Of a DNA stretch of 64,000 nucleotides, positions 1 through 64,000 are shown piece by piece. The DNA comes from Eukaryota sp. TZLM1-RC (taxonomy: Eukaryota > Protista > Metamonada: BaSk clade): NCBI GenBank assembly GCA_040285825.1, contig JAUPSS010000001.1, positions 2,356,001 through 2,420,000 on the forward strand, read 5' to 3'. Each line of letters opens with the position of its first letter. Within the stretch, counting starts at the first letter, position 1. The position numbers and the translations under genes are program-made. The notes below the pieces were generated by a model that saw nothing but the letters and a program-made list of their open reading frames with translations, made no database searches and had not been told where the DNA came from.

Positions 1-611
1 GCTTGCTGTCTAGCTAAAGCTTCTCTAATTCGATTGAAAAACCAAGGTAATCTATTAATAATGGCAAATTGAATCCGAAAGCGCCATAAAAAATATCAAA
101 TCTTTTCATTGTTTTTTCTTGAACCATTCTTTTTGGAAATCATTCAAAAAAGTTCCTGCTTCTACTGATAGTCTTCCGTTTATCGAAAATGGGAAAGCAA
201 TTAAATCAAGTGGTCTATTTCTACCAGCATTAGCTTCTTCAATATTTTTGTCATATTCTCTATGTTTTTGTTTAGCTTTAAATTCAAGAGAACTTACAGG
301 ATTAAGTTTTCTTCTTTGAACCAAAGTTTCATTTGCAACATTACAGGAGACAAAGTCAACAACAGCTTCAAAGTTCTCAATCCAATCACAGGATACATCA
401 CCTCTATCATCTGAACCAAAACTATTCAATGACAGTGTTTCCTTCAGTAGAGGCTCTTTGATACACGAAATTCTTGCAGTTAGTGCCATATTGAAAACAG
501 TGTCTCTGACAGCATCATGTAATGAAGAACGATAAGTGATCAATTTCAAACAATTCAAAGCATGACACAAAGTGAGTTGAGGTGAATTCGAACAAATACA
601 TTTTTCTTCCT
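1..611 (-). mobile_element. 3' fragment of CRE-clade non-LTR retrotransposon (family N1), zinc finger/RLE region
   Basis: ORF 106..570 carries HALNC / HDAVRD / KEP / RGD RLE motifs and is homologous to 50428..51393; runs off the window edge. Confidence 0.85.
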
Positions 612-741
612 ATAAAAATAGTAATTGGCGAATCTACTATTGACATTTTTTCCACACATGAGAATTCAGACTAGGTTTCTTTAAAGTTGCCGAAAATTCT
701 TCTTCGGCAATTCTTAAATTTTTTTTTAAATTTTTACGTTA

Positions 742-3349
742 GTGTGCTTTGCTTTAAGCTTCAACTTAGAAGAAGATCAAAAAGATGACAAAAAATGTGT
801 TTTTTGTCAAAAACTTGTTGCTGTCAATGATTCTGGTCGACCTTTACTTTTTTTTGATTCTTGTGTTGCTGCTGATCAGCTACGTTGTCCCATTCGTGTT
901 CCTGCTCAGCTTAGTCCGTTGGCTTCGATACCTTTTGCTGTTGTTCTTCGTGCTTTTACTGAAAATCTCCGTAAAGGATTATGGGATGTCACACCGATTT
1001 GGAAGTTTTTTCGAAAGAAAAATTAGTAAGAAAATTAGCTTTAAAAGGACGTTTTGGATCTGCAAAGCAATGTCTATTTTCTTCTGATTTAGTTGAATGT
1101 TATGAGAGCACATTGTTCCAATTGAATCATCTTCATCCAGAAGAAAATTTTCATTGTCCTAATCAAGATTCAGTTGATTATTGGCTGCAAAATCCTGTCA
1201 ATGCTTCAGAGGTGTTGAAACTGATTCAGCTAATGCCTACTGGAAATGCTCCTGGGCCGTCTTTGTTAAATTCTGACATGATCAAATCAGCTGTTGGACA
1301 GTGTCCTGAAATTGCTGATAATCTTGTTCTTTTTTTTAACAATCGCCTTACGTTAAAAATTAAAGTCCCTTTTGAGATGACCAATGCTCGCTTAATTGCC
1401 CTCAAAAAAAGTCAATCCAAAATCTGACCAATTGCAATTGGAGAATCGTTTTCAAGAATTCTTGCGTCTCTTGTTTTCAATAGAATTGGGAAAAAAGCCA
1501 AATAATTTTTCAGTCCATTTCAATTTGGAATCAAGACAATTGATGGTGCTTCATCTGCTGCTCTTTCATCTGATGTGTTTTTTAATTCTAGTGATTCTAA
1601 TTACATCTTCAATTTAAATTTTAAGAATGCTTTTAATTCTGTATTTCGTTGTTCCATATTGCTTTTGCTGCGAATGCATTTTCCTGAAGTTGAGCCTTTT
1701 TTCTATTCATTTTAAGGAAAATCATCAACATTGGTCTATGAAAACTTTGACCTGCTTTCTTCTTCAGGTGTTAAACAAGGAGATCCACTTGGTCCTTTTT
1801 TTGTCTGGCAATTCGTCCTTTAATGTGCGAATTAAAAGAAAAATTCCCAGAAATAGATATTGTAGCATTTATGGATGACATTTCTGTAATTGCTCCTATT
1901 ACAATTCTGAAACAATTAGCAACGTTTATTCAACAGCATTATAAAGATATTGGTCTCTCATTGAATATCTCCAAATGTTTGATTATTGGCCATGAATTAA
2001 TTGATTTTTTCATTAATGATGTTGTCAATGTCCCCTTTATCAATTATGATCAGTCTGGTTTTCGTTTTTTGGGTTGTTATCTCGGACATATTGATGAAGT
2101 CAAAGGCCAACTTTCGACTCTGTTGACTCAATTTGGAAATGAATTAGAATCAATAGAAAATTTAAATATTGAGAAACATTTGAAATTCTTTGTCCTAAAA
2201 ATTTGTTATTCTCGGAAATTTACTCATCTTTTGAGATCAACATCACCGTCAATTTCTTTGGAGTTTTGTCGAATTTTTAATGAACAAAGAACCAATTTTT
2301 TAGCAAAATTATTGAAAATTGATGCATCTCAGTTACGAAGTCACATTTTTTTGTGGTACAAACTTTGGAGGTGTTGATTTTCATAAATCAAGCTACCTTT
2401 GAAAAGCTGCCGTTATTGGAGGTGGTAAAAATTTTATTTATGAATTTGTGGATCGTTTTCCTGAAAAAGTTGATCTCATTGAAAACTGTGGCAGCTCTTA
2501 TCTTATTTCTTTGCAACAGGAAATTGCAACTCTTTCACCCAATATTTGGTCTAAATGTTTCCCCTCTGATATTGTGGAACTTCCTCCAAGAAGCTTGCTC
2601 TCCTTACCACTGACTTTTGCAAAATTGCAGACAAAAAACTTGAAAGTTTTAGAAAACTTGGATTATATTGTACGTCTTAGCTTGGCTAAAGAAAAAAATC
2701 CCGTTTTTGCAAACTTTTTGATTGATCTTGAAAACAGTTGCTCAAGTTGCCTAATCTTCCAAATTCCCAATATTTATGGCCTTCTACTTAATGATCACCA
2801 ATTGACCACTGCAATGAGAATGAGATGTTTTCTATGGCCTTGTTCTATACCAAATGATTTAATTTGTCGCTGCAAGAGTGTTGTTACGCTTTCCCATATG
2901 TTAAACTGTAAGTATTTCATAACTTATCGCTCAATTGTTCATGACTCAGTTCGGGATCAATTATATGCCATGTGCAAAAGTTTCAATATAGAGGCATTTA
3001 TTGAGCCACTAGTACGTAAACTGTCTTCAGATCAAACGGATGATTCCTTTGGTAAAAGAAGGGCAGATTTAGTAGCTCCAGGGATCGATGGTGTTCTCAA
3101 TGTTGTGGATGTTGTCTCAGTTGATGTTTGCAAAAATTCTGCTGATCGTTTAGTGTATTCCGCTGATTCGCCGTTATCTAATGCCGAAAAAAAGAAGATA
3201 AAAAATATGAAGAACCTTTGGCACAGTTAGGTAGAGTGGAACATGTGAAATATCAGTTTGTGCCGTTTGCAATTTCTCTTTTTGGCAATATTGGACATTC
3301 AGGGTTGCACTTTTTTCAAAATTTTAAAAAAGTGTTATTGAATAGGTCT
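742..3349 (+). mobile_element. Degenerate CRE-clade non-LTR retrotransposon (family N2), RT + ZnF + RLE; 5' part, interrupted by Gypsy A
   Basis: Frameshifted ORFs with APGPS, QGDPLGP, FMDD, CRC..HMLNC, HDSVRD, EP..RADL..DV motifs; reading frame resumes at 10764 after the GTCT TSD; 5' boundary approximate. Confidence 0.85.
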
Positions 3350-3503
3350 TGATGGTCTTGGCTGTTGGTTATTGTCTGACATACAATGTGGAGTAACAGA
3401 AGTGTAATTTATTACGAAGAGGAATTGTATTCTCTCTTCTTAAGCTAACAGGCGGAATACTAATAACTAAACTATTAACTATAAATACTATTCAAGACTA
3501 ACA
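3350..3503 (-). repeat. 3' LTR of Gypsy A (154 bp)
   Basis: Exact direct repeat of 10606-10759; preceded on the minus strand by PPT GAAAGAGAGGAAAAGGCAG. Confidence 0.97.
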
Positions 3504-6500
3504 CTGCCTTTTCCTCTCTTTCGAGCGACGAGCCCTGGAAGCTCTAGTCACAGGAGGTGAACTAATGGAAATATGACGCTTCTTGGGAGGAGCGGATTTA
3601 GTACGGCGACGTGCTTTTGAAGTCTTGATAAAGTCTTTATACGCGGCAGTATTTTGGACTGTAGACACATGCTCAGTGGTGATCTCTTTTCCAGCCCATT
3701 GCACTTGGCAAAAGTCACCATCCTGACTGAGCACTTTTTCAATGATGTGTTCTTCGACATCACCTGCAGCGACCCAAGAGTGGAACTCATCGTTGGTGGG
3801 CAAGCTGGAGTGCCAGGGAGCTAAGTGTTTGACGCTAGCTTGGACAATCGTACCTGTGCAGAGATTCTTAATATTCACAGACGAATTGGATACGATTTCA
3901 GTAATTAGGAAGGGTCCTAAATAGTCTCCATGAAGCTTAGCGGAAGAACCAGATGCTCTCAATACCAATTGACCAACTTCAAAAGGGTTTGGAGTTGACG
4001 ATCTTGTTAGCTTGGAAGCTTTGGAAGCTTGATGGTGTGCTGCCTTTTCCTGTTTCTCTTTCAATCTTCGAAATTTAGATTGAATTTCTTGAATAAAAGA
4101 TGACTCAGACGTCGAGCTTTCAATGATTTCAAGGATTTTGCCAGGGTCTGATCTGGGAGACACATCTGAGCCAAAGATCACTTGGTATGGAGTGTGGTTG
4201 GTTATTGAGCTCTTGGAAGAGTTGATCAATAATTGCACATAAGGCAAGTATTCAGACCACACATCGTAGGCATTGAAGTCTACGAGCAATTTCCGTAGGT
4301 TTTGCAGGATGTCTCTGTGTCGGCGCTCTACCAAGCCGTTGGACGGAGAAAACCTAGGTATTGACTTTGACACCTCTATGCCCAAAAATTTGCTTAACTC
4401 GTCAAAGACAGCCTTGGAAAATTCGGGTCCATTATCGCTGTGGATTTGAAATGGAATACCAAAGATGGCACAGACTTTCCAAATTAATGCATCTGCAGTA
4501 AGATTGGCATTTATCTCTTTTAAAGGCACGATGATCGTGAACCTAGAGAAGCTGTCGATAAATACGAGGATGTATTTGTAGCCTTCTTGATCTTCTGGAA
4601 GAGGACCAATGACGTCGGCGTTGACGCGAGCAAAAGGTCTGTCAGCCCACAATGAACCGGTTGGGGGAACGTGCAGTTTGGGAACTGGCTTAGTTTTCTG
4701 ACAGGAGGGGCATTCTTGGACGTGCTTATTCATGTCGGTGAGCATGTTTGGCCACCAATAATCGCTGTTCCTGAGCTTGTTCAGGCTTTCAGCTTGCTTG
4801 GATGACCTCCTTGCAGAAGTCCATGCAACAAGTTAAGGGTGTCCTTAATGAGTGATTTGGGAATCACTATCTTGTTGTCGTGAGTCATATATAAATCAAG
4901 ATGATTGTTATGAACACAGTTGTTGAAAGAGGGTCTTTGGAAGCTATGGCAAGCTTCTGTTCGGACCTAATCCTACAGAGCCATGGCTCGAAAATAGGCA
5001 GGTCGTTGGAACATCGTTCTCTGATGACCATGATACGTTCGAAGTTGTTTAAGTCTTCGATGTAGTATCTTTCATTTTCTGTTCCATCAATTTTATCAAT
5101 GTAAAATATTGGATGAAAATTTGGAGGCATTTGATGGGACAAATGATTGATCTCTTGATGGTCTATAGGCGGAACTATTCGAGACAACATATCAGCCCAG
5201 AAGTTATCTTCCCCTTTGGTATGTACCAAATCAAAGCAGAATTCAGAGAATATGGGTAACCATCTTGTTACAATTCTGTTCTTCTCAGGAGCCGTGAACA
5301 TGTAGGTAAGGTTTTGATGGTCTGTGAATATAACCAGTTTCCTTCCTTTCAAGTAGTTTTCAAAACCACTTTGAGTTAACATGAGTAGGATAGCATAGAG
5401 TTCCTTTTGGTTTGTCGGCCAGTTCTTTTGCGAGTTGGTTAACAACCGGCTGAAGAAGCTGATAGGCCTACATTTCCTGTTGATCAGGGGGGTACCGGGG
5501 TCGTCGACTTGTTCGATTTGTTCCCAAATGACGCCGCCTACAGCAATGTCGGATGCATCGCAACTAATTAAAATTTGGTTGTCCAGCGGAGGTAAGCTGA
5601 GCGGCATGTGCTTCGCTATCAGTTGTTTGATCTTTTGAAGGAGTCCGTCGTGCATGTCGGTCCATTGGAGGCGTTGCGCGCGGGGTTTGGGTTTAACTTT
5701 GGAGTTATTTCCATCCTTCTTAGTCAATCTGATGATAGGAGCGATGAGCTCAGATACCTGAGGAAGCCATTCTCTAATGAAGTTGACTGATCCTACGAGG
5801 CTGCGGACGTCTTTGATTGTCTTTGGTCTAGGTAGATTCAGCAAAGATTCAACGCGAGTGGGATCGATAGTCCGCTGTTTGTTTTGGAAAACACTGCCCA
5901 GTATCTTGATTGGGTGTCTGGAAGACACGAAATGGCACTTTGGAAGTCCCAAAAAAACTCTTTTGCATCTGGCTTGATCAAGGACGCGACGGAGGCGTTC
6001 AATGAATTCGTCAAAGGTTGAACCTATGATTATGATGTCATCTATGTAAATGAAGACACCGTCTCCAGAGAAGATGTCAGCCATGACGTTTTGGAAAACG
6101 GCTGGGACATTCTTTAGGCCAAAAGCCGCACGTTTGAACATGATGCTTTTGCCAGGAATGCTCAGGGCTGTTTTCTGCCAATCCTTTTCGGCAATCTTGA
6201 GTTGCCAAAAGGCTTTGGGGAGGTCAAGGGTGCCTATGTAGTTCGCTTGGGAGAGAAATACCAGCACATCGGAGATCCTTGGAAGGTTGGGCTCAACAGG
6301 AATGGTGTTGGCGTTGACTCCGTCCTTGCCACTATAGTCACCGGTAAGGCGGGGCTTACGGTGATCTGGGTAGACCACTAGACAGACAGGGGAGCTGAAC
6401 TCATGGTTCGATGGGACAGCAAATCCTGAGTCTACGAGTTCGTCGAAAATTTGGTTAGCGACCTCTAGCCTGGCTGGATTCAGGGTCCTGGGGGGTCTTC

Positions 6501-9500
6501 TAACTCTGACGTCTTCATTGTAGAAGTTGATTTCCATGGGAGGGCAATCAATACCTTCAGCGTGAGGCTTGAGGGTAAATACGTCTTCGAACTCTTTCAA
6601 AGTTTGAAGTAGGGACTTCTTGAAATGGTCGTTGTCGAGGTTGATGGTACAACCAGATGAGTTGATGTGTTCCAACCAACGTGTGGAAACGTTGACGACT
6701 TCTGAAGCTTGCGATATTCGATGGTCGAATTCGGCTTCAGGTAATAGTAATGTGCGACAGGCGTCGTCCATTCTAATATAAATGCCCTTGTTGTTCATCA
6801 GCCCAAGGTGACTCAACAAGTCAGCACCAATGAGAATGGTCTCATGTCCAGGAACGATGCTGAACTTGTGTTTCACGTGTACAATCTGGGAAACACTGCC
6901 TAGTCTAATGCTAAGGGTTCCAGAAGCAGTACCAAGGGACTGTGAGGTAGATCCATCAGCAATCTTGTATGATATGGTTTCGTTGGAACGTGCCATGTTA
7001 CAATTACTGATGACGTCTTCTGTGACTACTGAGCATGTTGCACCGGAGTCAATTATGCCTTTAACTTCGACATTGTTGATCAAGAAGTTTAATTGTAGGC
7101 AGTTGGTTGTGGACTTTATAGATTGTACCATAAATATTGTATCGGAATCATATTCAGCTTGTTCTGAGAAGAAATTAGCTTGAATGTTATGCGTCTTGGT
7201 ATGTTCCAAGTTGGCCAAAGGATTGATTAGGGAATCTTTCCATGTTGTGTTTTCTGTGTGGGAATGTGTTGTAGTTGTAGGGGGTATGGTTTCAAAACTG
7301 TGTAAATAGTGACGGGAACGTTTATTATATGATGAAGAGCCCTTGCCTCTGCCGCGAGTGCCTCTTCGGCTACGGAAACCAGAACCTCTAGAACCTCTGC
7401 CTCGAGCTTTGTGTTGAGCTTGTTGCTCTCTCCACTTTTTGCTTCTTTGGCAGTCCTCACTAGGGCACCTTTCAGTCGGATGACCCATTTGTTTACAGAA
7501 ATTGCATTGGACGTTGACATCAGACTGAGTGGAAGACGGTTGAGTAGAGCTTCCTTCTCGTCGTTGTTGTTTTGGGTGCCTGCCAGAGCTGGAACCTCTT
7601 GTTTTGGGGATAGCAGGGGGAGAGGGTACCGTCTGTCTGCGACGGTTCTCAGTCTGAAACGAGATTCTATTTTGATACAAGAAGTCCACGTGATTGATCT
7701 GCTCCTTAAAAGATCTAGCATTACAAAAGTTTTCGTACTCTATTTGGAGAACACTGAAAAATTCTCCTAGGGTGTGGCCATCTGAGTAGTAATGGGAGGG
7801 GTTGGACCAGATCCTGAGGAGTCTGTCCCTGATGATGGTAATACCGATGCTTTCAATGACGTGAGAAGCAATTTCCCATTCGGGGAGTCGGTCGACGGGG
7901 TTTCCGTGGATGGTGATGTTTCTCATTTGATGAGTCAGGCCACGAGCATCTTGGATAGCGGTGGAACGCGTTAAGACTCTGCCTATGTTAAGCATGAAGT
8001 CTATCCATCTATTACCATAATCTCTCTCAGACCAATCCATGTTAACTGCATGTAGAGCATCCAGAGCTTGATCCAGTCTACTGAATTGGGTTCTCCTTAG
8101 GATCTGTTCCCAAATGTTGCGTTCATCTCTGCTGGTCGGGACCATCGCAGAGGAAATTGAAAGGCCAGTGCCTTGATACCTTAAAGCGTTGAGAGCTTCA
8201 TGTGTTACGCATTCAGCTAAGCCTCTGGGACCAATGCGCATGGCGGATCGGAAGAGATCCCATTCGTGAACTGGATCGCTGTCGAACCGTTGGTCAGATG
8301 CCAATTCTGCTGATCTGGCTAGTTCGAGTTCTTCGCGAAGTCTGGCAACTTCGCTGGCCAAAGCAACTTGAGCAGGGTCTTCGATATTACCTCGAGCCTC
8401 ATCGACTATTCTGTCGGTGCGACTCCAGAGAATGAATTTGTTAACAAACTTTAGGAGTTTATCAACATCTCTTAAGTCTGAAGCATCGAGAGTTGGACGT
8501 TTGGGACGGTCCCTACGTCTATTGTCCCTGTCTCTTGATCCCACCATGGAAGATAGGAGAAGGTTGCTGTCGTAAGTACTCGAGAATGTAGAACGAGAAG
8601 AACTTACTGTGGAAGGTGTTGGTTGAACCGGGGGCTGAGAACTTGTAGAACTAGTGGAAAGGAGTGTGGGTGGAACCACTGATTGTTCCATAGGCTGTGC
8701 AGGTACTGGAGTGTGTTCCATGGGTGCTAACACAGTTGGAATAGAGTCAGGAGTTGGAGACTCATCACTGACTTCCACTACAACGTCCTCTTCAGTTTGT
8801 TCCATGGGAGGATTATGCGAGGGTTGTGTGGGGGGTTCTGTAGAAGTTTCCATAGGTTGTTCAACGGAGGATGGAACTTCGTTTTGGTGAGGTTCAGGGG
8901 AAGGTTCAGTTTCTTCAATCTGGGCTGGAACCTGATATGAAGAGATCGCTGGTTGTACCAAGCGTGTCTTTTCTATGCGACCTTCTACCATGACCCATTT
9001 CAACATCCTGGATTCTATGCATCCAGGGAAAATTGTGACGAGCTGGAGAGCTCTTTGAAGATTGCCTGATCTTCTGTAATCAGGCCCACAATATGAAGCT
9101 ATATGGTCAGGACGTCTGTCGTAAAGAAAGAGTCTTTCACCATATGTGGTTTCAGTAAACCACCACCCTGTTCTATAATCTCTGTCGATGAGGATATCGA
9201 GAGATGCGTTGTACCCAGGGCTGAACCTAGGGTATGGGCAAGGGTTGTGAACATTTATGAAGAGGTTGTCTTCATCTCCAGCGAAGCGTCTGAATACTGC
9301 TTCTCGAGTAGTTCTCATGAACCTAACTCCGGGTCTTGGTTCATAAGTTGGTTCAGGGTCATTCCTGGAGGTTTCTGGGGTGATCCTTTCATCGGAAAGA
9401 AATGGACCAATTCTGGGAGAGATCCATAATCCTAAGTCGTTCTCGACTTTGGGACCGTAGAAAGGAGGCCGTTTGTTGCTCATCTCCGTGGGAGGGATGG

Positions 9501-10638
9501 CTTCTGGATCCCCTGGAATGACTCGTGTGTCCCTATATCTAGCGTAAGGGTTTTGCTGACGGGAAGCACCATGATAAACACTTGAGCTAGCGTAGGAGCT
9601 AGTTTGAGAAGGGGTAAGTTGAGCAGGTGTAGAGGATGTTCCTCTTCTAGCTTCAATCTCTCTGTCCAATCTTTTTCTGTGTTCCCAGTTTCGTTCTTCT
9701 TGGAGAAAACGCTCTATATATTCTTTAGAGACCTCACCAGGAATTTTGTCAATTTCAGAAGAAGGTGCCGTGGGAGGGACCTGATGTTGAGGTAGAGGGG
9801 AGAATTCCTTGGGAGGTTCCTCGTACTCAACCAAATCTGAAAAGATTTGTTCGTACCTTTTCCTTTGCTCTTCGGAAAGATACGAAGGAAGGTTCGAAAG
9901 GCTAGGAATGGGATCACTAGCCTGGTGAGGGGAAACAGATAGATTATTAACTCCACTAACTGTTGAAGTCAGAGGAGATCCTGAAGCTGGAACAGCAGGA
10001 TTTTGAATGTTTCTCCTAACAGTTGGAACTGGAGGGAGGAGCTGTTGAGAATGAGAGGGTGGAACCTCAGAACTAGATGAAAGGGATGAAGATGGTACTT
10101 CAATAGCCTTTGTAGAGGAGGAGGAAGAGGGTTGATCTTCTAATCCTTCCTTTGACGCGAGAGAAGGTTGAACAGTCTCTCTGTTCTGAGTAGAAGGTGA
10201 AGGTGGTACTTCAGAACTTCTTTCAGGGAGGAGAGAAGGTGGGACTTCAGACGCCCTTAAATGTGAAGGAGGAAGAGGAGCAACGGAATCCTCAACATCT
10301 TCATCGTCGTAGGAGACTAATGAAGGGCTTCTTCCTTTCGAAGGAATAGAATCCTTAGGAGGGTTGTCTCCTTCTACAGGAACGGAATCCCGAGGAGAGG
10401 AACTTCCTTCCATGGGAACGGAATCCTCAGGAAGGGAACTATCTTCCTTTGGGGTAGAACCCTCGGGAAGAGTTGCTTCAGGAAGCGCAGAAGCTTCAAC
10501 CGAAGAAGGAGGCACGGAAGCAGAGTCTGTGGTTAGTGGTGAGGAAGAGGGACCAGTCTCTTCCTCAAGGATCCTACGCTGAGCCGGGGACGACCCAATA
10601 CGTATTGATGGTCTTGGCTGTTGGTTATTGTCTGACAT
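3498..10638 (-). CDS. Gypsy A Gag-Pol polyprotein (two 1-bp homopolymer deletions near 4925 and 4795 split it)
   Basis: CNFCKQMGH..C knuckle, IDSGA protease, YIDD RT, DASD/TDH RNase H, HGLL..GH/CPSC zinc finger, DDE core (ADVIGP, HSDNG, VER), C-terminal chromo-like domain; adding 2 nt gives 7143 nt = 2381 codons. Confidence 0.9.
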
Positions 10639-10759
10639 ACAATGTGGAGTAACAGAAGTGTAATTTATTACGAAGAGGAATTGTATTCTCTCTTCTTAAG
10701 CTAACAGGCGGAATACTAATAACTAAACTATTAACTATAAATACTATTCAAGACTAACA
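10606..10759 (-). repeat. 5' LTR of Gypsy A (154 bp), contains the Gag ATG at 10638
   Basis: Direct repeat of 3350-3503. Confidence 0.97.
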
Positions 10760-10763
10760 GTCT

Positions 10764-10960
10764 GGTAAAACAATGAACTCCACTTTCTTGATAAATAGAA
10801 TTGTTTTTTGCATTTTCAAGTCTATTCCAACAATGATTTCAAAGGCACTTTTAGCTATTGGTGTAGAATATGAACGTAATGCTGTGAGTAGGTTCGGTAA
10901 TACTGACGCTTGTTTGGAGGATATTGAATTCTAGATAGATTTTACTTATTTCAATAAATA
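10764..10960 (+). mobile_element. 3' end of the N2 non-LTR element (resumes after Gypsy A)
   Basis: Encodes GKTMNSTFLINRIVFCIFK...DACLEDIEF*; the empty site AATAGGTCTGGTAAA is seen in the copy at 11641-11655 (minus). Confidence 0.85.
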
Positions 10961-11449
10961 TATCAGTTAAAAAAACTTAGAAGTTCAATGGAGTTTGCCA
11001 TGATCATTTTCCCCCTTTCTCTAGATTCCCTCTTCAATAATATTCTCAAACACACTTCAAACACCTTTTGTTCTCAATGACCTCCCTACCATCCGACGAA
11101 TGGAAGGCATTTTCTTGTTAAGTTCTTGTTGAGCACCACGTGAGAAAGAGTACAATACCATAGAGAAAGTACTTTGAATGGATTAGAATCGATGTTTAGA
11201 AGTTGAAGAAGACTACTTGGAAGATAACGATGAAGAAATAGAAGATATGGAGGATCGTTCTGTGAGGATTTCACGAGGATTCAGTGGTGCTCACTCACCT
11301 TAGTTTTTTTTGTAATTTTTATTGTGTTTCTTCAACAAGTATAGATGATTATAATAAAGACTAGTGTTAAGAATTACCAATGATTGAGGCTAACACTTGA
11401 GTAAAAACATTTTACTATTAAATAGATAAAATTTTGTTTCAGAAAACTG

Positions 11450-11672
11450 GAATATTTATTGAGATAAAAAACCATCTAGAACACAATATCCTCCACACAA
11501 GCGTCACTATTACTGAACCTACTCACAACATTACGTTCATATTCTAGACCAATAGCTAAAAGTGCCTTTGAAATCATTGTTGGAATAGACTTGAAAATGC
11601 AAAAAACAATTCTATTTAACCAGAAAGTGGAGTTCATTGTTTTACCAGACCTATTCAGTAACACTTTTTTAA
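11450..11672 (-). mobile_element. Short 5'-truncated 3'-end copy of N2
   Basis: Inverted homolog of 3325-3349 + 10764-10960; ends about 60 bp upstream of the ACR3 ATG. Confidence 0.8.
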
Positions 11673-11734
11673 AATACGATAAATAAAAAATACGGTAAAT
11701 ACTTTGTCTTCCATCACATTTATTTTTGACTGCA

Positions 11735-12805
11735 ATGATTGGAATCTTTGAGAAATACTTGACCATTTGGGTGGCTCTATGTATCATCTCAGGTACCTTG
11801 ATTGGTAACTGGATTCCTGCTATTCCGAAGTTTCTTGGAGAAACACTTACAGTCTATGAGGTCAACATTCCTATAGGACTGTTGTTATTCGGAATGATCT
11901 ATCCTATGCTTCTCAAGATCGACTTCAAAAGTGTGAAAGGCATCATGGAGCACAAGAAAGCTATTCTGATCACTCTTATCACTAACTGGCTCCTTGCACC
12001 ATTCTCTATGTTCTTGTGGTCAAAGTTATTCTTCGAGTCTATCTTTTCTACGTTTCTCACCGACACAGAACAAACGGGTTACCTTGCTGGTGCCATCCTT
12101 TTAGGAGTGGCTCCGTGTACGGCAATGGTCTTTCTGTGGAGTGTTCTCACAAAAGGATGCCCTACATATACACTTATCCAAGTTGCTGTGAATGATGTTA
12201 TTTTGATTTTCGCATTTGCCCCTATTGCCACATTTTTACTTAATGTAAGTTCAATCCCTTTCCAGGTTCGCACCATTCTGGTTTCTGTTGGGTTATTTGT
12301 TGTCTTGCCTTTCTTTTGTGCTGTTGTCACCCGGATGATCTTGCTTCGTAGACCTGGTGGGGAGAAGAAAGTTGAAGCCTTCATCAAGTTTGGAGGCAAC
12401 TTTTCCATGGTAGCTTTGTTGTCCACATTGGTTTTAATTTTTGTTTTCCAAGGCGACGCAATTCTCACTAATCCTCTTCATATTTTGTTAATCGCAGTAC
12501 CTTACACGATTCATACAGTTATTATCTTTATAATTCCATTCTTTACATCAGTGTTTTTTAAGGTGCCATTCAAATACACTGGTCCTTCATCAATGATTGC
12601 TGCTTCCAACTTTTTCGAACTTGCTGTTGCTTCCGCCATGGTGATTTATGGTCCTGAGAGCCCTGCAGTGTTGGCTACTGTAGTTGGAGTACTTACAGAA
12701 GTCCCTATCATGCTTTCTCTATGCAAGTTCATCAATTGGTATAGAGTCCGTGTTGAAGGGCCTGATGAAGAAGTTAAGCCTGCCCAAGAGGAGAGGAGGA
12801 AATGA
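11735..12805 (+). CDS. ACR3: ACR3-family arsenite/antimonite efflux transporter
   Basis: Multi-TM protein with FEKYLTIWV, MIYPML, NWL.APF, GAILLGVAPCTAMV..W, ASNFFELAVA, VVGVLTEVP.ML motifs; first ATG at 11735. Confidence 0.95.
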   Translation: MIGIFEKYLTIWVALCIISGTLIGNWIPAIPKFLGETLTVYEVNIPIGLLLFGMIYPMLLKIDFKSVKGIMEHKKAILITLITNWLLAPFSMFLWSKLFFESIFSTFLTDTEQTGYLAGAILLGVAPCTAMVFLWSVLTKGCPTYTLIQVAVNDVILIFAFAPIATFLLNVSSIPFQVRTILVSVGLFVVLPFFCAVVTRMILLRRPGGEKKVEAFIKFGGNFSMVALLSTLVLIFVFQGDAILTNPLHILLIAVPYTIHTVIIFIIPFFTSVFFKVPFKYTGPSSMIAASNFFELAVASAMVIYGPESPAVLATVVGVLTEVPIMLSLCKFINWYRVRVEGPDEEVKPAQEERRK

Positions 12806-13899
12806 CAAACAAAGTTTAAAATAGGTGAATGGTATACCCTAGCATGTAAGGTCAATTGAGAGAGATTTTTTGCAATCTCTTTCTTGAGGTACAGAGTGTG
12901 CACTCGAACACTCAGTACCCTAGCTAAATTCAAATTGTTAGTTTTATGTTGATTGTTACTTCTAACTCCAATGGTGATTATAAATAGACCATCTTTTATT
13001 GCAAAACATGTTATAACATACATCATTATTCCTCCGTCTTTTCCTTTAGGAGGAGGAAAACGTAAACAAAGTTCAAACTATTTGTTTAGTTCTTGATTAT
13101 AATTAAAAGCTAATTTTAATGTTAATGTCACTATTCAGATCTTGATCTTGTTTCCCCCAAAATGAAGTTTTTGTAAACATCATTTGCCTTTTTGTTGTAT
13201 TCTAACTCAATTTGATTTCTGTAGCTTCGTCTGTTGTCAACTTTTACGGTTAAATCATCAAAAAACTCAGAATCACATTACTAATATTTAAGAAATGTCA
13301 AAAAGCAGTAGGTCAAAGCGAAGTTTTTGTGTAATATTTTTTATTTTTTTTTCAAATTTGAAAGTTTGATATACAAACAAGGCCAGGCCAGTAATTTAAA
13401 ATTCTAAGAGAAAATGTCAACCACATATCATTTAGTGAAAATTTCCAGTGTTGTTCAAGAAGAAATGTTATTCATCATTTCTTAAAATCATTCAGAACAT
13501 TTAGGCAATGTAATAAAAATAGTGAAACAAAAATATTATTGAAGCAATGATTTTTGCAGATTGTACGCTGTTTCAGAAAGAATATTCAAAAATCAAATTG
13601 ATTTACCCCAATCCATTGGTAAAAGCTTATATCCAGTGAGAAGTTCTGTGAATGATGAAATTTGATTACCAAACCTGGTGGAATTGATTTTTCGTTTCAA
13701 TGTCCCTACCAATATCACTGAGCAAAACTTTCCTTCTTTGAAATTCATTTCATTGATTAAATCTGATGAGTATAGTCTGCTAGATTCTCCCCTATTTCCA
13801 ACAAAATTTATAAATAACAGTTTAATCAAATTTGTCAGGTCAACCAAGAATGAATTCTCAGACATTTTTTCATTAAATACATTTACTCTGAAACGCAAA

Positions 13900-13972
13900 C
13901 AAAACAACTAAAACAAAAAACTATAACTCAATATCCTTAATACACGCATCAACATCATCAAATCTCTTCAGT
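13900..13972 (-). mobile_element. 3' tip of non-LTR element N3 (split by Gypsy C1)
   Basis: Joined across the CAGT TSD with 29559+, it reads ...LGIEYENRALKRFDDVDACIKDIEL*, homologous to the N2 C-terminus. Confidence 0.75.
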
Positions 13973-14064
13973 TGTTGCCTAAAGTCTATTGTAGTAAAGA
14001 AAAGTCAATGAGGAAAAGTTGATTTAATTTCTAATCATATTATATAAGCCTTAGGGCGCCAACA
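13973..14064 (-). repeat. 3' LTR of C1 (92 bp)
   Basis: Direct repeat of 29463-29554; PPT GAAAAAGGGAAGAAGCAG adjacent. Confidence 0.95.
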
Positions 14065-14194
14065 CTGCTTCTTCCCTTTTTCAAAATAAAACAGCTTATA
14101 TGAATATGAAACAAAAACTATATACAAATAACGAAATAACTATAAATAAATACATATAATCGATATAATATAAATATTCGATATAAACTAAGAA

Positions 14195-14735
14195 TTAGCT
14201 CCTCTTCCTAATTCTATTACTGCGTCTAGGCTTCTTAGAAGGCGTAGCCTCATTGGAGGTACCTTGTTGTCGACTAGTGGTACGTTTACCTATTTTCTTG
14301 TTATCCTTACTAAATAACTTATAAGCTTCTGAGTGTCTAACCGAATGGAGTGGCTCTTCTGTTGTCTCACCGCCAAACAATTGAACAGTACAGAAACTAC
14401 CTGAATCAGAGTGGTATTCTGAGAGGATTTTCTCTATAACGTGTTTTTCGAAATCGCCTGCAGCGACTGCCTTGAGGAACTCAATGTCCTGTGGATTTTC
14501 TGCGTTATAGGTTTTGCAATCTTTCTTGGCAGCTTTTAATTCCATGCCAGTAGTAAGATTCTTCAATAATAAAGTGGATTTGGAAGGAAGGTCAACAACT
14601 AAAAATGGTCCATTCCAAGATCCATGCAATTTATTATTTTGCTTGGTTTTACGTAAGACGTAGTCACCAATATTAAATGCTAAAAAACACGAATTAGTAT
14701 TATCTACTGAAGACGGAGTATTTAATGTTTGGTGA
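14195..14735 (-). pseudogene. C1 integrase C-terminus with chromodomain and basic tail
   Basis: GPF motif and VIEKILSE..CTVQ.FGG chromo-like domain; homologous to the C-terminal part of 45288..46094. Confidence 0.85.
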
Positions 14736-14906
14736 TGTTGGCTTTAGTGCACGTTGGTTTTCCATAAACGAATAAAAACAGATGTTTATAGAACAGAGGT
14801 AGAAAATCAACAATAAACTAAACAATAACAAATTCAAACTAATGTTGACGTGATACATCACGTCATACTTTCCGAAATCGGCAAGAGAAGTTTAGCCTGG
14901 CTAACA
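14736..14906 (-). repeat. 3' LTR of Gypsy B (171 bp)
   Basis: Direct repeat of 21887-22057; purine tract ending GGCAG adjacent. Confidence 0.95.
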
Positions 14907-17900
14907 CTGCCTCTTCTTCCTTCTTTTTCGTTGTTTCTTGGCTGGAGGATCGGATAGTTTCACATAACGGGAATAGGCGGAAGTATTCTTAATGGATGAG
15001 ACAGGTTGTTTGGTGGTAGTCCCATCAGACCACAAAACGGTAGCTAGGTTACTAGAGATATCGAGAATAGCGTCCAGGAAGGCCTCTCCGGAATCTGCAG
15101 CGGCATAGGCATCTAGAACAGCGGGCGGCAAGGAAGAGTAACAAGGCTTAATGAGGTGTACTGAAGTTTTCAAGGAAGAGCGGGTAACCGGATTCAGAAC
15201 AAGAATGGAACTAGAGGATAGAATCTTCTGAACGGTGTAGGGCCCGACATAATGACCATGAAGTTTGTCTGGCTTCTCGCGCAGAACAAAGACACGGTCG
15301 TCTACTTGAGGACGATAAGAGGGCTCGGGCATATCGACAGTAGATTGATCAAGGGACTGGCCTACAGCTTCCCAGGAAGAGATAAGCCTCTCTGTCAATT
15401 TATGCAGGTGTTCGATGAATTCTGGTGTATCAGCAGGCAAGGAATGGGAGGCAAAGGAAGTCAATAGCTGGTTGGGCAGGAGACGAGGAGAGGAGTCAGA
15501 TCCGAAAATTAGACTATATGGAGAGGCGTTCAGAGCTTTCCTTTCTTGTGAGTTTAATACCATCTGGCAGAGGGGAACGTAATCAGACCAATTATGGTAA
15601 TCGGAGAAGTCGAGCAGCATACGTCGAATGACTTGAAGAAAGCTTCGGTGTTGGCGTTCTACCAATCCATTGGATTGATGGTAGTGGGGCAAGGACTGGG
15701 TATGTTCAACGTTCAGGAATTGGCATAGCAGACCGAATATCTTGTTGGCGAATTCGGGTCCGTTGTCAGTGTGTATACAACGTGGGGCACCGAAAACGGA
15801 GTAAACAGAGGAGATTAAGGAGTTGGCTACGGTTAAAGCCTTAAGGTCTTTCGTAGGGACTAGGATACTGAACTTGGAGAATGCATCAACAAAATGAACA
15901 ATATATCGGTAACCATAGGAGTCAACGGGCAGGGGGCCAATGGAATCGCAATGGATACTTTCAAATGGGCGGCGAACGGAATTCAAAGATCCAGTGGAGG
16001 AAATCAATGTCTTTGGAACGGGGGCAGTCTTTTGGCAAGGGATACAAGTATTGATGTGGGTTTGGAGGTCGCTTCGCATGTGGGGCCAGTAGAAGTCAGA
16101 CTGTTGGAGGGACTTCCAACATTGAGCGAAAGAAGGATGTCCGGCTTCGGTGGATCCGTGAACCAGAAGGAGGATCTCGGATCGAAGAGAGGGCGGAATC
16201 AAGATCTTATTGGATTGGGTTAGCTTTAAACCCAGTTGAGGTTCAATCCTACAATCAACAAACAGAGGATCACTATCAGGGATCTTTTGTTGTTCCTTGA
16301 ATAGCTTGTCAAGGAATGAACGTGCGGGTGAGTTTCGGACAAGGGGATTGCTGATCAAATCGGAACTTGCAGGAGATTCAGATAGGGAATGTACCAGGGA
16401 AGCAACATGGTGAGAGTCGGAATCGGTGGAGATCTCAATCATGGCGGAATCAGAGCTGAATCTACGATCACGTTCATCGTCTTCGGACATGAACTGGGAG
16501 CGGAGGAAACGGGGATGATCGAACACTTCCGGGTGAAGTTCAAATATCTCTCTGCGAGTGGGCAAGTGGAACTGGGAACTAGGAAGGTAGTAAGTGGGGA
16601 GATCGTCTGAGGAGCGGTTGATGTCTATGAAGGCCTGACGACCATCTCTACTAATGATTTCGAGAACTTTATCTCGAATAATGAAGTCGAGACGGGAGCG
16701 GTATTGAGTAGGGCTGTCAAACAGCAGGGAACGGATGTCCTCGAAGTGAGAGCAGGCCTGAGAAGTTTCTAGTATGAATTGGGGTTCATCTTCGGTTCTA
16801 AGGACTGAGTGATAGTCCAGCGGCAAATAGTGGTAGTGAATTCCTCTATCACGAGGGTCTATTCGATGGCTATGAACCATCTCCAGGCATGGAATGGCTA
16901 TGGGACAGGGAGTGACCTCGTCATCGTCGTAATGGTAGACGGAGTGGATCTCAGGCTTGATTAGGCAAAGGGGAATGAAGGAAGTGATGTCTCGAGATGA
17001 GGGTAAGGTGTAGTCAGCGTAAAAGGGGTCAGGGTGAGGTTGGTGATCGGTTAAAGCGGGACGTTTAGGGGTAGGTCTCAGGTTAGAGTATGTCAGAGCG
17101 GTAGGGAGTAAGCAAAAATCATATAGCTGTTCTCCAAAGGGGGTACCAGTATGAGTATCAGGAGTCCAAGGGAAATGATCACATTTAGGGCAGTTTGGAC
17201 ATTCTCTGGGGTTGCAAGGAAGGGGGTTGAATCATGAAAGCAGCGGCTACTTTGGTTGGCACGTTTCCACAGGTTGGGGAAATATAACGGCGGTGGATCC
17301 TTATTCAGATGCGATTGATTGATTAGAAGGTGGTATCGGTGGGTGAGGTGGCGGTTTCTTTCCCAGCTAAAAGGGGCCATGTGAGTAGGGAGAGGAATCA
17401 AGTGGAAGATATGCACGTGGTCAATCAGAGAACCTAGGGTTACATTGGGATGAATATAGTTGAGGACAATAAGGTGAGCGTTCAGGGGCATAACCTTGGG
17501 AAGATAGTCTATCTGGGGCATCTTGGGATGCTGGAAGTATATGCGAGAGTTCCAGTTGGCCTGTTGAATCAAATCGTTAACCTTGAAGTTTCTAGCATAT
17601 ATAGGTTCAGCATCGGGATCAATAGGAGCGGACACTGGCCGAGGATCAAAAGCAGCTTTGCCAAAGTCTTTTGGAGCGAATGTGTTGTTAAATAGGAGTG
17701 GTAAATCGGTTGAGAGGACGAAGAAGCGGGCGGAAGAGGGAGAGAGTAGCTCGTTAGGTTCAGGATTCAAATTGTATTGGATAAAGTGTTTGCTGGAGTT
17801 GAGGTAAGCAGTAACAGAATGCTCAGGACGGAGAGCAGAGGGGTGATGGGTTCTACGGGCGGTATCAAAGTCAATGTCATACCAATGAGGGGAGGAGTGC

Positions 17901-20900
17901 GTCAGACCGTCGAGGTTCAGGTAATTCCATAATGGAGATCTAGCCGATCCTCGATGAGTCATCATGCAGCACAGGGCGGGCGCAGGATTGTCAAAGACAC
18001 TTCTGGTCTTCTTCTCTTCTTTCTCCTTCTTCTTTGAAGCAGTTTCGACATAGTTAGCCCTAGATAAGTAGTCAGCCCAGTAGTTCTTAGTTCCTTCAAT
18101 GTGAACACAGTCGAAGGAGAAGGACTGAAGGACGGGGATCCATCGGAGAACAACTCGATTGTTGTCGGGGCAAGAGAACAAATATGCAAGGTTCTTGTGA
18201 TCGCAGAAAATGGTTAGGTGCTTAGTCAGAAGATATGACGAGAGATTGGGTTGGTTCAACGTCATAACTATAGCGAAAAGCTCTTTCTGAAGGGTGGATT
18301 ATCGCTGTTGTGAAGGAGTTAGAATACGTGAGTAGAAAGACACGGGCATTACCTTGCGTTTTGAAAGGCAGGTTCCTGGGGGGCAAGGTTCTAACTCTTT
18401 CCAGACAATACCAGCGATAGCTTTGTCAGATGCGTCGGTGGACACAAGAATTGTGTCATCTGGGTCAGGTAAGGCGAGAGGAAGGCTATTAACCACCATT
18501 TCCTTGATATTGTTGAAGCATTGGAGTTCTTGAGGTCCTAACTTGATGCGTTTAGGTTTGTTCTTCAATAACGCAGTTAAGGGGGCAAGTTCTTTGGATA
18601 CAGAGGGGAGCCAGTCACGGAGAAAATTGATCGAGCCAGTGAAGGATCGGAGTTCGGGGACGGAAGTCGGAGGGGCTAGGTTACGTACGGTTTCAATCTT
18701 AGAGGGATCGATGCGGCGCTTTCCATCTTCAAAGATGGTTCCAAGTATCTTGATAGGATGTCGGTCGGTCTGGAAGGAACACTTGTGAAGACCGATTCTC
18801 ACACGATAACGGCGAGCACGAGACAAGATGTAGTCTATTCTTTGTAAGAAGGCTTCTTTCGTTGAGGCGGCTACGATGATATCATCCATATAGATGAATA
18901 TTCCTTCAGAGTCAAAAATACCTTTCATGAGGTTTTGAAACACAGCAGGAACATTCTTCAGGCCAAAAGCAGCACGGGTGTATTTGATCTTCCTTCCGGG
19001 GATGACTATGGCCGATTTCTCTTGATCATCGGGATGCAGATTTAACTGCCAGAAGGCTTTTGGCAAATCCAGGGTGGCAATGTATTTATTACCAGAGAGG
19101 AACTCACAGACATCAGAAATCTTGGGCAAATCGGCTGGAACAGGGACAGTTAGGTCGTTGATGCCTCCAGCACCGGAGTAATCTCCAGTTAGACGAGGAG
19201 GTTTCCCAGGGCGTTGGACGAGACAGATAGGAGAGCTCCAAGGTCCATCATAGGGCACAGCAAAACCATTGTTTACGAGCACGTCCATTTCTTCGTTGGC
19301 AACCTTTAGCTTATCCGGGGACAGGTAACGGAATTTCTTAGAGACAATCTTGGATTCATCGTGGAAAGGAATGCGCATCGGTGGACAGTCTATACCTTCG
19401 GGAGCTGGGAGCTTAGAAAATACTTCTGGGTATTTGAACAATAAATCTTTGATCGAAGTTTCCAGAGCAGGGTCGTTCAGCAGAAACGAGGTTTTGTCCA
19501 GATCAGGGAGAGCGGAGAGAGCAGAGACTCGGTCAGACGGAGGAATGAACAGATCAGGGATTGATTCATCTTCCATTAACTGATAATTTTTATCAGATAG
19601 GTTAAGGAAGAGGTAGTCATTGGTTAGGATGCCTAGCCTTTTGAGGAGGTCGCAACCAATGATACATGAATTCTGGCAAGGGAGTACAGCAAGGGTTACG
19701 TCGATAAAGGTGAGCTTAGCGGCGCCTCCAAGAGAGAAGGCGAGCTTTCCAGAAACAAGGGGGCAGACAACTTTAGTCCGATCAGCTAGTCCTACTTCAA
19801 GGGAGTTATTCGTGGGATGGAGCTTGGCCTTTTTGGTTAGATCTTCAGAGATACAAGAGATAGTGGCTCCAGTGTCTACCATTCCGTACAGGAAGGTCTG
19901 TTCATCGACTAGGATCTTCAAGTGGAGCAGCTTCTTGTCTACAGGCTTGTTGAGTTCTTTCTCAAATATTGAGATCATAGGCTTAGCGAGGGAGTCGTCC
20001 TTCTTGAACAGTTCCTTAGATCCTTTGGTCTTGTTCTTAGAGCGTTTCTTGGTTAATTCAGAGGCATCATGCGTTACTCCACCGTCGGCGTAAGCACAGT
20101 CGGCGTCGACCAGCCCAGACTCAGTGTCGAGGTCGGGATTAGCTTCCAACGACAAAGAGTCTATGTTACGGGAGGGAGCCTTTCCTGGCGGTACCACATG
20201 AGATAAGCTTGAAGAAACCTTCGAAACTAACTCGTTAGAATTAGACACGGGATTAGAGGATGGTTCAGAGGAGGATGAGAGAGAACGAGAGATAAGAGCG
20301 TGGTTTGAATCTGAGACAGGAGGGGCTATTGAATCTAAGTTGTCGAAGAGTTCTTGAAACTCTTGAGCGTCAGAGAATGACAGGGAGGGTGTTGAGCTTC
20401 TGGATGTTGAAGGAGATGTCGAGTAGTTATAAAGGTTTATTGAGGAGAATGGGTTAAGGGTCATGCTATAAGAATCATTGTCAGAACTAGAGGAGGATGA
20501 GGACATTACTCCATGCGGGAAGATGCTCTCGACGGCAGTATCTTCTTTCAAAGCAGACTGAATCGAATCAATGATTGAATTAACCTGGGGCTTTTCAGGG
20601 TTGGCGTCAGTTACTTGGTTGACTTGGCGGCGAAGGTTGTGCTTTCTTTGGAGGGTAGGATTGTTTCCATATTTTCGAGGTTTGCTGGCTTTGCATCCAG
20701 GCTTTGGGCAGTCCTTCACCATATGGCCGGGCTCCTTGCAATAAAAGCAAGTTATGGGAGAGGGAGACTTCTGAGGAGAGAAATATTTCTGCTCAGAACG
20801 AGGACTTTGACGGGAAGGCGAAGACTTGGGGGTGGAGCGAACGGAATAAGACTTGTTGGCAGAGCGGTGGGCCTGGGGAGTTCGAGAATTCTGACGAGAG

Positions 20901-21916
20901 GGTTGAGATCTAGGAAGAGGAGGGTTTTGGCCATGCAGAGTATAGTAAGCAGAGTACGGGAGGTGATAGGAAGGGAGAAGTTGACGGAGGCGAGAGACTA
21001 AGGAGGAGAAGCTATCAATAGAGCCAGTTTCTATGTCGGTTCGGATGATAAAGCGGAGTCTCTCGGGGCGTATTCCATTCGTAAAGAACTTCATACGGGC
21101 AGATTCAGGTAGTTCGGAGGGACAGAGCCGGAGTTTCTTGAGGAAGACAGAGATGTAAGAAGTGATGGCTTCTTCAGCGGTTGGAGCGGACAGATTGAGT
21201 TTCAGAGATTGGAGCTTATGATAAGCCTCAGCAGAGTCTTCAAAACGGCAAAAGGATAACAAGTGGGAAAGAACGGCTTCAGGGTCGTTAGGATCGATTC
21301 CTTCGAAGATTTCGAAGGTCTCTAACACTACAGGGGCAATAGTACATAACACGTACGGCAACATAGCTTGATGAAGTTGATTCTCAGAAACGAGGCGGCG
21401 TCTTTCGAAGGTAGCAACATTGGTAGTATCGGAAGAGTCAGAAGGCGGGTCTTGACTTTCTTCAAAATCCATCTCGGAGGGAAGTTTGAAGTTTCGAGGG
21501 TTTAAGGTCGAACTTGGTTTTCTCGTTCTAGTGGAGACAGGGGTAGATTCGGAGGTGTCTTCAGTACTCAATTCGGAATTCTCGGTGAGAGAAAGTTGGG
21601 ATTTCAGAGCAGCGACTTCTTGGGCGAGAGCCTTGATAACTTCTCGGTCAGAATCGCAGTAGGAGGACTCGGGTGCCTTCGAGCCGGAGGGAGACTGAGA
21701 GTGAGTAGAAGACGGATATCTTCTTGTCATGTCTGACGAGACATGATGAGAGGACATACGAGATACGTACACCTTAAGCGCTTCCACATACTGGGAGATG
21801 GCTTCTCGACCAGTGTGTTGTAAATACGGAGCGACTTGAGGGTACCTGGCTACGGAGTTGGATTCTCTGGCGTCCACAGTAATTACTGTTGGCTTTAGTG
21901 CACGTTGGTTTTCCAT
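14901..21916 (-). pseudogene. Gypsy B Gag-Pol (one in-frame TAA at 18299-18301 and one frameshift near 17200)
   Basis: CFYCKEPGH..C knuckle, VDTGA protease, YMDD RT, RNase H, large unknown insert, HHCC + DDE integrase, chromo-like tail; likely start MENQ at 21916. Confidence 0.9.
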
Positions 21917-22057
21917 AAACGAATAAAAACAGATGTTTATAGAACAGAGGTAGAAAATCAACAATAAACTAAACAATAACAAATTCAAACTAATGATGAC
22001 GTGATACATCACGTCATACTTTCCGAAATCGGCAAGAGAAGTTTAGCCTGGCTAACA
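21887..22057 (-). repeat. 5' LTR of Gypsy B (171 bp)
   Basis: Direct repeat of 14736-14906. Confidence 0.95.
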
Positions 22058-22061
22058 GTGA

Positions 22062-25000
22062 CGCTCTGCTTCTTCCCTTTTTTCTTGTAGACGAGTGTTT
22101 TTCATTTTGATGTCATCTAATAAGGGGATATTAGTTTCAAATTTGGATAAATTTCCTAATATATTAGCAGGGTCTGTTCTTGGGCTAATCGAAGAACCAA
22201 ACATGAGTTCGTATGGGGTAAAACCAGTTTTTCTGCTTTCAGTAGAATTTATTAATAGTTGGGATATAGGTACGTATGTAGACCAATTTCCGTAATCGTT
22301 GAAATCTATTAATAGTTTCCTTAAGCATTGAAGAACGTCTCTATGTTTACGTTCTACAAGTCCATTACTTTCTGAATAGTGGGGAATTGAGTTACTCGTC
22401 TCAATCGCTAATCTGTTACACACTATTTTAAAAGTCTCGTTGGCGAACTCAGGTCCATTATCACTATGAATTAACATAGGTATGCCAAAGATAGCGCAAA
22501 CATTCCAAATTAAGGCATCTGCGGTTTCTAAGGCATTGAGTTCTTTTAGAGGGACTAAAATTGTATATCCAGTAAAAGAGTCTACAAATACTAAAAGATA
22601 TTTATTTCCTTCGTTGTCGGAATTTAGGGGTCCAATTGTATCGACGTTTAATCTGGCAAAAGGACGATTTGCCCATAAAGATCCTGTGGAAGGTGTTCTG
22701 AGCTTCTGAGTGTCTAACCGAATGGAGTGGATCTTCTGTTGTCTCACCGCCAAACCATTGAACAGTACAGAAACTACCTGAATCAGAGTGGTATTCTGAG
22801 AGGATTTTCTCTATAACGTGTTTTTCGGAATCGCCTGCAGCGACTGCCTTGAGGAACTCAATGTCCTGTGGATTTTCTGCGTTATAGGTTTTGCAATCTT
22901 TCTTGGCAGCTTTTAATTCCATGCCAGTAGTAAGATTCTTCAATAATAAAGTGGATTTGGAAGGAAGGTCAACAACTAAAAATGGTCCATTCCAAGATCC
23001 ATGCAATTTATTATTTTGCTTGGTTTTACGTAAGACGTAGTCACCAATATTAAATGCTAAAAAACACGAATTAGTATTATCTACTGAAGACGGAGTATTT
23101 AATGTTTGGTGACGCTCTGCTTCTTCCCTTTTTTCTTGTAGACGAGTGTTTTTCATTTTGATGTCATCTAATAAGGGGATATTAGTTTCAAATTTGGATA
23201 AATTTCCTAATATATTAGCAGGGTCTGTTCTTGACCTAATCGAAGAACCGAACATGAGTTCGTATGGAGTAAAACCAGTTTTTCTGCTTTTAGTAGAATT
23301 TATTAATAGTTGGGATATAGGTACGTATGTAGACCAATTTCCGTAATTGTTGAAATCTATTAATAGTTTCCTTAAGCATTGAAGAACGTCTCTATGTTTA
23401 CGTTCTACAAGTCCATTACTTTCTGAATAGTGGGGAATTGAGTTACTCATCTCAATCGCTAATCTGTTACACACTATTTTGAAAGTCTCATTGGCGAACT
23501 CAGGTCCATTATCACTATGAATTAACATAGGTATGCCAAAGATAGCGCAAACATTCCAAAATAAGGCATCTGCGGTTTCTAAGGCATTGAGTTCTTTTAG
23601 AGGGACTAAAATTGTATATCCAGTAAAACAGTCTTCAAATACTAAAAGATATTTATTTCCTTCGTTGTCGGAATTTAGGGGTCCAATTGTATCGACGTTC
23701 AATCTGGCAAAAGGACGATCTGCCCATAAAGATCCTGTGGAAGGTGTTTTTGATCTTTTAACTGGAGCCGTTTTTTGACAAGTTGGGCATCTTTTGACAT
23801 GATTAATGAGGTCCTTTCTCATAATGGGCCAGTAGAAATCGCTTTTGGATAGTTTGTGTAAACTATCGTTTTTACTAGGGTGACCAGATTGAACCAAACC
23901 ATGTATTAGTAGTAGTGCCTGTTTTCTGAGGCTCTTTGGAATCAAAATTTTGTTTTTATTATTTTTCCAAATTTGAGTATTTTCATCTAGAATTGCATTT
24001 TCAAATAACGAGTCGTTGTTGTTTTTGGCTATTTGTTGTTCGGATCTTATCTTAGAGAACCAAGAAGAAAAAATAGGTAGGTCTTGGTGTCTACTTAGAG
24101 ATGAGATTGATGGGATGTCTTCAAGGTCCGAATCAGAATCATCGTCTAGTGGAGGTATCTCGTAATTTGAAAGTAAAGTATCTGGTATATTTATGCTACA
24201 AATAGAAGGAGTTTCCTCGTTTTGATCCAAATCAATATTCCTCGATAACATATCTGCCCAATGTTGTGGTTGTCTTCACCAGGTTCGTGGACTATGTCAA
24301 AGTCGAATTCAGATAGTATCGGCAGCCATCTCTTTACAATTCTATTTTTCTCTGGGGCTGTAGCCAGGAATGCAATGTTTTTATGATCTGTGAAAATTGT
24401 TAAATGTCTAGTTAACAAGTAGCTTTCTAAACAACTTTCAGTTAAAATCAAAAGTATTGCATATAATTCTTGTTGTAATGTGGACCATTTTCTTTGTGTT
24501 TCTGTAAGTAAGCTACTGTAGAATGACAAAGGTTTTACTTTCCTTTTATTCAGCGGGGTTTCTGCAGGGGAGTAGGGTTCAATTTCTTGCCAAATAACAC
24601 CTCCTACTGCTACATCTGAAGCGTCAGTACTTATCAATACTCGCTTGCCCGGAGCTGGTAATTCAAGGGGCATGTGGTTTACTATTAAGTCTTTTATTTG
24701 TTTTAAGTAATCGTCATGCTTGCTAGTCCATTTAATTATTCTGGGTTTACCTTTAATTAGCTCGTTAATTGGAGCAATTGATTCAGAAATACCTGGAAGC
24801 CAATCTCTAATATAATTGATGGATCCTACCAATGAGCGAACTTCTTTCACTGTTTTTGGTCTAGGGATTCTCATCAAGGCTTCGATTTTTTTCTTACTAA
24901 TAAATCTAGTTTTATCCTGGAAGGTACTTCCTAAAATGTCGATAGGGTGTTTTGATGTTACGAATTTACATTTACGTAACCCTATATTTACACGTCTATT

Positions 25001-28000
25001 TCTGGCGCATTGGAGGACTCTTTGTAATCTCTTATAAAATTCTTCGAATGTCGTTCCAACTATTATGATATCGTCAATGTATATAAAAACGCCGTCTATT
25101 TGGAAAATTTCCATCATTACGTTTTGAAAAACTGCTGGGATGTTCTTTAATCCGAAGCAAGCTCTTTTAAACATGATTGACCTTCCAGGAATTGAGATTG
25201 ATGTTTTCTCAATATCCTTATCAGCTACATTCATCTGCCAGAAAGCTTTTGGTAAATCAAGCGTGGCGATGTAATTTGCTCTACTCAAAAATTCTAAAAT
25301 ATCACTAATCCTAGGTAGATTAGGCTCTACTGAAATCGTATGGGCATTAACTCCATCTTTACCACTAAAGTCTCCAGTTAACCAGGGTTTCTTGCCGTCA
25401 GGATATATAACTAAGACAATAGGAGAGCTGAATTTATAATTAGATTCAACTGCGTAACCCATTTCGATCAGTTCATCAAATATTTTGTTTGCTATTTCCA
25501 TTTTGCTGGGATTTAACCGTCTATCAGGCTTGTGTACTATAGCATTCTCATCTCTAAAGGGGATTGTTAGAGGATTACAATCGATCCCTTTTCTATTAGG
25601 AGTTTCACTAAAAACATCGCTGAATAATTTTAGTAGACTCGTTAATTTTAATTTAGTATTACTATCATCTAATTTTATCTCACATCCAGATCTTGCTAAT
25701 TGCTCCTCAAAATCAGAAGGACTTGGTGATTGGTTATCTAAGTTTCCAATCGAATGTTGAGCGATCCTGGAGTCGAATTCTGATTCTGCATTTAGCAAAG
25801 TGCGGTGTTCTTTGTCTAATCTAATGAAAAGACCATCATCCGTCTGAAGCCCAAGTGCTTTTAACATGTCTGTCCCAATTAATAATTTGTTCGAACCCGG
25901 GATTATGGGAAGAGTATGTTTATAATGAACTTGTTGCGCAATGCTTCCTACGTTGATCGACAGAATACCAGTTGTACTCCCTAGCGATTTTGAGGATACG
26001 TTATTAGCTGGTAAGAACTTAATAGTATCCTTGCTATTGATTGACATATGGCATTGTTCAGCTAAATCTGCAGTAATAACTGAACAAAACGCAGCCGAGT
26101 CTATAGTCGCAATCATTTTAATATCATTTATTGATATCTCCAGTCTTAGAAATGGAGAACGCTGGGACCTGATGTGGTTTTCACTAACCGTAGAATTAAT
26201 ATCAAAAATACTATTGATATCAGAGCTGGATTGGTGAATTTGTAGAGGAATTAAAAGATTTTGTTGAGCTGTTGGAAAGTTGTTGACTGGGTTTCCTAAA
26301 TCGGTTGTTGATTGATTGTGATTGATTCCGTTGATGTGTACCCGATTAGGTAAGTTGCCTGTCCTGCTGTTCCGGTTGCTGTTGTTGATCCGTCTGTGAG
26401 GAACCGTACTCGAACGGGTCGGTTTTGACTCAGTAGGGGATGCGTTTGATGATATATCCTCTGTAGTGTTGATGTTATAAATGGGTCTGTACTGACCTCT
26501 TCCTTTATGACCTCTAAAACGGTCTCCACGGCCTCTAAATTTGAATCTATGTACACGTCTACCACGGCCACCTCGGCCCCTTTCTACACTGCCTCTACTA
26601 GCAAGCGCCTCCTGTTCTTCAAATCTGAATCTTTCTTCTTTGGGGACTCTGCTTCTAGCACAATGAGGATCTTTGCATTCGAATACAGTGTGGCCAACAG
26701 GATTGTTACCTTCGACGTTGCTGCAGAATGTACAGAATTTTGACCCTTCTCGTTCATGCTTTTCAGGGATGTATTTGTGTTGAGGGGTTCCTCTTGACTT
26801 TCCACCTGATCGTCTTGCTCGTTTTGATGGAGCCTGGGCTGATGATGTTACTCCTCTTGAGTAAGTTCTCATCGCTGTGAGTCCCAATGGAATATCTTCT
26901 TCGTTAGCCCTGTTCCTTAGTACATCCATTGTGGGCTTGTTTCCTGCTGTGTAACACCAAGCGAGGAAATGTCTTCTCGTTGTCGATATCAAATCGAGTA
27001 GAGTTGTTCTGTTCGGTGAGTCCCACAAGGATTCCCTAGTCCATACTGGGAGGAGTTCGCTCGATATAGCAAAGTTGTCCAAACCCATAAGAAAGTACTC
27101 GGCTATTAGAGCGGGAGATATGGATATCAACCCACTGCTTCCTCTAATTAAATCGGGGATGGTTAGGTCGGTCATGTAGGTGGTCATTCTCAAGACGTCT
27201 CCAAAATCTTCTACATAACGACCAAACTCGTTGTCAGCCTCGTGCCTATTGTGGATTTTTCTCCAGTTTATTCTAGGCTTCATTAGAGCTGTACAAGCCT
27301 CATGATATGATGTGAATTGTGTTCTTTTTAGCAGAAATACCATGACGTCGGCGTCGGTATAATCAACACCGAGTAAACCTTGACTTTGCCATCTGGATAG
27401 AAGGCTAGGGTCAATCATGCTGGATATTCCTGTAGGGCAAGTGCTCATCATAATGCTCCTAAATAAATCATAATGGTGGATTGAGGGTCCGAGCTTATCT
27501 GTTATAGCTGGCTCAATCCTTACCAAAGGCTGTGTTGTATCCCTGGTGATCTCGTCGCGTATATGTTTGGGGAGATCTTTAATCCTATCTTGGGTTATTT
27601 CTGCTTGGCCTTCTCCAAATAGCTGGGTAGCTATCATAAAGGCTCTGGTCCAATCTGATTGACCTGGGGTTTCAAGGCTTCTATTAGCTATCTTTCGCCC
27701 GTATTTATCCCAAGTTTGATATTTTAAAAGAAAAGCTATGATAGACATTTTGTTGATAGGGTCATCAGCGGATAATCGAGGTCTTTTATAGTCGATATCC
27801 TTAGACCGTGGATCAATCTGTCTATGAAGGCTACTAGCTATGCTCATGTCAATAGCACTTCTTGAGGATTGTAGGTCCTCAATACGCATAGATCTGTCGG
27901 AAGAAGAGTTTCTTACTGAGGGTTGAGGAGGAGCCGTTTCTCCAACGACTGGCCCGTTCAACTCTATGTCTTCTCCGATTTCACGTTCCATAGGTTGGAA

Positions 28001-29385
28001 GGAAGTTGGTTCTTCCTGAGGAGCAACGTCTTGTCTTGTTACAGGTTCCGGGGCGTTCACTGTTGGAACGTGTTCGGGTATGCTGTCAATAGAGCAGACC
28101 TGTATTGGTTGGCTTTTTTCAGAAATTATAGGGGCTACAACAGGCAGTTTGGGAAGGTGGAGAGATGTGGATGGATTTCCCGTTACCCATTGTCTAAACT
28201 CTCGTTGTTTCGTGAACGAGTTACCATGTTGTTGGATGTAGTTGTTAGGACGGCTCCTATACGTGGATACAGCTGATCGTTCCGTATGAATGTTGTTTAA
28301 AGCGTCTGCATCAAACCAGGGTGTTACCGGTTCAAGCTTGTCTGGTTCACTACTATCCTCCTGCTCCATAAATTCCCTAAAATATGTGGGAGCACCCTCT
28401 GTCAGCTCCGTGTAATTATGGATTTCCGTATCAAAGTTAGGATCAAACCAGGCAGGCAATTTGGATTGTAGGATGTCTTCCGAGTCGGTCCTACTTCTCT
28501 GCTCGATGGAGAGAAACCTTATTCTCCTGCCGTGTTGATCTAGGAAGGAGGCCTTCCAATCCAATCTATCTTTGATGGGAAGAGACATCATTTCATTGAT
28601 TCTCTTGTCCATTTCAGAGATTCTGGGGCGGCGCTCTGCGTTACGCCCGAATGTCTCTCTACTCAGTTTATCGAGTGCCTTTATGAGTTCATTCCTTTCA
28701 TTGAGGGGAATATCCAATACCTTTTGGGTATCCCCAATCATTCCGAGGGTCTGGAAACCAACGTTTCTGCCTCTTTTTTGAATGTAACTCCATAAAGGAG
28801 GAAGCTGCTCGAACAGACAGAAATCTGTTGGTTCGAGGTAAGCCTCCGCATCCTCTCTTAATAACTTGTAGAACCACTCAGAAGAGTCGTCTTCTCCCTC
28901 CATTTCATCCAGTTGAGATTGAATTTCTTCATATTCTCCTAATGGGGAAGACGTGTCTAAGGTGGGATCTCCATCCGTTCCCTTTGAGACAGGTTCTAGA
29001 ATTGGGAGGGGAGAGGGAGCCGGGTCCGTTCTCGTTGCCTCCGAGGACAATTCTGCATACTTGAGGGGAGAGGGAGCCGGGTCCGTTCTCGTTGCCTCTT
29101 TCATTGCTTTGAGGGGAGAGGGAGCCGGGTCCGTTCTCGTAACCTCATCTGTTTCTTTTTCCTGAGGGGAGAGGGAGCCGGGTCCGTTCTCGTTACCTCT
29201 TCTGTTGTTGAAGATGGAGGGACCTCGTCCACTCTTTCATCTTCTTCTACTTTAAGGGAGGGGGAGGTGGGATCCGGGTCCGTTGCCTCGTTACCCTCTA
29301 TATCATGTATGTGTGACGCTGGTACCTGCTGCATGTTAAGTGGGGGATTAGAGTCAGAGATATCTGGTTGGGAGATGTCTGACAT
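22062..29385 (-). pseudogene. C1 Gag-Pol (frameshifted; integrase core partly duplicated)
   Basis: ORFs 29101..29385, 24191..29104, 22602..24251 and 22052..22753 with CTFC..GH..C, IDSAA, YIDD, DASD, HHCC and DDE motifs. Confidence 0.9.
29006..29193 (-). repeat. 4x ~50-bp coding tandem repeat (TRTDPAPSPL) in C-family Gag
   Basis: GAGGGGAGAGGGAGCCGGGTCCGTTCTCGT occurs four times; same array at 39483-39670. Confidence 0.9.
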
Positions 29386-29462
29386 GCTGTAAAGTGCCTG
29401 GGGATGTTTACTAATGCTGAAGTTATGGTATACCTTTTGACTTTAAAATGGCCAATAATTAT

Positions 29463-29554
29463 TGTTGCCTAAAGTCTATTGTAGTAAAGAAAAGTCAATG
29501 AGGAAAAGTTGATTTATTTTTTAATCATATTATATAAGCCTTAGGGCGCCAACA
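29463..29554 (-). repeat. 5' LTR of C1 (92 bp)
   Basis: Direct repeat of 13973-14064. Confidence 0.95.
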
Positions 29555-29558
29555 CAGT

Positions 29559-30770
29559 GCCCGATTTTCATATTCTATTCCTAATTGTAACAGTGTTTTT
29601 GTTAATATTTCGGGAATTGCTTTTCTACTCAAATCAATTTGATTGTGCCAGAAATTCAAGTTCAGCTCTTTTCCTGGTCTTTCCTTTATTGAACTTGTGA
29701 AGCCTTCAAGAAATTTGAAATCAAATATTCCAATGTTACCAAATAGAGAAACAACAAATGGAACAAGCTGGTACTTTACATGCTCAAAACTTATAAGCTG
29801 ATATAAGGGCTCCTCGTACCTTTTGAATTTGCTCTATTCAGCAAGCAAAGTGGAGTTTCATCCTTTTTGCAAAATCAATTACTGATTCTTTACAAACATC
29901 AACAATGACAACATCAACAATTGTCATCACACCATCAGAGCCAGGAGTAATAAAATCAGCACGACGTTTCCTGAAAGTATGATCATCTTCATTTTCAGGT
30001 GACAATTTACGCACAAGTGGTCCAACAAAAGCTTCAATATGGTGGCTTTTGCACACGGCAAACAGTTGGTCTCTCATTGCATCATGAACAACTGAGCGAA
30101 ATGTAATACTAAATTTGCAATTAAATGAATGATTCAAATTAATAAGCTGACCACGGTGACAAATCAAATCACTTGGCACACTGCATGGCCACAGAAAACA
30201 CCTCATCTTCAGAGCAGTTGTCCATTGATGGCCATTCAATAATAAACCTAAAACACTTGGGAAATCTTGGAAACTGGGAATGAGACAGCTTGAGCTACTT
30301 TCCTTAAGATCAATTAAAAAGTTCGCAAAAATTGGATTCTTTTCTTTAGCCAAGCTAAGACGAACAGTAAAATCATAGTGTTCAAAAACTTTTAAGATTT
30401 CCAAATTTTTGGGTGGAATTTCTTGAATATCGGCAGGAAAGCATTTGAACCAGATTTGAGGAGAGAGGCGTTCAATTTAATTTTGCAAAGACACCAAATA
30501 ATCACTAACACAATGTTCCATTAAATGTTGGTTTTCAGGAAAACGTTTCAAAAATTCACAAATGAAAATTTTGCTTTTACCAATAAATGTAGATTTACAC
30601 AAAAATTTAGATTTGTGAAAATCTAGGTCTCCCAATTCTGTGCTACAAAACAATGACTGTGTAAATAAGAAGAATCAATGTCAAGCAAAGTAACCAAAAA
30701 TTTTGTTCTTAATTCATTAAAAATTCTGCAAAATTCGAGAGATATAGACGGCAAGGTTGATCGACAAATT
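29559..30770 (-). mobile_element. Degenerate CRE-clade non-LTR element N3 (N2-related), RLE region
   Basis: ORF 29838..30404 is homologous to 2448..3230 (MRCFLWP, HDAMRDQL, RRAD). Confidence 0.85.
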
Positions 30771-31133
30771 ATCTTGTTTTCCATGGTGGGTTTAGTATTC
30801 AGCTAAAAGGTATTTGATTGATATTTTCCTTGTATATGTAGAAAATTTCAAATCATAAATTGGACTTTATAGTGTTTTGCTTCAGCCAAAATTAGCAATT
30901 CATTTTAGTTAAACTAATTACTATCATATGTAGGCAATGGTTTGGATTTAAACTGGCAGTGATAAAGCACATGTTATTGGTAAAAGATAGGCCAGTCCAC
31001 CCACAGAGAGCCAAGATTGGTCAAAACTCAGCACTGATCCGACGAGATGGTATTTAGAAATCTTACTTCCAAAAAATCCCCTACATCTATAAAAAGGACA
31101 CTTATTCCATTGTTATAGACATTATCTGTAAAA

Positions 31134-33920
31134 ATGACAGAAACTTACAACGAGCTTCCCAGGAAAGGTGAGATTGAGGAGCTCCGTGAAGGTCTCGTCT
31201 CTACTGATGCTAACAAGAAACGTGACACTATACATAAGGTCATCTCTGCTATGACCAATGGTAAACATGATGTATCCTCTCTCTTCATGGAAATGCTCCA
31301 CTCCATTTCCTCAAATGACCTCGAGATTAAGAAACTTGTATACCTCTTCCTCACCAACTATGCACAAGCCAAACAAGACCTAGCCCTTCTTGCTGTCAAT
31401 GCTTTTGTCCAAGACGCTTCCCACTCAAATCCACTAATCCGAGCCCTTTCTATTCGAACAATGGGCTCAATCCGTATTGATACTCTCTCTGAGTACCTCT
31501 GTGAACCCCTTCGTGCCTGTCTCGACGACTCTGATCCTTACGTTCGCAAAACTGCTGCTCTCACCATTGCCAAAGTTTATGATGTTTCCCCTGAACTCAT
31601 TGAAGATCAAGGGTTCCTAGACCGACTTTGTGAGCTCCTTGTAGATGAAAACCATGTAGTTATTGCCAATGCTGCCACTGCTCTCTCTGAAATCTCCACT
31701 ATCCACCCCAACCCTTCTGCAATCTTTTCTCTCACTTCTAGCTTAGTTTCCTCCCTCATCACAGCCTTGGATTCATGTACTGAATGGGGTCAGATCAGTT
31801 TGATTGATGTATTGGTTGATTATGCTCCTGAGAATGGTAATGAAGCTTCAATGTTGATTGAAAGGCTGTTGCCACGCCTTCAGCATCGTAATTCTGCATT
31901 GGTCCTCGGTGCGGTCAAGCTAATACTAAGATGGTCAAATTATTTAGAAGCTTCAGAATTATCAATTATTGAAAAGAAATTAACGCCTCCATTGGTTTCC
32001 TTAATGTCTGGAACGGCTGAAATTCAGTTGGTTGTATTAAAAAGTTTACAATTAATTGTTGGGAAAAAACCACATTTACTACGACCCCATTATAAAGTGT
32101 TTTTCTGTAAGTATAATGATCCCATTTATGTCAAATTGGAGAAAATTGAATTATTAATTTTATTATCATGTGATGAGAATATTTCAGCCATCCTAAGCGA
32201 GCTTTGTGATTATGCAAATGAAGTTGACGTTGATTTTGTCAGAAAAGCTGTCCGATCGATCGGATTGATTGCTATCAAATTACCAAATTCAGCGGCTTTT
32301 TGTGTAGAATCTCTATTAGACTTGATTAAATCAAAATCCTCTCATGTAGTCCAGGAAGTGGTGGTAGTTGTCCGAGATATCTTCAGGAAATATCCAAATA
32401 CTTTTGAGGGATGTATTGGAGAATTATGCAGTCATTTGACTTCTCTTGACGAACCTGCCGCTAAGTCTGCCATGGTTTGGATCATTGGGGAATATGGTAA
32501 CCGCATAGCCAATGTCGAGGATCTTATGGAAATCTTTATTGATGGTTTTGCTGATGAAACAACTGAGGTACAACTATCAATTCTCACGGCAACCGTCAAG
32601 TGCTACCTGAAAAAACCCAAACAAATCAAACCCTTTCTATCACGAGTTTTTACCTTTGCGACCACCATTACTGACAACCCCGACCTCAGAGACCGAGCTT
32701 TTGTCTACTGGAGGTTGTTGTCACTAAGTCCAGAGCTTGCCAAAAAGGCCGTGTTGGGAGAGAGACCTGTTGTGGAGACTGGAATTTTGCAACTAGAAGG
32801 AGGGCTTCATGAGATTTTGCTCAACCAAATAGGGTCATTAGCAGCGGTGTTACATAAGGATCCTATGCTAGTAGCTCGAAAAACAAGAAAATTGAGCGAT
32901 CAAAATGATGATGATGATGTCATAGGGGTAACTGGTGACGTGATTCAATCAAAAGAAGAGATCAATCATTCTGGGGACGATATTTTGGACTTGTTGAGCT
33001 TGGATGACAAGCCAGAAGTTAAAAAGGAAAGTGGCCAATCAGAACAACAATCAATCAATTCTGATTTGATTAGTGAGCTTCAGGACAGTCAGGAAGAATC
33101 CACTCAGTCAGTCAATAAGATTCCTGAAGATTATGACCTATTTTTGGACCATTCGAAGTGCGGTGGTGTTGAATTATACGGAAAATTCGAACAATTTGAA
33201 TCCAAATCTATTGTTTTAAAATTGTTGGCCATATCCAAAATTGATATTCCAATCAGCAACCTTGCAATTCAATTCAACGTGAACTGTCTTGGTCTCGCTG
33301 TCGATTCTTCCTTCTCTGCTACAGTTGCGCCACGTGAGGAAGTGTTTCTTGATGTCCCAATTGGCGTTAACCCCCAAAGAAAGAAAATATTAGAGGGGAT
33401 CAAGAATTTTGTCATTCAGGCTGCAATAAAACATTCCAAAGGTGGACCGTTCTTCTTTGCCATTCCTATTAATCTAACCTCATTTTTGATTAAATCAAAG
33501 TCAATGATCAGCAAAGCTCAATTCATTGCGGCATGGTCTGCAGTTTCGGATGATAAAGCTATTCGAGGTGGTATCAGTTTGAATGGAAGCTATAGTGAAG
33601 AGAACATTGTCAAGGTGAAGTCTTTTATTAATGAGCTGAATATGAATATTATTTTTTCCCAATCTGTTTCAAATGGTGATTTAATTCACTGTGCAGGTGT
33701 TACTATTGATGGATCAGCAATGGTCATTGATTTTTTGATTAAACATGGTGATTTTTCGATGGATGTTGCCATTAAAACACCAGCTAATCATTTATGTGGA
33801 ATTTTGTTGAAAAATTTCGAAATTGAGTTTGCTAAATTGAAATTTGAAGATGTTGAGGGAGATTTTTTTGCCAGGTCGAAGGAAAATAGTTCAACATTTG
33901 ATGATCTACTGCAGTTTTAA
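31134..33920 (+). CDS. AP1/2B: AP-1/AP-2 adaptor complex beta subunit (beta-adaptin)
   Basis: KGEIEEL, LEIKKLVYLFL, NPLIRALSIRTM, DPYVRKTAA, YNDPIYVKLEK, EVDVDFVRKAVR, NPDLRDRAFVYWRLL motifs, plus hinge and appendage; intronless. Confidence 0.95.
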   Translation: MTETYNELPRKGEIEELREGLVSTDANKKRDTIHKVISAMTNGKHDVSSLFMEMLHSISSNDLEIKKLVYLFLTNYAQAKQDLALLAVNAFVQDASHSNPLIRALSIRTMGSIRIDTLSEYLCEPLRACLDDSDPYVRKTAALTIAKVYDVSPELIEDQGFLDRLCELLVDENHVVIANAATALSEISTIHPNPSAIFSLTSSLVSSLITALDSCTEWGQISLIDVLVDYAPENGNEASMLIERLLPRLQHRNSALVLGAVKLILRWSNYLEASELSIIEKKLTPPLVSLMSGTAEIQLVVLKSLQLIVGKKPHLLRPHYKVFFCKYNDPIYVKLEKIELLILLSCDENISAILSELCDYANEVDVDFVRKAVRSIGLIAIKLPNSAAFCVESLLDLIKSKSSHVVQEVVVVVRDIFRKYPNTFEGCIGELCSHLTSLDEPAAKSAMVWIIGEYGNRIANVEDLMEIFIDGFADETTEVQLSILTATVKCYLKKPKQIKPFLSRVFTFATTITDNPDLRDRAFVYWRLLSLSPELAKKAVLGERPVVETGILQLEGGLHEILLNQIGSLAAVLHKDPMLVARKTRKLSDQNDDDDVIGVTGDVIQSKEEINHSGDDILDLLSLDDKPEVKKESGQSEQQSINSDLISELQDSQEESTQSVNKIPEDYDLFLDHSKCGGVELYGKFEQFESKSIVLKLLAISKIDIPISNLAIQFNVNCLGLAVDSSFSATVAPREEVFLDVPIGVNPQRKKILEGIKNFVIQAAIKHSKGGPFFFAIPINLTSFLIKSKSMISKAQFIAAWSAVSDDKAIRGGISLNGSYSEENIVKVKSFINELNMNIIFSQSVSNGDLIHCAGVTIDGSAMVIDFLIKHGDFSMDVAIKTPANHLCGILLKNFEIEFAKLKFEDVEGDFFARSKENSSTFDDLLQF

Positions 33921-34660
33921 ATCTTGTAATTAATAAAATACCTTTTCCGACTCTGAATTGTCAAAACTTTTTTATATAGATAATGTCTGTTTGCAACAAC
34001 TTATAAATGTAGAGCTTATCTAACACTGATTAATCAACGGTAAATTCAGTTTCTTCAATTATGAAAGAGTTTCTGCTTTTGTTAGCTATATTTGACCAAA
34101 TACTATTAATCATTTGATCTTGGTCAATTGAAGGACAGAGTAAGTTGACATGCTTCTACAAAACGGTCTTCACGACACTTGATAATCACATATCATCAAG
34201 GAATTTTTAACCATGTTCATTTATGAAGGTTTTTCCATCTAATCCCTCCACAAGGAAGCTTTCATTAAACAGAAAGGCGGGAACCAAGCCAAAGAAACAA
34301 TTATTAATTAATTATTCATAAAAAATCAAAAAAAAATGATTATTTTGCTTGAAGTTCATTCAATTGCTATGTCTAATCGATTTGGACCTGTCTTGTAACA
34401 CAGTCTAAACTAAATGGACTAAGTCTACCTGAGAAGACTTGTCGAAGCTTTGATTAATTGAACCTAAACAAATGTCAAAGAAACAGAAGTTGTTTTAATA
34501 TCTTCTTGACAAACATCACCCAAAGTTATATATTTTTTCTAGCACCATCATCATGACGTCATCATGATGCAATTGTGATCCACATGAATGATTCAACAAA
34601 TAAACCTTGTCAATTATGCAAAAAAACTAAATTTATTAATAAATATTACTAAAACAATCT

Positions 34661-36208
34661 CTACTTGTTTTTTCTTTTCATCATAACCTCTAATTGAGAC
34701 CTCTTCCTTTTTCTACAAACAACATCTTCACCCAGTCCTGGATCAGGTGTCATGGCCTCTTCCAACGAAATTCTTTCAAACAGAATTAAACACTCACAAT
34801 GAGGAGTTCCAGGAAACAGATCCACAATGCAAGCCTTCGTTGGCTTAAATGGAATTCCTGGAATGTAATGGGAAGCCCTCCTACAGATGGCAGGTAGACA
34901 ATCAGCCAAAGACGTCACTTTGCAGGCAATGTAGACAAACTTTGTCAATTCTTTGGTCTTTCTCAGAGCCAATGAAGCATTCTTATGCAGCCCGCCTCTG
35001 GGAGGATCGACAATGGCGGAAATATTTGAAATATTGGGATTTGAGGCAAGAAAATTGGAAACTATTGGACCTAAAACATTTTCGGCGGGTCCCGAGTGGA
35101 ATTGCGCCTTTGAAATACCATTATCTTTGGCATTTTTGTTGGCATTCTCAACCGCAGTCTCGCAAATATCTACCCCTATCACGTGAGTGTTTCTATTTTT
35201 AGCAACAGTCAGTCCAATTGTACCTGTACCACAGCAAACGTCCAAAAATAGGTCAGATTCTGTTGAACTCTCTTGAAAACACCAATCAATTGCCTGTTTG
35301 TATAACAATTCGGCAGCAGCTTTATTTACTTGGAAGAATGCATCTATTCCAATGTCAAAATTTAATCCACATATTGATGAAACAATATGATCTCTTCCAT
35401 AAATGACCTCAAAATTTGAAAGATTATCAGCCGAAGGAACCGAAACTCCTTCAAAATTCAAGTACAAAACCCCCTCTACAGTAAAATCTACAGTGAGTGG
35501 CTTCGACTCTACAGTTGTGACAAGTTCAAAATTTGGGGAATTTGTCGTAATGAGCTTTACTAAATCATGCTTTAATTTCGCAACTTGTCCACACAATTGA
35601 CCATCAATTTTATAATCTTTTTCAGAAACCACAAACATTATTAGTAGCTTTCCAGTGTCACTAATTCTACATGTAATTGTCCTAAAGTAACCGAATTTTT
35701 TAGCCTGATCCCATGGCTTGAATAGTTCAAAAATTTGGGGTAAGTTAATGTACCAATGAACCAGCTTGGCAATCTGCTTAAATTCATTAGGAATCAACAT
35801 TGAATTGTAATCAAAAAATCTACGATGTTTAAAAGGACCACCTTGGAAACCAACAAAAGCTTCCCCTTCCTGTAATCCGAAAGAGAATTCACACTTGTTC
35901 CTGTAGGCTTCCCTTGGTTCAGGAGCTTCCACAACATGGGAGATCTCACAGATAGGAGTATTGGGAGTAAGTTGCCGGGTCCAAGGAGGCATGGCTTTGG
36001 AGGAGATACGAAGTTTGTTGGAGCAATCAGTAAGAGCTTGAGTGACCATAAAACGTTTGATAGTTAGCTGATCATCATATGAGAGGTGATGTAGAGGGGC
36101 GGTAACGTCATTGGCTGTCTGTTCTTTTAGTGGTTTTGAAGATCGAAAATCATGAGTGAGATTGTGGTGTTGGCATATATCATAAACTTGAGATAGAAGG
36201 TCGTCCAT
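34661..36208 (-). CDS. TRM2: tRNA (uracil-5-)-methyltransferase, TRM2/TRMT2A family
   Basis: YRNKCEFSFG, FFQVN, DVCCGTGTIG, VDPPRGGLH, YIAC, DLFPGTPHCE motifs; first ATG at 36208. Confidence 0.92.
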   Translation of the reverse strand: MDDLLSQVYDICQHHNLTHDFRSSKPLKEQTANDVTAPLHHLSYDDQLTIKRFMVTQALTDCSNKLRISSKAMPPWTRQLTPNTPICEISHVVEAPEPREAYRNKCEFSFGLQEGEAFVGFQGGPFKHRRFFDYNSMLIPNEFKQIAKLVHWYINLPQIFELFKPWDQAKKFGYFRTITCRISDTGKLLIMFVVSEKDYKIDGQLCGQVAKLKHDLVKLITTNSPNFELVTTVESKPLTVDFTVEGVLYLNFEGVSVPSADNLSNFEVIYGRDHIVSSICGLNFDIGIDAFFQVNKAAAELLYKQAIDWCFQESSTESDLFLDVCCGTGTIGLTVAKNRNTHVIGVDICETAVENANKNAKDNGISKAQFHSGPAENVLGPIVSNFLASNPNISNISAIVDPPRGGLHKNASLALRKTKELTKFVYIACKVTSLADCLPAICRRASHYIPGIPFKPTKACIVDLFPGTPHCECLILFERISLEEAMTPDPGLGEDVVCRKRKRSQLEVMMKRKNK

Positions 36209-37142
36209 GTAGAAAAACTGCAAAATTCCTTAAGTAAAGATGGAGAATTGATGTTTTGAAAGAGAAAAGGATTTCATTTGTTTCAACTATTCTTGTTAAT
36301 CACAATCACAGTGTGAGCACACTTTGCTTAATTTACTGATATTTTTCAACAAGAAGACTAAATTATAAATTGTTTGATATAGAAAAATCTTGTATTAGAC
36401 ATTATCTTATGTTCTTATCGTAGACAGTAGACAATTATTATTGTCAGTTCATTCATTAATAAATATATACTAGTAATATTGTTTACCAAATTTGACAAAT
36501 TTAACACTACAAGTGAGATCACATTTGGTCAGGCGTTGTGATCAACAAGTATGGTTTGAACCTTCATCAAAATTGCCTTTTATAGGTGATTGGTTCTGTT
36601 TCGACTACACCCTTGATGCATCACTTACCACTTACAATGTAACGAAATATCAATTGCAAAAATATCAGAACAGAATTTATAAATAGAAGTGCTGCTAACG
36701 AGTTTGTAGCATAACAAATGACGGATTGATTTGAAAATGAAACCAAGTAGTCACACAACATAATGTTCAGAGTGATGAACTAGTTCAAGATTTGACTTTC
36801 AACACCAGTAAATCCTAGTAAATTCTTGGGTTCAAAAGTGACTAGGAATAGATGAGTGATTTTGCTATGAAATTAATGAACCTTTTAGCAAAATAAGCTG
36901 ATTTTGTGTGATTAAAATTATTTAGAATACTAAGCTTTGTATTTAAATAGTCATGACAAATCTAACCACTTCTTCATGAGCCAAAACAAATAAAATAAAA
37001 AAATAAAATAAAAATAATAAAAAAATAAATCAAGAATGAATCAGCAAAAAAAATAACAAAATTAATCAAGAATTTATGACAGAGAAAATACAAATACAAA
37101 TCAAAAATATAATATACAGAGGATAAAAAATAACTAAATCAA

Positions 37143-37934
37143 TCAGTAATTAACAGCATTTCTGCTCTTTTGAGGATGTAAAGCAATTGCGATGCTACAG
37201 TCATTACCAGGTATTAAGTTGACTAGACCTAATTGTTCAGGGCTTCTACTTAATTGTTCGATTCTTTTACTACTTTTTGGTCTACAACAAGGTCGAATTC
37301 TCTTATTCAAAACACATTCCCGAACATTAGGCGCATTGTTGATTTCTGGAGCTGAATCAAACTTTAAAGGTGTTTCTCTTAGTGAGAAATGCTGCTGCTT
37401 ACCAAATTCTTTCCTTTTCTGAGTCAATACCTTACTTTCGTAGTAGTGATCAGGTTTAAATGTTGCACTGGGAGAAGGTCCGTAGAGATGACCAGCTGCT
37501 GTGAACTCAGAACTTGGGGCAATAGGAGCTGACCAGAGACGTCCTGAAGAATCCATAGAAGTAGCAGTACCAATACATCGTTCTTTAGGGGCGACTCGGT
37601 AGTGTGTAGAGGTGAGAGGATTTGAAGCGGAAGCAGGAGCAGTCTTGGGGCGGAGATAAGGAGCAAGAGGACCAGAGTAAGAAGGCGAAGATGGCTTCGG
37701 AGCAGTGCCCCGAGTGAAATGGAATAAGGTCTCTGATAGGCCGTCTGATGTCAGGGATCGGTTGAAGTACTGATGAGCAGGTGTAGTTGAGGGTCGTGAA
37801 GCTTGTACTGTGGATGGTGTTGATGTGGTAGACAAACTTCGTCTATTTTTACGAATCGAAGAAAGACGTGTTTTTAAAAGATCCTTTTCATTGTTTGTTG
37901 ATATGGAAGAGAGCGATGGAGTGTAGTCTGTCAT
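37143..37934 (-). CDS. Hypothetical Ser/Thr/Pro-rich basic protein
   Basis: 263-aa ATG-initiated ORF with higher GC than its flanks; no recognised domain. Confidence 0.6.
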   Translation of the reverse strand: MTDYTPSLSSISTNNEKDLLKTRLSSIRKNRRSLSTTSTPSTVQASRPSTTPAHQYFNRSLTSDGLSETLFHFTRGTAPKPSSPSYSGPLAPYLRPKTAPASASNPLTSTHYRVAPKERCIGTATSMDSSGRLWSAPIAPSSEFTAAGHLYGPSPSATFKPDHYYESKVLTQKRKEFGKQQHFSLRETPLKFDSAPEINNAPNVRECVLNKRIRPCCRPKSSKRIEQLSRSPEQLGLVNLIPGNDCSIAIALHPQKSRNAVNY

Positions 37935-38359
37935 GGTATTACTAGATGAGGTTAATAAATCAAAAGCGAGAATATGATTGATGCTGTCAAATTTGCTATT
38001 TTTTAATGAACCAATGAACCTTTATTTAAATTGTCCAGTCAACAGCATGCAAAATTCTATTTGCATCCATTTTTATTTTCTCTTTTTGGTTCACTTGCTC
38101 CCATGGATATATGCTTTTTGGCAGATTTTGAAATGATTGTAAAGAGAAGAACTAACAGAAATTTCAACAGATTGTTTTGGCAAAGTAGAATTTTGTTTTA
38201 TATTTTTAAGGGGATGTTGGAAATGGTTTCTGATACTTTGCTTTCTCTTGGATCTCACTATGAGAGAGTTGCATCTAGTTTTGTTTTGGGAGAGATGCAT
38301 TATTTAGATGTTGATTTATTCGTTTTCTGATAAATAAATATATTTCAAAAGAAAATTTG

Positions 38360-39134
38360 AACTAAAACACTTAATAAAATTAAATCAGAACTAATGGGAA
38401 TAAATTCAAACCAAGATTTTCTCTACAAAATCCTGATCTGCTTGCTGTCTAGCTAAAGCGTCTCTTATTCGATTGAAAAACCGAGGTAATCTATTAATAA
38501 TGGCAAATTGAATCTGTGAACGCCATAAAAAAATATCAGATTTTCATTGTTTTTTCTTGTACCATTTTTTGGAAGTCATTCAAAAAAGTTTCTGCTTCAA
38601 CTGATAATCTTCCATTTATCGAAAATGGGAAAGCAATAAAAACCAGCTGTGTACTTCAATCGGCATTAGCCTCTTCAATATCTTTATCATATTTTCTATG
38701 TTTCTCTTTTGGTTTAAAATCAAGAGCAGTCACAAGATTAAGTTTTCTTCTGTGAACCAAAGTATCATTTGCAACATTACATGAAACAAAGTCAACAATA
38801 GCTTCAGAATTATCAATCCAATCACAGTATACATCACCTCTATCATCAGAACCAAAATTATTCAGAGAAAGTGTTTCCTTCAGCAGGGGCTCTTTGATAC
38901 ACGATATTTTTGCAGTTTGTGCCCTATTGAAAACAGTGTCTCTAACAGCATCATGTAATGAAGAACGATAAGTTATCAATTTAGAGCAATTCAGAGCATG
39001 GCGCAAAGTGAGTTGAGGTGAATTCGAACAAATACATTTTTCTTTTGATAATAATTGATTAATGGGGATATTCAAATATAATCTCATTTTTGTTACAAAT
39101 GCTTCATTAGTGGCACACAATCCAAATCTTCGTG
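38360..39134 (-). mobile_element. Old N1 non-LTR copy, 3' part (continues at 46308-46476 and 51530-51780)
   Basis: Homologous to the N1 3' region; contiguous across TSDs CGTG and TGTA when compared with the intact copy at 48840-49270; 3' boundary approximate. Confidence 0.85.
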
Positions 39135-39213
39135 TGTTGGCGCCCTAAGGCTTATATAATATGAATGGAAAATAAATCAGACTTTTCTTCACTACAATAG
39201 ACTTTAGGCAACA
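39135..39213 (+). repeat. 5' LTR of C2 (79 bp)
   Basis: Direct repeat of 46225-46303 (3 adjacent mismatches at positions 4-6). Confidence 0.95.
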
Positions 39214-39290
39214 ATAATTATTGGCCATTTTAAAGTCAAAAGGTATACCATAACTTCAGCATTAGTAAACATCCCCAGACACTTTACAGC

Positions 39291-42200
39291 ATGTCAGACA
39301 TCTCCCAACCAGATATCTCTGACTCTAATCCCCCACTTAACATGCAGCAGGTACCAGCGTCACACATACATGATATAGAGGGTAACGAGGCAACGGACCC
39401 GGATCCCACCTCCCCCTCCCTTAAAGTAGAAGAAGATGAAAGAGTGGACGAGGTCCCTCCATCTTCAACAACAGAAGAGGTAACGAGAACGGACCCGGCT
39501 CCCTCTCCCCTCAGGAAAAAAGAAACAGATGAGATTACGAGAACGGACCCGGCTCCCTCTCCCCTCAAAGCAATGGAAGAGGCAACGAGAACTGACCCGG
39601 CTTCCTCTCCCCTCAAGTATGTAGAATTATCCTCGGAGGCAACGAGAACGGACCCGGCTCCCTCTCCCATCCCAATTCTAGAACCTGTCTCAAAGGGAAC
39701 GGATGGAGATCCCACCTTAGACACGTCTTCCCCATTAGGAGAATATGAAGAAATTCAATCTCAACTGGATGAAATGGAGGGAGAAGACGACTCTTCTGAG
39801 GGGTTCTACAAGTTATTAAGAGAGGATGCGGAGGCTTACCTCGAACCAACAGATTTCTGTCTGTTCGAGCAGCTTCCCCCTTTATGGAGTTACATTCAAA
39901 AAAGAGGCAGAAACGTTGGTTTCCAGACTCGGAATGATTGGGGATACCCAAAAGGTATTGAAAATTCCCCTCAATGAAAGGAATGAACTCATAAAGGCAC
40001 TCGATAAACTGAGTAGAGAGACATTCGGGCGTAACGCAGAGCGCCGCCCCAGAATCTCTGGAATGGACAAGAGAATCAATGAAATGATGTCTCTTCCCAT
40101 CAAAGATAGATTGGATTGGAAGGCCTTCTTCCTAGATCAACACGGCAGGAGAATAAGGTTTCACTCCATCGAGCAGAGAAGTAGGACCGACTCGGAAGAC
40201 ATCCTACAATCCAAATTGCCTGCCTGGTTTGATCCTAACTTTGATACGGAAATCCATAATTACACGGAGCTGACAGAGGGTGCTCCCACATATTTTAGGG
40301 AATTTATGGAGCAGGAGGATAGTGGTGAACCAGACAAGCTTGAACCGGTAACACCCTGGTTTGATGCAGACGCTTTAAACAACATTCATACGGAACGATC
40401 AGCTGTATCCACGTATAGGAGCCGTCCTAACAACTACATCCAACAACATGGTAACTCGTTCACGAAACAACGAGAGTTTAGACAATGGGTAACGGGAGCT
40501 CCATCCACATCTTTCCACCTTCCCAAACTGCCTGTTGTAGTTCCCATAATTTCTGAAAAAAGCCAACCAATACAGGTCTGCTCTATTGACAGCATACCCG
40601 AACACGTTCCAACAGTGAACGCCCCGGAACCTGTAACAAGACAAGACGTTGCTCCTCAGGAAGAACCAACTTCCTCCCAACCTATGAAACGTAAAATCGG
40701 AGAAGACATAGAGTTGAACGGGCCAGTCGTTGGAGAAACGGCTCCTCCTCAACCCTCAGTAAGAAACTCTTCTTCCGACAGATCTATGCGTATTGAGGAC
40801 CTACAATCCTCAAGAAGAGCTATTGACATGAGCATAGCTAGTAGCCTTCATAGACAGATTGATCCACGGTCTAAGGATATCGACTATAAAAGACCTCGAT
40901 TATCCGCTGATGACCCTATCAACAAAATGTCTATCATAGCTTTTCTTTTAAAATATCAAACTTGGGATAAATACGGGCGAAAGATAGCTAATAGAAGCTT
41001 TGAAGCCCCAGGTCAATCAGATTGGACCAGAGCCTTTATGATAGCTACCCAGCTATTTCGAGAAGGCCAAGCAGAAATAACCCAAGATAGGATTAAAGAT
41101 CTCCCCAAACATATACGCGACGAGATCACCAGGGATACAACACAGCCTTTGGTAAGGATTGACCCAGCTATAACAGATAAGCTCGGACCCCCAATCCACC
41201 ATTATGATTTATTTAGGAGCATGATGATGAGCACTTGCCCTACAGGAATATCCAGCATGATTGACCCTAGCCTTCTATCCAGATGGCAAAGTCAAGGTTT
41301 ACTCGGTGTTGATTATACCGACGCCGACGTCATGGCATTTCTGCTAAAAAGAACACAATTCACATCATATCATGAGGCTTGTACAGCTCTAATGAAGCCT
41401 AGAATAACCTGGAGAAAAATCCACAATAGGCACGAGGCTGACAACGAGTTTGGTCGTTATGTAGAAGATTTTGGAGACGTCTTGAGAATGACCACCTACA
41501 TGACCGACCTAACCATCCCCGATTTAATTAGAGGAAGCAGTGGGTTGATAACCATATCTCCCGCTCTAATAGCCGAGTACTTTCTTATGGGTTTGGACAA
41601 CTTTGCTATATCGAGCGAACTCCTCCCAGTATGGACTAGGGAATCCTTGTGGGACTCACCGAACAGAACAACTCTACTCGATTTGATATCGACAACGAGA
41701 AGACATTTCCTCGCTTGGTGTTACACAGCAGGAAACAAGCCCACAATGGATGTACTAAGGAACAGGGCTAACGAAGAAGATATTCCTTTGGGACTGACGG
41801 CGATGAGAACTTACTCAAGGGGAGTAACACCATCAGCCCAGGCTCCATCAAAACGAGCAGGACGATCAGGAGGAAAGTCAAGAGGAACCCCTCAACACAA
41901 ATACATCCCTGAAAAGCATGAACGAGAAGGGTCAAAATTTTGTACATTCTGCAGCAACGTCGAAGGTAACAATCCTGTTGGCCACACTGTATTCGAATGC
42001 AAAGATCCTCGTTGTGCTAGAAGCAGAGTTCCCAAAGAAGAAAGATTCAGATTAGAAGAACAGGAGGCGCCTGCTAGTAGAGGCAGTGTAGAAAGGGGCC
42101 GAGGTGGCCGTGGTAGACGTGTACATAGATTCAAATTTAGAGGCCGTGGAGGCCGTTTTAGAGGTCATAAAGGAAGAGGTCAGTACAGACCTATTCATAA

Positions 42201-45200
42201 CATCAACACTACAGAGGATATATCATCAAACGCATCCCCTACTGAGTCAAAACTGACCCGTTCGAGTACGGTTCCTCACAGACGGATCAACAACAGCAAC
42301 CGGAACAGCAGGACAGGCAACTTACCTAATCGGGTACACATCAACGCAATCAAGCACAATCAATCAACAACCGATTAAGGAAACCCAGTCAACAACTTTC
42401 CAACAGCTCAACAAAATCTTTTAATTCCTCTACAAATTCACCAATCCAGCTCTGATATCAATAGTATTTTTGATATTAATTCTACGGTTAGTGAAAACCA
42501 CATCAGGTCCCAGCGTTCTCCATTTCTAAGACTGGAGATATCAATAAATGATATTAAAATGATTGCGACTATAGATTCGGCTGCGTTTTGTTCAGTTATT
42601 ACTGCAGATTTAGCTGAACAATGCCATATGTCAATCAATAGCAAGGATACCATTAAGTTCTTACCAGCTAATAACGTATCCACAAAATCGCTAGGGAGTG
42701 CAACTGGTATTCTGTCGTTCAACGTAGGAAGCATTGCGCAACAAGTTCATTATAAACATACTCTTCCCATAATCCCGGGTTCGAACAAATTATTAATAGG
42801 GACAGACATGTTAAAAGCACTTGGGCTTCAGACGGATGATGGTCTTTTCATTAGATTAGACAAAAACACCGCACTTTGCTAAATGCAGAATCAGAATTCG
42901 ACTCTAGGATCGCTCAACATTCGATTGGGAACTTAGATAACCAATCACCAAGTCCTTCTGATTTTGAGGAGCAATTAGCAAGATCTGGATGTGAGATAAA
43001 ATTAGATGATAGTAATAATAAATTAAAATTAACGAGTCTACTAAAATTATTCAGCGATGTTTTTAGTGAAACTCCTAATAGAAAAGGGATCGATTGTAAT
43101 CCTCTAACAATCCCCTTTAGAGATGAGAATGCTATAGTACACAAGCCTGCTAGACGGTTAAATCCCAGCAAAATGGAAATAGCAAACAAAATATTTGATG
43201 AACTGATCGAAATGGGTTATGCAGTTGAATCTAATTATAAATTCAGCTCTCCTATTGTCTTAGTTATATATCCTGACGGCAAGAAACCCAGGTTAACTGG
43301 AGACTTTAGTGGTAAAGATGGAGTTAATGCCCATACGATTTCAGTAGAGCCTAATCTACCTAGGATTAGTGATATTTTAGAATTTTTGAGTAGAGCAAAT
43401 TACATCGCCACGCTTGATTTACCAAAAGCTTTCTGGGAGATGAATGTAGCTGATAAGGATATTGAGAAAACATCAATCTCAATTCCTGGAAGGTCAATCA
43501 TGTTTAAAAGAGCTTGCTTCGGATTAAAGAACATCCCAGCAGTTTTTCAAAACGTAATGATGGAAATTTTTCAAATAGACGGCGTTTTCATATACTTTTA
43601 CGATATCATAATAGTTGGAACGACATTCGAAGAATTTTATAAGAGATTACAAAGAGTCCTCCAATGCGCCAGAAATAGACGTGTAAACATAGGCTTACGT
43701 AAATGTAAATTCGTAACATCAAAACACCCTATCGACATTTTAGGAAGTACCTTCCAGGATAAAACTAGATTTATTAATAAGAAAAAATCGAAGCCTTGAT
43801 GAGAATCCCTAGACCAAAAACAGTGAAAGAAGTTCGCTCATTGGTAGGATCCATCAATTATATTAGAGATTGGCTTCCAGGTATTTCTGAATTAATTGCT
43901 CCAATTAACGAGCTAATTAAAGGAAAACCCAGAATAATTAAATGGACTAGCAAGCATGACGACTACTTAAATCAAATAAAAGACTTAATATTAAACCACA
44001 TGCCCCTTGAATTACCAGCTCCGGGCAAGCGAGTATTGATAAGTACTGACGCTTCAGATGTAGCAGTAGGAGGTGTTATTTGGCAAGAAATTGAACCCTA
44101 CTCCCCTGCAGGAACCCCGCTAAATAAAAGGAAAGTAAAACCTTTGTCATTCTACCGTAGATTACCCACAGAAACACAAAAAAAATGGTCCACATTACAA
44201 AAAGAATTATATGCAATACTTTTGATTTTAACTGAAAGTTGTTTAGAAAGCTACTTGTTAACTAGACATTTAACAATTTTCACAGATCATAAAAACATTG
44301 CATTCCTGGCTACAGCCCCAGAGAAAAATAGAATTGTAAAGAGATGGCTGCCGATACTATCTGAATTCGACTTTGACATAGTCCACGAACCTGGTGAAGA
44401 CAACCATTGGGCAGATATGTTATCGAGGAATAATGATTTGGATCAAAACGAGAAAACTCCTTCTATTTGTAGCATAAATATACCAGATACTTTACTTTTA
44501 AATTACGAGATACCTCCACTAGACGATGATTCTGATTCGAATCTTGAAGACATCCCATCAATCTCATCTCTAAGTAGACACCAAGACCTACCTATTTTTT
44601 CTTCTTGGTTCTCTAAGATAAGATCCGAACAACAAATAGCCAAAAACAACAACGACTCGTTATTTGAAAATGCAATTCTAGATGAAAATACTCAAATTTG
44701 GAAAAATAATAAAAACAAAATTTTGATTCCAAAGAGCCTTAGAAAACAGGCACTACTATTAATACATGGTTTGGTTCAATCTGGTCACCCCAGTCAAAAC
44801 GATAGTTTACACAAACTATCCAAAAGCGATTTCTACTGGCCCAATATGAGAAAGGACCTCATTAATCATGTCAAAAGATGCCCAACTTGTCAAAAAACGG
44901 CTCCAGTTAAAAGATCAAAAACACCTTCCACAGGATCTTTGTGGGCAGATCGTCCTTTTGCCAGATTAAACGTCGATACAATTGGACCCCTAAATTCCGA
45001 CAACGAAGGAAATAAATATCTTTTAGTATTTGTAGACTCTTTTACTGGATATACAATTTTAGTCCCTCTAAAAGAACTCAATGCCTTAGAACCGCAGATG
45101 CCTTAATTTGGAATGTTTGTGCTATCTTTGACATACCTATGTTAATTCATAGTGATAATGGACCTGAGTTCGCCAACGAGACTTTTAAAATAGTGTGTAA

Positions 45201-46094
45201 CAGATTAGCGATTGAGACGAGTAACTCAATTCCCCACTATTCAGAAAGTAATGGACTTGTAGAACGTAAACATAGAGACGTTCTTCAATGCTTAAGGAAA
45301 CTATTAATAGATTTCAACGATTACGGAAATTGGTCTACATACGTACTTATATCCCACTATTAATAAATTCTACTAAAAGCAGAAAAACTGGTTTTACCCC
45401 ATACGAACTCATGTTCGGTTCTTCGATTAGCCCAAGAACAGACCCTGCTAATATATTAGGAAATTTATCCAAATTTGAAACTAATATCCCCTTATTTGAT
45501 GACATCAAAATGAAAAACACTCGTCTACAAGAAAAAAGGGAAGAAGCAGAGCGTCACCAAACATTAAATACTCCGTCTTCAGTAGATAATACTAATTCGT
45601 GTTTTTTAGCATTTAATATTGGTGACTATGTCTTACGTAAAACCAAGCAAAATAATAAATTGCATGGATCTTGGAATGGACCATTTTTAGTTATTGGCCT
45701 TACTTCCAAATCCACTTTATTATTGAAGAATCTTACTACTGGCACAGAATTAAAAGCTGCCAAGAAAGATTGCAAAACCTATAACGCAGAAAATCCACAG
45801 GACATTGAGTTCCTCAAGGCAGTCGCTGCAGGCGATTCCGAAAAACACGTTATAGAGAAAATCCTCTCAGAATACCACTCTGATTCAGGTAGTTTCTGTA
45901 CTGTTCAATGGTTTGGCGGTGAGACGACAGAAGAGCCACTCCATTCGGTTAGACACTCAGAAGCTTATAAGTTATTTAGTAAGGATAACAAGAAAATTGG
46001 AAAACGTACCATTAGTCGACGACAAGGTACCTCCAATGAGTCTACGCCTTCTAAGAAGCCTAGACGCAGCAATAGAATTAGGAAGAGGAGCTAA
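39291..46094 (+). pseudogene. C2 Gag-Pol with several frameshifts/stops
   Basis: ORF pieces from 39291 to 46094; RT YIDD mutated to YFYD; premature TAA at 42376. Confidence 0.9.
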
Positions 46095-46224
46095 TTCTTA
46101 GCTTATGTCGATTATTTATATTATATCGATTATATGTATTTATTATAGTTATTTCGTTATTTGTATATAGTTTTTATTTCATATTTCATATAAGCTGATT
46201 TATTTTGAAAAAGGGAAGAAGCAG

Positions 46225-46303
46225 TGTCAACGCCCTAAGGCTTATATAATATGAATGGAAAATAAATCAGACTTTTCTTCACTACAATAGACTTTAGGCA
46301 ACA
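46225..46303 (+). repeat. 3' LTR of C2 (79 bp)
   Basis: Preceded by PPT GAAAAAGGGAAGAAGCAG (46207-46224). Confidence 0.95.
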
Positions 46304-46565
46304 CGTGGTACAATGGTTACAAAAAGTGAAGAATCTGATGACTTACTTTCACAAACACCCTTTTCCAATAACAATGAGTGAAGATCTTGATTTAAAACAG
46401 CCGAGCTGCATTTATTATTATAAAGATCATTTTCATACATTCCAGTCAATCGTTTCTGTAAAGTTCGAAGAGTGTATGTTAGCTGTGGCTAAACGTGACC
46501 TTCCAATTTAGGAAGGAGGATCACGTCATCATTAATTTAAATTGTAGTTTATTTTATTTTTCATT

Positions 46566-49500
46566 TTTTTTTCATTTTTTTCTTCCTCTACATATAACCG
46601 TTTAACTTAAAACCTGGCTGAACCGAGATCATTGCTTCTATTCTTTCTTGTTGATGTCTGAATCAGTTTCTGATTCTAATGGAGTCAAAAGAAAGAACGA
46701 TAGTCAACAAGATGCTCAAGACGTCCTTTCCACCTCTCCTCCTCAACCTCTTCTCTCTTCATTTTTGGACAAAAAAAATTCTGATCAAGAATTTTTAGAC
46801 AATCACGATGAAAAAAAAGTTTGTTCAAAAACAAAGCCACGCTCCTACAGATGCTCAAAGTGTCGACAACAGGGACATAATGCTCGAACATGCCCCAATG
46901 TTGGAAAAAATGATGCGGCAAATTCTGAAACAAAATGTAAAAGAAAATTTATTAGAAGGAAAGAGTCTAAGGTAGAACCCATAAATAATGCTCCACAAGT
47001 TGTTGCAAAACCAGTTAGCAATCGATTGAAGCACAAAACTTGCAACACTTGTGGTATTTCTTTTAGAAAAAATGCAAAGGAAAAACTTCTGATCGCTGCT
47101 TGAAATGCCGCATAGTTGATAACTACCATCCTCCTATAAGAATACCTCAAGAAATTCATCCGACCAAATGCAATGAATTTGCTTTCGTTTTTCAAAGATT
47201 TTTGGATCAATTATGTAAAGGAAAGTATGCTATCAATATTATTTGGGAATTTTTTGGTTCTTTTTGTCCTCCTTTTGAACAAAATTTTGTTAATATTTCC
47301 GAAGATTTAACCAATATAGCACCGAGAAATCAGTCATCCGAGAAATTAAGTAAAATTTTTGAAGACAAATGCTTTGACAACAAATGGTCCAAGGCTTTGT
47401 CAGCTTTAAGTCCCGGAGTCAAAGCACCGAACAATGAAAATACAGTAGATAAACTGAAAATACTTCATCCTTATGAAGACCCTGTTATGGATCAAAATTT
47501 TTACGGCACATACTGGGAAAATTATCCATTGATGCCATCAGAAGTTTTTTCGGTTATCAAAAAGAGACCTCGTGGTAAGTCTGCCGGACTTTCTGGTATT
47601 ACTATTGATCATGTAAAAGCCGCGATTATTTCTTCAGAAGATTGCCTTGGTTTATTGACCAAATTTTTCAACCAAATATTATCTGGTCAACGCAAGTACC
47701 CAGAAGAATTAAGAAGTTCTCGTTTGACTGCACTTGTCAACAATTCAAAAATGGATGTTCGTCCTATTGCAGTCTCTGAGAGCTTACATAATATTTTTTC
47801 TGCGTGTTGCTTAAGCAGGTTCAATGAAAAAGCTAAAAAGATTTTATTACCCTTTCAATATGGTATAAATACTACAGATGGAGTCTCTTCAGCGATTTTT
47901 GCTACTGATGTCTTATTTCGTCAAAATGAATCCAATGTTTGCATGTCATTGGATTTTAGTAATGCTTTCAATTCGCTAAGTCGTCGCAGTATCCATGGTG
48001 CTCTATTGCAATATATGCCAGAATTAATACCATATTTTCAATCAACATATTGCACATATTCTTAATTTATTGAATTTGCACACTTGATTAAATTAAATCA
48101 TAACTAATGGGACGACTATCATTAAACCAAGATTTCCTCTACAAAATCTTGATTTGCTTGCTGTCTAGCTAAAGCTTCTCTAATTCGATTGAAAAACCGC
48201 GGTAATCTATTAATAATGGCAAATTGAATCCGTGAACGCCATAAAAAAATATCAAATCTTTTCATTGTTTTTTCTTTCACCATTTTTTGGAAGTCATCCA
48301 AAAAAGTTTCTGCTTCAACTGATAATCTTCCATTTATCGAAAATGGAAAAGCAATAAAAACCAGCTGTGTATTTCTATCAATATTTGCATCTTCAATTTC
48401 TTTATCATATTTTCTATGTTTTTCTTTTGCTTTAAAATCCAGAGCAGCCACAGGATTAAGTTTTCTTCTGTGAACCAAAGTATCGTTTGCAACATTACAT
48501 GAGACAAAGTCAACAATAGCTTCAGAATTATCAATCCAATCACAGTATACATCACCTCTATCATCAGAACTAAAATTATTCAGAGAAAGTGTTTCTTTCA
48601 GCAGGGGCTCTTTGATACACGATATCCTTGCAGTTTGTGCCATATTGAAAACAGTGTCTCTAACAGCATCATGTAATGAAGAACGATAAGTTATCAATTT
48701 AGAGCAATTTAGAGCATGGCGCAAAGTGAGTTGAGGTGAATTCGAACAAATACATTTTTCTTTTGATAATAATTGGTTAATGGGGATGTTCAAATATAAT
48801 CTCATTTTTGTTACAAATGCTTCATTAGTAGCACACAATCCAAATCTTCGTGGTACAATGGTTACAAAAAGTGAAGAATCTGACACCTTGTTTTCACAAA
48901 CACCCTTTTCCAATAACAATGAGTGAAGATCTTGATTTAAAACAGCCGAGCTGCAAATATTATTATAAAGATCTTTTCATACATTCCAGTCAATCTTTTC
49001 TGTAATGTTCGAAGAGTGTACTTCAAATTTAAAACATTTTTTTCTGGAATATTGCCATTGAATGATTGGGGAAAACATCGACCCCATTTTTCTACATCAA
49101 TTCTTGAAATTTCTTCATTTAATGCAAAAACAGTGGAACTTTGCGTTGTCATCAATAAATCTTCCCAATCTGCAAATCTTTCGGAGAACTCAAAGATTGC
49201 ATTTCTGCATCCACCAACAAAAGCACACGAGGTAAGAATAGAAGCCTTCGTCCACCCTAAACCACCATATTGTGGACTAAGGTAAGCATGATCTGGAATT
49301 TGAAACATTTTACATCCCAGTAATTGAGACAGAACTTTTGCACGTAACTCATTAAACTTTTGAGCCAAAGGTCTAGTGACGAGAGGATTTGTAGATCGAA
49401 ATATATGATTAAAATTGGAACTAAAACACAGTCTTATAATGGTAAATTTGATGTGTTTTTTTATATCTAAATTCATCATTCGGCCAATTTTGTCAGAAAT

Positions 49501-51452
49501 TGAGTTCAACTTTTCAAACAATTTTTTGGTAATTTCATCATTATTTCCTAAAAACGAACCCAAATGACGAATAGCATCAATTGAATATAATTTGGCTTGA
49601 ACATATATTCTAATTTACATTTTGGTAACAACATTTTGATTTCATCAAGTGGCGTAAAGCAAGGAGATCCGTTAGGACCTCTTTTGTTTTGTTTGGCCAT
49701 TCATCCTATTCTACTGCAAATTCAAGAGATGTTTCCTTCACTAAAAATGATTGCATATATGGATGATGTTGTGCTTATTGGTGAATTAAATATTGTGAAA
49801 AAAGCAACTGTATGTTTTAAAGAATTATTTACCAAAATTGGTCTCCGACTTAATTTACTTAAATGTGTTTTGTTATCGAATTCTCCAGTTTCCACAATAA
49901 TTGATGATATTGAAATTCAAGCCAAATTATATTCAATTGATGCTATTCGTCATTTGGGTTCGTTTTTAGGAAATAATGATGAAATTACCAAAAATTGTTT
50001 GAAAAGTTGAACTCAATTTCTGACAAAATTGACCGAATGATGAATTTAGATATAAAAAAACACATCAAATTTACCATTATAAGACTGTGTTTTAGTTCCA
50101 ATTTTAATCATATATTTCGATCTACAAATCCTCTCGTCACTAGACCTTTGGCTCAAAAGTTTAATGAGTTACGTGCAAAAGTTCTGTCTCAATTACTGGG
50201 ATGTAAAATGTTTCAAATTCCAGATCATGCTTACCTTAGTCCACAATATGGTGGTTTAGGGTGGACGAAGGCTTCTATTCTTACCTCGTGTGCTTTTGTT
50301 GGTGGATGCAGAAATGCAATCTTTGAGTTCTCCGAAAGATTTGCAGATTGGGAAGATTTATTGATGACAACGCAAAGTTCCACTGTTTTGCATTAAATGA
50401 AGAAATTTCAAGAATTGATGTAGAAAAATGGGGTCGATGTTTTCCCAATCATTCAATGGCAATATTCCAGAAAAAAATGTTTTAAATTTGAAGTACACTC
50501 TTCGAACATTACAGAAAAGATTGACTGGAATGTATGAAAAAGATCTTTATAATAATATTTGCAGCTCGGCTGTTTTAAATCAAGATCTTCACTCATTGTT
50601 ATTGGAAAAGGGTGTTTGTGAAAACAAGGTGTCAGATTCTTCACTTTTTGTAACCATTGTACCACGAAGATTTGGATTGTGTGCTACTAATGAAGCATTT
50701 GTAACAAAAATGAGATTATATTTGAACATCCCCATTAACCAATTATTATCAAAAGAAAAATGTATTTGTTCGAATTCACCTCAACTCACTTTGCGCCATG
50801 CTCTAAATTGCTCTAAATTGATAACTTATCGTTCTTCATTACATGATGCTGTTAGAGACACTGTTTTCAATATGGCACAAACTGCAAGGATATCGTGTAT
50901 CAAAGAGCCCCTGCTGAAAGAAACACTTTCTCTGAATAATTTTAGTTCTGATGATAGAGGTGATGTATACTGTGATTGGATTGATAATTCTGAAGCTATT
51001 GTTGACTTTGTCTCATGTAATGTTGCAAACGATACTTTGGTTCACAGAAGAAAACTTAATCCTGTGGCTGCTCTGGATTTTAAAGCAAAAGAAAAACATA
51101 GAAAATATGATAAAGAAATTGAAGATGCAAATATCGATAGAAATACACAGCTGGTTTTTATTGCTTTTCCATTTTCGATAAATGGAAGATTATCAGTTGA
51201 AGCAGAAACTTTTTTGGATGACTTCCAAAAAATGGTGAAAGAAAAAACAATGAAAAGATTTGATATTTTTTTATGGCGTTCACGGATTCAATTTGCCATT
51301 ATTAATAGATTACCGCGGTTTTTCAATCGAATTAGAGAAGCTTTAGCTAGACAGCAAGCAAATCAAGATTTTGTAGAGGAAATCTTGGTTTAATGATAGT
51401 CGTCCCATTAGTTATGATTTAATTTAATCAAGTGTGCAAATTCAATAAATTA
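46566..51452 (+). mobile_element. Near full-length CRE-clade non-LTR retrotransposon N1 (CCHC knuckle, RT, ZnF, RLE)
   Basis: CSKCRQQGHNARTC; SAGLSG, RPIAVSE, DFSNAFNSLSR, GVKQGDPLGPLLF, YMDD, GGLG; CIC..HALNC, HDAVRD, RGD; probable TSD ATTTTTCATT at 46556-46565 and 51453-51462. Confidence 0.9.
48062..49601 (-). mobile_element. Inverted, 5'-truncated near-identical N1 copy inserted in the RT of N1 itself
   Basis: Reverse complement of ~49916-51453; flanked by CACATATTC (48053-48061) and CATATATTC (49602-49610). Confidence 0.85.
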
Positions 51453-51529
51453 ATTTTTCATTGATTTCTTATATTCTGTCCATAAAATTCTGTTTCTGTT
51501 TATGTTAAGTGCACGAAAAGCAACATGTA

Positions 51530-51780
51530 CTTTAAATTTAAAACATTCTTTTCTGGAATATTGCCATTGAATGATTGGGGAAAGCATCGACCCCATTTTT
51601 CTGCATCAATTTTTGAAATTTCTTCATTTAATGCAAAAACAGTGGAACTTTGCGTTGCCATCAATAAATCTTCCCAATCTGCAAATCTTTCGGAAAACTC
51701 AAAGATTGCATTTCTGCATCCACCAACAAAAGCACACGAGGTAAGAATAAAAGCCTTTGTCCACCCTAAACCGCCATAAT
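51530..51780 (-). mobile_element. 5'-most remnant of the old N1 copy
   Basis: Homologous to ~49021-49270; continues 46308-46476 across the TGTA TSD. Confidence 0.8.
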
Positions 51781-52096
51781 TAGTATCAATCCAATATTTT
51801 TTTATAAAAGTTGACAGTCTGTATTTTTTTTCTCCTAATTTATTGGTTCAGTTTGATGAAACTGGTTAGGTTTGATATACTCTACTTTATTTAGTAATCT
51901 TTTTTTAGTGTAGTTTTGTTGAGAGATGAATTTCGCTTGTTGTTTAACACTTGTTTGGTTCTTATTGTTGACTAATAAAGAACTTCCACAGAACTGTGAT
52001 TTAAAAGCCTAATATCAATTTAGTTTTGATGAATTTATATTCTTTGACCTCATCACAAACTTGTAAATTTGATTGACAAAGTGTTGTTGACAAAAA

Positions 52097-52169
52097 CGAC
52101 CCAGGTAGGACTCGAACCCACAACCTTTTAATTCGTAGTCAAACGCGCTTCCAATTACGCCACAGGGTC
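52097..52169 (-). tRNA. tRNA-Arg(ACG)
   Basis: Cloverleaf GACCCTG..TTTGA CT ACG AA TTAAA..GTGGG TTCGAGT CCTAC CTGGGTC G; followed by a T5 Pol III terminator; one U-U acceptor mismatch. Confidence 0.9.
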
Positions 52170-52972
52170 TATAAATATCTATCATCTGCTGTAAACTATG
52201 CTTGCGATGAGCTATAAGAACAATCAAATACTCATTTTAAAAACTTGGCGACTCATAATAATGGCGAATTTTAGAGTGCCCAGCAAAATTCGCCTTATAC
52301 TGGGATCATTTAGTTAGGGATGCGGTAATCCACCTGTATCACAAACAACAATTCATGAATATGTCAATATTATAACTGTGAATAATATTGATTTAATTAA
52401 TGAATTTCTGTTATTTGATTCTTGATAATTTATAAGTACATGTAATGGAAAGATGCTGCATTTCAAAGACCTATCGTCTTTAAAATTCTTTTATATTTGT
52501 AGAAAGAAGTCCAAACACAGTTATTTTAGATGTAAAACTATTACGTCCGAACTCAAAATGATAAATTGTTTATGTTCGGAACCTTCGTATTTTAGTGTTA
52601 TTGACAGCATAGATATTAATGAAGCTGCTGACATGAAGAAAAAGCATTTGAAGAAATGTGGGACCCAACAAATGTCGTGTAGCCAACAGCTACAGAAGAA
52701 ATTGAAACAGAAACATTCATATCAGATAGAACAAACATGATTAACTTGGAAGAAATCAATCAAAAAGATTTTTGTAGAGAAAATTTCAACCCTTTCCACT
52801 ATAAAGGAAGTGACAGTGTGTAGAGGAAATTCATGTAAAGTGAGGAGATTTATAACTGTGGGGTAGGAGGGAATATTCTCTCCTTTTTTACGTCACGACA
52901 CGTAAGCACTTCAACGAAAACATCCTTTCTCTTTGAATCAACAATTGCTCCTCTCTTCCCTTAATCTTCAAA

Positions 52973-54181
52973 ATGGGTCAAGACTACTACGAACTCTTGG
53001 GTGTATCCCGTGACGCTGGTGAGAAGGAACTTGGTAAGGCTTACCGTAAACTTGCTCTCAAATACCATCCTGACAGAAACCCTGGCGACTCTGTGGCTGC
53101 TGACAAGTTTAAAGAAATCTCGAACGCCTATGAAGTCCTTAGCAACCCAGAAAAAAGGAGAATCTACGACCAATTTGGTGAGGAAGGTCTCCAAGGTGGT
53201 GGAATGCCCAGTGGTGGTTCTCCCTTTGACATTTTTGAATCCATGTTTGGAGGTATGGGCGGTATGGGCGGCCGTGGTCGTCAACGCACAAGAGCCGAGG
53301 ACATTCAGCATGATATGTCTGTGTCACTGGAGGATCTATATAACGGAAAAACCAAACGTATCCGTGTAACCCGTGCCCGTAAATGTCATACCTGCTCAGG
53401 TAGTGGTAGTCGTGCAGGTGACGGTGGCGTCAAGGTGTGTCGCAACTGTGATGGAAAAGGACAGGTTGTACATGCCGTCCAACGTGGTTTCATGATTCAA
53501 CAGTCTGTTGTTCCCTGTAATGCTTGTAAAGGCACGGGAGAAACTGTCCGTGATCCCTGTAAGGATTGCTCCGGTAATGGAACCACTAAGGACGCAAAGA
53601 CCCTTGAAGTCTACATTGGTAAGGGAATGAAGACTGGCTCCAAGGTTATGTTTAGAGGCGAAGGTAACGAAGCTCGTGGACTTTCCCCTGGTGATGTTGT
53701 GGTTGTTATCAGGGAAAAAGAACACGCTCTATTCACCAGAGAAGGTCCAAATCTTATTATTAACAAGAAGATCTCTCTTGTCGATGCTCTCTGTGGTGTT
53801 TCTTTTGTTATTAAACATTTAGATGGAAGAAAAGTTCACATTAAGACTAGAGCCAATGAGGTCATCTCTCCTGGTACAGTCAAGTGTGTACTGGGAGAGG
53901 GAATGCCTTTTGAACAACAACCTTATATGAAGGGTAATCTCTACGTTAAGTTTGATGTCGAATTCCCAAAAACTCAAAGTTTGAGAGAATCTGATATTAG
54001 GGTAATTGAAAGAATACTACCCGGCAGGACTCTTCCCAGCAATAGCGAACTTGACCAGGCTGAAGAACACATTCTTGAAGAGTTTAGTCAGAGCTCGGTA
54101 CCTCGAGAAACAGCAGGATCTTCTGCTTATGATTCTGATGAAGAACATGGTGGTCATAGAGTAGGTTGTCAACAAGCTTAG
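52973..54181 (+). CDS. DNAJA: Type I DnaJ/Hsp40 (Ydj1/DNAJA-like)
   Basis: J domain with HPD, G/F region, four CxxCxGxG repeats, C-terminal CaaX (CQQA). Confidence 0.97.
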
Positions 54182-54386
54182 GTTTTTTTTGAATTAAATG
54201 AATAAAGAAGGAATTTTATTTGTAAATTACTAATATTATATTGTACATAGAATAAAATACAGATAGATTACAAGCCAAAAATTAAAATTAATTTTTGAAT
54301 GACAAAAATCTAAAATAAGTGAAAAAATGGTCAAGCCAAACAACAAGAATTCAAATCAATAAAGTATTGAAAAATAAAAACAATTC

Positions 54387-55550
54387 TCAAAGAACACCAA
54401 TTAATGAAAGAAGACTATTCAAACAAGTAAAAAACACTGAACATTCATTAGAATTAACAAATGACAGCGTGGTTGAGACATATCCCTGGTCTCTTTTGAA
54501 AACAATCCCAATAATCAGGTCTGAAACTCTCTTGACTTTAGTTATTGAAAGTAACGTGATACGTTCACAAAGTCTATTTAATTCTTGAGTATTCAACCGA
54601 CCTGGATCAGAAGGTACAATATCTAAAACTAACTGGGTGACGTCAACATTTTCATCATCAGAGTCTGGAAAGCCATTGACTGAGACCACGCTATCGGAAA
54701 GTTTCCGTTTTCCTTTGGCAATGGACACATCCACTGAGAATTGATTAGATAAAATGTCTGCCACATCAGAATCTAATTCTTGGGAGGGTTCTGGTGAATT
54801 TTGAGATGGTGACGTCATATTTTGAGATGGTGACGTATCATTGACTGGAGAAGGGCTCAATTTTTGTGAAAAGGGTTCTTTTTGATCAGGCAATTTATTT
54901 TCTGAAAATTTGGCAAAAAACACAAAAATTTGAACCATCGCAAACCCATCTTCATAACAATTTATCCATTCTTTAGGGGTAAAATACACAGGAATTTGGT
55001 GCTTTACCATTAATCTTAGAGCATATGATGCACATTCCATATTGAAAGCAGGCTCACTGCATTGCCTAATGTAAGACTTGTCGACCTCTTCATCAGTACA
55101 ATAGTCGAAGCAAGCGATGAACACATTGAATGGAAAGAGAAGAAGCTCTTCCTGATTAATAGAGAGGTTGTACATAGAAGCAAGAGTGAGGAAGAAGGAG
55201 GAGGCATGGTGAAAGCGATGTTTGACTTCTTTGAGGATGAAAACATCAAAGACCTCAGAAACGAGTGAGTTACAGCGACCGGAACCATTGTAAATTTCAT
55301 CTGCAGAGGGTATCTTAGATGGTAATATACGCTTATGTAAGACTTCAAGAGCTTTTTCAATATTGGAAATACATGGAGCACGTGTAAGAGGACGGTCGTA
55401 TATTCCAGTGAACGTATAGCCTAATCTTTCTAACATTTTGACCAAGAGAAGACCATTTGTTATTGCGTTTGGGATAGAATCTATTGGTGGACCCAAGAGA
55501 AGTGAATCGATCCATCGATGAAGCAGAGTAAGTCTAAATGAGCGCTTCAT
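54387..55550 (-). CDS. Hypothetical protein with an N-terminal calponin-homology-like domain and a possible C-terminal PH-like fold
   Basis: LLHRWI..AITNGLLLVKMLE..ISNIEKALEVL resembles a CH domain; 387-aa intact ORF. Confidence 0.65.
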   Translation of the reverse strand: MKRSFRLTLLHRWIDSLLLGPPIDSIPNAITNGLLLVKMLERLGYTFTGIYDRPLTRAPCISNIEKALEVLHKRILPSKIPSADEIYNGSGRCNSLVSEVFDVFILKEVKHRFHHASSFFLTLASMYNLSINQEELLLFPFNVFIACFDYCTDEEVDKSYIRQCSEPAFNMECASYALRLMVKHQIPVYFTPKEWINCYEDGFAMVQIFVFFAKFSENKLPDQKEPFSQKLSPSPVNDTSPSQNMTSPSQNSPEPSQELDSDVADILSNQFSVDVSIAKGKRKLSDSVVSVNGFPDSDDENVDVTQLVLDIVPSDPGRLNTQELNRLCERITLLSITKVKRVSDLIIGIVFKRDQGYVSTTLSFVNSNECSVFFTCLNSLLSLIGVL

Positions 55551-55649
55551 TGTAACAGATGATGTCTATATAAGTGTCCTGTAAATTTCAATGGAGAGGG
55601 ACTGAGTTTTTTAGAAGAGGATGATTTTCTCCTTGATACGTTCTTTGCG

Positions 55650-56938
55650 CTCTGTAGGTAGACCGGTCTAACTTCACCTTTTACATGTGCTTCCATCACT
55701 GTCAACGTATTCAGCAAAGCATTTCCATTTCTATTCTACCAAGTTTCACATGAATTACACATGGTAAGCCCGTAACGAATAGACATCTCATGCCTCTTCC
55801 ATGGCCTTGGATTTCTGCACCATAGCAATCTCTCAACTGTTTTTTCCGTTTTCTTACAGTTGAAACAACAGCAACTGGTTCAAAACTCATCAATCAAAAA
55901 GACCTTATAACCAGCCTTTTTAAATAAAATTCTCAAACCTTTTCTTTTGGTAGGTTCTTTGAATTTCATGTGTTTTCGTTGTTCCCAGTCTCCGATTCCG
56001 ATAACTACTTGGCTGGGATCAAAAATTACTGATTTGAATCTCTGGATCATCTTCGCTTCAGATCTTGTGCGATTAATCAGCCCACCATCTTAGTTTCCTA
56101 AATATTTTTTGATGATAGACTATACCATTCACAAAATACTTTTGTTTAATATACTCCATAAATTCATTAAATCTGCAGCTTTTGGAATTGAATTGGGATA
56201 AAGTTGCTTCCCATTCTGCTACAGATTTAGTTTTTTTGATCATTGTTTCTCAAATTGAATGAGTAATCATCTTCGTGGGGAATATTGATTTCTTGAGGTA
56301 CTTTTCCTCTTAATAAACTAATTGTTCTTTCAGTCATTTGATTAATTATACTGCTGTTTAAATCCATCCTTTGTTGTTGCTCATCAGATGGTTCCTAATT
56401 GGGTAGATCAATCACTCTACTAGTAGAGTCACTTATTGTGATAAGAGTGTCATTCCATATGCTGTCTCTTATTCTTTTGAATTTGGAACTTTTCAACTCA
56501 AATCTTCGTTGATTTTGAGTGTACCTGAAAAGAACATATTTATCTCTCTCAGGTTTTTTTGAATGAGTCATTCCAGAAGCTAAATTGGCAGAAAAATAGA
56601 GTAGATCAGATTCCCCTGGATCAGCAGCAGCAAGGGTCATATTTTGATACTGAGAAGGATTAATGCTGGAGTCAACAATTTATTTTTATTTTTCTTTGAA
56701 TTTTTTTGCGGTTACCTTGTCTTGTTTCAAGTCCATTCTAGATTGAATGAATGATACTGCTACTCAATCACTCTCGATGCTAGACATGATGCACTTTGAA
56801 TTTTCTGAATAAAATTTCGTGTTTTTAATCTCGTCCATTTTTCAAATGGTGTCCCATAACACCAAATCAGTAGCTTGATCATTGCAATGATAAGCCGACT
56901 TCTTACCAAGAATAATCCTGTATTCGGCAAAGAACAAT
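55650..56938 (-). pseudogene. Fanzor (TnpB-derived RuvC nuclease) pseudogene, WED to C-terminus
   Basis: Manual translation across stops and shifts: SSIESD*VAVSF, AADPGESDLLY (RuvC-I), FRYTQNQRRFELK, LSQFNSKSC, FRKLRW, INRTRSE, IGIGDW, HMKFKEPT..G, GYKVFLIDEF*TS (RuvC-II), CFNC/CNSC zinc finger, W*NRNGN (RuvC-III), RPVYL. Confidence 0.85.
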
Positions 56939-57351
56939 CAGCTTCTTGAACATCAGCTTCACTAGTGTTTGGTCAAGAATTTGATAGATTTTTCTTTCAA
57001 CCTTTAAACTCCAATTTTCTCATTTTGGAAATCCAGAATCCTAGAACATTGGAATTTCAACATTTGCAATATATTTACTACAAATTCACCAATCAATTCC
57101 ATCAATTCAAGATTATCAGTCAGAATACTGTCTGGAATTTGATGTCAAAATGCAAGTTCTACACCGACTACTAGAATTCCAAATTCCGGAATTTGAGGGA
57201 AAATGGAATGATAGAATTCAAACGTATAGTTTGAGTGTTTATTCAAGCTAGTTCTTAAATTAGCGTTCATCCTAAGAGTCGATAAACAAAACTTTAGAGC
57301 TGGTTAAATGTTTTTACACAATTATGATAAAATATTTACGCCACCCAGATT

Positions 57352-57964
57352 ATATTTATTGAACATGCACATAATAAAATTAACTCATTACTAATGCGAC
57401 GAAAATCATTGAACCAAGCTTTCCTCTACAAAATCTTGATCTGCTTGCTGTCTAGCTAAAGCTCCTCTTATTCGATTGAAAAACCGAGGTAATCTATTAA
57501 TAATGGCAAATTGAATTCGATAACGCCATAAAAAATATCAAATCTTTTCATTGTTTTTTCTTGCACCATTTTTTGGAAGTGATTCAAAAAAGTTTCTGCT
57601 TCAACTCATAATCTTCCGTTTATCGAAAATGGGAAAGCAATAAAAACTAGCTGTGTATTTCTATCAGCATTAGCCTCTTCAATATCTTTATCATATTTTC
57701 TATGTTTTTCTTTTTCATTATAATCAAGAGCACTCACAGGATTAAGTTTTCTTCTGTGAACCAAAGTCAACAACAGCTTCAGAGTTATCAATCCAATCAC
57801 AGTATACATCACCTCTATCATCAGAACCAAAATTATTCAGAAAGTGTTTCCTTCAGCAGAGGCTCTTTGATACACGATATTCTTGCAGTTTGTGCCATCT
57901 TGAAAACAGTGTCTCTAACAGCATCATGTAATGAAGAACGATAAGTTATCAATTTAGAACAATT
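57352..57964 (-). mobile_element. 5'-truncated N1 copy
   Basis: Homologous to the N1 3' end; TSD CACCCAGATT at 57342-57351 and 57965-57974. Confidence 0.88.
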
Positions 57965-58373
57965 CACCCAGATTTGAATAGGAAAAACATTTCATTCATT
58001 GATTCAAAATACAAGATACGAATATGGCTAGTGATGATTTCTGTGAAAGCATATCTGCATTTTCACAAGGATTTAAGATGAAGGAGAAACTTCTTTGAGA
58101 AAGTGGTGATACACTTGATTTTATGATTTTGAAGAACACAATTGTATTTTCGTTATTGAAAGCATTTCCTCGTTATTTAAACTCCAATCAATGTAGTATT
58201 TTGTAGTATAGCAACCTGTGAGGTGTTGTTCAAGTGGATGATACAACTGTTGTGTCATTCGACTGATGGATTTCTAGTAAGTAGACGGTTCAGATAAGGT
58301 TTACTATTGAATTCAAAATTGGGATTTAAATCTAATTATATTGAATATACCTCAGGTTACCATTGCGTAGGTC

Positions 58374-58457
58374 CGAGTCTTAGCTCAGTTGGTAGAGCAT
58401 TCGACTGTAGATGTAGTAGTTATCGAAATGTCCTGGGTTCAATTCCCAGAGGCTCGA
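58374..58457 (+). tRNA. tRNA-Tyr(GTA) with 11-nt intron (58411-58421)
   Basis: CGAGTCT/AGGCTCG acceptor (C1-G72, A73), GCTC-AGTTGGTA-GAGC D arm, TTCGA CT GTA G[intron]A TCGAA, CTGGG TTCAATT CCCAG. Confidence 0.92.
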
Positions 58458-58533
58458 TTTACATGTCAATGATCCATTGACATCATACACTTCTATTTGA
58501 GGTTTATGTGTTTGTGTGAGGTTTGTGTTTTAG

Positions 58534-59212
58534 CGGCCGTTTGTGATTGAATCTATTTACTTTGTGCAAGCAATTGCCAAGGGCCAACAAACTTAAGCCA
58601 CAATAAATAAAACTTCAATTCGTTCTTCAGTGACCTTCCTTCTAGAAGGATGTAGAGATGTTGATGGCGAAACTTCTGCAATGAGAAACAAAGTCTCATC
58701 AATTACTTCGCTTTTCATTAATGACCAGATCCCTCTTTTACTTCCCAGTAATTCCAAAAGGGAAAAGTATTCAAAATTTGATTTTTCGTCAAAATCAAAT
58801 TTGTATTTGAGGGCAATGTTTTATAATAATAATTATTTAGAAGATGAGGAGAGCAAACTCTTTCATGCTCTGTTTTTGAAGAATTCTTGTATTCCCTCGT
58901 ATATCAGAATTGACAAGACAAGTTTAGTGGACTTGTTCTTTGTCCAATTCAAGGACATTCTTGGTCCAAGGTCGTCTTACCAATGCAATAATCAAGCTGC
59001 TGATTTGGTTTTAAGGGACACCATTTTTAAAAATGGACGAGATTAAAAACACTAAATTTGATGCAGAAAGTTCCAAGTACATCATGTCTAGTATCGAGAC
59101 TGATGGAATAGCAGTAAGTTTCATTCAATCTAGAATTGACTTGAAAAAGTACAAAGTAACTGCAAAAGAGTTAAAAGATAAAGAAAAATATATTGATCAC
59201 CCCAGCATCAAT
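58534..59212 (+). pseudogene. Second Fanzor copy, N-terminal/WED portion, interrupted by Gypsy D just before RuvC-I
   Basis: YLRAMFYNNNYLE..KLFH..IPSYIRIDKTSLVDLF..SSIETDGIAVSFIQSRID..YIDHPSIN; its last ~280 bp align with 56660-56938 (minus). Confidence 0.78.
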
Positions 59213-59358
59213 TGTTGGGTTATGTGCACTAGAGATTAGCATAACAAACGAGGACTGATGTTTATCTATGCAACAAGGAAAATCAAGGAAAAAATTACAA
59301 CAATCTAATTGAAGCAGTGACACGTCATCATTACAACTACAATGGCTAAGAGCCAACA
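59213..59358 (-). repeat. 3' LTR of Gypsy D (146 bp)
   Basis: TGTTGG...CCAACA ends, adjacent PPT, motif-level similarity to LTRs B and E; partner LTR lies beyond the window. Confidence 0.8.
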
Positions 59359-62300
59359 CTACCTCTTCTTTCTTTTTTCACGGGGTTTCTTCTTAGGAAC
59401 ATCTTCGTGGAGCAGCATAAATCGTTTGTAGGCAGCAGTATTCTTGATTGAGTCTACAGGATGTACAGTACTGGTTCCGTCTGACCAGACTATTGTAGCG
59501 TCATTGTTTTCAATAGAATCAATGGCATCTATGACATGTTCTCCTTTATCAGCGGCGACGTAAGAATCAAGAATTTCTTTGGGCAAGGAGTAAGTACAAG
59601 GTTTTACTAGGTGGATTGAGGTTTTAAGCAAGTTCTTAGTGATGAAATTCTTCACTAGGATCGAAGAGTTGGTAAGTTGGTTTTTCAACAACATTAGGTC
59701 CTACAAAATGGCCATGAAGCTTGGCTGGTTTGTCTCGAAGAACAAACACACGATCACCAGGTTGAAGCTTACTGGTTAAAGGAGTACTAGGTTCATTAGC
59801 AATGGAATCCAGATCTATTTTATTCCAAGAATCAGTAAGAGTTTGAGTCAAGGAAGTAAGATGAGCAAGGTAATCAGGAAGGTCAGGTTGGTTAGCAGGA
59901 GGTTTGAGGGATTCAAGCAGCTCATGAGGAAGAAGTCGAGGGGAAGTATTAGTTCCAAAGAGTAAGAAATATGAAGAGGTTCCAAGAAATTTCCTAAGGT
60001 GAGAATTTACACTAAGCTGACAGATTGTTATGTAATTTGACCAGTTCCGGTAGTCAGCGAAGTCAAGTAACAGTTTTCTCAGGGCTTGCAGGACAGTACG
60101 ATGTTGTCTTTCGACAAGTCCATTAGATTGATGGAAATGTGGAATAGACAAGGTGTGTTCGATATTCAAGAATTGGCAGAGTAGAGAAAAGAACTAATTT
60201 GAAAATTCAGGTCCATTATCGGAATGGATCGAACGAGGAGCTCCAAAGACGGAGTAGACGTGAATAAGGATAGAGTTTACCACAGTAAGAGCGGTAACAT
60301 CGGCAACTGGAACAAGGATTGAAAATTTGGAAAAGGCGTCTACAAAGTGGATAACATATTTGTTACCATAGGAGTCTACAGTCAGCGGGCCAATAGTATC
60401 ACAATGTAGATACTCAAAAGGGCGTTTAGCGGAGTTAAGAGAACCTGTAGAGGGAATAGAGTTCTTAAGAATTGGAGTAGTTTTCTGACAAGGAATACAT
60501 TCAGCAATATGAGAGATTAGGTCGGCTTTCATGTCAGGCCAGTGGAAGTCGGAATCTTTTAGTTTCTTCCAGGCAATATCTACGGAAGGATGACCAGCTT
60601 CTGCTGAACCATGAGTCAGTAGTAGAATCTCGGGTCGGAGAAATGGAGGAATCAAGATCTTAGGCTGAGAGGAATTTAGCATTTTTAATCCAGTACTTCT
60701 GTGAATGTAAGAGTCAGCAAATAGAGAATCAGAGTCGGACAGCTTCTGTTGTTCCTTAAAGATCTTACTTAGGAACTTTGAACTAGGAGATGGGTTTTGG
60801 TTAGGTAGCAGCGGTTCACAGGGTGCGGACTGTTGGTACTCAGAAGTGGCAGCAACTATACAGAAGGCAGTTTCCATGTCGACGTCAGAAGAGCTGGATA
60901 TTTCAATGATTTTTTCAGCGGTTCTATGGTCACAAGGACGAGGTGAGGAATCTGATTGACTTCTTAGAAAATGTCGCTGGTCAACGATTTCATGGAACCA
61001 TCGTTTCAGCATTTCAAAACGAACAGGCTCAATAACGAAGGAGGGGTGAAGAAATTTTCTTCCTTCGCTGTCGCGGTAGACAAAGCCACTATAACTTCCA
61101 GTTCTAGTGACAGGGAGAATTCTTTCATAGATTAAGAATTCTTGGCGAAATGGACGAGGGCGAAGAGTACCTATAATAAGAGGTTCAATGTCATCAATAT
61201 GACAGCAGTACTGAGTTGGGTGAAAGAATTCTGCTAGTAATGATTCGGAAGATGAAAGGTCAGCTAAAGCGTAGCTGATTCGAATCGAGTGAGACTCTGG
61301 ATCAATTTGATCAGACCAAATAGTTTCGAAGCAAGGAATAGGGAATTCACAAGGAGTCAGTTCGTCATCGGCGAAATGGCGGATATACCATATACAGGGT
61401 TTGAGGAGACACAAAGGTATGAAGGTGGTAATGTCTCGAGAGGGATCAAGCAAGTAAGGTCGATGGCGGATATTATTAGAGAAGACTCGGGTGTTTTCAT
61501 ATCCATTCCAGTTTGAGTGGTCACGATCAATCCTATTCGGATCAAGGGCAGGAGTTCCACAAGTTGAGTACAAGGGGGTAGAATTGTGCAAGGCCCAGTG
61601 TTAGAGTTGTTCTCCTAAGACAGTGATGGGAAGGTCTAGTTTGGGAACGTTGGGGATATCATAAGGATATTCGTCGTTGGTGTCAGTCTTAGTAGCACGG
61701 GTATGGAGATCTAGAAAACTCAAACGATGGGGATGAGGAAGTTTCCAGCAGGCAGAGATATATTTCGAACGGTCAGAGTTAATTAAGAAGTCTTCATATC
61801 GACGAGAGATAAATCGGTTATGGTCGATGTTGAAGGGATGCATATGCGTAGGTAAAGGTAGAAGATGAAAGATATTAAGGTGATAGTATAAGTCGTCCAA
61901 GGAAACTGAGGAGCAGAGGCGATTTAATCTGATTATCAGTGCATTAGCGGGGATGGTATCCGGATGATAGTTCAAGGAAGGAATTTTAGGGTGACGAAAG
62001 TAAAGTTTCATGTTCCAATTACCATGTTGGATCACGTCGTTAAGATTATGAGTAGAAGAGTCAACAAATTCACAGACATGCATTTTGGGTAAGTCAGTGG
62101 AGAGGATAAAGAAAAAGGCCATACAGTTACGATCAATATGGTCTCTGTGGACGGAGTTAGTTATTGGTTCAAAATGAGAAAAGTGTTTTAAGGCGTTAAT
62201 CTCGGCAAATGCGGATTTGGGATGTCTTAAAGCAGAAGGGTGAATTACTTTAGCAGCGTCTTCATATGAGAGGTTATACCATGTTATTGGACCCAATTCT

Positions 62301-64000
62301 AAATCGGCTAAGTTAAGGTAGTTGAACAAACTGGAGAGGGAGTTTCCATGAACAGAGTTGGGGCGGAGCAGAGAACAGCATTTTTCGATAGCATTTTCAG
62401 TACGAGCAGTATTATTTCTGGTCTTTCTTTCTTTCTTTCCGGGGTTTTCCCTAGGAGAGTCCAGGTTAGTACGAGATAAGTAATCAGCCCAAAAATTTTT
62501 GGGGCCCTCGATGTGTACTATGTCCAATTCGAAAGTTTGAAGGACGGGAATCCAGCGTAAGACTACGCGATTTTCATCGAGACAAGACAAGAGATAAGAT
62601 AAGTTTTATGATCGCAGAATATTGTGAGGTGTTTAGTCATTAGAAAGGAGGAAAGGTTAGGCTGGTTTAGGGTCATCACTATGGCAAAGAATTCTTTTTG
62701 CATAGTGGACCAGTTCCGTTGGGAGGCAGTTAAGATCCGAGAGTAAAAAGATACGGGTGCTATCTTGCGTTTGGATTGGCAAGTTACAGGTGGTGAAGGT
62801 TCAAGTTCCTTCCAAATGATACCGGCGATGGCTTTATCAGAGGCGTCTGTTGAGATCAGGATTGTAGATTTAGCGTCAGGTAATGCAAGAGGAGTACTAT
62901 CAATTAACATAGTTTTAATGTTTTCAAAACATTTGATTTCTGTTTCACTCAGTTTAATTTTCTTTGGTTTCTTTTGTAGAAGAGCAGTCAGGGGAGCAAA
63001 TTCAGCACTGACGGAAGGTAGTCAGTCGCGAATAAAGTAAATCGAACCTACGAAAGAACGTAGTTCAGGAACAGAAGTTGGAGGAGAAAGCTTGCTCAAG
63101 GTCTCGATTCTAGAAGGACATATTTTTCGAGTTCCATTCTCGAAAATGTTTGCTAAAACTTTGATGGGGTGGTCTTTAGTTTAAAAGGCGCATTTGTGGA
63201 GTCCTATGCGCACACGGTACTTTTGAGCTAATACGCAAAGTTTGTCGAGTCTAGCAAGAAATTCAGGTTTAGAGTTAGCGGCAAGGATTAAATCATCCAT
63301 GTAAATAAATATTCCATCTAAGTTGAATATTCTTTTCATCAGATTTTGAAAAATCGCAGGGACATTCTTAAGTCCAAAGGAGGCGCGAGTGAACATCACT
63401 TTTCTTCCAGGTATTGAGATAGCGGTCTTTGGTTGATCGTCGGGATGAAGGTTAAGTTGCCAAAAGTCTTTGGGTAAGTCCAGGGAAGCGATGTAAGTTG
63501 CGTTTGAAAGAAATCTACAAACATCAGAGATTCTAGGGAGATCAGCGGGTATAGGTACGGTTTTGGCATTGATTCCGTCTGAGCCAGAGTAATCGCCAGT
63601 GAGTCTGGGTGGTTTTCCTGGGACTTATACCAAACAGATGGGAGAAGAGAACGGTCCATTGTAAGGGACAGCGAATCCATGTTCAATAAGTAAGTCGATC
63701 TGTTCGTTAGCGATGCGAAGCTTGTCGGGAGGTAGGTAGCGGGCTTTCTTCGAGACAATTTCAGATTCGTCATAGAACTCAATAGTCATTGGGGGGCAAT
63801 CAATCCCACGGGAGTCAGGACGTTTAGAAAAGATTTGAGGATACTTTAGAAGGAGGTCTTTAATATTTTGAGTTAAAGATGAGTCGTTTAGTAGGAATTT
63901 AGCCTTGTCAAGGTCAGGCAGGGTTATAGCAGTGGATAAAGTCAAAGCAGGGGGCATGAATTGGTCGGGTACAGCGTTTTCGTCTTGAATAGATAAGTTT
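59213..64000 (-). mobile_element. Ty3/Gypsy family D (B-related), decayed, 5' part outside the window
   Basis: RT (YMDD), RNase H, same unknown insert as B, integrase, chromo-like tail; 3' LTR at 59213-59358 is homologous to LTR B. Confidence 0.92.

Follow-up and report, generated by a model that had tools for sequence, protein, structure and literature searches.

Only two ways of priming minus-strand synthesis have been established experimentally for LTR retroelements, namely by a tRNA of the host, whole or as a fragment, and by self-priming of the Tf1 type, and the choice of primer is a defining step in the replication of these elements. Tf1, a Ty3/Gypsy element of S. pombe that does without a tRNA primer, has a primer-binding site (PBS), adjacent to U5, to which the 11 nt at the start of its own transcript anneal; RNase H cuts the RNA duplex there, and element RNA thus becomes the primer. 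In the fungal GalEa elements, which are Copia elements of Pezizomycotina, an unexplained palindromic Conserved Hairpin Site replaces the tRNA PBS at the same position; this short conserved sequence, immediately past the 5' LTR, forms its palindrome by including the last base(s) of the LTR, as A-CTGATCAGT or A-CTAATTAGT (PMC5445492). A second, inverse-complementary copy, CHSeq2, lies 12-41 bp downstream and bears an A/A mismatch that is fixed. Palindromes also lie in or beside the PBS of MMTV, HIV-2 and HTLV-1, where they are dimerisation signals and not primers (PMC5874298).

A palindrome occupies the primer position in Ty3/Gypsy elements of TZLM1-RC as well. This anaerobic, deep-branching protist was described only recently, and its genome paper makes no mention of its transposons. 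The window, that is the whole 64,000-nt stretch of contig JAUPSS010000001.1 analysed here, contains elements in which paired LTRs, together with target-site duplications of 4 bp, defined where each LTR ends. Element A, a full-length Ty3/Gypsy-type element of 7.4 kb (3350-10759, minus strand; LTR pair, target-site duplication GTCT), encodes Gag, PR, RT and RH in one ORF (4885-10638, minus strand) and IN in another (3498-4745, minus strand), with Pfam matches to PR, RT, RNase H and rve. Its 154-bp 5' LTR (TGTTAG...CCATCA; 10606-10759, minus strand) is followed at +1 to +8 by the palindromic 8-mer ATACGTAT (10598-10605, minus strand), which lies within the 12-mer CAATACGTATTG (10596-10607) and is enclosed by an outer stem GACC/GGTC with an AT bulge (10592-10595 and 10610-10613). 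The 3' LTR (3350-3503, minus strand), with a polypurine tract (3504-3518) ahead of it on the element strand, has no palindrome after its end.

Element B (7.3 kb; 14736-22057, minus strand; LTRs 14736-14906 and 21887-22057), with zf-CCHC, PR, RT, RH and IN domains, is nested in element C1 with a 4-bp duplication at the insertion, and carries the 8-mer GTAATTAC at +1 to +8 (21879-21886, minus strand) within the perfect 14-mer ACAGTAATTACTGT (21876-21889). C1 itself (13973-29554, minus strand; LTRs at about 13973-14064 and 29463-29554), interrupted by B and bearing an internal tandem duplication of ~1 kb, has the 8-mer ATAATTAT (29455-29462, minus strand) within the 12-mer CAATAATTATTG (29453-29464). 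The same two sequences recur in element C2 (7.2 kb; 39135-46303, plus strand; 79-bp LTRs 39135-39213 and 46225-46303), at 39214-39221 (plus strand) and 39212-39223, flanked by the outer stems GGC/GCC and GACTTTA/TAAAGTC; this element inserted into a ~0.9 kb repeat with a 4-bp duplication, and its Gag ATG is at 39291. All four palindromes lie where the first-pass annotation had placed them, and its assertion that the symmetry axis is fixed relative to the LTR end held when the boundaries were taken from LTR pairs: in A, B, C1 and C2 the LTR ends in CA, the 8-mer fills +1 to +8 and the axis lies 4 nt 3' of the LTR end. Only the 3' part of element D is in the window (59213-64000, minus strand; 3' LTR 59213-59358, IN ORF 60194-61591). 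The prediction that its 5' junction would be built in the same way was borne out past the window end, in the continuation of the contig (5' LTR and palindrome, L011:5520-5674), where the junction reads ACA-GTAATTAC-TGT within an 18-nt perfect palindrome.

The domain order PR-RT-RNase H-IN between the LTRs (Pfam) identifies A, B, C and their relatives as Ty3/Gypsy (Metaviridae). Every element has TGTT...AACA LTR ends (with a TA end in one family), 4-bp target-site duplications and purine-rich tracts, and the LTRs range from 79 to 171 bp. Across three Skoliomonas genomes, the LTR pair was verified for 12 families, and in every one of them a perfect 8-base palindrome directly follows the 5' LTR; two candidate junctions are also palindromic at +1 to +8. 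Since no more than 0.47% of positions begin an 8-mer palindrome in 319 kb of host sequence, chance is excluded as the source of this pattern. Six distinct 8-mers were found among the verified families (ATACGTAT, GTAATTAC, ATAATTAT, GTACGTAC, ATTATAAT and TTAATTAA), and five different palindromes exist side by side in the TZLM1-RC genome alone. Each 8-mer occurs once per element, with no second copy inside the same element that could act as a cyclisation partner. In seven cases the two LTRs are 100% identical, and those elements must therefore have been recently active. The family of L006 (P0027) has a disrupted 5' region from which no junction was recovered. A metagenome scan for relatives yielded only distant Gypsy lineages (22-38% identity); five of these, run through the same pipeline as negative controls, lack a palindrome at +1 to +8, and one of the five has an ordinary TGG-led site 2 nt past the LTR.

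The first-pass annotation had argued for selection on self-complementarity, and the comparison among families supports this for the 8-mer. Its core is 100% Watson-Crick paired over 56 cells, with no G-U pairs, and double (compensatory) changes have occurred at all four pair positions. None of 500 shuffles matched this covariation, slid controls fell to 16-66% paired, and a test on the 12-mer gave the same outcome. On the RT tree the palindrome changed state at least six times, including between the sisters L001 and L007. The same tree corrects the description of A, B and C as three divergent families, as all of them fall in one Skoliomonas-specific clade. The bulged outer pairing reported for A, B and C is present there as described, but across families it is only partly kept (69% of cells pair in one register), and in L012 the flanks of the palindrome do not pair. 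For a 20-mer around the site, the predicted homodimer duplex (-7 to -28 kcal/mol) is much more stable than the hairpin (0 to -8 kcal/mol). No stable monomer hairpin emerged from folding, in which minimum free energies were no better than those of shuffles (z -1.95 to +1.67), and the palindrome hairpin is sometimes missing from the minimum free energy fold. Several of the palindromes consist of A/T only, with a predicted 8-bp duplex of only about -2.5 kcal/mol.

Neither of the established kinds of primer site could be recognised as a conserved feature of these elements. The longest complement of +1 to +24 in each LTR is 5-6 nt, the same as in shuffles; the LTR thus has no complement of the site at the 5' end of the transcript, and Tf1-type self-priming was rejected, as the earlier reading had it. 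Four host tRNA species (Arg-ACG, Tyr-GTA, Pro-TGG and His-GTG), found in 360 kb of host sequence, were available for comparison, and none of their 3' ends has an anchored match adjoining the palindrome; an Rfam scan of the whole window gave two tRNAs and nothing else. At +19 to +26, 8 nt of L001 match the tRNA-Tyr 3' end, which I judged to be due to chance. TGG never occurs at +1 to +3. The claim that no TGG-led sequence follows the palindrome was nonetheless wrong, for the sequence past it is TGGGTC in A, TG-TGGACG in B and TGGCCA in C. TGG is present at +9 or +11 in nine of the 12 verified families and at one candidate junction of the two, and these post-palindrome sequences vary from family to family. 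A, L003, L004, C, L001 and L007 have it at +9, whereas its place in B and L010 is +11. It is absent past the palindrome in L002/L008, L009a and L012, all verified and with identical LTRs, and D has TGTTG at +9 to +13 with no TGG there. The post-palindrome sequence of B may resemble the acceptor end of tRNA-Ala, a likeness that is not used as evidence.

A palindromic site in place of a tRNA PBS, which the first-pass annotation offered as a candidate new priming mechanism, is not unprecedented, given that the GalEa site occupies the same position in fungal Copia elements (PMC5445492). GalEa and the Skoliomonas elements are alike in having no recognised tRNA-type PBS, in variants that differ at symmetric positions and in the potential to form a larger hairpin, bulged at the junction with the LTR; the GalEa site, GTAATTAC and ATAATTAT share a central TAATTA core. 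However, the Skoliomonas elements have the Gypsy domain order (PR-RT-RH-IN) and come from a metamonad, their palindrome is an even 8-mer that starts at +1 and reaches into the flanking CA/TG, and no inverse copy lies within 120 nt of it (at most one mismatch for the 8-mer and three for the 12-mer). One defining feature of a GalEa-type Conserved Hairpin Site is present, while CHSeq2 and a place in the Ty1/Copia GalEa clade are not. To the retroviral sites (HIV-1 DIS, the PBS-pal of HIV-2 and MMTV, and the 14-nt palindrome upstream of the PBS in HTLV-1) there is likeness in the short perfect palindrome of the 5' leader, in lineage-specific covarying variants and in a hairpin that may convert to an extended duplex. 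The retroviral palindromes, however, accompany or lie inside a PBS complementary to a tRNA, whereas the Skoliomonas palindrome sits at the PBS position itself and has no conserved tRNA complement.

For the Skoliomonas-specific Ty3/Gypsy clade I infer that priming takes place at the palindrome, that element RNA is the primer and that a cleavage step frees it. The compensating mutations at the primer position point to self-priming by element RNA. Because the 8-mer is its own complement, the only RNA sure to carry a matching 3'-proximal sequence is the second copy of the genomic RNA; where the Tf1 PBS pairs with its own transcript, the Skoliomonas site pairs only with itself, so that the partner would be a second RNA. 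I tentatively favour, at somewhat below an even chance, that the palindrome is the minus-strand PBS, paired with the same site on the second genomic RNA, and the dimer linkage as well. Two packaged RNAs would pair antiparallel through the palindrome over 8 bp, and usually over 12-18 bp with the flanking CA/TG and U5 bases; a cut in one strand immediately 3' of the 8-mer, presumably the work of the element's own RNase H in the manner of Tf1, would leave a new 3'-OH; and synthesis from this end would copy U5 and R of the partner RNA. That duplex would also link the dimer, and palindromes specific to each family would prevent families in the same genome from pairing with one another. As a general rule for LTR elements, the location of the 3' end of the minus-strand primer sets the edge of U5. 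A primer site is favoured by the start at +1 in 12 of 12 families, by compensatory evolution and by the single occurrence per element, as well as by a predicted dimer more stable than the hairpin and the lack of a conserved PBS of tRNA or Tf1 type. On the other side, A/T duplexes of about -2.5 kcal/mol make a weak primer-template, and a palindromic PBS would carry the cost that strong-stop DNAs could anneal to themselves.

It is possible, though I think somewhat unlikely, that the palindrome is a dimerisation or packaging signal only, similar to a DIS and taking the form of a hairpin or an extended duplex at the boundary of U5 and leader, with a host RNA primer lying over it or just past it. 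Retroviral dimerisation sites are likewise self-complementary and have family-specific variants, and the PBS-associated palindromes of MMTV, HIV-2 and HTLV-1, which help dimerisation without being primers (PMC5874298), count by analogy against a primer here. U5 and the downstream flanks can close a stem around the 8-mer, and the five palindromes within TZLM1-RC would fit a self-recognition code. Dimerisation alone, however, does not need an exact start at +1 in every family, L012 with its unpaired flanks included; no other conserved candidate PBS lies 0-5 nt from the LTR, and TGG is never at its very edge. In another reading, a tRNA would prime at the TGG-led site just past the palindrome, and the palindrome would be a structured spacer of 8-10 nt, copied to the cDNA end and trimmed by integrase. 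This is improbable, despite the frequency of TGG at +9 or +11, which makes a tRNA site 8-10 nt downstream possible in those families, the tRNA-Tyr match in L001 and the sequence TGGAGCCC in L004, which may resemble the 3' end of tRNA-Lys and is a lead rather than evidence. Three verified families with identical LTRs manage without the TGG, the TGG-led sequences are unlike even between sisters (A and L003, B and L004), and the four tRNAs compared do not match next to the palindrome. The near-universal G1-C72 pair of tRNAs requires a G after TGG-N, and in eight of nine cases the base there is not G. Pairing with the C that is conserved in the CAACA terminus of the LTR also explains the G of TGG, and a PBS offset of more than ~5 nt is atypical.

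A function at the level of DNA, as the site of a dimeric protein (either a transcription factor bound downstream of very short LTRs or integrase), is very improbable. Strict Watson-Crick symmetry with zero G-U and LTRs of such small size would suit it, and the cores TAATTA and TACGTA resemble homeodomain and bZIP sites, but the repeated switches among TAATTA, TACGTA, TATA and ATGCAT, even in sister families, would each demand a new binding protein, and a regulatory site need not be nucleotide-exact at the edge of the LTR.

Pairing between two genomic RNAs as the primer site leads to a wider proposal, that minus-strand synthesis throughout the clade starts in trans, with the other genomic RNA of the packaged dimer as its primer, and this I put forward with real reserve, as something closer to a one-in-three prospect than an even one. 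If true, it would be a third priming class for LTR retroelements beside tRNA and Tf1-type cis self-priming, with PBS, dimer linkage and family-specific recognition code together in one palindrome, and the same logic might explain the GalEa Copia site, which would imply a convergent or very ancient origin. The Skoliomonas palindrome is a second, independent example beside that fungal site and suggests that one interaction can serve for both genome dimerisation and priming. A clean natural experiment is offered by an entire clade in which repeated compensatory mutations preserve, at the primer position, only a self-complementary 8-mer, and its short LTRs are easily synthesised substrates for biochemistry.

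Outside the junctions described above, CA-GTAATTAC-TG also occurs at L001:19164 within a short repeat array and was left out as uninterpretable. In A and B the palindrome lies within Gag coding sequence, as had been proposed, since both Gag ORFs start in the LTR and read through it (Gag ATG of A at 10636-10638, inside its 5' LTR; start of the B-family gene model at 21916). Ty1 of S. cerevisiae, a Copia-type element primed by initiator tRNA-Met, is arranged like A and B in this respect, with its Gag start codon in U5 and its primer site within Gag coding sequence.

In every A, B and C element of the window, the eight nucleotides directly after the 5' LTR (+1..+8 in element orientation), where a tRNA primer-binding site (PBS) would be expected, form a perfect palindrome, as the first-pass annotation had claimed. 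Immediately after the CA that closes the 5' LTR comes ATACGTAT in A, GTAATTAC in B and ATAATTAT in both C1 and C2, and flanking CA/TG (ACA/TGT in B) lengthens the palindrome to 12-14 nt. As also proposed, the palindrome of A and B lies within Gag coding sequence: the open reading frame begins in U5 (start codons at 10636-10638 and 21914-21916, respectively) and runs through the site, a Ty1-like layout, so that U5 and palindrome are translated. The bulged outer pairing of U5 with downstream bases, described earlier for the same elements, is present in A, B and C with a bulge of 1-2 nt, but is only partly conserved across families (69% of cells in one register); some of its pairs are compensatory, for example GACC/GGTC in A versus GATC/GATC in the related locus L003.

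These elements were laid out from long direct and inverted repeats and a reading of the junctions: A (3350-10759, minus strand, LTRs of 154 bp, target-site duplication GTCT), B (14736-22057, minus, LTRs of 171 bp, nested in C1 with a 4-bp duplication), C1 (about 13973-29554, minus, LTRs of about 92 bp, interrupted by B), C2 (39135-46303, plus, LTRs of 79 bp, within a repeat of about 0.9 kb with a 4-bp duplication) and the 3' part of D (59213-64000, minus, 3' LTR 59213-59358), whose 5' end lies outside the window. Their domain order, PR-RT-RNase H-IN, is that of Ty3/Gypsy, their LTRs start with TGTT and end with AACA or ATCA, and each 3' LTR has a preceding polypurine tract whose last bases are GCAG or GTAG. 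All LTRs are very short (79-171 bp, that of C2 at 39135-39213), and AATAAA lies only about 10-15 nt from a TATA-like box, so R should be just a few nucleotides long. Element A encodes about 1180 aa upstream of the protease, and C1 carries an internal tandem duplication (22058-23408, spacing 1051 bp) adjoining the nested B. The host flank 3' of A's 3' LTR (3341-3349, AGACCTATT on the element strand) matches A's post-LTR sequence ATACGTATT at 7/9 positions, either by chance or through target preference.

The retroelement proteins of the window share 90-99% identity with those of 'Eukaryota sp. TZLM1-RC', with relatives at about 50% identity in TZLM3-RCL and GEM-RC1. All three isolates are Skoliomonas, anaerobic free-living metamonads, whose genome paper contains no discussion of transposons. 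In all three assemblies, I took loci encoding divergent polyproteins and identified their LTR pairs by self-alignment followed by a check for 4-bp target-site duplications; at every junction so recovered, +1..+8 is a perfect palindrome. It is GTAATTAC in L001, L004 and L005, ATAATTAT in L002 and L008 (LTR end TA, next bases TATCC), ATACGTAT in L003, GTACGTAC in L007 and L010, ATTATAAT in L009 (then TGTGAC) and TTAATTAA in L012 (then AGGCAG, with unpaired flanks). The window's own contig beyond position 64000 (L011) holds the 5' junction of D, predicted to carry CA-palindrome8-TG, and it reads ACA-GTAATTAC-TGT within an 18-nt perfect palindrome. Two more LTR-like ends, whose partner LTRs were not recovered, carry ATAATTAT and AATGCATT. 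The palindromic site is a feature of recently active elements, since in seven of the pairs the two LTRs are 100% identical. The same pipeline found no palindrome at +1..+8 in five distant metagenome Gypsy elements; one of them carries a TGG-led site of the ordinary kind, 2 nt past the LTR. An AGTGCAC box is kept in U5 of the group of B, D and L004 (21895-21905, 51506-51526, 59225-59235; L004 and L005), and the L004-type LTR end at 51509-51526 lacks a palindrome directly after it, as expected of a solo or 3' LTR.

Across 319 kb of host sequence, 0.47% of positions begin an 8-mer palindrome. When 14 junctions are aligned without gaps, all 56 cells of the four core pairs are Watson-Crick, with two-sided changes at all four pairs, no one-sided changes and no G-U pairs. 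None of 500 shuffles, the control suggested at the outset, reached the pairing or the covariation score of the real alignment; pairing falls to 16-66% when the partner is slid by 1-3 columns, and the outcome for the six-pair 12-mer is the same as for the core. All Skoliomonas elements form one clade in the RT/RNase H tree (support 100/100), on which the palindrome changes at least six times; sister families such as L001 and L007 are among those that differ.

The U5 edge is fixed by the position of the minus-strand primer's 3' end, and the sole conserved feature at that edge is a self-pairing sequence. Read most economically, the 8-mer would be the primer-binding site, with an element RNA that carries the same 8-mer as primer. 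This would be the partner RNA of the genomic dimer, paired through the 8-mer and cut after it, much as Tf1 RNase H acts on its own duplex. The palindrome would double as dimer linkage. This reading would also account for the differing palindromes among co-resident families (five in TZLM1-RC alone) and for the symmetric double changes, as the primer's palindrome would be copied by plus-strand strong-stop DNA. The main rival is that the palindrome is a dimerisation or packaging signal only and that some host RNA is the primer; retroviral palindromes in or beside the PBS offer an analogous precedent (PMC5874298), and the all-A/T palindromes are very weak, which speaks against a demanding primer duplex. 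Priming by a tRNA at a TGG after the palindrome is a less probable alternative. The earlier statement that no TGG follows was wrong: TGG lies after or overlaps the palindrome end in A, B and C, and stands at +9 or +11 in 9/12 verified families and one of two candidate junctions. It never occupies +1..+3, so flush annealing of a tRNA CCA end to U5 is impossible. Several points speak against a tRNA site. A G is expected after TGG-N, opposite C72 of the tRNA, but is missing in 8/9 cases; moreover, the bases after TGG vary even between sister families, do not match the four host tRNA species recovered (the only ones compared), and TGG is absent altogether from three verified families with identical LTRs. 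The G of TGG can equally be explained by pairing with the C conserved in the CAACA that ends the LTR.

In L001, TGGTCGAG (9190-9197, +19..+26) matches the window's tRNA-Tyr over 8 nt of its 3' end with CCA added; it is confined to that locus, is not kept in its sister L007 and is regarded as chance. In Tf1, the primer site must complement the first 11 nt of the element's own transcript; here the longest LTR complement of +1..+24 is at most 6 nt, no different from shuffles, and Tf1-type self-priming was rejected, in line with the first-pass annotation. A strong monomer hairpin was rejected too (MFE z-scores -1.95 to +1.67): the palindromic hairpin is missing from several MFE folds, and its predicted stability is two to four times lower than that of the homodimer duplex.

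The one close precedent found is that of the fungal GalEa Copia elements, which lack a tRNA PBS and carry a conserved 9-bp sequence right after the 5' LTR, palindromic with the last LTR base (PMC5445492). A TAATTA core is common to it and two of the Skoliomonas 8-mers. However, GalEa belongs to another superfamily and host, its covariation is much poorer, and it has a second copy of the site, whereas each Skoliomonas 8-mer occurs once in its element; a GalEa-type hairpin was rejected, with no copy within 120 nt.

The window is eukaryotic DNA, and its host genes (adaptin, DnaJ, tRNA methyltransferase and SBF transporter) lack introns. Its two tRNA genes (52097-52169, 58374-58457) and those at L001 (15746-16248) lie near LTR elements, tRNA-Tyr about 750 bp from the 3' LTR of D and tRNA-His and tRNA-Pro 0.5-1 kb from the L001 element, which may reflect targeting of tRNA genes like that by Ty3 or Dictyostelium elements. 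Five copies of a repeat about 0.6-0.9 kb long (1-619, 38365-39134 with 46304-46476, 48062-48977, 50538-51453 and 57368-57966), one of them the target of C2, form a family whose ORFs have no Pfam matches; a weak RVT_1 match (47100-48065) adjoins it. Two copies are arms of a near-perfect 3.4-kb inverted duplication (48062-51453), either a true large palindrome or an assembly artefact, in which 48062-48977 and 50538-51453, as well as 49127-49526 and 49990-50389, are 100% complementary. Finally, two species (L007 22882-23270, L008 17068-17320) have clusters of long palindromes, of up to 20 nt, built on ACACGTGT; these have no relation to LTR junctions and may represent another repeat or the end of a transposon.
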